A stretch of DNA of 64,000 nt from Mizuhopecten yessoensis. Lineage: Eukaryota. The position numbers were made by a program, and so were the translations under genes. This document shows positions 1-64,000 of this stretch, one piece after another; the stretch's first letter is position 1, and each line of letters starts with the position of its first letter. The stretch spans positions 406,426-470,425 of the forward strand of contig NW_018406816.1 in the NCBI RefSeq assembly GCF_002113885.1, written 5' to 3'. Under the pieces are notes generated by a model that saw nothing but the letters and a program-made list of their open reading frames with translations, made no database searches and was not told where the DNA came from.

Positions 1-160
1 TATTGTGGTGTTTATTTACCAGATTATATATTGTCAGTATCTATTGTGGTGTTTATTTACCAGATTATATATTGTCAGTATCTATTGTGGTGTTTATTTA
101 CCAGATTATATATTATCGATGATGTTGACCACATTGTATCGATGACGTTGACCACATTGT
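1..160. repeat. Intronic tandem repeats (41-bp unit x~2.8, then a ~21-bp unit x2)
   Basis: tattgtggtgtttatttaccagattatatattgtcagtatc repeated from position 1; tatcgatga(t/c)gttgaccacattg twice just before the acceptor at 168-169. Confidence 0.85.
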
Positions 161-169
161 ATTTTGTAG

Positions 170-553
170 ATGACATTTAACAAGGCCTTCAACAGGGGAA
201 GAGTAGTCCACGATCAGGAGGCCAAGAACTGGATCGAGAAACAAAACATCAAGTCAGACCCAGTGCAAGTGCAATGTCTGCCCCTGTACTCCATTTTACT
301 GGCACTCAACCAAACTACTGTGGACTTCTTTAGTCTGGATGTCGAGGGTGACGAACTTAATGTACTCAAGACCATTCCCTTTGACAAGGTTAACATTAAA
401 ATGTTGACAGTAGAATACGTTCACGACACTCGCCGATATTCGGACTTACAGACCTTCATGGAGTCCAAAGGATACGAAACACTTCTCCGAATGCAGAGGG
501 ATAATGGTTCGGTGAACGATATTATTTTCAGAAAGAAAAATTTAGCTCACTAA
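170..553 (+). CDS. Terminal coding exon of a protein Star-like / FkbM-family (Methyltransf_21) methyltransferase
   Basis: Acceptor ttttgtag ends at 169. The translation contains VQCLPLYSILLALNQTTVDFFSLDVEGDELNVLKTIPF...LTVEY, the C-terminal motif set of invertebrate Star-like FkbM proteins. Stop TAA at 551-553; upstream exons lie outside the window. Confidence 0.85.
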   Translation: MTFNKAFNRGRVVHDQEAKNWIEKQNIKSDPVQVQCLPLYSILLALNQTTVDFFSLDVEGDELNVLKTIPFDKVNIKMLTVEYVHDTRRYSDLQTFMESKGYETLLRMQRDNGSVNDIIFRKKNLAH

Positions 554-854
554 AGTTTGAAGATTTTAGCTTTATTTCTTTGATATTACTATGCTTGAAA
601 CACAAAGGTATGAAAATACTGTAATGATGTCATTTAAGGTAATATATGTATCCCCTTTCTAAAAAGAGTTCCACACTAAAAAGGCCTGTTAATCTTTTTG
701 AATTATATATTGGACTCTGTTAAGGGTTCCTAACTGACTGGAGGCAAAACACTTGAGAATTCTGCTGGGTTTTTTTCATACATGATTGACCTCCCTTTTT
801 ATTTTGTTTTTGTGCTATAATGGTGGCGTGACCAGACCATGGTAATACTTTTTA

Positions 855-930
855 CCAGGTTGCTCAGTTGGTAAGTGCCACAATATAATGGTTGGAGATC
901 CAGTGTTCAAATCCTGTTCTGGATTCAATG
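855..930 (+). mobile_element. Degenerate tRNA-derived SINE head
   Basis: A-box-like ttgctcagttgg and B-box-like gttcaaatcc at tRNA-like spacing; no clean cloverleaf. Confidence 0.4.
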
Positions 931-1440
931 CTCTTCTTAAACTTTAGGATTTTTTTTATTTTTTTTCAATTTTTATTTCATCTTGATATATATATATATA
1001 TATAAAAATGTTTCGTAAGATGTAGATTTATGAGTAAAGTAATTCCAAAATAACTTATGATACATAGTAACAAGGTTTTTTTTATCCACGGAGTGTGATT
1101 TTCTGTCGGAACTCTGCTGGTTTGTCCGACTGTTTGAGTGGTGCTAAAGGATTTGTCCAACTTTTTTTTATATTTCACCCCTACGCAACTTTAGTAGACT
1201 CTGCCATGGCATAGATCTGAATGAGTCCATTATGGTTTATAGTGGGGAAAGGGTTAATGTTTATTTATCAGCATTTCTCAGGTGCTGTTTAAGGGAGATA
1301 ATTTTAACTGAATTCACTTTTACAATGCATAAGATAAATATAGCATATACCAGTATTATTGAGAAAGCAATTTTAAATTTTGATAAATCAAAAGATTACA
1401 GTATTTTTAAATCTGATATGACCTAGAAAAGTATAGTTAT

Positions 1441-1530
1441 TTACTCATTCACCCCTGAAATTTCATAATGAACTATTCCATCTTTTGAACGGAAACAGTT
1501 CAAATGTGTCTTCAGGGGTGAATGAGTTGA
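1441..1530. mobile_element. ~90-bp TTAA-flanked MITE family 2 (also ~4061-4151, 43466-43556, 50804-50893, 62727-62812)
   Basis: TIR ctcattcacccct...aggggtgaatgag with ttaa-like flanks; five dispersed copies. The TTAA target suggests piggyBac-type. Confidence 0.75.
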
Positions 1531-2769
1531 AAAAAACTATTGCACATGGTTTATTTGAAATCCAGCAAAAGGATCATTTGAGGTTTCAATAATATATTTT
1601 TTGTTTTTGTTTTCATTTTCTCATTTTCAACATTCCTCAATCTTTGTCCATTCAGCATTACATTCTACCTTAATCTCACAAATAAACCCTTTCACCACTG
1701 TAAATAATAATGGACACATCCAGATCAATGCATGGGAGAGTCTACTAAAGTTACATAGGGATGAAAGGGTTTATTGTCTTTCTAAGCGTAGTTTTTGTAG
1801 ACTTTTTTAGAATACACACATAGATATTTACTCTCATTATAATTTTAAGTTTCTTGACATGAGTCTCAAATTTTACTTCCTATACATGTATATATTCAAA
1901 ATATCTTGAATACAATATTGAGGGAAGATTAATAATGAAAAGATTAATATGTGTTTATAATCAGTATTTAAAAAATGAAATTGTCATAATATAGATTGAC
2001 TTATTAATGAGATAATGGCTGTTCTTTATCCACGGAGTGTGATTTTCTGTCGGAACTCTGCTGGTTTGTCCGACTGTTTGAGTGGTGCTAAAGGATTTGT
2101 CCAACTATTGGCATCGTCTTGTTTATCATCTGGTCCATTTGTCCTTCCATACTATTTTTGTTAGTCCGTCGTTTTATCTATCTGTACTCCGCTAGCATTC
2201 CCTACAGTTTAGTCTAGTCCATCATCTCTGATTCTCTGGTTCCAATATTTTCTTTTTTAAATTTTGAATATAAAACTTTAAAACCACTGGTTTTCGTCAA
2301 GATAACTTGCTCATCTGTCTTTCATTCAGTTTTGATGAAATGTGGTAAGCATGTTGAAAATTGAGTAATTAATTATTATACTACACTCTGATTGGTCAGC
2401 TGTTTCTGCACGTCAATTAATCAAGTATGGCAATATTTGAAAACAAATTTATCCTCAGGCAATTTGACCATTTTAGTGAAACCTTGTAAATCTGGACTTT
2501 TATTTTATAAATATTTATTAAGATTTTAATGCTTTGAAATACATTTTTAACAAAAATCAAAAGATAAGTAATTTAGTTTTAACATATAGTTCTTCAAATT
2601 CGCGGAAAGAAATTGTCGTAATAAGTGAAGTCTAGTTAAATTAATATTTTCATATGCTCTTCATTGATAGCTGATCTTAACTGTTGACTGGGTGTGTGAA
2701 TTGTAAGTGTTAAATACATTTTCTCTATTTAAAGGAGGTTTATTCCAGGGTACCATATATTTGCCTTTT

Positions 2770-3330
2770 ACATAAAATGATGTTGCAACAACAAATGGCA
2801 TTGTCATAGTCAGATTGTTGACAAGTAACGACAATAATAATGAATACCAATGATTATTTTATCCGAATGCGGCTGTTTTATTTAAGAGAAGAGCATACAT
2901 GGGTATTAAGTATTAAATGTAATGATTGATAGAAAAATCAAAACCAAATTTCCTTGTCATGATCATTACACAAATTCACAAGGCATTGTGTCATGGTCTG
3001 GTTATTGTTGACGGTCAATATTTTGACAATGATAATGAACACTTATGACTATAATATTGGATTGCGGCTGTTTTATTTACGAGAACAGCACACATGAATA
3101 TTAATTATGAAATGCAATTATTGATGGAATAAGTGTGATTTTCTATGTCTAAATTCCCAAGTGATCATCACACAGATTCACCATGGCATTGTCATGGCCC
3201 GACTGTTGGCGGTCATCACTTTGACTTCATATATAACGATAATAATTAAACCACTGATAATTGCTTATCATTTGCCAATATATTTATTGGAACAGCATTC
3301 ATTGGTATTTAATTGAAAATGTAATAATCA
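2770..3330. repeat. Degenerate ~190-200-bp tandem repeat x3
   Basis: ggcattgtcatRgYc.ga.tgttg and gcggctgttttattta.gagaa.agca motifs recur from ~2792, ~2979 and ~3182. Confidence 0.55.
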
Positions 3331-4378
3331 TTTTGGTTTTTTATATAAACATTTCATATTGATTGTTATAAAATTGCACAACTCACATTTTAAAGTCTTC
3401 AAAATAAATTGTAAATTTAAAACTGCAGGTAACACTTCCTGGGATTGTCGTGTTTCAAATTGTGATCCCTATCTGTCATTTGATTGACAATAATAATTAT
3501 AAAATTACGCGAAAAATCTGGATTTACAATGTAAATGTCAGCTGAATGGCCTTCAGATTTGAAATACATTCCTTGTGGGCAGTTCAGTTTAATATGTATT
3601 CGCTATGCATAGTATTATGACTGACATCTTGAGATTTCTGTAAAACATTTATCCATGTATACGTATAGACGCCTTTATTTAGTCTGTTAGCCTAGTCAGT
3701 ATTTGCTGATGTTCTTGCCAAAACTATTTGATGTTTTACCAAAGTTGATTTTGTATGTATGTTATATGTATAATATTTAATTTATTACATACCTGTAGAA
3801 TTTTAGCATAGTGATACAGCCTACTTTCAGAAAATGCAATGCAACATGAAACGTTTGTACAAATATTTGTGGTTGCTATATGGAACTACCAAATATAATC
3901 CACTAGTTACGTTTCCGTATCCACAAAAGTTTGTACCACAAAATTATCAAAATATCTTCAACCCACCAAAAAAAGTACCGACAAACATTTCATGTCACAA
4001 AGTATACTACGGTTTTTAACCTTTTTTTTATTTCAAAAATGTATATAGATTTCCCCCCCATTAACTCATTCACCCATGAACTTTCATAATGAACTATTCC
4101 AACCTTTGAATTTGAAGACTTCAAATGTGTCTTCAGGGGTGAATGAGTTGATATTTGTTCATCATCCATCCATGTCAGTATCTGGATCCTCTTCATATCT
4201 AGAGGAATTCGTTCCTCTCGAAAACCTCCAGAGAGTGATAAACGTGCACAAAACAATTTTCTTCAGTTTCATGGTGCGATGAAACTTTTCATCATAATTC
4301 TATATTATTTTGAAAGGTTCGTTCACACCAGAAACTGTTAAATTCCAATATTGCACCATGACCGGTGATATTCTTTAG

Positions 4379-4469
4379 TTAACCCTTTCACCACTGTAGA
4401 CCTTAATGGACTCATCCAAATCAATGCATGGTAGAGTCTACTAAAGTTATATAGGGTTGAAAGTGTTAA
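4379..4469. mobile_element. ~90-bp piggyBac-like MITE family 1 (also ~1172-1257, 1685-1773, 43768-43862, 47570-47659, 52670-52760, 57870-57964)
   Basis: ttaa|ccctttcacc...ggtgaaaggg|ttaa consensus, i.e. TTAA TSD with CCC/GGG termini; shared core ggactcatccagatcaatgcatggtagagtctactaaagtt; seven copies. Confidence 0.8.
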
Positions 4470-4679
4470 ATAATTGTCCTGTTCAATCAACCAATGTTCA
4501 ATGGCCAGAGGCTCTAGGGGTATAGATAGTAAGGCTTGGTTAAATTTTTGGAATATTATTTGCGTTATATGCCTTGAACAGTTGGCATTGTCCTCTAAGA
4601 GGCACACATCTGGTCAGAATTATAAGACAGGGGCACCAGAGTGGGTCCTAAGCTTTCAGAGGGATCATACAGAAACAAT

Positions 4680-4910
4680 TGGGCTGGTCTGGTGGCGCAG
4701 TGGATAAGCCGATGGCCTTTCACCAAGATGGCCAGAGTTTGATTCCCCGTTCGGATGTGAAAAGGATGTGAAAAGGCATGAGATCACCTGCCCGACCAGA
4801 TACTCTCTGGATACTCCGGTTACTCCGATTTCCTCCCGAAATTCGGACCCTCTCCCCACTAACATCCTGGCCACGAGAGTGATTACGTAATATAAGTTAT
4901 ATAAGTTGTA
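4680..4910 (+). mobile_element. tRNA-derived SINE with V-domain-like core
   Basis: A box tggcgcagtgg, B box gtttgattcc, core tactccg...tttcctccc typical of V-SINEs, short repeated tail; reverse copies at ~47080-47245 and ~52790-53025. Confidence 0.75.
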
Positions 4911-5474
4911 ACTGGTCAAGTATACACACTTTGAATTTCATGCAGATTGATTTGGGAAGCCATTTTATGCATAGTTAGTTCTAATGTGTAAAATCTGCTT
5001 CATCAAAAGCTGTCCATATTGTCTCCATCTTACAATTATGGATTTCTCTTCCTGCCAAAGTTAACGCAACAACCTTCTGTACAGTACTTGGTTGTAAACA
5101 AATTGTCTGCTTTTATCACTTCCAAGTACTGTATTGTTTACTGCAGATATACAAATTCTAAACATGAAAAACATAAAGCAAAATGCACATTATATAACAG
5201 TTTTAAAAAGCATTCCATGGATAATATATGATTGGTCAATTATTCATTTTGAAATTTTTTGTTTGTATTTACATGCAATGAAATTAGTCAATTTTGTTAG
5301 ATTTACGTGAAAACGAATTCAGCATTATCAATAATTTTGTACATGTTGTGTATATTTAATCATGTTAATATGATAGTAGTACTAGTCCATTGTGTTTATG
5401 TCCCCCAAAGAGGAATGGGGGGGATACTGTTTTACTGTATTTCTGTTAATCTTTTATGAGCATTTCAGCATTAT

Positions 5475-5910
5475 GGATCCCTGTGGCACTGCACTGTGGT
5501 TTTCCGTATCTACACTTACCTCCCCTTAGTTTTGTTTTGGCTATAATTTGCAGTCCAAACGGTTAAACCGGTTTGATCAAAGTTGTTCGTTTATGAAATT
5601 AGGTCGGACCTAGTATTCTGTTGCTGCTTTCAGGCGAGCTTTGACAAAGCCTTGCAAGGCCTGCATTAACATTTGCAGATCCACCAGGGAAATGTTACAT
5701 TTAAAAACAGACTAACCGGTAGTTCTGCATAAATGAACAGGCCCCAGTTAACTCAGTCAGTTAACCGTTCAGTCAGGTTAGCCGCAGTAAATTTTCACTC
5801 TGAACGCACTGTTGTTGATCATATTTGTTTATTGCTTCTTTTAGTCATGCAAAAAAAGATAAGTTTCTGACCTGTATTTACAGGTTTCGTTCGCAGTGGT
5901 ACAGGGATCC
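5475..5910. mobile_element. Non-autonomous TIR element, Kolobok-like
   Basis: TIRs ggatccctgtggcactgc / gcagtggtacagggatcc, flanked by ttat and ttaa, GG termini. Confidence 0.55.
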
Positions 5911-6599
5911 TTAAATAACTTTTTATGCAAATATCTGAAAACAACAGATGAGTGATAGAGATTTTTGTTTTGCCTTTACTTATGCAGTGCTTTTTTTATA
6001 TACATTTGTATATCCCCAGGCTGTAGTTCGGTGTATTTAGGTACATGTACCATGCATGTTTACTGGGCATGTTATTGTAATATTCAGCATTGCTTTGATA
6101 TTTTTGTCATACTTTTATCTTAACAAATGTTGTAGTTTAAAATATGTTTGATGTAAAGTCTTTTAGAACATTTTTTTCCCATCAATTGTCAATAATATTT
6201 TTTTTATATATTTTTTTTTCTCTTTCCTAAATGAATCATTTTCCTATAGTGTTGTTCATGACCAGGACCTAATGGCCCTCACACTATACCTCCCAATACA
6301 ACTGTTTCTGAAGGAAAGGAACGTAATAGATTTAGTACGTCAAATGGTTTTCATGCATAAATTTTCTTAATGAATGATGGTAGTGTTTAATTGATGAATG
6401 TATTCAATGATCAGTTGTTTCAACTCCGACTATGACGAATTATTCCTGAGTTTCTATGATTGACATGGTTTGAATAATTATGAAAATTCTCAAGGGTTAT
6501 CGAGATTCGGAGCAGAAACGAAAAAAATGATTAATTAAACAAATAAGTTTACCTTAAATTTTTCATAATTTTACCGATAAATTTTTCCTAGACTGTTTT

Positions 6600-7777
6600 T
6601 ATACGCCCGTCGAATACGGGGACGTATTATGTTATCACGTGAGCGGGCGGGCGGGTGGGCNNNNNNNNNNNNNNNNNNNNNNNNNNNNNNNNNNNNNNNN
6701 NNNNNNNNNNNNNNNNNNNNNNNNNNNNNNNNNNNNNNNNNNNNNNNNNNNNNNNNNNNNNNNNNNNNNNNNNNNNNNNNNNNNNNNNNNNNNNNNNNNN
6801 NNNNNNNNNNNNNNNNNNNNNNNNNNNNNNNNNNNNNNNNNNNNNNNNNNNNNNNNNNNNNNNNNNNNNNNNNNNNNNNNNNNNNNNNNNNNNNNNNNNN
6901 NNNNNNNNNNNNNNNNNNNNNNNNNNNNNNNNNNNNNNNNNNNNNNNNNNNNNNNNNNNNNNNNNNNNNNNNNNNNNNNNNNNNNNNNNNNNNNNNNNNN
7001 NNNNNNNNNNNNNNNNNNNNNNNNNNNNNNNNNNNNNNNNNNNNNNNNNNNNNNNNNNNNNNNNNNNNNNNNNNNNNNNNNNNNNNNNNNNNNNNNNNNN
7101 NNNNNNNNNNNNNNNNNNNNNNNNNNNNNNNNNNNNNNNNNNNNNNNNNNNNNNNNNNNNNNNNNNNNNNNNNNNNNNNNNNNNNNNNNNNNNNNNNNNN
7201 NNNNNNNNNNNNNNNNNNNNNNNNNNNNNNNNNNNNNNNNNNNNNNNNNNNNNNNNNNNNNNNNNNNNNNNNNNNNNNNNNNNNNNNNNNNNNNNNNNNN
7301 NNNNNNNNNNNNNNNNNNNNNNNNNNNNNNNNNNNNNNNNNNNNNNNNNNNNNNNNNNNNNNNNNNNNNNNNNNNNNNNNNNNNNNNNNNNNNNNNNNNN
7401 NNNNNNNNNNNNNNNNNNNNNNNNNNNNNNNNNNNNNNNNNNNNNNNNNNNNNNNNNNNNNNNNNNNNNNNNNNNNNNNNNNNNNNNNNNNNNNNNNNNN
7501 NNNNNNNNNNNNNNNNNNNNNNNNNNNNNNNNNNCACGGACAAGTTTGATAACCGCCATTATCCGACCGTAATTACAGGAGTTATTACCCTTGGTTTCAT
7601 TAATGCGATGCATGCGTTCCATGATGTTGTATTGCACTCATTGATCTACCAGTTATGTTGAATGATTTCTCTTTTAATATCAATTACTCACAAATACTTC
7701 ATATATTTCAATCATACAAACAACTGCTCATTCAATGTGTGACGGGCGTATTATATACCGCTCGCGGTAACCTTGTT
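6600..7777 (+). mobile_element. Helentron-associated non-autonomous element (HINE/pearl-like) spanning an assembly gap
   Basis: 5' subTIR tatacgcccgtc followed by a (gcgg)n microsatellite; 3' subTIR gacgggcgta, hairpin accgctcgcggt and cttgtt end. Same family at 47993-48361. Confidence 0.7.
6661..7534. other. Assembly gap (N run)
   Basis: Run of n. Confidence 1.
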
Positions 7778-8169
7778 TAAAAATAACGTTCCCCCTTCAG
7801 TAAGATATTTAAAAAGCATCCACCCCATTTTACTCATTTTGGTGAATGCTTCTCTATATTTTCATTTCATTTTATGATCGATCAAATATCTCACTTCAAC
7901 GGGTTGTTGACGACATGGTAAAAGACAATGATGAAATGAAAGTAAAATGTACCACACCCCTTACTGCAAACCAAGGGCAGCAACCATTTACTTAATAATA
8001 CTTTTCCAAGGTTACTAAAATCTAAATTTCTTGTCATTATGAGATAGAGCATAATCAAAGAAGGTGGAGAACTATACCAAATACTGTAAAGTGTACATAT
8101 TTTAGTGGTCACAAAGGACTTGGGCAATTTTTGGCCTCATGAAAAGTAAAAAAAAATCCACTTGAATTT

Positions 8170-9240
8170 ATTTACCCATTTCTGTTATAAATATCATATG
8201 GGTTAATTTGGGCCAATGTTTTTCAAATGGGCATGCGGAGATGTTCTACCATAGCAGCAATATTGCTTTGCTATTATGAAATGGCCAAATAAGAGTTTTT
8301 TTGGACAGTTAACATGCAGAAATGAAAATCTCCGTAACATTTCATTTCTACGAATGAACACTGTTATGACAATGTTAAAGCATGTCAAATATCCATTTGT
8401 TTGATGCATGCAGAGGCTTTCAAAAATTAAAGAGTCTGTGGGTAATTTCCTTCAAAATGGCCAATTTTCAATCAAATAGGGCACAATGGACGATATACAC
8501 ACATTTTATTATCGGAAAAAGCTGGTTTATGTCTCTCTTCGTAATGCCATATCTCCTAAACCAGTTGTCGAACGAATTTGAAATTTCATATTTGCGTACT
8601 TCATGTATTCCAGATTACGAATATATCAACTTATTCTATATCCACAATGAGGTCGGAAATTACCCTTAAAGCGTCTTGGTCCTTATATTTTATAGCGTAT
8701 TATCAAGTTTTAACAGATTAACAAATTAATAACTGATTTACCAAAACTTTCAATTAAAGCAATCATTTTTTTAAACGGTGTTTCAAACGTAGAGTGCTAA
8801 AATTGGAATACTTTTAAAATTGTACGTTTACAGTATAACAACGATAGTTAACAAATCGTCTTCCCATAAGTTATCATGAGCAGTTCTAGAGCATATCATT
8901 ATATCATATTGCGATATCTTATTGTTAAAGTTAGTTGGTAGTTAACAGTTGTCTGTATTTTTAATGTATTGCTTGTTCATATCCTCAGTTTACTGTGCCA
9001 CTTTTAATAATTTTCCCATCATGACTCTCTTGTGTTGATGGACTGTCTAGAATGGAACATACATATCCGATCCAAATTTTTTAAATGAAGCTATTTTGGA
9101 TTTGACTCTGACAAAGTATTATAGTTTATATATGTTACAATGTGTCTGATTAGTTAAACATGATGTCACACCAGGTACACAAGGGTGAGAAAATATCAAG
9201 TCTCCCTCACTTGATCTAGTCGCCATCACATGATCCGCTT
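8170..9240 (+). repeat. Segmental duplicate block (paralogous to ~22030-23115)
   Basis: Colinear similarity, e.g. gaatttgaaatttcatatttg and gtacgtttacagtataacaacgatagtta in both. Confidence 0.8.
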
Positions 9241-10290
9241 CTCTGTTTATTCCTTCTCGGAGCTTCTTTGATAGATTTATATTGCAATCAGTCCTGATAA
9301 TTTTACTGTTTTTTATTGTTCTTTTTAGATATCATAAAATGTTTGTCCCCTTTGTCGTAGGGAAACATGATTATATAGGGAAACATGATAATTTGTTTCA
9401 TTCAATAAATCATATTTATGAAATCAAAGCCTGTTGATGTCAAATATCACATTTCCTATGTCAAATTGCCATAAAATGATGATATTAAGAGGAGTGTGAT
9501 GAATTTGGAACCTAATAGATTGATCAGACTTGGAGATCAAATGTTATACTCAAGATATCAACACCAAGGATCCTGTTTAAAAATACTTTGATCTTTTTTT
9601 ATCAATTACGGAATCCTAAGCATAGATTCTCTAACACTTGCAATAATGTTCAAAATTTGTATTGATGTGATGTCACAATTACAGCCTTTTCAGTACAATT
9701 TGATCTAATAACACTTTTTAAATCCAAAATATGTTTTGCTGGAAAGGTTCTAGATATGTGTATTTTCTGCAATAGGGTAAAGAGCTGAACAGATCTGGTC
9801 AAATGAAATTGACCCCTTGGCCAACTTTCATAATTTGGTAAATGTCAATGATGTTTTTGAGATTGTTTGTTTCCAGTCCAGTTAAAAATTGCTTTTTTTT
9901 TTTTTTTTTTTAGAATTAAAGCATTTGTCGAGATATGTATTGTTTTAATTTAGCCAACGATTTTGACAATAGCATTTTCAGTATTGTAATAACAATTGTG
10001 GTCATACAATATATATACATATTGTTTACATTGTGCCATTGTTTTGTGCCATGAATATGTAGATTTTTAGTATTTATTATCTGCCCTGGGGTTTTGGTGA
10101 TGTTTTTATCCATAGTTACCGACAGACTTGATACATTTTCTGAAATTATTATTTAGCAAAGATTGTATGATATGTTGCATGTTCATTTATCGATACTCTA
10201 TTAAGGCTTTGGTAGGCATACTTCTGTACCACTGAATAAACATATATATCTACGATGACTTGATTGGGGACAGATGCTGTAGATGTAAAA
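9240..10290 (+). repeat. Segmental duplicate block (paralogous to ~16318-17285)
   Basis: Near-identical colinear sequence from ctctgtttattccttctc to cagatgctgtagatgta. Confidence 0.9.
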
Positions 10291-10581
10291 AAAAAAATCA
10301 CTGTTTTCTAAAAATAAAAAAGTTTAGAACAAATAAAAGCACCAAGTGAAATCATTGACATAGGTTATAAATTATAATCGTTATGATGTAAAATTACCCA
10401 AATATGTTCTGGTCTCTGATCCACTTAGAAATTACGATGAGATTGAATTAAGTCTGTCCATATTAAGATCGCTTGATGTTGTAAACTTCAAAAATATTCG
10501 AGAAAAACAATATGTTCACCATTGAAATTTGCTGAACTGTTAATCTCTTTTGGTATTTTCCTTAATAAATAAGGGGCGGGG

Positions 10582-11068
10582 NNNNNNNNNNNNNNNNNNN
10601 NNNNNNNNNNNNNNNNNNNNNNNNNNNNNNNNNNNNNNNNNNNNNNNNNNNNNNNNNNNNNNNNNNNNNNNNNNNNNNNNNNNNNNNNNNNNNNNNNNNN
10701 NNNNNNNNNNNNNNNNNNNNNNNNNNNNNNNNNNNNNNNNNNNNNNNNNNNNNNNNNNNNNNNNNNNNNNNNNNNNNNNNNNNNNNNNNNNNNNNNNNNN
10801 NNNNNNNNNNNNNNNNNNNNNNNNNNNNNNNNNNNNNNNNNNNNNNNNNNNNNNNNNNNNNNNNNNNNNNNNNNNNNNNNNNNNNNNNNNNNNNNNNNNN
10901 NNNNNNNNNNNNNNNNNNNNNNNNNNNNNNNNNNNNNNNNNNNNNNNNNNNNNNNNNNNNNNNNNNNNNNNNNNNNNNNNNNNNNNNNNNNNNNNNNNNN
11001 NNNNNNNNNNNNNNNNNNNNNNNNNNNNNNNNNNNNNNNNNNNNNNNNNNNNNNNNNNNNNNNNNNNN
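10582..11068. other. Assembly gap (N run) flanked by G tracts
   Basis: Run of n between ggggcggg and gggggagggggg. Confidence 1.
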
Positions 11069-11639
11069 GGGGGAGGGGGGGATTACCCTGCATTTCCAGA
11101 AATACAATCAATTGTGATATACATGTATTACAATATTCTTTGAAAATTGGATTGGTTAAAATTCTTTTAATACCCACATATTATTATCAACCAAGCAAGT
11201 AAGCACATTGACATGTGGTAATGGGGAGATAACTGTTATTTGGTGAGGTTACACTATATCTAGCGAGAGATTAATCGTCAGATGTTTTCACTCATAATAG
11301 CATTGAAAACTGGTTTTGTTTGCTTAGACGTAAATAATGAAAAATAGCATTATAGATCTGAAATTGTGTTAAAATTCATACATTAAAATCTCACGCTTTA
11401 TGGAATATAGATTTGCAAAATCAGTAATACACTTTAAACAGTATCCTGTAAAATAGTAGGTGATTGTTATATATGTCTTCCAATGTTTTTAGTATTTTGT
11501 GTAGGAAAGGGTTGTATTTGTATATATTCATGTTTGAAAAACAAATAAAAATATAAAAATGAAAGTATTTGTTTGTATAGCACTACATGTCTTTTTATTA
11601 CATTAATTCAAAATATCGAATCATTTTACTTTGAAAAAA

Positions 11640-11735
11640 GTCGCCAACAGTTGGTAGACATGCGTCGAGGATTGTAACATGGCATATGTTAGTTTTTTTT
11701 ATCTTATCGGTAAACGTAGGTGCTATAAAGACCTG
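11640..11735 (+). promoter_or_regulatory. Candidate C1qDC promoter: CCAACAGTTGG, tandem GATA (TTATCTTATC), TATAAAG
   Basis: TATAAAG at 11724-11730, ~130 bp before the ATG. The same module precedes paralogs at ~20185-20265, 24785-24870, 29765-29850 and, reversed, ~16030-16110 and ~36220-36260 (GATA pair only). Confidence 0.55.
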
Positions 11736-11853
11736 TGTGCCCTGTAAGGAACCAGTGACGGTAGCAGTATCGGAGTGATCAAGACGTTAAGACAGAATAT
11801 CGTTTCCGAACATTGTCTGGAGTGTTGTCTGTTGATTTTCCCAAAAAGGAGAC

Positions 11854-12894
11854 ATGAAGTTAAGTATAACGGTGATGTCGTTATGTCTTGCCCCAATAGT
11901 ATGGGGACAGATACTGAACCAGGGTGGCGATACGCTACAAGTCCATAGCAAAGCAATACTAGACTTACAGTTAAGGTTATCTACTGTAGAACATCTGCGC
12001 AATGAAGACGCACTACGCATCGATGATCTTGCAAAATGGCAGCAAATTGACCAGAGACGTATTGCCGACCTTGAGAAACAACAACAAATTGATCGCAGCC
12101 GTATTTCTGACCTTGTAAACAAAAGAGATGAGGACAATCAAACCATAGATGACCTTGAGAAAAAGCGACAAGATGATCAGCAACGTATTGGTGACCTTGA
12201 GAAACAACAACGTGTTTTTCAACGCCGTATTGCTGACATGGAGAAGAACGACACAGTTGGTGATCAACGTCGTTTAACCTACCCTAATAAACAGGAACCT
12301 CGTAGAAACTTTGACCCCCGTCAGAAATTGCCCTTTAACTCGTTTACCAACAGTACAACACATATGGCTGATGGAAGACGCGTGCCTAGCGTTAGGAAAA
12401 CGAGAAGTGTTGGACTCCATCCCAGAAATTCCGAGTTACCAAGTCCAACGTTGGAAACAAGTAACCAAAGCATTAAAAAACGTGTTTCCCCGAACAATCA
12501 AGGTATGGTGGCATTTTATGCTGTTCTAACACACACTATATCCCAATTGTCTGATCTTATGGAAATGCGTTTCGACCGTGTGATCACTAATATTGGGGGT
12601 TCTTAAAGTGGAAACACGGGTACTTTCACGTGTACACATGCGGGCGTGTATGTGTTCTCGTGGACAGTACACGTGAATTCTCGGTATATGTACACGGAAC
12701 TGGTAAAAAACGGTAACGTGATTGGGAGTGCGTTCTCTGGAGATTCCCAGTACAGCGGAATCGGAGGAGGATCCGTGGTTGTGCAACTGGACCAAGCAGA
12801 TGAGGTTTGGGTCCGAGTAAATTACCATAATCCTGGAAGTTACATTTACGCCGATAGGCATACAACAACATTCTCTGGATTTCTTCTCCAGTAG
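11854..12894 (+). pseudogene. C1q-domain-containing gene copy A with one premature stop (TAC>TAA at 12604-12606)
   Basis: Signal peptide MKLSITVMSLCLAPIVWG, coiled-coil repeats and gC1q start; GGS-stop-SGNTG where paralogs read GGSYSGNTG; the frame continues to FSGFLLQ-stop (346 aa if repaired). Confidence 0.9.
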
Positions 12895-14134
12895 CAGTGA
12901 TATATCGACTTACTTACCAGTAGCCACATAAAACACGTATCTCAGACGTTCATCACGCACATGTAAGTGTAGGGAAGACGCAATATGTTCTCTTGTTTTG
13001 TGTGGTTGATAAAAAGTTTAACAATATAACAGATTCATTGTTTTATTCTTATAAAAGCGTATACCATTAACTGATCGTACTTGATTGATTTTTAACACGG
13101 AAAGTTAGATTGCTACAGTGGTATGTCTCTATTTGATCAGAATGATATTTCTTTGTCTCTTTATGTTGTTTGTGTGTCTGTCTTTTCTGTTCTGTTACTA
13201 CTGTCAAATCATATCGTATAAAGATATGTTGTCCAAAAATGATTGGGCCGCTTTAAAGAGTATCATGACACTCCACTGTAGTCACGTTATACTGATACCG
13301 GGATAACCAGAAATACCCAGGGAGACACTACCAAAAGAACGAGTAGGACGGAAAGAACAGAAAAAGGAGGTTCAAAATATTACCATTGGAACAGTATCTC
13401 ATATTGGTTTCTTTAATGTTACCTTATAAGAAGATGAAAACAGATCATAAATATATAACATTTTTCATGGGTCCACACAAATACGAAGTCCTATGCGATA
13501 TCTTCTTTAGTTATATATACCGTAGAATGTGCACTTTTGTACATCAATCGTGAGCGAGAGAAATGGTCAAAGCTAGTCCGTATAATTGACAGACAACACG
13601 TTTTAGTTCAAAGTTAACGAATATTTATTCATTTCTAATAAAAACAAAAGATTTTAGCACAAAACATAGTATTACGCAAAATTTCAACGCCGAGCAACTT
13701 CAATCAGAAGAAAGAATTACAAATGCCGAGCCAAACATTGTAGTATAAAACGTCATCACATTTTTTATATAACAGCCTAGATGTGAATTTAGTAATTCTC
13801 TCGCAGTTAAATCCACTCGGAAACATCTAAAGGATATGTTAACAAAAGGCCAAGGGCCATGTAGTTCTCTGAGCATATGACTGAAGTGCTTGAAACTGCT
13901 GAATTCTGTTATCAGGTCCCGGAAGCAAGGAACCTTGCATCAATTATGTTATATTTTACAATGACATTTTGTTTTTTAAAATATCGAAATGTGTCTGTAA
14001 GACACGGATGCCAAGCTCCCTGTTTGGCGTATATACACACACAATGTAGTGGATGCTACGACCTATGTTACACACGCTGTGAATTGGCGTGTGTGATATT
14101 TTAAGCATGTCAACATAATTACAAGAGTACTAAT

Positions 14135-14283
14135 TAGGGGGTAGTACGTTGTTTTGAATGGCTATACTGGCGATTAGAACATGAAACTTGGGTTTGAACT
14201 CGAGACCGATAGGTCGAGAGTTTCAACCCAATTTCATGTTCTAATCGCCAGTAAAGACACGAAAAACAACGTACTATCCCCAT
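14135..14283. repeat. ~150-bp imperfect palindrome (probable transposon end)
   Basis: ggtagtacgttgtttt...ctggcgattagaacatgaaa mirrors tttcatgttctaatcgccag...aaaacaacgtactatcc around ctcgagaccgataggtcgagag. Confidence 0.7.
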
Positions 14284-14461
14284 TCTAACACACCTTAACA
14301 AATATACTACGCTAATATGTTTAAAAACATTGTATTTCCTTGTACAAAAGTACATTGTGACCTGAACTGGCGACGTGTCATTCTGCAGCGGACTGACCAA
14401 TCGGAAAGAAACTTTCAAAAATCGGTCATTTAGCCCCGCCCATACTGGCGAGCGCTCGACC

Positions 14462-15324
14462 TGTATGTTGACGAGGCGGAATATATGGATTGTTCGTGAA
14501 CGTCCTGTTACGAAAGTTTATACGACACATTCGGATTAATATTGACCAAGTTCCTACATTTCCATGTCAGTATGCATACCAATCGGTGTTTATCGACAAA
14601 ATCGATGATTATTTTTATAGATTTGTGAAAAGTTTTGTGTCAGTGCATAAGACACATGTGAAATGTTTGATTTGATTTCGGATCTAAATAGATGCCTTCA
14701 CACGGATAGAGGAACGTTTCAGTTATATATGGGGGTAAGAACAAGGAATGTGTTCTTTTAATTCATTCAACCAACGCATTTCATCGGTCGTTTCTGTTCT
14801 GTTGTCTACTAGCCTTATCAGCGGGATTTCGCTATGAGGCGAGCTTGACACCATATTGTTTTTGTTAGAAACGGGGCGTGGCTTAAGTGCGATGGGAGGA
14901 GCTTAACACGATTGATCATGATTCTATCGCAAGCTCGCCTCATAGCGCAATACCGCTGATAAGGCTAGTAGGCAACAGAACAGAAACGACCGATAAAATG
15001 CATTTGTTGAATGAATTAAAAAGTAAAAAGAACGCATTCCTTGTTCTTACCTCCATTTATTACTGAAACGTTCGTTCCATCCATGTAAAGGCATCTATTT
15101 AGATCCGAAATCAAATCAAACATTTCACATGTGTCGTATGCATTTACACAAAACTCTTCAAAAATCTATACAAATAATCATCGATTTTGTCGATAAGCAC
15201 CGATTGGTATACATACTGACATGGAAATGTAAGAACTTGTTCAATATTAATCCGAATGTGTCGTATAAACTTTGGTTACAGGACGTTCACGAACAATCCA
15301 AATATTCCGCCTCGTCAACATACA
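14462..15324. mobile_element. Foldback element with ~390-bp inverted arms and ~80-bp spacer
   Basis: 14462-14848 is the reverse complement of ~14930-15324 (tgtatgttgacgaggcggaatat / atattccgcctcgtcaacataca). Confidence 0.85.
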
Positions 15325-15659
15325 TTTTAATCCTTAAATAAATACTTTGTGAAATAATAAATTACATAATATTCTACCGGGGATAAGCGCACTCGCTAGA
15401 CAAAAAACATTTGAAACTATAGTAAAGTATTTGTAAATATATAATAACTGAAGTGACAATCAAACCGGTATTAAGACTCAAAAACATATGAAACTACAGC
15501 AAATTATTTACAAATTAAATCTTCAAATCAACACCCCTAAAACGTATAACAAAATATGATGTTCCAGAAAGGTACGTGGATTCTTGTTGACACAGATATA
15601 TGTCTGGTCTGTCAAAATGTGTAAGTCTAGTGTCAGGGCTAGAGAAACGCGGGCTAAAT

Positions 15660-16140
15660 GTCACTTATGTTTATCTTATCCTCGCCTGTTCTGTTTGTAA
15701 GGGCAGAACATGTGTCGCTGTTTCTCAAGATCATCAAGAAGTCGAGTTTTTTGCTGTTTCGCACAACCTTAATTTTAAGTACAATATTGCTATGCTATGG
15801 ACTTTTAGAGTATCACCACCCTGATCTTGATTCTCTTCCCCATATTATAGGGATAAGATAGAACGCAACCACCGTTATACCAAAATCATGTTTGCTTTTT
15901 AAATAGAAAAAGAAAACAAAATGGACAAAACTCCAGAAAATGTTCGGAAACGATATCCTTGCGTGGGGTCTTGATCAGTCTGATAATGCTGCCGTCACTG
16001 GTTTATTACAGGACACATACAAGTCTCTTACTGATAAGATAAAAAAAAAAACGAACATATATTACACATGGCAGTCTTTGATATATGTATACACAACAAC
16101 TGTTGGCGACTTCCAAATGGCAAAATGGTGAACATTCTAA
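15660..16140 (-). pseudogene. Inverted, decayed 5' remnant of a C1qDC paralog (copy F)
   Basis: The reverse strand carries the GATA module, 5'UTR and ATG (15889-15887). After a 1-nt frameshift it reads GITVVAFYLIPIIWEENQDQGGDTLKVHSIAILYLKLRL and later SALTNRTGEDKINISD, matching GGDTLQVHSKAILDLQLRL and SDLVNKRDEDNQTIDD; no gC1q. Confidence 0.8.
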
Positions 16141-17795
16141 ATTAATCAAATATAAATGAATCTGTACTTTGCAAACAATGACTTTTCTTGTTTCTTTTTG
16201 TGTTCTTCAAACAAAAATATATAAAAATATCTATAATGTAGACACAATTGTATAATTACAAATATTTTATAACTTTATAAATAAATAAATGTACCGAAAT
16301 AGTAAATCCTTCAAGAGCTCTGTTTATTCCTTCTCTGAGCTTCTTTGGTAGATTTAAGCTGCAAGCAGTCCTGATAATTTTAATGTTTTTTATTGTTCTT
16401 TTTAGATATCATAACATATTTTTTCCCTTTGTCGTAGGGAAACATGATAATTTGTTTCATTCAATAAATCATGTTTATGAAAGCAAAGCCTGTTGATGTA
16501 AATTTTCACTTTATATCACATTTTCTATGTCAAATTGCTATAAAATTATGATATTAAGAGGTATGTGATGAATTTGGAACCTAATAGATTGATCAGACTC
16601 GGTGATCAAATGTTATACTCAAGAGATCAACATCAAGGATCCTGTTTAAAAATACTTTTATCATTTTTTACCAATAACGGAATACTAAGCATAGATTCTC
16701 GATCACTTACAATAATATTCAACATTTGTATTGATGTGATATCACAATTACAGCCTTTTCAGTACAATTTGATCGAATAACACAGTTTTTAAATCTAAAA
16801 TATGTTTTGCTGGAAAGGAACTAGATATGTGTATTTTCTGCAATAGGGTAAAGAGCTGATCAGATCTGGTCAAATGAAATTGACCCCTTGGCCAACTTTC
16901 ATGATTTGAATTCAAGCATTTGTATTGTTTTAATTTAGCCAACGATTTTGCCAATAGCATTTTCAGTATTGTTATAACAATTGTGGTTATACAATGTATA
17001 TATATTGGTTACATTGTGCCATTGTTTTGTGCCATGAATATGTAAATTTTTAGTATTTATTATCTGCCCTTGGGTTTTGGTCATGTTTTAATCCATAGTT
17101 ACCAAAAGACTTGATACATTTTCTGAAATTATTATTTAGCAAAGATTGTATGATATGTTACATACTATATGTTCATTTATTAATTCTATTTTAAGGCTTT
17201 TGGTAGGCATATTTCAATTCTGTACCACTGAATAAAAACATATATATCTACGATGACTTGATTGGGGTCAGATGCTGTAGATGTACCCTGCATTTCCAAA
17301 TATACAATGAATTGTGATATACATGTATTACGATATTCTTTGAAAATTGGATTGGTGAAAATTCTTGTAATACCCACATATTATTATCAACCAAGCAAGT
17401 AAGCACATTGACATGTGGTAAGGGGGAGATAACTGACATCTTGTGAGGTTACACTATATCTAGCGAGAGATTAATCGTCAGATGTTTTCACTCATAATGG
17501 CATTGAAAACTGGTTTTGTATGCTTAGACGTAAATAATGAAAAATAGCATTATAGATCTGCAATTGTGTTAAAATTCATACATTAAAATCTCACGCTTTA
17601 TGGAATACAGATTTGGTAAATCAGTAAAAAAGTTTTAACAGTATCCTGTAAAATAATAGGTGATTGTTATACATGTCTTCCAATGTTTTTAGTATTTGGA
17701 GTAGGAAAAGTTTGTATTTGTATATATTCATGTTTGAAAAACAAATAAAAAAATAAAAAAGGAAAGTGTTTGTTTGTATAACACTACATATCTTT

Positions 17796-20140
17796 TTAGG
17801 TCACCTGAGCTTTGCTCAAGTGACCTATTCCAATCACTTTCCGTCCGTCGTCGTCCGTCGTGCGTCGTGCGTCGTGCGTCGTGCGTAAACTTTTTACATT
17901 ATCAACTTCTTCTCAAGAACCAGTGGATGGAAATTTTTCAAACTTGGTCAAAATCATCCTTGGTAGATGAGGCTACCAAATTGTAAAATTGGGATTCCTA
18001 CCCCAACCCTAGGGGCCAGGGCGGGGCCCAAAAGGGAAAAATTAACCAATTTTTCTAAAATCTTCTTCTCCTGACTCAGAGGTATTACAGTCATTTTCTC
18101 TGCATGGATGGAAAGATAATCAGGGGCTTATTTAAATTGTAAATTTCAGGCCCCCCGAGCTATCCGTTCTCCCTTGGGGAGGGGGTAAAATTTACTATAG
18201 TTTATATAGGGAAACAACACTTTTGGGTATATTTTGACAATTTTCTGTTGGAAATTATTTTTACTTTGTGAGAATTATCCTTGGAGGAGGAGGATGGTTT
18301 TAAATTGTAAAATTGGGATCCCTACCCTAACTCTGGGGGCCAGGGCGGGGCCCAAAAGGGAAAAATTAACCAATTTTTCTAAAATCTTCTTCTCCTGACT
18401 CAGAGGTATTCCAGTCATTTTCACTGCATGGATGGAAAGATAATCGGGGGCTTTATTTACATTGGAAATTTCAGGACCCCCGAGCTATCCGTTCTCCCTT
18501 GGGGAGGGGGGAAAGTTTACTATAGTTTATATAGGGAAACAACACTTTTGGGTATATTTTGACAATTTTCTGTTGGAAATTATTTTTACTTTGTGAGAAT
18601 TATCCTTGGAGGAGGAGGATGGTTTTAAATTGTAAAATTGGGATCCCTACCCCAACCCTGGGGGCCAGGGCGGGGCCCAAAAGGGAAAATTAGCCAATAT
18701 TTCAAAAATCTTCATCGCCAGCCTCAGAGGTATTACAGTCATTTTTTCTGCATGGATGGAAAGATCGTCAGGGGCTTTATTAAAACTGGTAATTTCAGGA
18801 CCCCCCAGCTTTCCGTTATCCCTTGGGGAGGGGGAAAAGTTTACTATAGTTTATATAGGGAAACAACACTTTTGGGTATATTTTGACAATTTTCTGTTGG
18901 AAATTATTTTTACTTTGTGAGAATTATCCTTGGAGGAGGAGGATGGTTTTAAATTGTAAAATTGGGATCCCTACCCTAACCCTGGGGGCCAGGGCGGGGC
19001 CCAAAAGGGAAAATTAGCCAATATTTCAAAAATCTTCATCTCCAGCCTCAGAGGTATTACAGTCATTTTTTCTGCATGGATGGAAAGATCGTCAGGGGCT
19101 TTATTAAAACTGGTAATTTCAGGACCCCCCAGCTTTCCGTTCTCCCTTGGGGAGGGGGAAAAGTTTACTATAGTTTATATAGGGAAACAACACTTTTGGG
19201 TATATTTTGACAATTTTTTGTTGGAAATTATTCTGACTTGGTGAGATTTATCTCTGAAAGAAGATGGTTTTAAATTGTAAAATTGGAATTCCTACCCCAA
19301 CCCTAGGGGCCAGGGCGGGGCCCAATAGGGAAAATTAGCCAATATTTCAAAAATCTTCTTCTCCAGACTCAGAGGTATAACAGTCATTTTCTCTGCATGG
19401 ATGGAAAGATCTTAAGGGGCTTTATTTAAATTGTCAATTTCAGGACCCCCGAGCTTTCCGTTCTCCCTTGGGAAGGGGGTAAAGTTAACTTTAGTTTATA
19501 TAGGGAAACAACACTTTTTGGTATATTTTGACAATTTTCTGTTGGAAATTATTCTTACTTGGTGAGAATTATCCTTGAAGGAAGATGGTTTTAAATTGTA
19601 AAATTGGGATTCCTACCCCAACCCTAGGGGCCAGGGCGGGGCCCCAAAGGGAAATTTAACCAATTTTTCAAAAATCTTCTTCTCCTGACTCAGAGCCCTA
19701 AATTACAGTCATTTTCTCTGCATGGATGGAAAGATCATCAGGGGCTTTATTTAAATTGTAAATTTCAGGACCCTCGAGCTATCCTTTCTCCCTCGGGGAG
19801 GGGGTAAAGTTTACTATAGTTTATATAGGGAAACAACACTTTTGGGTATATTTTGACAGTTTTCTGTTGGAAAATATTTTTACTTGGTCAGAATCATCTT
19901 TGGTGGATGACGATATCACATTGTAAACTTGGAATTCCTGCCCCATCCCCAGGGGTTAGAGCGGGGCCCCAAAAGGAACATTTACAAATATTTTAAAATT
20001 CTTATCCTTTAATGACATGACAAGTATTGTATTTCACTTAGTTTACATGCTGATTTCCACATCACATCTAAACAATAAAATTAAGCTACCAGTACCTATG
20101 ATATAACTCAGGTGACCGCTAAGGCCCTTGGGCCTCTTGT
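17796..20140 (+). mobile_element. Helentron-associated element (HINE) with ~6 x 323-bp internal tandem array
   Basis: 5' ttaggtcacctgag...ctcaagtgaccta, (cgtc/cgtg)n microsatellite, units at ~17981, 18305, 18630, 18954, 19275, 19596, 19921; 3' ctcaggtgacc, hairpin aggcccttgggcct and cttgtt. Inserted in a T run; the empty site is present in paralogs A and C. Confidence 0.85.
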
Positions 20141-20389
20141 TATTATATTAATTCAAAATATTGAATAATTTTACTATGCATTTTACCAACAGTTGGTACA
20201 CATGCGTCCAGGATTGTAACATGGCATATGTTTTTATCTTATCGGTAAACGTAGGTGCTATGAAGACCTGTGTGTGCCCTGTAAGGAACCAGTGACGGTA
20301 GCTGTATCGGAGTGATCAAGACGTTAAGACAGAATATCGTTTTCGAACATTGTCTGGAGTTTTGTCTGTTGATTTTCCCAAAAGGTGAC

Positions 20390-20898
20390 ATGAAGTTAGG
20401 AAAACGAGAAGTGTTGGACTCAATCCCAGAAATTCTGAGTTAGCAAGTCCAACGTTGGAAACAAGTAACCAAGGGATTATAAAACGTGTTTCCCCGAACA
20501 ATGAAGGTATGGTGGCATTTTATGCTTTTCTTTCTCATGATTACTCCTCGGTGGTTCATCTTATGGAAATACATTTCGACCGTGTGATAACTAATCTTGG
20601 GGGCTCTTACAGTGGAAACACGGGTACTTTCACATGTACACATGCGGGCGTGTATGCGTTTTCGTGGACCGTGCACGTTAGTCGTCGTTATATGTTCCCG
20701 GAACTAGTCAACAACGGTGTCGTTATTGGGACTGCGTTCTCTGGAGACTCGGAGTACAGCACAGGTGGGACAGGATCCGTGGTGGTGCATCTGGACCAAG
20801 GAGACGAAGTTTGGATCCGAGTAGGTGTAACTTATTCTGGAACTTACATAAGAGGCAAAAGCGGTACAACAACGTTTTCCGGATTTCTTCTCCAGTAG
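20390..20898 (+). pseudogene. C1qDC copy B: frameshifting deletion of signal peptide and coiled coil; gC1q ORF (20509-20898) still open
   Basis: ATGAAGTTA joins directly to GGAAAACGAGAAG (linker) through GTTA microhomology, deleting 532 bp relative to copy A. The ATG frame stops at 20443; the head MVAFYAFLSHD...FSGFLLQ has no stop. Confidence 0.8.
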
Positions 20899-23800
20899 CA
20901 TTGGTCTCTGGACTTGCTTACCAGTCCCCACACAAAACACGTATCTCAGACGTTAATCACTCACTTAATGCGATCATAGGGAAGACAGAAATACCAATCA
21001 GTTTATTCTCTTGTTTTGTGTGATTTATGATTTATAAAAAATGAACAATATGACAGACTTACTTGAGTTATAACATTTATTGATCGTACTTGACTCAATT
21101 TTAACATGGAAAGTTATATTGCTATAGTTGTATGTCTTTCCTTTAACGTTTATATTTCTTGATCGTTTTTGTTGTTTGTCCGTCTGCCTGTATGTCTGTC
21201 TGTTCTGTCACTTTCACATCATGTCGTATAAAGATGGCGTCTAAAAAGATTGGGCCACTTTAATGAATAGCAAGACACTCAACTTTAGTTACATTATACT
21301 GACACCGGGATAACCAGAAATACCTAAGGAGACACTAACGAAACGAACGAGTAGGAAGGAAAAAAGGGGGAAAAGCAGATGTTTTGGAACAGTTGCTCAT
21401 ATTGTTTTATTCAATTTTACCTCACAAGATGTTGAAAAAAACCTTTTTGCATGGGATCCACATTATTTAGATGTTCCATGCAATATTTTTGTACTTATTC
21501 ATACTCAATCTGTTTACTACTTAAGCAATAGTTATGATAACCTTTAAATGTACATCAATCACGAGTGAGAAATGGTCAAAGCTATTCCTTATAGACAGAC
21601 AACACGTTTTAGTTCAAAATTAACGAATATATTTTTTTTCTTCATAAAAACAACATGATTTAGCACAGTACATAACATAACGCTATAATTCCAACGCCGA
21701 GCAACTTCAATCGGAAGTAAGAATTACATATGCCGGGCCAAACATTGTGGTATAAAACGTCTTGTCTATTTTTAGGTTTTGACATGAGTACTGTGGAAAT
21801 AACCAAAACGGAGCGACATCCAGATTAGTTTGTTGAGTATATGTTATACGCTAAAAAGTAAGAGAAAGAAATCGCGAGGATAGAAGATATTGAGAGATTT
21901 AGAGTTTGGAGGGACCTGGCAAATTAAAATGTAACAGCCTAGATGTGATTTGACGAATCTCTCGCATATAAATCCAGTGGTTATCAAAAGTGCCTCATCA
22001 CAGGTTAACTTGTCAGCTTGAATTTATTTACCAAATTCTGTTATAAATGTCATATTGTTTAATTGGGGCTATCTTTCTTAAAGCAGATTTTCCCCAATGT
22101 GAATGAAAAGATGCCCTACAATAGCAACAAATTTGCGATGCTGTGCAGAAATAGCCAAAATATGGGTGTTTAGGACAGTTAGCATGCAGACATGAAAGCC
22201 TATGCATGTGACAAGCTAAAATTCCCTTTTTTACGAATGAACACTGTATGACAATGTTCAAACATTTCGAATATTTATTTGGTTTGGTGCATGCAGGTGT
22301 TTTTTTTTAAAGTTAAAGAGTATTTATTGGTAATTTCCTTACAAATGGCCAATTTGCAATCAAATAGCGCATAACACACGATATTCACGCATTTTATTAT
22401 GAAAATGTGGGTTTATGTCTCTCTTTGTAATGCCCTATCGCCTACACCAGTTATCGAATGAATTTGAAATTTCATATTTGTTTACTTCATTTATTCCAGA
22501 TTACGATTATAACAACTGTTCTTAATCCCCGATGAGGCAGGAAATGACCATTAACGCCCCTAGTCCTTTTCGCGCATTATCAAGTTTCAATAGATCAGCA
22601 CATTAATAAATTGGGGCTTACAGTTCATGCAATAGAAACCTATTTACACAAACTTTCAATTAGAGCAATCATAATTTAACACAAAGTTTAAAGTACAAAG
22701 AGTACTAAAATTGGAATACTTCTAAAAATTTGTACGTTTACAGTATAACAACGATAGTTACCAAACCGTCTTCCCAAAAGTTAGCATGGGCTGGTCTTAT
22801 CATATTGTGATATCTTATTGTTTAATTTAGTTGGTAGTTATAGTTGTCTGTATTCTTAACATATCATCAGTTTAGTGTGCCACGTTTTATAATTTGTCCT
22901 ATGTGACCTTGGGTTGACGACATGACTAGAATGGAGCATATATATCCGATCCTAAGTTTCTTAATGAAGTTAATTTGAATTTAAACTCTGTAAAAGTATC
23001 ATACTTTTTATGTACTACAATGTGTCTAACAAGTTTAAATATGAAAACACCATGTACACCAGGTAAGAAATTATATAGTCTACCCCACTTGATCTAGTCA
23101 CCCTCACGAGATCCATATCAATTCCTTCCCCCCCCNAAACACTTTACTGAGAGACACATTTCCAGCATTAATGTTAATTTCCTTTGAATTCGTTATTTTG
23201 GCAAAAACACTTTGGAGTTAAGCGCAGTTGAAATCTTGCGTTTTCCCCACAATTTATGTGCACAAAATTTCTTTCGTATCATCCCTTGAGATATTCGTGT
23301 ACAATCCCAGATATAAAGCTGTGATATATCTTTAATGAAAATATTTTGGACGTGGTGTTGAAATCTTGTATTTCTCACTTTAGTTATGTGGTTTAATTCT
23401 TTCAATTCATACTCTTACAGATAAAACCCCAGAAATATACTGTAATCACTTTCTTCAATAAATCAATCACATTATTTGAATTTAATCCATTTCAATACTG
23501 AATGCTGATGTTCAAAATGTACTGCACAGGGACTGTTGGACGACATTATTCAAATGAGACTAAATTCTACTCGGGCATATTTCACACGCCTGTAATGCAT
23601 GCACTTGTACAAAAGCATGCAAAGTATGCTAAAGGACAAAACTGTCCTTTATCGTATCAATAGCCTTCTAGGTTGATTGCACATACTGAACAGATATTGA
23701 AACTGTCCAATATCAACGAAAGAGGTTGCGTGTTTTAAGTAAGATATAAGCCCCAAACTGTCTATTATGTGAAATATTAGACAGTTTGAGGCGCGTAGCG

Positions 23801-24988
23801 CCGAATACTGTCCAATATTTTACATAATAGACAGTTTGAGGCTTATATCCTTTACTGACTTGATTGAGGACATATGAGGGATGTAGATGGTGAACATATT
23901 GACTGTTTTCTGAAAAATGGTCCAGCACAAATAAAATCACCAAGTGAAATCATTGACATTGGGTATAAATTATAATCATTATTTTTACATTTTAAAAGTT
24001 ATCACTTGGTATTTGTTCTGTATAAAAAGTTACCCTTATATATTCTGGTCTATGATCCACAGAAATCATGATGAGATTGAATTTATCATGTTCATATTAA
24101 GATCGCTTGATGTGGTTACTTCAACAACATTTTAAGAAAAGAAAAAAAGTTCATCATTAAAGTTTGCTAAACTGATGGTCACTTTTGGTATTTTCTACCT
24201 ACCCCGGTAAATGTGGAGGAAAACAAGGAGAAAAAATATCCTGCATTTACAGAAATACAATGTATTGTGATAAATTAAAATATTCTCTGAAAATTTGAAT
24301 GGTAAAAATTCTTGTCATACCCACAAGTTATTATCAACCAAGCAAGTAAGCATATTGACATGAGGTAAGGGGGAGATAACTGTTATCTGGTGAGGTTACA
24401 CTATATCTAGATTGATCGTCAGATGCTTTCAGCCATAATAGCTTTGAAAACTGGTTTTGTTTGCTTAGACGTAAATAATGAAAAACAGCGTTATAGATCT
24501 GAAATTGTGTTAAAATTCATACATTAAAATCTCACGTTTTATGGAATACAGATTTAGAAAATCAGTAAAAAAAACTTTTAACAGCATCCTATTAAATAAT
24601 AGGTGATTGTTATATATGTCTTCCAATGTTTTTAGTATTTTGTGTAGGAAAAGTATATATTTGTATATATTCATGTTTGAAAAACAAATAAACAAATTAT
24701 TTTTTGAAAGTATTTCTTTGTATAACACTACATATCTTTTTGTTATATTAATTCAAAATATCGAATAATTTTACCCCGACCAAGTCGCCAACAGTTGGTA
24801 CACATGCGTCGAGGATTGTAAAATATGTTAGATTTTATCTTATCGGTAAATGTAGGTGCTATAAAGACCTGTGTGCCCTGTAAGGAACCCGTGTCGGTAG
24901 CAGTATCGGAGTGATCAAGACGTTAAGACAGAATATCGTTTCCGAACATTGTCTGGAGTGTTGTCTGTTGATTTTTCTAAAACGAGAC

Positions 24989-26059
24989 ATGAAGTTAAGT
25001 ATAACGGTGATGTCGTTATGTTTTGTCCCAGTAGTATTGGGAAAGATACTGAACCAAGGTGGCGATACTCTACAAGTCCATAGCAAAGCCATACTGGACT
25101 TACAATTACGGTTATCTACTGTAGAACATCTGCGCAATGAAGACGCACTACGCATCGCTGATCTTGCAAAATGGCAGCAATTTGACCAGAGACGTATTGC
25201 AGATCTTGAAAAACAACAACAATTTGATCGCAGCCGTATTTCTGACCTTGTAAACAAAAGAGATGAGGACAATCGAACTATAGCTGACTTTGAGAAAAAG
25301 CGGCAACGTTCTGCTGACCTTGAGAAAAAGCGACAAAATGACCGGCAACGAATTGCTGACCTTGAGAAACAGCAACGTGTTTTTCAACGCCGTATTGCTG
25401 ACCTGGAGAAGAACCCCAGAGATGGTGATCAACGTCGTCTAACCTACCCTCAGAAACAGGAACTTCGTAAAAACTTGGACTCCCATCAGAAATTTCCCTT
25501 TAACTCGTTAACCAACAGTACAACCCGTATGGTCGATGGAAGACGCATGCCCAGCCTTAGGAAATTGAGACGTTTTGGACCCAGTCCCAGAAATTCTGAG
25601 TTACCAAGTCCAACGTTGGAAACAAGTGACCGAGGCATTAAAAAACGTGTTTCATCAGAAAATGAAAGAATGGTCGCATTTAGTGCTGCCCTATCGCATG
25701 ATTACTCCTCTCTGACTAATCTTATGGAAATACATTTTGACCATGTGATCACTAACATTGGGGGTTCTTACAGTGGAAACACAGGCACCTTCACATGTAC
25801 ACATGCGGGCGTGTATGTGTTCTCGTGGACAGTGCACGCGCACTTGCGTTATATGTACACGGAACTAGTCAAAAACGGTGTTGTGGTTGGAAATGCGTTT
25901 TCTGGAGATTCTCAGTACAGTGGGACCGGTGGAGGATCCTTGGTGGTACAGTTGGACCAAGGGGACGAAGTTTGGGTGCGAGTAAGTGAACATTACTCTG
26001 GAACTCACATTATCGGTAGTAGAGGTACGACTATGTTCTCTGGATTTCTTCTCCAGTAG
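24989..26059 (+). CDS. Secreted C1q-domain-containing protein, coiled-coil type, copy C (356 aa)
   Basis: Signal peptide MKLSITVMSLCFVPVVLG, RIADLEK repeats, gC1q motifs VAFSA, FDHVITNIGGSY, GTFTCTHAGVYVFSW, VQLDQGDEVWV, FSGFLL; single uninterrupted ORF. Confidence 0.93.
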   Translation: MKLSITVMSLCFVPVVLGKILNQGGDTLQVHSKAILDLQLRLSTVEHLRNEDALRIADLAKWQQFDQRRIADLEKQQQFDRSRISDLVNKRDEDNRTIADFEKKRQRSADLEKKRQNDRQRIADLEKQQRVFQRRIADLEKNPRDGDQRRLTYPQKQELRKNLDSHQKFPFNSLTNSTTRMVDGRRMPSLRKLRRFGPSPRNSELPSPTLETSDRGIKKRVSSENERMVAFSAALSHDYSSLTNLMEIHFDHVITNIGGSYSGNTGTFTCTHAGVYVFSWTVHAHLRYMYTELVKNGVVVGNAFSGDSQYSGTGGGSLVVQLDQGDEVWVRVSEHYSGTHIIGSRGTTMFSGFLLQ

Positions 26060-26387
26060 CAATGGTCTCTGAACTTACATACCAGTAGCCACATCAAACG
26101 CGTATATCAGGTTCTTACCTATTCCTTCAATGTGAGTGTAGATAAGTAAAGAAATCAATCTGTTTTTCTTGTTTTGTGTGATTTGTTACAAAAAAATGAA
26201 GCCGGGAGCAAACTGACTCCATAGTGTTATTCGTATGACAGCCAAAAACCTGATCGTACGTTTTAAATATGGAAGTTTTGTTGTTATAGTAATAAGTGTT
26301 TTTTATCATGGATATATTTCTGTCTTTCAGTCTGGGTTCTTATCATGTCATATAAAGACACAAATGTTTGGGGCAGTTTAAAGTGCC

Positions 26388-26995
26388 ACCATCTCGTCCA
26401 GGACTATTTCCCCCGGCTTCGCATCGGGAAATAGTCCTGGCCTCGGGGGGATCATAAACTTGCTATATCCCGAAATACCCATACTTCAACTGTTTTATTA
26501 TACCGATACAAACACTCCCTTACAATATTCTAAATATTATTAGACAACAAATGTTCCATGTCCGCGATATCCAAACCCTTTTCAGTGAAGTAGCTAGAGA
26601 GCAAAGTAACGTATGCCTGTACTATTTTTTGTGTGTTCCAACTGTCTTTTGCCTCCAATATGTCCGACAACTCGCTCTTGTCCAACACAGAAAACCTGGG
26701 GGTCGCCATTTCTGTCGTCGTCTGTCAACAACAATGCGAGGTGAAGCTCGGTCCAGAAAGTACCGGCTCCGCTGGCCGGAAATAGCCGACGTAATTCGAT
26801 TGCGTTGATTGGTCAATATTCGGTCAGACCCCGCCCACGACGTAACTCAATTTCCGGCATTTTCCGAGGGAAATAGTTTTAAAACTATCGCACCCCTCCA
26901 GACGAACTATTTCCCTGGCATGCAGTTAGAGGGGAAATAGCTTGTTTATGTGGTTACTTTTGTATAGTGTAAAATAAGTAGAGGTATAATAAAAT
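26388..26995. mobile_element. Unclassified non-autonomous element with terminal hairpin
   Basis: Hairpin ggactatttcccccggcttcgcatcgggaaatagtcc; inverted pair ttttattatacc (~26493) / ggtataataaaa (~26982); interrupts the 3' flank shared with paralogs. Confidence 0.5.
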
Positions 26996-27652
26996 ATCTT
27001 AATCTAGACACAGCAGCATGCCATTCAGTGCTATCACGATAAAGTGAAACAAGCTAACCAGCATTGCCTATGGCGACACCACCGAAAGGAGATTGTTGAA
27101 AGGAAAGGAAAGAAAAGAAAGAGATTCCAAATGCTGCAATGGGGACTGCATCTCGTTTTGGTTTCTCCAGTGTCGTGATACAAATATCAGTTCTACATCC
27201 GTGGAGTATGTATGACCTATGTAGCGGTGAGGAGAAGGTATGTGTATCGGAGGGGAGGACCCTTGATTTTCAAAGATGATGTACTCCTAATAAGATACTT
27301 TCAATGTAAATATTCATCACCATGCGGTAATGTAGTAATCGTGTATTCTCTACACTGTATTGTTTATGAGAATAAAACAATTGTCATTGTCATTGTCATT
27401 GCAAACTGTAGTAGCCCAGAAATGATATATCCACATCAACCAATACAACCGAGGTTATTTCTCTAGTTTATTCAATTATACAAAATATCACTGATGTGTT
27501 TTAGGTAAAATGCCAGAAAAAAATTTGGAAAGGTCCATGGGCAACTATTTTTTTCAGTCCTCAGTATTGGCTCAATTTGCCTATCATATGGTTATTTGGA
27601 AGAAAGTATAACACATTTCTTAATATTACTGTAGTATATTATGAATTTTATA

Positions 27653-28481
27653 AGCTCACCTGGTCCGAAGGACCAAGGTTAGCTTATGCCATCCCGTTGC
27701 GTCCGTCGTCCGTCGTCCATACGTCCGTCCGTCCGTCAAAAATTTCTTTAAACGACTTCTTCTACTTAACCACTAATTGGAATTCAACTAATTTTGACTG
27801 GAAGCATCCCTAGGTAGTGGGAATGCAAAATCATACAAATGTCGGGGCTGACCCCCAGGGGGCAGACGGGCGGGGCCAAAAGGGGGCAATTTGGCTATAC
27901 TGCTTTAAGCGACTTCTTCTCTGAAACTAAGAGATGGATATCAACCATATTAGACTGGAAGCATCCCTAGGTGGTGGAAATTCAAAATTGTACAAATAAT
28001 GTGGCTAACCCCCCAGGGGGCTTAGGGTCGGGGCCAAAAGGGGGCAATTTGGCTATACTGCTACAAACGACTTCTTCTGTAGAACTGTGCACTGGATATC
28101 AATCATATTTGATCAAAAGCATTCATGGGAGGCAGGAATTCAAAATTGTACAAATGGTGGGGCTGACCCCCAAGGGGGCTGAGGGTGGGGCCAAAAGGGG
28201 GCAATTTGGCTATATTGCTATAAACGACTTCTTCTGTAGAACTATGCAATGTATATTGATCATATTTGGTCGGAAGCATTCATGGGAGGCAGGGATTCAA
28301 AATTGTACAAATGTACACACCATAACTATACATGGAATTGCTGGGCATGAACAGTCTAATACAGATATGCTACAAGGATTGGCCTTGGGGTCTGGCATAT
28401 TCCCTTGATCTCATTTGGAGAATATTTTGCCATGATTGCTTAGGTATCCAGGTGAGCGATAAGGCCCTCTGGGCCTCTTGT
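27653..28481 (+). mobile_element. HINE with ~155-bp internal tandem repeats
   Basis: agctcacctggtccgaaggaccaaggttagct 5' end, (cgtc)n, repeats with ggggccaaaagggggcaatttggcta, 3' ccaggtgagc and hairpin aggccctctgggcct followed by cttgt. Confidence 0.85.
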
Positions 28482-29975
28482 AATATTTTATTTACATATA
28501 TATACATGAAGCTTCACTAGAAAAAATAGTAAATGAGTACACGTGCAATTTTTATTTAGCATACATATTAGCATATTCAATTTATATTTTTCATGTCTGA
28601 ATATTTGGTGCTTAGCATCGAGCCATTCGATCATTGTACATTTTTATGTATATATATATCAGGTTCCCCTGATGAACCTCTAAAGAGGCAAAAGTGCTAG
28701 GGAGGTACTAAGAAACTCTTTGCATTTGTTTTGTATATACATATAGTATATATTTCTACTATTGCCGGTTTTTTTCTTTTTTAGTTTCGCGATTTGTGAT
28801 TATGTTTTAATTTCATCAATTATCCACCCTCAACTCGTATACTTAATTCAAATCTCTTTCTCACTAACAGTTATAAATCACATTCTTACTCCCTTCCTGG
28901 ACTTATTTTTCATTATCTTCCACTCTTACTTTATGGTTAAGTGCTGGTAGTGAGTTAATCATTATTGTTAATTTTGTTAGTCAATATTTGTTAATGATAG
29001 TTATATACATTGATTTTTATTTTAATAACTGTACATGGCTATTTATTCGATTTGTGAGTAACCTGAGTGGTCGGGCCATTCCCTACTGACAAAGACATAC
29101 CCGTTTATTGAGATAATTTGATAATCATAGTATCGATGAACAGTTATGTGCAACTATTTTTTTTAAATTTTATATGCATGCATCAATATTGTGCTATGCC
29201 AATTTCGCAATGTATTTACACAGATTGCAATGGTCATTTAGTGAACAAGAATAGGTCATGCTCCAAAAACAGGTAGAAAAGACTTTTAAAGAGTAACTCT
29301 GAGCTGTGCCTGAGTTATAAGTTAATCTTGGATACAAGTAGGTGATACAATTTTCTAATTTTACAGGTAAAATCAAGGGTAGGTCGGAATACCTGAAACC
29401 CACATTTCCCCCGAAAATTCATGCTCCTTTTTGCATTAAGATTCATTAGTTTGGAAACATGTTATATCAACGTTTTACGTCAACTGATTTTCTGGGAAGA
29501 TTCAAGATATTTAATGAATGAGATAATGATAACGTCTGATGCTAACCACACATCAACATATGATAGCTTTATGGAATACATGAGTAGCACTTAACATCAG
29601 TAAAAACTTTTCATAGTATTCTGACACGATATTGGGTTATTGTTTTGTTTGTTACTAATATTTGAAGAACAAATAAATAAGAAGAGTCATTGTTTGATTG
29701 TAGGGCACAAGATCAATTCATGTTGTATACATTTAAAATATCCAACCATTTTACCCTATACAAGTCCCCAACAGTTGGTATACATGAATCGAAGAATGTA
29801 ATATTGAATATGTTTGCTTTTATCTTATCAGTAAATGTAGGTGCTATACAGACCTGTGTGTGCCCTGTAAGGAACCAGTGACGGTATCAGTATCGGAGTG
29901 ATCAAGACGTTAAGACAGAATATCGTTTCCGAACATTGTCTGGAGTTTTGTCTGTTGATTTTCCCAAAAGGAGAC

Positions 29976-31100
29976 ATGAAGTTAAGTATAACGTTGATTG
30001 CGTTATGTTTTGTCCCGATAGTATGGGGACAGATACTGAACCAGGGTGGCGATACGCTACAAGTCCATAGTAAAGCAATACTGGACTTACAGTTAAGGTT
30101 ATCTACTGTAGAACATTTGCGCAATGAAGACGAACTACGTATCGCTGATCTTGCAAAACGGCAGCTAATTGACCAGAGACGTATCGCCGACCTTGAGGAA
30201 CAACAACAAATTGATGACAGCCGTATTTCTGATCTTGTAAACAAAAGAGATGAGGACAATCGAACTATTGCTGACCTTGAGAAAAACCGACAAGACGATC
30301 AGCAACGTATTGCTGACCTTGAGAAAAAGCGACAAAATGACCAGCAACGCGTTGCTGACCTTGAGAAAAAGCGACAGAATGACCAGCAACGCATTGCTGA
30401 CCTTGATAAACAGCAACGTGTTTTTGAACACCGGATTGCTGACCTAGAGAAGAACCCAAGAGATGGTGATCAGCGTCGTTTAACCAACACTCAAAATCAG
30501 CAACATCGTAGACACGTGGTCTCCCATCATAGATTTCCTTTTAACTCGTTAACCAACAGTACAACACATATGGCTGATGGAAGACGCATGCCTAGCGTTA
30601 GGAAAACGAGAAGTGTTGGAACGTATCCCGGAAATTCTGAGTTAGCAGGTCCAACGTTGGAAACAATTAACCAAGGGATCAAAAAACGTGTTTCCACGGA
30701 CAATCAAGGTATGGTGGCATTTTATGCTGTTCTAACGCACAGTATCAAGCCAGTCGCTAATCTTATTGAAATACGTTTCGACCGTGTAATCACTAATATT
30801 GGGGGTTCCTACAGTGGAAATACGGGTACTTTCACGTGCACACACGCGGGCGTGTATGTGTTCTCGTGGACAGTGCATGTAGATCCACGGTACATGTACA
30901 CGGAACTAGTAAAAAACGGAGTAATGGTTGGAAGTGCGTTCTCTGGAGATTCTCCGTACAGCGGAATCGGAGGAGGAACCGTGGTTGTGCAGCTGGACCA
31001 AGGAGACGAAGTTTGGGTCCGGGTAGAATTCCATGTGTCTGGAAGTTACATTTACGTCGATAGGCATACAACAACGTTCTCTGGATTTCTTCTCCAGTAG
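29976..31100 (+). CDS. Secreted C1q-domain-containing protein, coiled-coil type, copy D (374 aa)
   Basis: Signal peptide MKLSITLIALCFVPIVWG, eight RIADLEK-type repeat starts, complete gC1q ending FSGFLLQ; single ORF. Confidence 0.93.
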   Translation: MKLSITLIALCFVPIVWGQILNQGGDTLQVHSKAILDLQLRLSTVEHLRNEDELRIADLAKRQLIDQRRIADLEEQQQIDDSRISDLVNKRDEDNRTIADLEKNRQDDQQRIADLEKKRQNDQQRVADLEKKRQNDQQRIADLDKQQRVFEHRIADLEKNPRDGDQRRLTNTQNQQHRRHVVSHHRFPFNSLTNSTTHMADGRRMPSVRKTRSVGTYPGNSELAGPTLETINQGIKKRVSTDNQGMVAFYAVLTHSIKPVANLIEIRFDRVITNIGGSYSGNTGTFTCTHAGVYVFSWTVHVDPRYMYTELVKNGVMVGSAFSGDSPYSGIGGGTVVVQLDQGDEVWVRVEFHVSGSYIYVDRHTTTFSGFLLQ

Positions 31101-32329
31101 CAGTGATCTATGGACTTACTTAACAGTAGCCACATAAACACGCATCTCACGCACACGCGAGTGTAGATAAGACGCAATATACAAACTGTGTTGTTTATAA
31201 AGAAAATAACAACATAACAGACTCTCATTGCGCTATCCATATAAAAACGTATACCATTTACTGATCGTACTTGTTTCATTTTTTTTACACGGAAAGTTAG
31301 ATTGCTACAGTGGTATGTCTTTATTTGATCAGAGTGATATTTTTTTGTCTTTTTGTTGTTTGTGTGTCTGTCTTTTCTGTTCTGTTACTACCGTCACATC
31401 ATATCGTATAAAGATATGGTGTTCGAAAATGATTGGGCCGCTATAAAGAGTATCATTACACTCCACTGTAGTCACGTTATACTGATACCGGGATAATCAG
31501 AAATACCTAGGGAGACATTAACGAACAAAACGAGTAGGAAGGAGAGAAAAGAAAAAAGGAAATTCAAATTATTACCATCGGAACAGTTGCTTATATTTGT
31601 TTTTTCCAATGTTACCTTATAAGAAGATGCAAAAAGATGATAAATAGATAACTTTTGCATGGGATCCACAGTATTAAGAAATCCCATGTAATCTTTCTTT
31701 TATTAATTCATATTCAATTAGTTTACTACTTAAGAAGTAACTGTGATAACTTTAGAGTAAACGATATATTCTTATATCGAAGAAACTGTGTGCACTCACT
31801 TGTGTACATCAATCCCAACGAGAAAATAGTCAAACATGTTTTAGTTCAAAGTTAACGAATATAAATTCATTTCTAAAAAAACAAAAGAATTTAGCACGAA
31901 ACATAGCATTACGCCATAATTTCAACGCCGAGCAACTTCAATCAGAAGAGAGAATTGCAAATACCGGGCCAAACATTGTAGTATACAACGTCATGACTAT
32001 TTTGATATATAACCCTAGATGTGAGTTTAGTAAGCCTCTCGCAGTTAAATCCAGTCGTTATCTACGGAAACATCTAAAGGATATGTTAAAAATTCTTCGC
32101 AAATTTTCTGTCATTACAACTTGTAGTAAATGGTACACTTTTCACTTCAAATCAATCATATATTTCCATTTCCATTGTACAGTTTCTAGACAAACAATTT
32201 GTTATAACCCAATGGTAGCAAGAACAACTGCACGCTAATTCACGAATGGTTTTCGATTGATGTTCGCCCCCTGACAGCTGGTTACAATAGAAAGCAAGAT
32301 CCACACATATAACAGGGATGGAATAGTCA

Positions 32330-34310
32330 AACACCTTCAAAAACTTCTTCTGAATAACTAAGAGGCCAAGAGTGATGATATCTGGACAGTAGGTACACCT
32401 TCAAAAACTTCTTCTGAATAACTAAGAGGCCAAGAGTGATGATATCTGGACAGTAAGTACCTGGCATGAAGCGATATGAAATTTCCTCAAATATATGATC
32501 TTGGCCTACTTTCAAGATTACAAGAGTCAAATGTTTTAAAAACCTTTATACAACTTCTACTGAATAACTAAAAGACCTAGAGCAATGATATTTGGCCAGT
32601 AGGTACCGCGGGAGAAGTGCTATAAAGTTTCCTCAAATAAATGACCTTGGCCTACTTTCAACGTCACACGCGTCAAATATGTAAACACTTTTTAATACCT
32701 TCTTCTGAATAATTAGGAGGCCCAGAGTGATGATACATACTTGACCAGTAGATATCTTAGACGGGGTGCTTTAAGATTTTATAAAATAAATTACCTTGAC
32801 CTACTTTAAAGGTCACAGGCATCAAAAATATAGACAAAATGAACATTTTTTTCTAATTAACAAGGAGGCCCAGGGCGATGATAATTGCCCAGTAGGTACC
32901 TGGCATGGAGTGCTTTAAATATTCTTTAAATTAATGACCTTTTCCTACTTTTAAGGTCACAGAAATCGAATATGTAAATACTTTTTAAAACCTTCCTCTG
33001 AATAACTGGGAGTCCTAGAGTGATAATACTTGGCCAGTAGATATCTGAGACGGTGTGCTATAAAATTTTCAAAAATAAATGGCCTAGACCTACTTTAAAG
33101 GTCACATGCATCAAATATAATTATAACAAACCCTTTAAATAACTTTTTTCTGACTACCAGGAGGCACAGGGATATGATAGTTGGCCAGTAGGTACCTGGT
33201 ACGGAGTGTTAAGGTCACAGAAATCGAATATGTAAATACTTTTTAAAACCTTCCTCTGAATAACTGGGAGTCCTAGAGTGATAATACTTGGCCAGTAGAT
33301 ATCTGAGACGGTGTGCTATAAAATTTTCAAAAATAAATGGCCTAGACCTACTTTAAAGGTCACATGCATCAAATATAATTATAACAAACCCTTTAAATAA
33401 CTTTTTTCTGACTACCAGGAGGCACAGGGATATGATAGTTGGCCAGTAGGTACCTGGTACGGAGTTTTAAGGTCACAGAAATCGAATATGTAAATACTTT
33501 TTAAAACCTTCCTCTGAATAACTGGGAGTCCTAGAGTGATAATACTTGGCCAGTAGATATCTGAGACGGTGTGCTATAAGATTTTCAAAAATAAATGGCC
33601 TAGACCTACTTTAAAGGTCACATGCATCAAATATAATTATAACAAACCCTTTAAATAACTTTTTTCTGACTACCAGGAGGCACAGGGATATGATAGTTGG
33701 CCAGTAGGTACCTGGTACGGAGTGTTATATAAAGTTTCCTCAAACTACCATGACCTACTTCCAAGTTCAAAGGGGTCAAATATGTAAAAACCTTTAAACA
33801 ACTTTTTCTGTGTTACCAGGGCCCGTATTCATGAAACCGTTCTCATGCTTAAGAATGATTTCTGTGCTCAAGCCAACTTTCTTTTGGTAACTCCCTTAAA
33901 TCATTTAACATGTTAAAAAAGTCAAGTGTAAACATTGGAAACAGTTATCGTCTTAAAGTCTTTCCAAATTGCTTGCATATCATTGACTAAATATGATTTC
34001 TTTCAATTTATCACTGGCAAAAGAAATTGGACTTGGACACAGTATCTGAGTTTGAGCATGAGAACGGTTTCATGAATATGGGCCCAGGAGACCCCAGAGG
34101 CCCCGGAGGCCCTGGAGGCCCTGGGTGATTTGATTTGACCAGTAGCATGTTGGAATAGAGTTGTATAAAGTTTCATTATGTCTGTGACATTCTTAAGGCA
34201 AAAGAGACTCAATGTATGGAAATATTTGCAAAATTACTTTTATTGAGAACATTTTCCAATTGTTGCTCAAATATCCAGGCGAGCGATACAGGCCATCTGG
34301 GCCATTTGTT
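32330..34310 (+). mobile_element. 5'-truncated HINE with ~120-130-bp tandem units and a recent 258-bp x3 amplification
   Basis: tgacct.gacctactttcaaggtcac units; near-identical blocks at 32953, 33211, 33469; 3' end ccaggcgagcgatacaggccatctgggccatttgtt. Same family at 63138-63714. Confidence 0.75.
33820..34084. mobile_element. 265-bp PIF/Harbinger-like MITE nested in the HINE
   Basis: TIRs ggcccgtattcatgaaaccgttctcatgct / agcatgagaacggtttcatgaatatgggcc; 3-bp TSD CAG (33817-33819 and 34085-34087). Confidence 0.75.
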
Positions 34311-35054
34311 TGTTTTTGTTTGACAAAATCAAAAGCTCTTTACACGACTCCTAGCGGCTGATACGAGTAGACTTGTCTGATGTTTTTACTGAAAATCAAA
34401 ATAACCGCGCGGCAACGTAACGGTAAACTTGACAGGTTTCGGGGTTTGTATGTAGCTAATCTGTAATCGGGCATTATCATAACGCGATAAATCATGTTTT
34501 TTATTGCAAAACCAAAACGAGCTGTTGTCCATCATGCAGCACTTTTGAACCCCTTTATTTCTTTTCTTTATCTCCTGTTCGTTTTATATATATATATATA
34601 TTTTTTTATCTCTCTGTCAGTATAATGTGACCAGATGGGATGACATGCTATCGGTTCAGGGTAATGACATTTAAATGACAGATAATGGCACTCTTAAACG
34701 GTCCAATCATTTGCAGACACCGTTTTTACATGACATGATGGGTACAACGAGTAGAGATATAAAGAGACTGATAGACAGAGTGATAGAGACAAAAGGAGAC
34801 AGAGAAATATCACTATGATAAAATAGCGTTTCATATCTAAATACAAATATAAAGTACAAACAAGTTTATCTTGTCGCATACTAAATTAAGAACAACACAA
34901 AGGTTGGCTACCTTGTCCTCGTTTTTATAAATCACACAAAACATGAAAACAAAGTAATTGGTATATTTCGTCTTCTCTACACTCACATGTGATAGGTTAA
35001 CATCTGAGATACGTGCTGTATGTGGCTACTGGTAAGTAAATCCAGAAATCATTG

Positions 35055-36095
35055 CTATTGGAGAAGAAATCCGGAAAACATTGTCGTACGCGTATGGACG
35101 AAAATTTGAGTTCCAGATGTATGTTCACCTAGTCGGACCCAAACTTCGTCTCCTTGGTCCAGCTGCACAACCACGGATCCTCCTCCGATTCCGCTGAACT
35201 GGGAATCTCCAGAGAACGCATTCCCAATCACGTTACCGTTTTTGACTAGTTCCGTGTACATATACCGAGGATTCACGTGTACTGTCCACGAGAACACATA
35301 CACGCCCGCATGTGTACACGTGAAAGTACCCGTGTTTCCACTGTAAGAACCACCAAGATTGGTGACCACTTGGTCGAAATGTATTTCCATAAGTTTAGCC
35401 ACCTCCGTGTAACTGTGCGTTAGGACAGCATAAAAAGCGACCAAACGTCCGTTGTCTGAGGAAACACGTTTTTTAATGCCTTGGTTGCTTGTTTCCAACG
35501 TTGGACTTGGTAACGCAGAATCTCTGGGATTGAGTCCAAAACTTCTCGTTTTCCTAACGCTAGCCATGCGTCTTCCATCGACCATGCGGGTTGTTCTGTT
35601 GGTAAACGAGTTAAAGGCAATTTTTTGACTGGGGGCCAAGTTTCTACGAGGTTCCTGTTTCTGAGGGTAGGTTAAACGACGTTGATCACCAACTCTGGGG
35701 TTCTTTTCCAGGTAGGCAATACGGCGTTGAAAAACACGTTGCTGTTTCTCAAGGTCAGCAATACGTTGATGGTCATCTTGTCGCTTTTTCTCAAGGTCAG
35801 CTATAGTTCGATTGTCCTCATCTCTTTTGTTGACAAAGTCAGAAATACGGTTGTCGTCAATTTGATGTTGTTTCTCAAGGTCGGCAATACGTCGTTTGTC
35901 AATTTGTTGCTGTTTCGAAAGATCAGCGATGCGCAGTGCGTCTTCATTGCGCAGATGTTCTACAGTAGATAACCTTAACTGTAAGTCCAGTATTGCTTTG
36001 CTATGGACTTGTAGCGTATCGCCACCCTGGTTCAGTATCTGTCCCCATACCATTGGGACAAGACATAACGCAATCAACGTTATACTTAACTTCAT
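35055..36095 (-). CDS. Secreted C1q-domain-containing protein, coiled-coil type, copy E (346 aa)
   Basis: Signal peptide MKLSITLIALCLVPMVWG from CAT at 36093-36095, coiled-coil repeats, complete gC1q; inverted relative to copies A-D. Confidence 0.93.
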   Translation of the reverse strand: MKLSITLIALCLVPMVWGQILNQGGDTLQVHSKAILDLQLRLSTVEHLRNEDALRIADLSKQQQIDKRRIADLEKQHQIDDNRISDFVNKRDEDNRTIADLEKKRQDDHQRIADLEKQQRVFQRRIAYLEKNPRVGDQRRLTYPQKQEPRRNLAPSQKIAFNSFTNRTTRMVDGRRMASVRKTRSFGLNPRDSALPSPTLETSNQGIKKRVSSDNGRLVAFYAVLTHSYTEVAKLMEIHFDQVVTNLGGSYSGNTGTFTCTHAGVYVFSWTVHVNPRYMYTELVKNGNVIGNAFSGDSQFSGIGGGSVVVQLDQGDEVWVRLGEHTSGTQIFVHTRTTMFSGFLLQ

Positions 36096-37980
36096 GTCTC
36101 GTTTTGGAAAAACAACCCCACACAATTCAAGGTAATGTTCGACAACGATTTCCTGTCGTGGAGTCTTGGTCAGTCCGATAATACTGCCGTCACTGGTTCC
36201 TTACAGGGAACACACAGGTCATTTGTATATCTAGCTCCAACATTAACTGATAAGATAAAAGCAAACATATTACGTACGGCAATCTTTGACGTATGCGTAC
36301 CGACTTTTTGGTACTTTCAAACAGTAAAATTATAAGGCCAATATATATAGGACAATACATTAGTTTCGATTTCATATAATATTTAAGAAAACGAGTCTAT
36401 TTTTTTCAATTAAAGAGCTTCTGGCGAGCTAAAATGAAAAATTCATGACGAGTTTCATAAATTTCATATGAAATGAAAACGAGAGTAAGATCTTTTTTAT
36501 CACATAATCAGGAGTTGTGGCATTTATTCGTGTAACTTTAAAATGTAAAAGGCCGCCATTTTGACGCCAGTGCGTAATTATTTGACGTCATGTACTTGTC
36601 CTAAGTGTGACATCACAGGGCTGAAAAAGTCATATTGCATGTGTTAATACACAACAAATATGACATGGGTATATTCACTGGATAACACAGTACATTGTGT
36701 GATAAAAAGGTATCCAGTGTTACATACAAACAAATGCATTTCTTTTTCTTTTTTCTTTATTCTTCAAATATATACATATATACAATCACATAGATTTTAT
36801 AACTTGATAGATAATGAAAGTGTACGTATACATGTACAGGAATACTTCTGCACAGTTAAAAGTAAATTAGTTACTTGTGTGACCCTCAGTCATACAGTAC
36901 CGGTTGTGATTCTGACTGCATGTTCGTATGACGAGACTATACTGTGACCCCTCCGTTGGACAACTTCCGAAAACCCCGATTTCAACGGGACAATTATAAG
37001 TGTCATACAACCATGCCCAAATACCGCCAAAAGAAAACAAAATGAACAAAAAATCAAAATAAAGCGTTCCTGTTTAGCCATTATGCATATGAAAAACTCC
37101 ATGTACAACATATATGACTATGAACTAAGTGTAAGATTTTGCACGTGTAACCTGGCTTGCTGTGAAGAAGTCGGATGAGATGAGGCAGTTCCTAGAGATT
37201 ATGATTGGTTAATTTTCAACGTCACTGGTTCAACAATTCCCCTGAAAGTCCAAAGAACACAATTAAAAAATCGGAATTCAGATATATGTAATTCAGATGA
37301 ATATGAATATATTGAATTTGTGCATTATATAGAGTAGCTATAAAGCTGATATAAAGCGACGTTATCGTAGTCAATTATAAGACATAAAGGCTGATAGGTC
37401 ACTGGAATTAATTATAGCTATAGCATGTCAACATCTTTTGCAACCCAACGAAATGTCATGCGGAGCTGAATTTCTCATTAATTAGCTGTTCCGAACCGTA
37501 TCAGCCTCAAATCAACACGATTGTTGCCATGGGCGATTTATCATAAATTTTGAAATTGATAGCACAATAAGTGATATTTACATTTGCTCTGCATCCTTCC
37601 CTTGTAATGCATTGCGAAGGCAAATGTTGTCATGAGACTATAACACCATTTGTTATTGTACCGTCATCAATCTCTGTTGTGACGTCATCAATTGTTGTCA
37701 ACACTTGATTTGCTGTTCAAAGAATTGTTCGAAATAACTAAATTAAACAAAAGTACCCCATAGAAATGTAAATACTGTTATGTTCCTATAATTTAATCTT
37801 GCTTGTGACAAGCATTGTCATTGGTTACAATTAATGTTATCAGCCCATAACGTAAAGAAAGTGACGTCGCGATTTATAACGTCACTTTTGATTGGCTGAT
37901 ACAGCGGCGTAAAATAATTTCTAAGAGAAAAGGGTCCATCAATAAAAGTGGATTTCCACAGGGATTTTGTATAGTAGATG

Positions 37981-38510
37981 AAATTATAAGGATTAACTTG
38001 AATATATTTTTATGTAATGGAGGTTTACACAAAAAAAAACCCGGAGTGTACTCTCATCATAAACCGCTAATTACCTACCGGACTTTAATAAGCTTGTCAT
38101 CAATAGTTATGAGTGTTATAGGACCATAACAACATTTGCCAAATCATTCATTGCATTATATAATGTTCTCGGTTGTTTTCCCTTTGTCGGCTCTCATCCA
38201 AAAACACGAAAAAGTTAAACATATAACAAAGTGAACAATTTTAGTAGATTAAATTATAAGGATTAACTTGAATATATTTTTTATGTTATTGAAGTTTACA
38301 CAAAAAAACCCGGAGTGTACTCTCATCATAAACCGCTTACCTACCGGGCTTTAATAAACTTGTCATCAATAGTAATGAGTGTTATAGGACCATAACAATA
38401 TTTGCCAAATCATTCATTGCATTATATAATGTTCTCGGTTGTTTTCCCTTTGTCGGCTCTCATCCAAAAACACGCAAAAGTTAAACATATAACAAAGTGA
38501 ACAATTTTTA
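37981..38510. repeat. ~271-bp direct tandem duplication
   Basis: aaattataaggattaacttgaatatattttt starts at 37981 and 38252; the two copies are near-identical. Confidence 0.85.
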
Positions 38511-38559
38511 GTTTCTGTGTCAAGTTTCTAAACAAGTAAGCTAATGCGTGTATATTATT

Positions 38560-38758
38560 CTAGCGAAAATGGCCTCAAATGGGGAAAAGTGTCCGTAATT
38601 TGGTTTTATTAGTTTTATATTAGTTTCCCTTGCAGCACTTCCGGTTGTTGAACAAGATCAAAGCGGGAATTCATCTGAGACGGCTGAAGGATGAATTAAT
38701 GGTGAAAAAATCGCAGCATGTTTCCATTAAACAGTTCTTGATAACCAAGGATCCAAAA
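38560..38758 (+). promoter_or_regulatory. MED24: Candidate MED24 promoter and non-coding first exon
   Basis: YY1-like aaaatggc (~38566), ETS-like cacttccggt (~38636), consensus donor gtaagt at 38759; the ATG exon has an acceptor at 41291-41292, implying an upstream exon. Inference only. Confidence 0.45.
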
Positions 38759-39051
38759 GTAAGTAAAAAAACCCTGATTTAAGCTGTTTGAAATTAGGAA
38801 ATGTATAACAGACTCGTACAACACTTGGGGATAGTCTTTGTTCTTGTATAAGGTCACCAGTTTTGACGGATTGAATATTCCGGCAAGATGATTTACCCCA
38901 AAGCGTCAAAAAAGACCAAAACCACCTCAACGATAGGTTTCAGCTAAAAATTAGTTAACTGTTTTCGTACTGTAACCATTGTATGCAAAATGTTCTATCG
39001 TCTGTGTTATGTTGCCCAGTTCACGGTTATAATCAGGTTGGGGAAAATCAC

Positions 39052-39461
39052 CAACTTGCGTATATACGCAAACTCGCCTATTATACGCAAGTTGGAGTAT
39101 GGATTTGTTACTGAAAATAACCCAAATCGCTTTAACATTTACTTTTGCAAGATATTATTGAAAATCGCATTAGTTTACGACATGGTAAATAATATTTTGC
39201 TAAAAGATGTTTACTGAAAGCGTTGGCTACTTAATAGAAACTTGATGTAACTTTACCGGAAGTATTGCATCTATTTTTGGTACTTTCTCACATGCAAATA
39301 AAGTTTATTTTTGCATTTGTATTATGTTTCAGGAAAGGATAAATGCGACTTGGACAAACAATTTGAAAAAGTTAAGATTAAAGTGATTTTGGCTATTTTT
39401 AGTAACAAATCCATACCCCTATTGACATATAATAGGCGAGTTTGCGTATGATACGCAAGTT
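39052..39461. mobile_element. MITE-like element with ~90-bp inverted ends
   Basis: aacttgcgtatatacgcaaactcgcctattat...gtatggatttgttact mirrored by agtaacaaatccatac...ataataggcgagtttgcgtatgatacgcaagtt. Confidence 0.65.
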
Positions 39462-39639
39462 ATAGCGGTCACACTAATTTGCGCCATAGGAGATTTTGCA
39501 CGCCATAGCAAAATGTGAGTGTTTAATCCACAAAATATTTCGATTTTTCCATTGGTATACTCATTTAACATGTTTTGGTAAAGTATCATTTAAAAAAAAT
39601 GTGTACTTTGTTAAAAAATCGATCTTGATTACGAAGCAC

Positions 39640-39950
39640 TTTTGAATCTCCACCACCTAGGCATGCTTCCAGTCAAATATGGTTGATATCCATCTCTTAG
39701 TTCCAGAGAAGAAGTCGCTTAAAGCAATATAGCCAAATTGCCCCCTTTTTGCCCCGCCCCTCAGCCCCCTGGGGGGTCAGCCCCACCATCTGTACAATTT
39801 TGAATCCCCACCACCTAGGGATGCTTCCAGTCAAATTTAGTTAAATTCCAATCAGTGGTTAAGAAGAAGAAGTCATTTAAAGAAATTGTTGACGGACGGA
39901 CGCCACGGTATGGCATAAGCTCACCTTGGTCCTTCGGACCCAGTGAGCTA
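39640..39950 (-). mobile_element. Truncated HINE, same family as 27653 and 45575
   Basis: Reverse complement of the 5' end: ggcataagctcaccttggtccttcggacccagtgagcta, gacggacggacg and a repeat unit. Confidence 0.8.
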
Positions 39951-39959
39951 ATAATAATA

Positions 39960-41120
39960 TTCAATTATAGCCTTTGGCTGAGGTCGATATCTCCAGGTAT
40001 CGACCGAAGTCAAAGGCTACAATTGTTTTATTATTTTCAAAAAAGTAATGATAGCAATCTGAAAAAAAACCACAGCAAAAAGCTACGGAAGCAGGCAATA
40101 CGTTCGTTTGGAGACACGTCATAATTCTATTTTTAGAAACACCCAGTCCTTCAACAAAAACCAGTTTTATCGGTGGGCACATGATTGACTTCTGGCCAAT
40201 CACTTGTCGGGAATAATATGAAAAAATAATAAATAGTATTATCTCATTTGTGTTGGTCTGAAGCTTCTGTTGGAACAAAATTGGAGATTTATTGATATTT
40301 AAAGGATTTTAGACAGGTTTTCACATGTATAAGTTCCGGATATACATTTGTAGTTATCAACATATAAAAGTAAATATATCACAATACTTTCATCAAAGAA
40401 TTTTTACTTCTTTTAGTTTTTCTTTTTATTTGTCTTTGATGAAAGTATTGTGATATATTTACTTTTATATGTTGATATATTTGTTCCGACAGAAGCTTCA
40501 GACCAACACAAATGAGATAATACAATTTATTATTATTTCATATTATTCCCGACAAGTGATTGGCCAAAAGTGAATCATGTGCCCACCGATAAAACTGATT
40601 TTTGTTGAAGGACTGGGTGTTTCTAAAAATAGAATTATGACGTGTCTCCAAACGAATGTAACGTCCTGCTTCCGTGGCTTTTTGCTGGGTTTTTTTCAGA
40701 TTGCTAACATTACTTTTTTGAAAATAATAAAACAATTGTAGCCTTTGACTTCAGTCGATACCTGGATTTATCGACCTCAGCCGAAGGCTATAATTGAATA
40801 TTATTATTTTTTCATATTATTCCCAACAAGTGATTGGCCAGGAGTGCATCACGTGTCCACCGATAAAAACCGATATTGACTTGGAGCGCATGATCATTGT
40901 TGAAAGACTGGGTGTTTCTAAAAATAGAATTATGACGTGTCACCAAACAACTCACCGTCCCACTTCCGAAGCTTTTTTGATGTGTTTTTTTTCAGATTGC
41001 TTACATCACTGTCTTGAAAATGATAAAACAATTGTAGCCTTTAACTTCGGTCGATGCGTCTAAAATCTTTTCTCGGGTCGATAAATCCAGGTATCGACCT
41101 CAGCCAAAGGCTATAATTGA
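39960..41120. repeat. Long inverted duplication plus an extra tandem arm
   Basis: 39960-40400 mirrors 40432-40805 (centre acaatactttcatcaaaga / tctttgatgaaagtattgt); 40805-41120 is a second, more diverged reverse copy. Confidence 0.8.
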
Positions 41121-41348
41121 AAAGTAACATGCAGTATAAATTGTTTTAAATGTCTCAAGATTTTCTCAATAATTCAGAGAACAAATCTCACTAATGTTTT
41201 TTTACTGATCTCACTATTTTGCAATAGAAAGTCATGGCATGTATGGTAATTGCGTAATTAGTCATCATGTCATGTTTTATTTTTGTTATTAGGAGTGTCC
41301 ATCATGTAACAGAAATGGATTGTAGCGAAGTCTAGATATATCACTAGC

Positions 41349-41505
41349 ATGGATACCAAGACGGGACGTCAGCCTAGTACATTCGCAGGGAAGGTGAAGG
41401 CCTTGTTGATGCGAGCCTGGAGGGAACGGTGGACGGACATACAATGGGGTGTGCAGCTGAAAAAGGTCCTAGCCAGTACGGGAGGGGACCCTAAGGATCT
41501 CCCAG
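41349..41505 (+). CDS. MED24: MED24 coding exon 1
   Basis: MDTKTGRQPSTFAGKVKALLMRAWRERWTDIQWGVQLKKVLASTGGDPKDLP; donor gt at 41506. Confidence 0.9.
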
Positions 41506-44500
41506 GTATACCTTAACTGTGTTTTCTCCTATCCTTCACGGATTTGTCTCAAGTTCTAGTTGTGATTGACTTATAACTCTTAGCCCTAGGGTGTAAATTA
41601 AACTAACCGTGCATGTTGTCAAGCACATTTGAAGTGTTGTTTCAAGGAGGAGTGAATTCTTACAATATTTAAGGAAATATTGTAATATATTTTTACAATA
41701 TTTATATTGGATTCCTATAATTCAGTGCATTTAAAAAAAAAATCATGCAGAGAAAAAAATTGGAATTGATTATCAAGCTAAGCAAATTTCAATGATAAAC
41801 TGAAAAGAATTTGATCTGGATTAAGTTTTAGCATTATTCTGTAAAATTCTTTCAAAACTGTCTAGACGTCTAAATGTCAATTTGGACAATCATTTTGCAA
41901 TATGTATTGCTAAACAGTTATTTGCAATAAATTAGTGATTGCAATAATGCTGTTAATTTCCTTGCCCTTGAAAGGGTGAATTACAGAAATGCAGGAAGCA
42001 ATTTATAGGTACCTTTCAAAACTGCGTAGATTAAAATATTTTGATGGCAAAAAAAGTAGCAGGTCACATACGACAGATCTAGAGTATCAATTGACAAATT
42101 GTCAGCTGATCTTATCAACATCCCTACTTGTATTATGCGCACATTCTTGGTGAACCATGGCCACACATGTACAATTGTGGTGAAGTTTATGTGTCACAGC
42201 CAAACAATCCGCTTTTGATATTAATATCTTCTCTGCACCCCTGGAATATGGAATATGTAATGAATTAACAAAACGAAAGGCTTGAGGTTAGCTATTTGAT
42301 TGGTCTCATTTCAGAAAGTTTTAATAATTTTTTTGGTTTTGATATCTTCCCCATCTCTTCTGACTATCGTTTTCGTTGCTTGCAATTGGTAACGAGTATG
42401 GTTGTTATTGGGTATAAAAAGTGCATTACCTGTCAAACCGGGTACATTCTAAAATGTCTTCGCTTCCTTAGTATACAGCCGGAAGAGATTGTCACTGGGG
42501 ATGATCTCAAAACAAGAAGCAAGAAAACAAAATTCAAATCTCAATTGAAAGCTTTTTAACTTGCACTATTAGCTTGAAGTTCTGAACCAACTTGTATGAA
42601 ACTTGATGTAATCAATAAAGAATTTACCAAAATCCCCCCCCCCCCCTCCCCAAAAAAAAAAAAAAAAATTTCCAAAAACCCCCCCCCCCCCTTCCCAAGA
42701 AGAAAAAAGAAAATGTCTCAAGCTTCCTACAAATTGGATCAGAAGTTAAAAGAAGCATCACACCGGACAAACTTTACTTTGTATTACCGTTCTAATTCAT
42801 AAACAGTGGAATTTTGTAGAATTTGCTTGCTTGTATTATATGTTTTTTATTTAAATACAGGTCTATTATTTTCAGAAATTTTGGTTCATCAGGCATTGGT
42901 TGGACCTAATCCAAACACTCTCATTTTATCATTCCTGAAGTATACTGTTCTATCTCAGGTAAGTGTTTTAGTGTCCTTTAGTTCCACAGAACAGAGGTTT
43001 TATCAGGGTTTCGGGGAACAGACCCTGGAATGAAATTAGGAAAAAAATGATTGACATAAAAACATTTTGGGAAATTTTGATGATCATTAAGACAAGTCTG
43101 AATAAAAAAATTAGACTGTAACTTGATAATGTCACTTTATGGTTATTGAATACTGTACTGTATTAGTAATTAATATTCTGAAATGTCAGACTTTAAATTT
43201 AAGACCTCTGTGTTAGGATTATTATGATTATTTATGAGATTTTTTTTTTTCACACAACACTTAGACTTTCAGTTAAAGCTAATTTGACATATTATTACAA
43301 AGCTTTTTGCTTTAAGAAAGTTTTCATCCAACGGAAAAGATGATCTGTGTGTTTTCTCGATTAAAAAATTGAAATATTTCTGTAAAATTAAAGAAAAACA
43401 AAACAAATAGTGCACCCCTTCTCCATTTTGTGGTGATACTATTTTTTTCATGATGATTAATATAAGTTCACCATTTACCCCTAAAGTCACATTTGAACCT
43501 TACCAAGTCAAAGACTGGGCAAGTCCAGTTTAAATATGTAGGAGTGAATGAGTTAAGTGTGCGTTTACTTTAGTATCGCCTGTACATTCGCCTATTCACT
43601 GTGACATTATAATATACGTCCACAGGTTGTGCCCCCTAGTGCTGCATTTAACCTCATCACCAGTTTTGACGACCTGTCCAAACCTTTCTGTACGCTGGGC
43701 CTGATTGATTTGGCAGAGGCATTCGCTTGCAATCTGAGGTAATGTTGTTTTCACCTATAACATACTTTTAACCCTTTCACCACAATGGACTATGATAGAC
43801 TCATCCAGATCAGTGCATGTTTAATAGGGTTTAGTAAAGTTGCATAGGGGTGAAAGGGTTAAACCCATTCTCAGTTTATTATACATTTTTTTAAAACAAT
43901 TGTAACTTGATTCTTTTTTGCTCACCTTCCCGAAGGTTAAAAGATCTAGAGCTTAAACCATTGCGCAGCTTCTGGTGTCTGCCTGTTCATCTGTCTTCTG
44001 TCAACTTTTCCTTTTAAAACACTACTAGTCCTGAACCGCTCAGGGGATTTTGACTGAATTTGGTCTGGAGCATCCGTGTTAAGCTTTTTGATTCATAGAA
44101 TATCATGCAAATTTCAAGTAAATGAGCAGGAACGCCTGTGAATAACTTGCCAGGGTAGGTAACTCTAAGCCAGAAAATACTCCATTTGTTCACGATCGTT
44201 GCGATTATAACTAATGCATTTGTACCCTTTACCTTAAATAGCCTACAATTACAGGACAAATCTGTGTGTGGATTCATCTCAAAAGTATTTAGTTTATGAG
44301 AAAAAATAAAAAGGATAAGCTACTGCATGGTAAATTTAACTATTGTAAGTTAAGCTTCTGTATAGTAATTTAAGCTTCTGTGTAGTAAATTATAGTGCAG
44401 TAAATTAAGCTACTGTATAATAAACCTAACTATAGTAAGACTATAGTAAAGTTAAGCTTTTGTGCAGTAAATTAAGTTACCCTATGGTAAATTTAGTTAT

Positions 44501-47500
44501 AAAATTTTAAGCTATTGCCTAGTAAACTTAGCTACTGTAAAGTAAATTAAGCTACTCTTTTAGTAAATTTTGCTACTTTTATAATGCCATCCATATTTTT
44601 GCTATGGAAGCATTGTAAAATTACTAAATTTGCTTTCTGAAAATTCAACAACCTATACATGTTGATGAATATTCGGAATCCAATCTTGTTTTGATTTGTT
44701 GATAATATCATTGCATAAAATTCAAAACAGTCAATTTTCCCAGCTAAAAAGGAATTCTGACTACTAGGTTTAATAATAAAACTGTAGGTATTATCACAAT
44801 TTGAAATACGTAACCTTGTACAAATCTATTTTGAAACCTGACTGTATCATGACATTAAGATTCATTAGGTATGTGTTATAGGAAAATTCTTCCCCATCTT
44901 TTTCCCAGTTTTACCTGCAGTCTGGACAGTAGTCTAACACTGTGTAAGTGTCTACAGAACACACTCCACTGGCTGATGTTGTGTATACACCAGTCGCTAC
45001 AGATGATCAAGGACGGACACACTCCCCTGGAAATCCTGGCTATCATTGACAGTGCCAGTGTCGCCGCTCAGAAGATCGGAGATAACACAACAGTGCAGGC
45101 TTTGTTGTATGTGGCCATGTCCGAAGACACAGGTACTTACACAGACAATGTTAGAAGACTCTTTCATGCAGAGGGGTGTAGGATAGGGAAATTCCACCTG
45201 AGGGGTTATAAAAATTTGGTAAAACCCAAGGCTTTAGAGTATTTTTCTCTCATTCCAACTACCAGAAGAAGCGCAGAAACCCTGAAACGCTGTTTGCACT
45301 ACTCCTCCCAAAGTACTGAACCAATTTGAATGATACTTGATACAAATAATGCTTATATTGAGGGGATGTGAATAAATGATATTTTCTACAGAAGAAAACC
45401 CATAAAATTAAAAGCAAATTAATTCATCCTAAACTTATGCAATGGCCCCTAGACCTGAAAACTGCAAAACCTTGATATTGCAAATCATTTAAGCGAATCT
45501 GCAAAAATTAGGGACTTTGATATAGTAACCTCCCTGTTAACCCAAAGGTGTTTGGCATAGCATTCAAGCTTTTTAGCTCACCGGGTCCAAAGGACCAAGG
45601 TGAGCTTATGCCATACCGTGGCGTCCGTCGTCCGTCCGTCAACAATTTCTTTAAACGACTTCTTCTTCTTAACCACTTATTGGAATTTAACTAAATTTGA
45701 CTGGAAGCATCCCTAGGTGGTGGGGATTCAAAATTGTACAAATGATGGGGCTGACCCCCCAGGGGGCTGAGGGGCGGGGCAATAAGGGGGCAATTTGGCT
45801 ATATTGCTTTAAGCGACATCTTCTCTGGAACTAAGAGATGGATATCAACCATATTTAACTGGAAGCATCCCTAGGTGGTGTGGATTCAAAATTGTACAAA
45901 TGGTTGGGCTGACCCCCCAGGGGGCTGAGGGGCGGGGCCAAAAGGGGGCATTTTGACTATATTGCTACAAACGACTTCTTCTGTAGAACTATGCACTGGA
46001 TATCAATCATATTTAATCAAAAGCATTCATGGGAGGCAGGGATTCAAAATTGTACAAATGGTGGGGCTGACCCCCCCGGGTTAAGGGGTGGGGTCAATTT
46101 TTTTTTTTACTTGGAAATTTTTGAGATCTCCACCATATAACCATATATACAATTGTTGATTATAACGAGAGGAATGCACATTTGCTTCCAGGATGGCCCT
46201 ATGGTCTGGCCCCACCCTTGGAGACTTAACCCCTGGGTCATAACTTTGAAACGGTTAAGATCCCCACCCCAAAACTATATATACATTTGTTGGGCATAAA
46301 GAGACGAATGCAGTCATGATATTAGAATTGACCCAAGGGTCTGCCACACCCTTGCAGACATAACCCCTGGGTCATAACTTTGAAACGGTTGAGATCCCCA
46401 CCCCAAAACTTAATATACAAATGCTGAGCAAAAAGAGACAAATGCAGTCATGATATTAGAATTGATCCTGGGGTCTGGCCACAACCCTAGGGACCTAGTT
46501 TCTGAGTCACAGCTTGGAAACAGTTGAGATCCCCACCCCATAACCTTACATAAAATTGCTGGGCATAAAAAATCAAATACAGATATGCTACAAGGATTGG
46601 CCTTGAGGTCTGGCATATTCCGTTGGATCTTATTTGGAGAATATTTTGCCATGATTGCTTAGATATCCAGGTGAGCGATACAGGCCCTCTGGGCCTCTTG
46701 TTGAGTTCCCTGATCCTTTGCAGTTCAAAAAATCTGGAGAATTCGGAATTATCTTTTCATTTTAGAAAGCTGTCCACATGACGTTGCTGTGATTTGAAAT
46801 TAATATAAAACTTGTCTTTGAAAACTTGTTGATTTTAGGGAGAAATTGGGACAGCTATCCCATATGACCATTTAAAAGATTTTTTTAATATTTCCAAGTT
46901 TTTTTCTGCCTTTTTTACATGATGTGTCATTTTCTATTCAAATCTAAAAAGCAGTGAGCCAATCTGGAAAGAAGATGAATTTAAAAAAATTCAATGATTC
47001 AAATTGAAAAATATTGGTATATAATATAAATGTAAATAAGTTATTTCTACTTATATTAATCCCTATGTGTGTTATACATATGATGTGGGAGGAAACCAGT
47101 GTTACCGGGGAAAACCCAGTTGGTTTGGCAGGTGATCCCATACCCGTCAGTCATACCTTTTTATGTCCGATTGGGGAATCAAATCCTGGCGCCGCCTTGG
47201 TGGAAGGTGAAAGCGTTATTCAAATTCCCTGCACCACCCAACCACTCCAAAAACTTGTGACTTGCAGGTTAAACAGAACACTTATTTCATGTAATTGCAG
47301 ACAAATTTCATGACTTTGAGCAGACCAAAGTCAATGTCCAGGGCACACTAAGTCAGCTTCAGTCGGATGTTGTTCCCAGTCAGACTCGCCTGAAGGTGGC
47401 ATCAGCGCTTAAATCCCTCCTCAAGTAAGTTCTCTATTATATTAAAACAGTATTTGTTGGTTCTATATACATACAGTAAAGCCTAATTGATCTCAAGTGA

Positions 47501-50500
47501 ACCGAGAAGATAATACAGGCTGGAAAATTAGAAAAAAAATGTGTATTCTTCCTGTAAAACTCATTATTCTTAACCCTTACACCCTGTAGACCATAATGGA
47601 CTCATCCAGATCATTGCATGGTAAGGTTTACTTAAGTTTCATAGGGGTGGAAGGGTTAATCAAATCTAACATTACTTCTATTCCATCATTCTAAATAATG
47701 GTTAAAGAATCAAAGAATATGTTTTATTGATATTATTCAAGTTAATAGGGGAAACTTTCGCAAAAGGGGAAAGACATTCTGGGAACATGAATTCAGAAAC
47801 TGGTGATTTTCTGAAGAATTTGTTAAAACTGCCCCTTCGATATTATTTATACATGCAGTATAATCCAGGGCTGTAAATTTCTTCTAGGCAGATGCCTTGG
47901 CTAAAAGCTAACATGTCAGGGCTGCTACCGAACATTTTCGATATTGACTGAAAAATTAGGTTGGGCTTGTAGAAGATTTCAAAATCTGATTTTATACGCC
48001 CGTCAAATTTGATGGGAGTATTATGGTATGGGGCTGTCCGTCCGGCGTAAACTTTTGTTTGTCCGTCAATCTCCTCTTACATTTTTCGACCGATCTCTTT
48101 GAAACTTAGTATACATTATAATCATGATATGAAGTTGTGTCTCCCTTAAAAGAATTTTGATTCGACGACTTTTACAAAAGTTATTGCCTTTTGTTCATTT
48201 CAGTATTTTATTTTTTGTCCAGAGATTTTCTCCTACATTTTTTATAGCATGTCAGCTAACCACTCTTAGAATAATGCAGATCTTATTTCAATGTAAGAAA
48301 GTATATAACACTATATGACATTCGACGGGTGTATACTGTTCTGCCCCACGGTACTCTTGTTGATCTAGTACTCTGAACAAACATATAGGATCTTACATTG
48401 GTGTCCATGTCATATTGAATTTGTTAAACAAGTTCAATAACTTGATTTGACACAAGTTTTTAGGAGAGTGTCATATACAAATTTTGAACAAATTTAATAA
48501 ATTCAATATAAATTCAATATGACTTGGACAAAGGCTCATGTCAAATCAAGTTATCGACCTTGTTTGATAAATTAGATATGACATGGACACGAATGTAAGA
48601 TTCTATTTATCACATAACATTCATAATTTGAAGAAAAAACCTTCAAACAACATTATGTGCTATCAGCTGACTCTATAGAGGTAAAAACCAAAGTATTCCG
48701 ATCATCCTATTGTCGTTTCGCGCAGTGCAAAGCAGTTCCAGATTTTAATTTTTTAAAAACAATGAAAATAATAATGACAAAAGAAACATTTCAAATTCAT
48801 TCAAAATAACAGTAAATGTATCATGAGGTATAGTGTATAGAAATAGTACCTGTAGTGGCGTAGGAATATGTTCCCACGGTTTTGACCAATCGCAGCACCT
48901 TTAGGTTTTATTACACGTGTGTAATACCATATTTATGACATGGCCGTACGACACAGTAAAATGGGTCAGTTCATTTGATGCAGAAAATTAGTATGTTCAC
49001 CAATGCCTACTGTTAGATAGACAATAGTTATATGTTGTATCTTCACATGTGATATATAAGGTCCAGTGTCGATTTTATATTGACCAATCAATATGGTATT
49101 TTCAATTTACTGCGGCAGATTTTCTGTTCACCTGCAGATGACGCGCTGGTGGAATAAGTGTTTGTTTTTGTACATCCTTGGTACATACACAAAGTTATTA
49201 GCTTACTTATGCAATTGATAACATTTTGTAAGCAAACCCTACCAGAAAAGAGCAGAAGATGTCAGCTATAGTAGCCCATTCACAATGGCACACAGCCTTG
49301 TTGTCAAGAGTGACGTCATAAGAAAGTGGCATCAAATATTATGCTACTAATTTCTGCACTTTTTTGCCGAAGCATTTTTTTGGGTCATTTTACTTTAAGA
49401 ATGTAGTTTATAGAAAATTTAATGATTTTCCCGTTTTATGACATAAATATATATCACTTGTATGGCAGAACATACTGATGTTTGTACTTGTACTTTGTAC
49501 TGGTGAAAAATATCGTTATTCTGCCATACTCGTGAAATATATATCGTAATCCTCGGGGAACTATTAAATATCCTCTATTTATACGGTTATTTCTGTCAGA
49601 GGTTCGACACTGTTTCCCTGCGGAGTCCAGTCTGCAGTATGTGCCTACAAGTATGTTGGGGTTGAATGAATGAGAGTATTTTGTTAACGACTTCTTTTTT
49701 TTTAACTAGAGTACAGGACTTGGCCCTACCTACCCAGTCTGTACTGGAGGTGTCTCATCTCGCGATCTGTCCCACCATCAATGGACTGGTATCCCTGGAG
49801 GCCATCCTTAACCCGACCAGTGACGTTCAGCCGTTTGTGGAGCAGTTGTGTGTCACAGAAAAACTTCTGGTAAATATTTCCTAATGTTTCCTTAAAACCA
49901 TCCTCCATACTCCAGGGGTAACGCTCACTTATGCTATCTGCACCCTAGGAATATGTCAAAGCAAATTTAAGAAAACTTTATTTGATTGGTCTCATGTAAA
50001 AAAAACACTGACAAATCGCTAGGCTGATACCTGTCCTTTTAAGATTACAGAGAAACGACACCCGACTTAAAAGCCAGTCAATTTTACTGTTATGCGATTG
50101 CGAGAATTTGTTTATGCACATCAAAGGATCAAACTAATGTTCTTGTCTCATCAACAAGGTTGTGAGTTCAGAGCCTTCGGTTTCCTCATGACGTATTCCA
50201 GGGGTCCAGAGTGTGTGAGTGAGCGTAACCCCTGGAGTATCTAGGATGCCTTAAAATGGGATTGTTCATTTTGTTTACAGGCAACCAGATCTAGAGTGTC
50301 TGTTGTGTTGTCTGCACAAGGTGTCCGTAGCCTTACCCTTGAAGGAATGCTTTGATTTTCATGAAATTTTCTGCACATAACTTGATGTATCAATTGCCCA
50401 ATCAGAGTTGATTTAGATCCAAGTCTGAAAATCGACATGGCTGCCAGCTGGGGTAGGATATACATCCACTTCTGTAGAATTCCTGTCTGTCCTTCCATAT

Positions 50501-53500
50501 TTTGATAGTTGTGGTGTTTTTTGTCTCAGTTGGAAAATAAGCACAAAATGTGTATGAAATTTCAAGATAATACTGTCGGACTGTTTTTAGGTTTTTGACA
50601 AACTGAGGATATTTGTTATTTATTAGATGACCTAAACAATTTTGTTTTTGCTTAATAGTTTTGTACGAAATATATGAAATTTTGTTGATTTGTTGATTAT
50701 ATCTGCATAGCTTTTTCATGAATTTTTATCAATTTATGTTCTACTGTAGTAATGGAAAATTGCTTTTAAAGTTGTGGTTTTGTCTTTGAACAAAATAATC
50801 TATTAACTCATTCAACCCTACATGTTTAAACTAGACTTGCTGAGTCTTTGATTTGGTAATGTTCAAATGTGACTTTAGGGGTGAATGGGTTAAAAGTAAG
50901 GTTTTACTTACAGGTGTTACATGAAATATTATCCTCTTATATTTAAATTCAAACAAAACAAAATTTCATCAGTTCATGTTCACAGGAAAACGTTTTAAAT
51001 TGTTTTTGTGCTTTGATGAAATATTATAATAAAAGTAAGGGTTTATTAACAGGTGTTACATGAAATATTACTTTTTTTACACAGAAACTAAATCGCTCCT
51101 ACCTGTACTGCGAGCTGTTCCGTGCCTGTTTTATGGGGCTAGTGGATTCCGCAGACAGTCAGGAAGAACTCAAGTGGGCAGCATTTACTTATTTAAAGGT
51201 AATTTATCCAATCATTATATAAAAACTGTGAAAGTGGAAGTTTGGGGGCGTGTAAATATTCATGCTTTCACGTTGAGTAAATTTTCACAAAAAAAACCCT
51301 CGTGCGATTATAAATTGATAGATTATATAGGTTATAAATACGTATTTAGGATATATCGATTCTTGAATCATTGCCAACGTGAAAGATCTATTTAAAGAGT
51401 CGTAACGCAACAATTTGCAATGATATGACTCTTGTTTGTAATGTCATACTGTATGCCGGGAAATTTTCGTTCTTTGGCGGTAAAATCCATTTTCGCCCTA
51501 TGTTAAATCGCCTTTAACATATAAATACTATGTACATTATGTTGTTGCCAAAAGTTCACTGTAATGATAGATTTGTCCTTATTATGGAGGGCGAAAATAG
51601 GCAAAATATTAAACTGGAATGAAAATTTCTTGTTTCACAGTATATCAGTAGCGTACAACATCAAACCTCTTGCAGATTAATGAAATATTTTTCAGGATAA
51701 CAATATAGTATTGCTGTATACTTGGAACTTTTGCAGCAGTTTAATTTTTGCCTTTTTTTTTTTATTCATTACGACAAACATGAGTAAACAACATAATACA
51801 TTGTAATTAAAAGTTGATTAATCGTTATTAATTATTAGTACACACAACATACAGTAATTATATGTGAAGAACAAAATTAACACTAGGCGAACATGAGTTT
51901 TTTCAGTGAAGGGAAAATATTTTACAAGGCAAGAAGTTGTCCGGTATACAGTACCTGTATCGTCTACAATGCCTTGTTAATCATGTGTAACTTTCCTTAA
52001 TTATCCCTTGCAACAAAAGTTTGAGGGGATATAGGATTCCGTCTACATATATATGTACGCATGTTAAATATTCGTCATAGCTCAATCAACTTCATTTCCC
52101 AACGGAATTTCATGAAACTCGATGACAAGTGTTTGATATGACAATACCTTGAACAAGTTTGCGTGTGTCAGGTTACGACGTTGAAGGTCAAGGTCACTGT
52201 TACAATTTTTAGAAAAACTTTGTCATCACTCTAGCCACTTCATTCCTCAACAGAATTTATTAAACTTCATACAAGTGTTTGGTATGACAATGCCTTGAAC
52301 AAGTTCGGATTTCTACGTTGAAGGTCAAGGTCACTGTTACTATTTTTAGGAAAAAAAAAATTCACTTCATTCCTCAAGGGAATTTCATGAAATTTATACA
52401 TATTTATATTATACATAATGTGTGAATGTGAATGCGAGGGGATTTGTATCACTTGTGATGCCTTGTTCCATTTCGTTGTACAGCTGCCACAAGTGCTGCT
52501 GAAGTTTAACCAACAGGCTCCCGGACAGGACTTCGGTAAAGAACTGGAACAGGGATTTGACCTCCTGCTCAACTCTGTCCCACTTTTGGATCTCACTGAT
52601 GTCAGACTCAAGTGAGTACATTGATACAGAATTCCTACCTCTGATCTGTTGAGCTGTTTAGATTTTAAATTAACCCTTTCAACCCTATGTTACTTTAGTA
52701 GACTCTACCATGCATTGACCTGGATGAGTTCATTATGGTCTACATTGGTGAAAGGGTTAAAAGAGTTTTTATATAAACTTAATGTATTTTACAACAATTA
52801 TGAAACAAGTTATAACCATTTAAATGATTCGCTCTTGTTGGCCCGGATGTTGGCACTTGGGGGGGTGGGGGTGTTTTAATGTGGGAGGAAAGTGGAGAAG
52901 CCGGAGAAAACCCACATGATCGGCTGGTGACCAAATAGCTTTTCATATTGGATTAGGGAATCAAACCATGCTCGCCTTGGTGAAAGGCGAGCGCATTGTA
53001 TCCACTGCGCCACCCGACCACCTAAACATTTTTTCTTTGATCCCTCGGGAATTTCCTTTACTTTATGTAATGGTAATAGCAGACTTTACAAATTAGATTT
53101 CATTTTGTTTAGTTTCAAAGTTTTTGGACAGAGTTGTTTAATATCGTTATGGAATTGATCGTGTCAGTGCAAACTAAAATCGGAGCTACTTTTGGATTGC
53201 TTAACAAGGTTTTTACAAGAGTGGAATTAGGATTTAGATAAAAATGATTAAACGTACAAATCTAAAAATGACTATACACACAGGATCTGTGCCTCTTGTA
53301 CTCTATGTTTATAATAATAATAATAATATAAAACATTTATATAGTGCCCTATAAAATTAGTAAAATTACTCTTAAGGCGCTTTAGTATAGTATTTCTACA
53401 GTGTCAGTTATAGATATAGTAGATAAAAAAGGCAAACAAGTCAGCATTATACGATAAGTAACAAGACAATTATCTCAAAATGCATATAAATGAATATAGA

Positions 53501-56500
53501 AAGGGTGTTGTATACATGATGTCTGTGGAAAGAGCCAAAAATGCAGACGTGAAGTTTCATTATTGCATTATTGGCAGCTTTGTAACATAACGATTATTTG
53601 ATCTCTAACAACCACAAGAATTACTACAATACACATGTATAACATATGAAGAGGTATTGTGATTTATACAGGAGCTATTTAGTACATATTAAGCTGTTGA
53701 AATAGTGAGTTATCTCCCATTGAACCGTCAGCATGTGCACAGTTCTCTGATTGTTTAATTGTAAAAAAAATTGATATTGACAGTGAAGGTTTATTATCGT
53801 TATTTCTTAGAAAGTACTGGAGGGATCTTCCTCAAATTTAATGTGCAGATTATAATACTCTTTGTCTGTTGTTGTGGACATTTACTTTTGAGACTGATCG
53901 GTTAAACAACATGGCTGACATGTGGCCATCTTGGATATTGACAGTGAAGGTTTGTTATTGCTATTTCTCAGAAAGTACTGGAGGGATCTTTCTTAAATTT
54001 GATGTGTAGGATCCCCTTGGTTAGTAATTATAAGCTGTGCATGTTTTGTTTTGAGAGTGATCATAAAAACAAGATGGCCACAGGAAGTACTTAACAGATC
54101 TTTCTCATATTGCAATGATCGGTTCTATTTCTTTCACATTAAATACATTACTAGTAAAATGTGAAACTACAAACTCATGTTGAAAGTTGTCTTTATACAT
54201 AGCGGTTTGAAGTTTAGATCAAAAGATGCCTCAATGTGCATTTACTGTTAACATGACTTGATCATGCAGATAAGAGAAAAGATTGAGCTGACGCACAACT
54301 TAAGTAGGACGAGGAATAGTGATAAAGTTAGTGCCGCCGCTGGGGCTCGAACCCTTGGCTCTCCAGCCTGATGCTTTACCGCTGAGTTAAAGAGAAATTC
54401 CCAACAGCTGAAGCTTGTAAGGCAACCTTGTCAATGCACCTCTTTTACACTATTCCCCCTTTTTTTGAAAAACCAACCCAAATTCTTTAACTCCCTATCT
54501 AGGATTCTCCTACCTTGAACGGGGAGGGTCAACGGCACCGGTTTGTAGTAGGACGAGGAATAGTGGTACAGATAGTGCCACCTTTTACAGAACTAATGCG
54601 GAGGGTACAATGATGGTGCCAGGATCTTTCTGGGATCTCTTGTCTATGTCTCTTTTTCATACTTATTCCAACTTTAATTTTATTGTGTTTGTTTTCACAG
54701 CTGTGAGGCTTTGTTACAACTGATCCACGAGTGTATGAAATACGACCTACTGTCCCAACCACAAATAGAGCGTCTACTCACTCGCAGGTAAATATAACAA
54801 TCTGAAACATTTTCTAATGAACCCGTTTTCAAGCAAGTAACAAGATCTATCTATCGGATAATGTATTATAAATTGTAATGTTGAAAAAACAATCTTCAAA
54901 GGTACATTTAAAAGAATAATACACTTTGATAATGGATTTTAGCTTGGCAGGGACTGTACTTAGATGATGGGGATCTGAAGTTATGTTTAGGCGTTTTAAC
55001 CCGGTAAAGGCCCCAGGTTTAGCAGCCAAAGGGGAGAACTTCTGTTACAAATTTAAAACAAAATCTTCCTCTGAAGACCTGAAAATGCCCCTTTCACATG
55101 TAGAAAGATCTAGGCAAAAAGAATGCAGGATGTTGAATTGTCACATTCCTAAATATCTCCGAATAGGGTGATAAGAAGGGGCCAAAATTTGCTGCAGTGG
55201 TATATATATTTTGGGAAAACGACACTAACATTTCATTCTGTCAGTGTTTGTGGCTTTATATCGGCCACAATTGATCCGAGTCATCCTGAGAATACTACCA
55301 ATACATCATGTTGAATTAGTAATTATATTCTAGACGGAATGAATCGGCCAAACCGGCGAAGAATTCCCAGCCCACAACTCAGCCGAGTGCTAGTCTAATC
55401 CTGCGAGCCGAGAGTACAGTGACAAGTATACTTAAGGTAAAATTTGGGCCTACTGGAGACACGGAGAGAGATCTCTGAGGGAATGACATTCGAATATCCT
55501 CATCTGTAAAAATAAAATATCCTTAAGTGAAGTCGGAAGAGCAGCATGGACTTCTCCTGTACCATAAAGTATTGTGACATGCCTCCGATTTAAAACTGTT
55601 CGTTTGTTTCTGAGATGCTACATTGTGATTGTCTTTGTCTGTTACATCCAGTAAATGATGCTTGCCTTCACCTTCGTAGATCGTATCTGATTGAAACATT
55701 GATGATGCAATAACGTAGTTTACGCTTTGGACGGAAAAGATATTTATAGCTCAGAGCTGACTGCTTCACATTTCTTTCATTAATGTAATTTGCTATTAAT
55801 AATAATATAACAGCTTCTGTCGTTTTGATTTTATTTTAATGTTTTTGTTTTGTTTTTGTTTATTGTGTATATGATCCTATATACCGGTATATCAAATTTA
55901 ATTTCACAAGTTATATATAGTGTCACTCTAAAATCCTAAGACTTTTGAAACTGAACACTTATGCCAAACGGAATCTAAGTTTTGAAATTTAAAGAATATA
56001 TTTTAAATAGTTTTATGTTCAATTTTACAACTCCTTATGATTTTTTTTTCAAATTAGAAAAACTACATGCATGTGTGCATGTAAGGAAGATTTAGTTTTA
56101 TGCTCTAATGAAGAAGATGGTCTCCTAGAAAACTATTATGATATAAAACAGTTATGGTAGTGTGTGGTAAATTTGTACCTTTATGCTATCTCTGTAATCT
56201 TGTTGGACGGTGAAAGGTAGAAATATAAATATATATAGTGCTTTAAATTGGTGGATACATTTGTAAACATTTAAACAACTTTTGTATGAGAAAGTTTAAT
56301 AAAGTCAATATGTAAAAAGTCATATGAATCAATTTGTGAAGTACTGTATTTGCCATTTACTAGTGCTCGGTATCAATTTTTAGTACCCATTGAAATTAGA
56401 TATATAAATGCCTCCCAGCCTGATCCACACCCACAATTATGGCTCTGGATTGCTAAAGTGGTAGACTATCTCTCCTCCCCCAGAACATGGAAACTGGGAG

Positions 56501-59500
56501 GATTTTTTTGGGAAAATTCATTGATGTAATAAATTTAAAAAAAATAATTGGATGATCATTATAACATTTAACCCTGAAGACTTGAAATCAGCAGTTTTAC
56601 TTTTTATCAAAGCCCCCTTTATGACAACATTATTAGTCTGTCCTTCCTACATATGCTGCATTATGAGAACTCGGTTGAGTGTGAGGAATTTATTTTTTAT
56701 TTTAAGTTATGCATTTATTTTTGACAGGTTTCCCAGCAAGGGATTTTAAATTTAAAGGGCAGTTTGGGAAACATCACAAGCTTGGTACTTAAACAGACCT
56801 AGTAAATGTCTTCTGATCAACGTCTGTGGCATAACTTACATTTTTTTTTTCATCATAGACCCCATCCCCATGCTAATTGTTTTTAAAGCACCCTCGGTAC
56901 TAATCATGGTGAATACAGTACTGCCCGTTTTAAATCAGATTTTTTTTTTTTACAATTAAATATCTTGTTTTTCTAATAACCTCAGATTTGATAACTGATT
57001 AATGGGTTCTTCTGGACACAGTAGTTTATATTTTTATCTTATAATGGCGTCATTCCTTATCTATAATATTAATTTTTTTTTCTTCACTGTATGATTTTCA
57101 TTATCTGCTCTTCTCAGTGTTTTGTGTGTTTGTTTCAGCCATAGCCTCTTTGTAACCCCAAACACTGTTGCTTGTACGGAGTAAAAATTGACCAATCACA
57201 GAGGCCGTAATCGTGTTACCCTTCATCAAAATTTAAAAAAAAGCAGCACTTGATTAAGTACCATCATGGCTATTGCAAAATGCAAAGACATCATTTATGA
57301 AGCTAATGCGAGTTTTGCTTTTTGGTCAAATCTAAAATAATGAAAATAAATCACTCGTATTGGAGTGTGTGAAAGTGTTGTAACACACACTGATTGAAAA
57401 TTGGTATGGATGATGATACTGGATCATTGTACGATTAACAGGGTCTTTTACCAATTGAACATTCAGATAGTAATAACCAGTCTGGTGTAACAATTAAATT
57501 TCTGACAAGTAGAAAAATATTAATCCAAATCTAGGTATTTTTACTTATGTAGTTGAATAATTAAATTATCCTGAGCGACTGGAAAGATGCTCATGAAATT
57601 ATTTAAATTTTGTTTTTAAAGTTCCAATTTGATTTATTAGAAGGTGAAATTAATTTCACGAAATAACACATCGTAGGATTTATTTTAAGACACCAATTTC
57701 TAGAGAAACATGAAAAAACTGAATATCTGTTTTAGATGGCATCGTGATGTCATACCATTGTCTCTATTGTGATGTCACAGCTGTCAGCTGTCATAGTGGA
57801 ATGTTGCAAAGAGTCATAACAAGCTATCTATCTAAAGTCTGTACACCAGGTGATAGCAAATTTCTTCCCTTAACCCGTTCACCACTGTAGACCATAATGG
57901 ACTCATCCAGATGAATGTATTGTAGAGTCTACTCCAGCTACCTAGCTAGGGGTGAAAAGGGTTAGTCAATATAAGACTTCACAAACCTTGTTTTAAAGTC
58001 CTAACTGTTTCACATGATGTATTATAGAAATTATTGTTAAACCAATATAAGGAATGTAAAATTTATGAAAAAACAACAACAATAAATTGTAATGATAAAG
58101 TAAAGAATAGCAAATTGATACTTGTTTAATCTGAACCCTGAATGTTCTGAAATTCTGCCTAATCTAACATAATGTTCAACTCCCTTTTCCTATAAAAAAA
58201 TACCTGATATTCTGATATACTGTCTAATCAGATCAATATATTATGTCCCGACTGGTGTCAGATTAGACAGGTTAATCTGACCAGTATGTTAGGTCTGACA
58301 GGTTGTCAGATAAGACAGGTAATCTGATTAATATTTTATGCCCCAAATGGTGTCAGATTAGACAGGTAATCTGATCAATATTGTATGTCCCACAGGGTGT
58401 GGGATTAGACAGGATAATCCCATAAATATGATGTGTTCCACAGGGTGTCAGATTAGACAGGTTAATGTGACCAATATATTGTATTCTAGTGTGTCAGATA
58501 AGACAGGTTAATCCGACCTATAGACAGGTTTACAGCGTATATTGATCAAATTGAAGTCAAATGCTCTATGAAATATTGGATCTCAATATCATTTACATGG
58601 GTATTAGAAAGTTTTCTTATATATGATAGAATATGTGATTGAATTTAAGGGTATTTCAACTGTTAATCATAAACACTTTTATAATGTCAGTGTTTCTCCA
58701 CCATCATGATGATCTATTCCTAACATGTGCAAATATGCTATTCATGTAAGATTTTCATGTTTTTTTTAAATATTTTAGTATTGCAACATATTGCAATAAA
58801 GTTTTCTCCCCCTAATGGCTGGCTCTAACTGTTACATCGTGTCAAACTGATCAAATCGGTGAGGGTAATATAAACATTTCAGCTCTGAAGTAATTTATAA
58901 AACTTCTTTGTATAAAGAAAAAAAAGTAACAATTAATCTTCCTCAAGTTATATAACACAAATTGATTGGTTCATGAGAATTGAGATCCCAATATAATATG
59001 TGAATCCCAATAAAATATGTGAATCCCAGTAAAGAATGTGAATCCAAGTAAATTATGGGAATCCCAGTAAAGAATGTGAATCCCAGTAAAGTATGGGAAT
59101 CTCAGTAAAGTATGGGAAAACTTAGTAAAGTGTGTGAATCACAGTAAAAAAAAATGTGAATCCCAGTTAAGTATGTGAATCTCAGTAAAGTGTGTGAATC
59201 CAAGTAAATTATGTGAATCCCAGTAAAAAAAAATGTGAATCCCAGTTAAGTATGTGAATCAGTTATGTGATTGGTCAGTCTGTCTCTGCTGCACCCTGTA
59301 GAAATGCTTGTTTGCAGTGAAGTCCATTCATTTTGTTTTCTTTCAGACTCTGGAGGATAAGATCCGTCTTGACTGCTCCAGTAAAGACCGTAACGTAGGT
59401 TATATATACAGTGTACTAACAGTTAAACCTACACCCAAGTTTATTTTTGGGAATAGGATAAAATGATAATCTAACCGATGGGCTGGTGGATGGGGAATGA

Positions 59501-62500
59501 TAGCAGTTTGTGCAGACTGATAGAATCTGGGAGAAATATCAACCCAAGGGTAAGGTTTTTGAAGTCTAGCACTTTGCAAAGCTCTATGCTAAACTTTAAA
59601 AAATATCATCTTGAGCGTTGAGATTTCTCTGTTTGCCTTACCGAGTAGTGGGTATTTTTCTCCTGCACTTTAATTCTACGTTGAAAATATATAGTACATG
59701 TATAAGTGGACACAATGCAGCACACCAGCATCAAAATTGGACACAATGCAGCACACCATCATCAAGTGTGCCTACAATGTGTGACATAGATGCTACTGTG
59801 GTTAAATTAGGGCTGCAACGATATATCGCAATATTTTGATACATTACGGTACACCTTCGATATTTTCAGGATTTTGTTGTTTCTGAATTAAGTCTACTCA
59901 TCGGTTCCAACATGGCGAGTATCAGCTGCAGCTCGGCTTGCACGTGGAAAGACCCATCTTTCAAATTGTCCAACACTCATCTTATTGAGTAAAGATTAGG
60001 AAGAACAGAAGAAAGGGGAAATTGAGAAGGGAAATCAAGGGCTGGGGAGTGCTAGAGGAGCAAATATGATGTAATGAACTTCAAAAAGAGGGGGTTGAAA
60101 AGAGGAGTACAAGATTAAGACCGGGGAGGGGGTAATTATAAGTACAATGCCAGAAAGCTGGTGAAAAATATAAATATTAAAAAAAGAAAATGGCTCAAGA
60201 ACCTTGGTATTAAGATATATCCCTCGTGTATGCTTGAACTACTTGTATATCTATGTTTTAAGGTGTTTTCATGTTTTCATTGTTTCCCATGGTTCTTTCA
60301 ATTTCTGCATGCATATATATGCTAGCTTGAATTTAATCCATTAATAATAATGCGAGTCAGCTACATGATGTTAAGGTTTGAAACCAAACATTTATCGTAT
60401 ATTTCTATGTTAATTAGTGCATGACTTTGTATCCTTTTGGTTACTGTATTATGATGTGTGATCTTATTATATCTAATCTATGTCTTCTGGCATATAAAGT
60501 TTTGGAAATGGTAGCAACCACTGTACACTGCTTAGCATTTTGTACTAAATTATGTCTGTGCTTAAAATTCAAAACTAAAAAAAAAAGTAAAAAATCTAAA
60601 ACACAAAAATATATAAATGAATACCTCTACAAAAAAGAAAGGAATGAGTTAAACTTAAAAAATCCCTTAATCAAATTATGTATAGTTTTCATTTTGTCGT
60701 GTTTCATTAATGATAAACAGAAAATTTATTAATTTTACTTATATGAGACACATTATAATTTATTCCTATGAGACACATTATAATTTATTTCTATGAGACA
60801 CATTATAATTTATTTCTATGAGACACATTATATGAGACACATTATAATTTATTTCTGTGAGACACATAATTTATTTCTATGAGACACACACATTATAATT
60901 TATTTCTATGAGACACATTATAATTTATTTGTATGAGACACATTATAATTTATTTCTTTGAAACACATTATATGAGACACATTATAATTTATTTCTATGA
61001 CACACATTATAATTTATTTCTATGAGACACATTATATGAGACACATAATAATTTATTTCTGTGAGACACATAATTTATTTCTATGAGACACACACATTAT
61101 AATTTATTTCTATGAGACACATTATAATTTATTTGTATGAGACACATTATAATTTATTTCTTTGAAACACATTATATGAGACACATTATAATTTATTTCT
61201 ATGACACACATTATAATTTATTTCTATGAGACACATTATAATTTATTTCTATGAGACACATTATAATTTATTTCTGTGAGACACATTATAATTTATTTCT
61301 GTGAGACACATTATAATTTATTTCTATGAGACACATTATAATTTATTTGTATGAGACACATTATAATTTATTTCTTTGAAACACATTATATGAGACACAT
61401 TATAATTTATTTCTATGACACACATTATAATTTATTTCTATGAGACACATTATAATTTATTTCTATGAGACACATTATAATTTATTTCTGTGAGACACAT
61501 TATAATTTATTTCTGTGAGACACATTATAATTTATTTCTATGAGACACATTATAATTTATTTGTATGAGACACATTATAATTTATTTCTTTGAAACACAT
61601 TATATGAGACACATTATAATTTATTTCTATGACACACATTATAATTTATTTCTATGAGACACATTATAATTTATTTCTATGAGACACATTATAATTTATT
61701 TCTGTGAGACACATTATAATTTATTTCTGTGAGACACATTATAATTTATTTCTATGAGACACATTATAATTTATTTGTATGAGACACATTATAATTTATT
61801 TCTTTGAAACACATTATATGAGACACATTATAAAATAACTTTCCTTGTGTCTTTCCTTGTATGGTGTAACATCTATTACATTATATTTTTTGTATTATTC
61901 GTTGGCAACCTTTCCCTTATAAACTGCAACGCTTCAAAGCAGCTTTTACTAACAAAAAATCTTAAAACCTTTTTCATGTATCACTTTCTTATCATTTAGA
62001 TTAATTACATAATTTTGCCATGATTATCTTTTAAAGAGCTGAACATTGAAGTTACTTTCCTACTTATTCAAGTGCCCCTTGAAAGTTCAGATATTTATAA
62101 TAAAACTGTTATTTTATTAATTCTAAAGATAGAATTAGCCTGACATTTGCTGTGTCTTAAGATGTCTGATATAAGCTTAAGGCATACAGGTGAAAACAAC
62201 TGACCTCTAGAAATTGTTGTAAAAAAACATTTCAAAATGAAATAATTAATTGGAGCTGATTATGAACTTTTACAGGCGTAATTATATTTATACTTAATAT
62301 GCCATTCTTGCTTACTGTAAAAAATGTTTTATAGTCCGAAAAATAGAAATTGGTGATTTATGAGGTTTTGGTCGCATTTATAGCAAATAATTTAGCAAAC
62401 TATTAACACACTATTCAAATGTCACCACTGTTTGATAAAGAAAGTAAATTTAATAGAGACAAGGGTTGGCCAAAGATTGTAAGATCTTGAACTGAATATA

Positions 62501-62980
62501 TTAGTCATCACTCGCTTTGCAATGCAGCATGTCAGTGAAAGATTAAAAATTAAAAATCATAATTAAAACAATTCATCAACCAATTTAACTACTTGTAATT
62601 TTACATTCCCTCCAAAACAGATAAAAGATTTTTTTTAATATAATCTTTGTTATAAAATTACGTACTTAAATTAGTGTGAGTACCTAAATCAAATTTGTGG
62701 ATAAAATTATTCTGATGACTGTTGAATTAACTCATTCACCCCTGAAGACACATTTGAACTCTTCCAATTCAAAGGATGGAATAGTTCATTATGAAATTGC
62801 AGGGGTGAAAGATTTAGGCCCCTTTTCTCTGTTGTAGACTCTGGACGCCGACTGCTCCAAGAACCAGGACGCATTGATGGGCGTGCTTTGTCAGATGTTG
62901 TCTGGGAAAAGCTTCGAACTCATCTTAGCCGCAGCAGCTGCAACCGGAGAGCTTCAGAGTTTTGCAACCAAACTTATCAA
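41349..62980 (+). CDS. MED24: Mediator complex subunit 24, 5' part of a multi-exon gene (3' end beyond the window)
   Basis: GT-AG exons with consistent phases: 41349-41505, 42876-42958, 43626-43738, 44909-45132, 47301-47424, 49710-49869, 51085-51198, 52484-52611, 54701-54787, 55334-55436, 62838-62980. Motifs AWRERWTDIQW, QALVGPNPNTLILSFLKY, EELKWAAFTYLKLPQVL, LILRAESTVTSILKTLDAD, MLSGKSFELILAAAAATG match vertebrate MED24 as recalled. Confidence 0.93.
42876..42958 (+). CDS. MED24: MED24 coding exon 2
   Basis: ttttcag|...EILVHQALVGPNPNTLILSFLKYTVLSQ|gtaagt. Confidence 0.92.
43626..43738 (+). CDS. MED24: MED24 coding exon 3
   Basis: cacag|VVPPSAAFNLITSFDDLSKPFCTLGLIDLAEAFACNL|gtaatg. Confidence 0.9.
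44325..44580. repeat. Degenerate ~21-22-bp minisatellite
   Basis: taaattaagctactgt(a/g)tag variants. Confidence 0.65.
44909..45132 (+). CDS. MED24: MED24 coding exon 4
   Basis: tttcccag|FTCSLDSSLTLCKCLQNTLHWL...QALLYVAMSEDT|gtactt. Confidence 0.88.
45575..46701 (+). mobile_element. HINE carrying two different internal tandem arrays
   Basis: Same termini as 27653-28481; ~155-bp units to ~46100, then ~140-bp units containing gaaacggtt.agatccccacccc at ~46120-46570. Confidence 0.85.
47080..47245 (-). mobile_element. V-domain tRNA-SINE copy
   Basis: gtgggaggaaacc...gaaaaccc core and ggggaatcaaatcc B box in reverse. Confidence 0.65.
47301..47424 (+). CDS. MED24: MED24 coding exon 5
   Basis: ttgcag|..KFHDFEQTKVNVQGTLSQLQSDVVPSQTRLKVASALKSLL|gtaagt; phases match the flanking exons. 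Confidence 0.82.
47993..48361 (+). mobile_element. HINE/pearl-like element, same family as 6600-7777
   Basis: tatacgcccgtc...gtccgtcc...gacgggtgtata...ctcttgtt. Confidence 0.7.
49710..49869 (+). CDS. MED24: MED24 coding exon 6
   Basis: actag|VQDLALPT...PTINGLVSLEAILNPTSDVQPFVEQLCVTEKLL|gtaaat. Confidence 0.9.
49910..50237. mobile_element. TA-flanked MITE
   Basis: ta|ctccaggggtaacgctcact ... agtgagcgtaacccctggag|ta. Confidence 0.65.
51085..51198 (+). CDS. MED24: MED24 coding exon 7
   Basis: acacag|KLNRSYLYCELFRACFMGLVDSADSQEELKWAAFTYLK|gtaatt. Confidence 0.93.
51447..51953. mobile_element. Two adjacent Tc1/mariner-like MITEs (~51447-51642 and ~51712-51953); related element at ~56341-56921
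   Basis: ta|ctgta...(t/c)acag|ta termini with imperfect longer TIRs. Confidence 0.5.
52001..52468 (+). mobile_element. HINE-like element ending ~15 nt before a MED24 exon
   Basis: 5' ttatccccttgc...gaggggata, internal repeats ttgaaggtcaaggtcactgtt, 3' gcgaggggga, hairpin atcacttgtgat and ccttgtt. Confidence 0.65.
52484..52611 (+). CDS. MED24: MED24 coding exon 8
   Basis: gtacag|LPQVLLKFNQQAPGQDFGKELEQGFDLLLNSVPLLDLTDVRL|gtgagt. Confidence 0.92.
52790..53025 (-). mobile_element. V-domain tRNA-SINE copy
   Basis: Reverse complement of the 4680 element: ccactgcgcca A box, gggaatcaaac B box, gtgggaggaaa core. Confidence 0.75.
54701..54787 (+). CDS. MED24: MED24 coding exon 9
   Basis: ttcacag|CEALLQLIHECMKYDLLSQPQIERLLTR|gtaaat. 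Confidence 0.9.
55334..55436 (+). CDS. MED24: MED24 coding exon 10
   Basis: ttctag|RNESAKPAKNSQPTTQPSASLILRAESTVTSILK|gtaaaa. Confidence 0.92.
58225..58530. repeat. ~40-45-bp degenerate tandem repeat
   Basis: gtgtcagattagacagg(t)taatctga variants, about 6 copies. Confidence 0.7.
58985..59260. repeat. ~19-20-bp minisatellite
   Basis: atgtgaatcccagtaaagt variants. Confidence 0.8.
59347..59394 (+). CDS. MED24: Candidate 48-nt in-frame cassette exon of MED24 (TLEDKIRLDCSSKDRN)
   Basis: Strong acceptor ttcattttgttttctttcag, donor gtaggt, phase 0/0, no stop, similar to the start of the 62838 exon. Confidence 0.55.
60741..61832. repeat. 25-bp minisatellite with a 214-bp higher-order repeat
   Basis: Unit atgagacacattataatttatttct; variant tttgaaacacattatatg recurs at 60957, 61161, 61375, 61589, 61803. 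Confidence 0.92.
62838..62980 (+). CDS. MED24: MED24 coding exon 11
   Basis: gttgtag|TLDADCSKNQDALMGVLCQMLSGKSFELILAAAAATGELQSFATKLI|gtaggt. Confidence 0.94.
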
Positions 62981-63137
62981 GTAGGTTAAATATGTCTTGT
63001 TGTCATTCGATGAAATTATGTGAAAAAGACATGAAAATGTTTGGTTAGAGGGAAGACAACCCTTGGTAGCACAATCAGTCTCATTTCTTCTTTTAATGGA
63101 TGCTTTCACTTAATATTCTGCAGATACAACTATTTTT

Positions 63138-63714
63138 AGCTCACCTGGCACGAAATGCTAGTTGAGCTTATTGTATGTGGTGTGTTGTCCGTTGTTCGTC
63201 ACCTTTTTCTTTGAACGACATCTTCTTAAGAACTGGAGAACCTAGGGCCATGGCATTTGGCCAGTAGGTACATTGTATCTGGGACAGAGCGCTATAAAGT
63301 TTCCTCAAATAGATGACCTTGACCTACTTTCAAGATCACAGGGGTTAAATATGTAAAACCCTTTAACAAACTTCTAACCAGGAGGCCCAGAGTAATAATA
63401 CTTTGCTTATAGGTACCTGGCATGAATTGCTATAAAGTTTAGTCAAATAAATGACCTTGACCCACTTTCACGGTCACATGGGTCAAATATATAAATATCT
63501 TTAAACAGCTTCTTCTGTAATACCAGAAGGCTCTGGGTGATGATATTTGACCATAAGCATGCTGGGCAAGAGAAGTATAAAGTTTCATTTAGTCTTGAAC
63601 ATTCTTAAGCCAAGGAGACTCAGTAATGGAAATATTTGCAAAAGTACTTTGAATATTTTCCCCATGATTGCTCAAATATTCAGGTGAGCGATTCAGGCCC
63701 TCTGTGCCTCTTGT
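63138..63714 (+). mobile_element. HINE, same family as 32330-34310
   Basis: agctcacctggcacgaaatgctagttgagct 5' end, tgaccttgacctactttcaag units, 3' caggtgagcgattcaggccctctgtgcctcttgtt. Confidence 0.8.
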
Positions 63715-64000
63715 TCAAAGCTTATATTATCTGTGAATACATGAAAAACAATAAACATTAGTGCAAAATATTTTTCATTTGAAGGAACGGATGTGGGATT
63801 CTTTTAAATCAAAGGGTATATACTATTTGAAAATCTGTTAAAATGTGTGATTCCAGTTCTGGGGATAAATGCGGTTAAATCTTTTATTTTTTCTATTTCA
63901 ACTCCCACAGATGATTGGGTTTAAAAAGCTGTTACAAAAGTTTTGTTCACTTCTCTGGATAACTTGTTTCAAAAGCTGTTACAATGTGTATTCTTGCTCC

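Follow-up and report, generated by a model that had tools for sequence, protein, structure and literature searches.

Do the gC1q heads of a tandem C1qDC cluster in the scallop Mizuhopecten yessoensis, which differ mostly in four short segments, form a recognition repertoire diversified by selection, as a first-pass annotation proposed, or have they been kept different in some other way? Bivalves have hundreds of C1qDC genes, and their microbe-binding sites were described as virtually unknown as of 2019 in passages of Gerdol, Greco and Pallavicini (2019; PMC6835236). The window analysed here is a stretch of 64,000 nucleotides (RefSeq assembly GCF_002113885.1, contig NW_018406816.1, positions 406,426 to 470,425 of the forward strand), and all coordinates refer to it.

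Layout of the cluster

Five C1q heads are present between positions 11854 and 36095, A to D on the + strand and E on the - strand, and tblastn and HMM searches of the window yielded no further heads beyond these five.

11854..12894, + strand: C1qDC copy A, probable pseudogene (signal peptide, coiled coil, linker, gC1q head with in-frame stop)
12604..12606, + strand: in-frame stop TAA, head codon 34 of copy A
15765..16233, - strand: copy F, decayed remnant of a sixth copy (self-BLAST, alignment, tblastn)
20390..20898, + strand: C1qDC copy B, probable pseudogene
24989..26059, + strand: C1qDC copy C, intact single reading frame, 356 aa (head 25670-26056)
29976..31100, + strand: C1qDC copy D, intact single reading frame, 374 aa (head 30711-31097)
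35055..36095, - strand: C1qDC copy E, intact single reading frame, 346 aa (head 35058-35444), inverted relative to A-D

The five heads and all 20 segment sequences quoted in the first-pass annotation match the DNA. Its five-member repertoire shrinks, with two of the five copies (A and B) broken and F a remnant, so that C, D and E are the only intact genes; their heads are mutually 76-78% identical. The TAA of copy A interrupts the GGSYSGN motif and may stem from an assembly error; this copy also carries G98A, at a glycine that is invariant in the alignment. A deletion of ~532 bp, with a 4-base microhomology, follows directly on the start codon of copy B and has removed the signal peptide and the coiled coil; the head frame of B (20509-20898) is open, with the start codon out of frame with the head, and its framework shows 7 private replacements versus 3 silent changes. 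Private framework replacements and silent changes stood at 10:6 in the broken copies versus 7:20 in the others (p 0.026). Copy F keeps the upstream region and the beginning of the signal-peptide sequence, and is frameshifted and headless.

Protein architecture and fold

The product of each intact gene starts with a signal peptide, followed by a coiled coil, a loose linker that contains basic sites and one gC1q head; each protein has a single C1q stretch. The signal peptide is putative, being recognised by eye from hydrophobic N-termini of ~18 residues in A, C, D and E. The coiled coil is made up of repeats of 14 residues (42 bp) that show a heptad pattern, two more of them in copy D, and has no Gly-X-Y run, so it is not collagen. 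The basic sites of the linker (RKTR or RKLR, and KKR) are kept directly before the head in A, C, D and E, and a KR pair stands in the matching place in most scallop relatives.

The assignment to the C1q family, already made at first pass, was borne out by Pfam C1q matches of 92.8-97.7 bits in B, C, D and E (cut-off 23.7) and by an AlphaFold model of the copy C head (pLDDT 97.3), a predicted ten-strand jelly roll. The top structural match of this model was the Caprin-2 C1q domain (Z 21.3, rmsd 1.2, 125 aligned), and the nearest solved folds were those of Caprin-2, C1QL and cerebellin. Such proteins presumably trimerise via coil and head and serve as soluble lectin-like recognition or opsonin molecules. 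Prediction of a mixed C/D/E trimer, run without alignments, scored 0.31 against a mark of 0.34, which speaks neither for nor against such an assembly. The best reading of the type is a secreted type II C1qDC protein (sC1q-like type II in the Gerdol scheme).

Variation in the tip loops

The four segments map to loops of the gC1q fold at the following positions.

Segment 1, A-A' loop: C 25697..25723, A 12532-12558, B 20536-20562, D 30738-30764 (all + strand); E 35391-35417 (- strand)
Segment 2, C-D loop: C 25838..25849, A 12673-12684, B 20677-20688, D 30879-30890 (all + strand); E 35265-35276 (- strand)
Segment 3, E-F loop: C 25913..25930, A 12748-12765, B 20752-20769, D 30954-30971 (all + strand); E 35184-35201 (- strand)
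Segment 4, end of strand G and G-H loop: C 25985..26026, A 12820-12861, B 20824-20865, D 31026-31067 (all + strand); E 35088-35129 (- strand)

Amino-acid variation is indeed concentrated in these segments: across the five heads, 27 of 41 tip-loop positions vary, versus 25 of the 88 remaining positions (p 9e-5) and just 1 of 19 base-loop positions, and with C, D and E alone the counts are 24/41, 16/88 and 0/19. The framework is less uniform than the 'nearly invariant' scaffold first described, with 26 variable positions outside the segments (one of these, position 82, properly in segment 3) and GGSYSGN broken in A by the TAA. Most of the change falls in segments 1 (7/9 positions) and 4 (10/14), while segment 3 is mildly variable (3/7 of positions 82-88 in C, D and E). 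Amid variable neighbours, H10, R60, D80, S81, G111 and I114 are fixed, so the tip loops are not unconstrained. Tip positions also vary most across 44 distant family members (entropy 2.62 versus 1.78-1.80 elsewhere; Spearman 0.44), and gC1q domains generally combine conserved strands with variable loops (PMC3342031).

The four segments are predicted to sit at one end of the gC1q fold and to share the trimer tip, a placement made from the secondary structure of the model and the known alternating strand order. The earlier suggestion that they make up one binding surface is compatible with this predicted location, and the 'one surface' itself is conjectural. Ligands of gC1q domains are bound at the tip, the equator and grooves (PMC3342031, PMC12048575), and the tip therefore need not be the binding site.

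Tests for selection

Site models were fitted to the five sequences with an in-house implementation (F3x4 frequencies, naive empirical Bayes) that is neither codeml nor MEME. The framework is under purifying selection (dN/dS ~0.2) and the tip loops change at about the silent rate. A dN/dS reliably above 1 in the segments, on which the claim of diversifying selection had been staked, was not demonstrated: the ratio was 1.30 (p 0.16), and 1.06 (p 0.77) when multi-base changes were allowed. Segment 4 alone, a segment picked for its variability, gave 1.95 (p 0.027), falling to 1.56 (p 0.16) with multi-base changes.

Plain M1a/M2a and M7/M8 comparisons were significant (p ~0.001), and this signal persisted when recombination was allowed for by three segment-specific trees (p 0.008) and when only C, D and E were used (p 0.0009), but fell to zero under multi-base changes. 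It was carried by 3-5 codons with a ratio of 27-39, which was judged implausible; sites 13, 14, 59 and 109 fall within the segments, and site 71, picked by the one-tree model, lies at the base turn and is accounted for by the A-E tract described below. The multi-hit test had power to see such a signal, retaining it in 45/52 simulations under the fitted model and in 24/29 simulations in which 15% of sites had a ratio of 3. When data were simulated neutrally but with multi-base changes, the plain test gave false positives in 9/35 cases, and the observed statistic of 13.7 was reached in just 1/35. The fit called for a triple-change rate without a matching double-change rate, which is odd for plain mutation. 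Positive selection from the plain site models was set aside as unproven after the multi-hit models, segment-specific trees and simulations; selection for new binding targets may plausibly have acted at the cluster.

Divergence along the genes

That the segments are more diverged than the duplicated flanks was correct as a number, with a nucleotide difference of 0.37 in the segments versus 0.17 in the 5' flank (0.10-0.13 among A-D) and 0.26 in the 3' flank. The comparison is confounded, however: silent sites of the heads are about as diverged (pS 0.34), and the excess over the flanks is therefore no sign of selection. At amino-acid-invariant codons, silent change was found in 42/82 head codons versus 36/140 in the 5' half (p 1.5e-4); the head exceeded the 5' half in 6/6 pairs, and silent divergence of the heads was about twice that of the 5' half. 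In the linker dN and dS are both near 0.16, as in an unconstrained sequence, so the low 5' value reflects more than constraint on silent sites. The distal 3' flank, at 0.18-0.24, also lies above the 5' side, so the pattern is a step and not a peak on the head, and a neutral history could produce it.

The tip loops at first looked like a further peak in silent divergence (maximum-likelihood dS ~1.0-1.1), which was rejected since amino-acid-invariant codons show none, silent change being no higher at the tip (8/15) than in the framework (34/67). CpG content was likewise dismissed as the cause of the silent excess (49 versus 55 per kb). The heads seem to have escaped homogenisation acting on the 5' half, which lends the first-pass interpretation some indirect support.

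Recombination between copies

One exchange between copies is well supported.

12598..12816, + strand: tract of copy A near-identical to E, head codons 32-104, holding the C-D and E-F loops and not A-A' or G-H
35133..35351, - strand: tract of copy E matching A, head codons 32-104

A and E differ at 10 positions in 219 bp inside the tract versus 47 in 168 outside, and 0/20000 permutations were as extreme (p < 1e-4). This was the sole significant pair of 10 after correction. The tract begins past the A-A' loop and stops just short of the G-H loop. Within it, E-D distance is 0.116 and A-D distance 0.122, while E-D distance outside is 0.21-0.24; these sequence distances hint at the A lineage as the possible donor. 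Copy A is itself mosaic, with an upstream region resembling B (6% apart) and a head and 3' flank resembling D. Informative sites were clustered in blocks along the locus (p 5e-5), but the five-copy block test was not significant after adjacent sites had been thinned (p 0.17-0.21). GENECONV-like longest-run tests were weak, with best corrected p values of 0.044 (A-D) and 0.086-0.10 (A-E). A D-E tract at codons 84-103 (p 0.011 uncorrected) is not claimed.

Relatives and comparable systems

The closest relatives are scallop proteins, all 14 named ones among 18 matches coming from Ylistrum, Pecten or Argopecten; a search for relatives of head length found none, with 0/5 candidates passing. This pectinid subfamily (Ylistrum LOC132561993 and LOC132561047, Pecten 'otolin-1-like', Argopecten) shares the architecture, and the six closest proteins are 40-51% identical overall and 61-74% in the head, with variation in the matching segments. 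Unlike these relatives, the copies of the window have stalks that make their own clade: the N-terminal parts of A, C, D and E group tightly (support 99/98; identity 0.80 within versus 0.39 to other scallops). The heads are without resolvable one-to-one orthology, and monophyly of the five was neither supported nor rejected (AU p 0.36); tip loops are similarly different among the copies (identity 0.56) and against other genera (0.49).

Among the closest known systems are the Crassostrea virginica sC1q-like type II clusters, which, in passages of PMC6835236, have a signal peptide, a coiled coil, one C1q head and tandem paralogues, with a conserved fold and a limited number of hypervariable sites, and for which unequal crossing-over was proposed. 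Diversifying selection has already been reported there, and the sites concerned are commoner in the C-terminal part of the domain. A six-gene oyster example has an intron, whereas the scallop copies are uninterrupted single reading frames. The scallop selection signal was lost under a multi-hit model, and the oyster passages name no multi-hit correction or recombination screen; neither the in-head exchange tract nor the contrast in age between stalk and head appears in those passages. A literature search on C1qDC with gene conversion, recombination or paralogs found no loop-shuffling work for C1qDC genes.

Vertebrate gC1q proteins (C1q, C1QL1-3, cerebellin, Caprin-2) share the ten-strand jelly roll, in which strands are conserved and loops vary (PMC3342031), but the scallop stalk is a coiled coil and not collagen, and the expansion is recent and lineage-specific. 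Recognition clusters diversified by gene conversion (MHC, plant R genes) and duplicates that resist conversion (red and green opsins) resemble the scallop locus in their mosaic paralogues, in-cluster pseudogenes and a low-divergence gene part beside a presumed functional part of high divergence. Strong local divergence in a region subject to conversion has been described as a mark of selection that maintains differences between copies (PMC3924837). Their proteins are unrelated, however, and the scallop locus has one well-supported tract and a divergence step in place of a sharp peak. Antibody CDRs, too, are a group of loops that lie together at an end of a beta-sandwich and vary from copy to copy. 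Compared with these and other somatic receptors, the scallop genes are complete in the germline and only three members are intact; no gene segments or signs of somatic change were seen at the locus, where each copy in this one assembly is a whole single-frame gene. The label 'CDR-like' was overstated, and nothing indicates somatic or programmed diversification.

Explanations of the cluster

The reading I favour, at a probability of roughly 0.55, is a tandem cluster evolving by birth and death, whose genes for secreted type II C1qDC proteins have homogenised stalks and older, divergent heads that now and then shuffle loops. The upstream region, signal peptide and stalk would be kept alike by unequal crossing-over and gene conversion, while old head lineages would remain distinct, probably because heads with unlike tip loops recognise different ligands and conversion reaching over the A-A' and G-H loops is not retained. 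Occasional internal exchange would regroup loops into new sets. Diverged loops could also block conversion mechanically, without selection. This small germline repertoire is held apart by divergence and not by a demonstrated excess of replacements.

Neutral drift on a constrained fold, in which loops are tolerant, copies redundant and the 5'/head contrast a product of chance conversion history, is a serious but on balance unlikely alternative. It agrees with a segment dN/dS indistinguishable from 1, with tip positions being the most variable in distant members too, with loop variability general to gC1q domains (PMC3342031), with three of the six copies being dead and with the false positives of the plain test. 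It sits less well with the rarity of the observed statistic in the simulations and the odd triple-change rate, and would have to explain the twofold silent excess of the heads and the several fixed tip residues. Strong diversifying selection on four loops forming one binding surface, as originally proposed, draws on the plain models, the persistence of their signal with three trees and with C, D and E alone, the four sites within segments, the plain value of segment 4 and the oyster clusters with selected sites (passages of PMC6835236). I consider it quite improbable: a few codons at implausible ratios carry the signal, which vanished with multi-base changes despite the power of the test, the value of segment 4 weakened, site 71 lies at a base turn and gC1q binding is not confined to the tip.

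A non-immune role, in shell or extracellular matrix or as cerebellin-like heads released at the basic sites, with loops tuning partner binding, appears very improbable. The conserved basic sites and the KR pair of most scallop relatives would fit it, as would the nearest folds and a pearl-oyster C1qDC protein reported to act in shell formation (PMC7806589), an example of C1qDC function outside immunity. Fold neighbours, however, mirror what has been solved and not function, fast gene turnover, pseudogenes and mosaics suit recognition families better, and most studied bivalve C1qDC proteins are lectin-like (PMC6835236, PMC10672478).

The favoured birth-and-death cluster can be extended, by analogy with MHC and plant R clusters, to a germline loop-shuffling repertoire. 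Stalks and upstream regions would evolve in concert for co-expression and co-assembly, possibly as mixed trimers, and ancient heads, some as old as the split of the scallop genera, would be kept distinct by selection acting at the A-A' and G-H loops, with broken copies as donors and conversion moving the C-D and E-F loops. This extension is speculative and rather unlikely as a whole.

Implications

The cluster is an already known kind of bivalve system with a modest twist, and not a new kind. Its intact C, D and E heads, which differ mostly in four tip loops, provide a handy natural panel for loop-swap binding tests. The cluster also illustrates how gene conversion and multi-base changes can mislead selection tests on loci of this kind, a point of relevance to claims already published for the family.

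Gene copies and their state

Self-BLAST, a motif search in all six frames and a list of ORFs in the window recovered five C1q-head genes (A-E) and one remnant (F):

11854-12894, + strand: copy A, C1q head gene with an in-frame TAA
20390-20898, + strand: copy B, C1q head gene with its 5' part deleted
24989-26059, + strand: copy C, intact single reading frame, 356 aa
29976-31100, + strand: copy D, intact single reading frame, 374 aa
36095-35055, - strand: copy E, intact single reading frame, 346 aa
near 15765-16233, - strand: copy F, decayed copy without a head

The genes match the sC1q-like type II class, and C, D and E share a layout of hydrophobic N-terminus, coiled coil, linker with basic sites (~86 residues) and 129-residue head. 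Pfam assigned C1q to B, C, D and E; of 18 matches in a protein search, four were the window's own and the 14 with names all came from scallops (Ylistrum, Pecten or Argopecten), which makes a scallop the most probable source of the DNA. The head motif described as invariant in the first-pass annotation is interrupted in copy A by a TAA at head codon 34. In copy B, ~532 bp directly behind the start codon are gone, with a 4-base microhomology at the deletion. As a result the B head lacks signal peptide and stalk, and its frame no longer matches that of the original start codon. Private framework replacements and silent changes stood at 10:6 in A and B (stop counted) versus 7:20 in C, D and E (p 0.026), an excess that fits loss of function rather than one base-calling error.

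Copies differ in how many 14-residue repeats make up the coiled coil, and stalk length is therefore a second variable feature. The underlying 42-bp repeats (30267-30414, with matching stretches in A, C and E) also vary in number among scallop relatives. The linkers of A, C, D and E (e.g. 25555-25650) change fast overall but preserve an N-glycosylation motif and basic sites (RKTR or RKLR, and KKR); the retention of the basic sites suggests that the head may be released from the stalk by cleavage there.

Several kb upstream of the genes belong to the duplication units (8161-10560 versus 16318-17285 and 22017-24195). Since assembly gaps (6661-7534 and 10582-11068) adjoin or fall inside unit A, further copies or local misassembly may be present there. 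Two palindromic elements between A and F (14462-15324, ~860 bp, its arms 86% identical; 14137-14281, ~145 bp) have the look of fold-back or miniature inverted-repeat transposons. Other interspersed elements, at 17800-20130, 27600-28480, 32330-34310, 39637-39954, 45575-46700 and 63209-63715, contain tandem arrays (periods of about 324, 157, 145 and 258 bp) and resemble the repeat-containing MITEs of bivalves; one sits ~260 bp upstream of the B start codon and splits B from its distal upstream region. A reading frame or last exon matching the FkbM-type methyltransferase family is found at 170-553 (+; Pfam Methyltransf_21, E 2e-10). The frame at 44871-45329 (+) matches the Mediator subunit 24 N-terminal region (Pfam Med24_N, E 1e-7) and is probably an exon of MED24 next to the cluster, which can serve as an anchor in locating the orthologous cluster.

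Head fold and position of the variation

All 20 quoted variable segments (four per head) were correct against the window sequence. An AlphaFold model of head C (58-sequence alignment, pLDDT 97.3) placed strands at 3-7, 25-30, 40-42, 47-58, 62-68, 71-78, 85-95, 100-108, 113-115 and 122-127, and the predicted fold matches solved gC1q domains. From these strands, segments 1-4 correspond to the A-A', C-D, E-F and G-H loops. Each strand runs opposite to the one before it, and this topology, rather than coordinates, would place all four at the end opposite the termini, the trimer tip.

Across five copies, 27/41 tip-loop positions (defined from the model) varied, compared with 25/88 elsewhere and 1/19 in base loops; for intact C, D and E alone, the values were 24/41, 16/88 and 0/19. 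This concentration of variation in the tip loops is real and exceeds chance. The first-pass observation thus stands as to the segments and their tip-concentrated variation, but not as to the motif broken in A, nor as to segment 3, which is only mildly variable among intact copies; segments 1 and 4 hold most change. An aspartate at head position 80 in the E-F loop (e.g. 25907-25909) is fixed in 5/5 copies and 6/7 near relatives. It is a candidate calcium ligand, since its position is similar to the region where other gC1q trimers bind calcium.

Selection tests

Pairwise counts gave dN/dS of 0.16 for the framework (the head outside the segments) and 0.91 for the segments. Using my own implementation of codon site models, M1a/M2a and M7/M8 were both significant (p about 0.001), the signal coming from just 3-5 codons, whose ratio was close to 39. 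Allowing each of three head parts its own tree gave p 0.008, permitting double changes p 0.05-0.07, and permitting double and triple changes p 1.0; for C, D and E only, p rose from 0.0009 to 0.20 under multi-base correction. The corrected test retained power in simulation (45/52 under the fitted model, 24/29 with 15% of sites at 3), while the plain test was falsely positive in 9/35 simulations with multi-base changes, the observed value being reached in 1/35. Fixed-site tests of the exact segments gave 1.30 (p 0.16) plain and 1.06 (p 0.77) with multi-base changes, and segment 4 alone gave 1.95 (p 0.027) and 1.56 (p 0.16). The proposal of one ligand-binding surface under diversifying selection holds in part, for the location of the segments in loops of the gC1q fold; dN/dS above 1 was unsupported. 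Positive selection is still a possible cause, because an apparent triple change can also arise by conversion over a short stretch, by misalignment at the site or by several selected hits in succession.

Recombination and the age of the heads

The higher divergence of segments than flanks, noticed from sequence, was borne out (37% of bases in the segments, 26% in the 3' flank and 17% in the proximal 5' flank, or 10-13% within A-D), but silent sites of the head differ at 34% as well. At amino-acid-invariant codons, silent change was found in 42/82 head codons versus 36/140 in the 5' half (p 1.5e-4); the excess persisted for the framework alone (34/67) and for C, D and E alone, with the same direction in 6/6 pairs. 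The linker (dN 0.16, dS 0.17) appears unconstrained and is in line with the lower 5' value, so the heads are roughly double the age of the stalks, and flanks are thus not a fair neutral clock for them. Protein trees agree: N-terminal parts of A, C, D and E form a tight clade, whereas heads are unresolved from those of other scallop genera (tip-loop identity is only slightly higher among copies, 0.56, than between genera, 0.49).

Informative sites among A, C, D and E were clustered in blocks (17 pattern changes in 48 sites after thinning, p 5e-5). Between A and E, 10/219 bases differ within head codons 32-104 and 47/168 outside, a contrast reached in 0/20000 shuffles (polymorphic columns only, permuted by codon) and surviving correction for the 10 pairs tested. 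The tract spans the C-D and E-F loops, starting past A-A' and stopping just short of G-H. Distances to D hint, tentatively, at E as recipient from the A lineage. Upstream and linker of A are B-like (6% apart over 514 bp), and its head and 3' flank are D-like.

Discussion

The window holds duplication, loss and mosaic copies. The heads are older than the stalks; within the heads the framework is constrained, and the loops change at roughly the silent rate. Gerdol and colleagues already report tandem C1qDC clusters with episodic positive selection (4-11 sites per cluster), the sites lying on a conserved fold and more commonly toward the C-terminal side of the domain (PMC6835236); the pattern noticed at this locus thus adds one more example to those in print. 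C1qDC genes are also reported in hemizygous regions of bivalve genomes (bioRxiv 10.1101/2020.09.15.298695), and a study that found selection in oyster TLRs adds nothing on C1qDC loops (PMC8678459). No report of the in-head exchange tract or the stalk-head contrast was found in searches of an open-access library, which leaves most subscription journals outside.

A neutral history is a possible explanation of the divergence pattern, because the rise extends beyond the head to the 3' flank and does not sharpen at the loops; local high divergence amid conversion has been described as a sign of selection keeping copies different (PMC3924837). The same source describes pseudogenes that donate sequence by conversion in MHC and R-gene clusters. 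The boldest reading here, a conversion-driven repertoire shuffling loops from pseudogene donors, looks unlikely. A lectin-like recognition role, known for the family (PMC6835236, PMC10672478), may carry over to these copies by analogy. Use of the tip as the ligand-binding site is uncertain, since C1q binds via both its tip and its equator (PMC3342031), and different surfaces serve C1ql3 and Cbln1 (PMC12048575). The reading I prefer is that sequence exchange would homogenise the 5' half of the genes, and that distinct heads would persist, probably through binding different targets.
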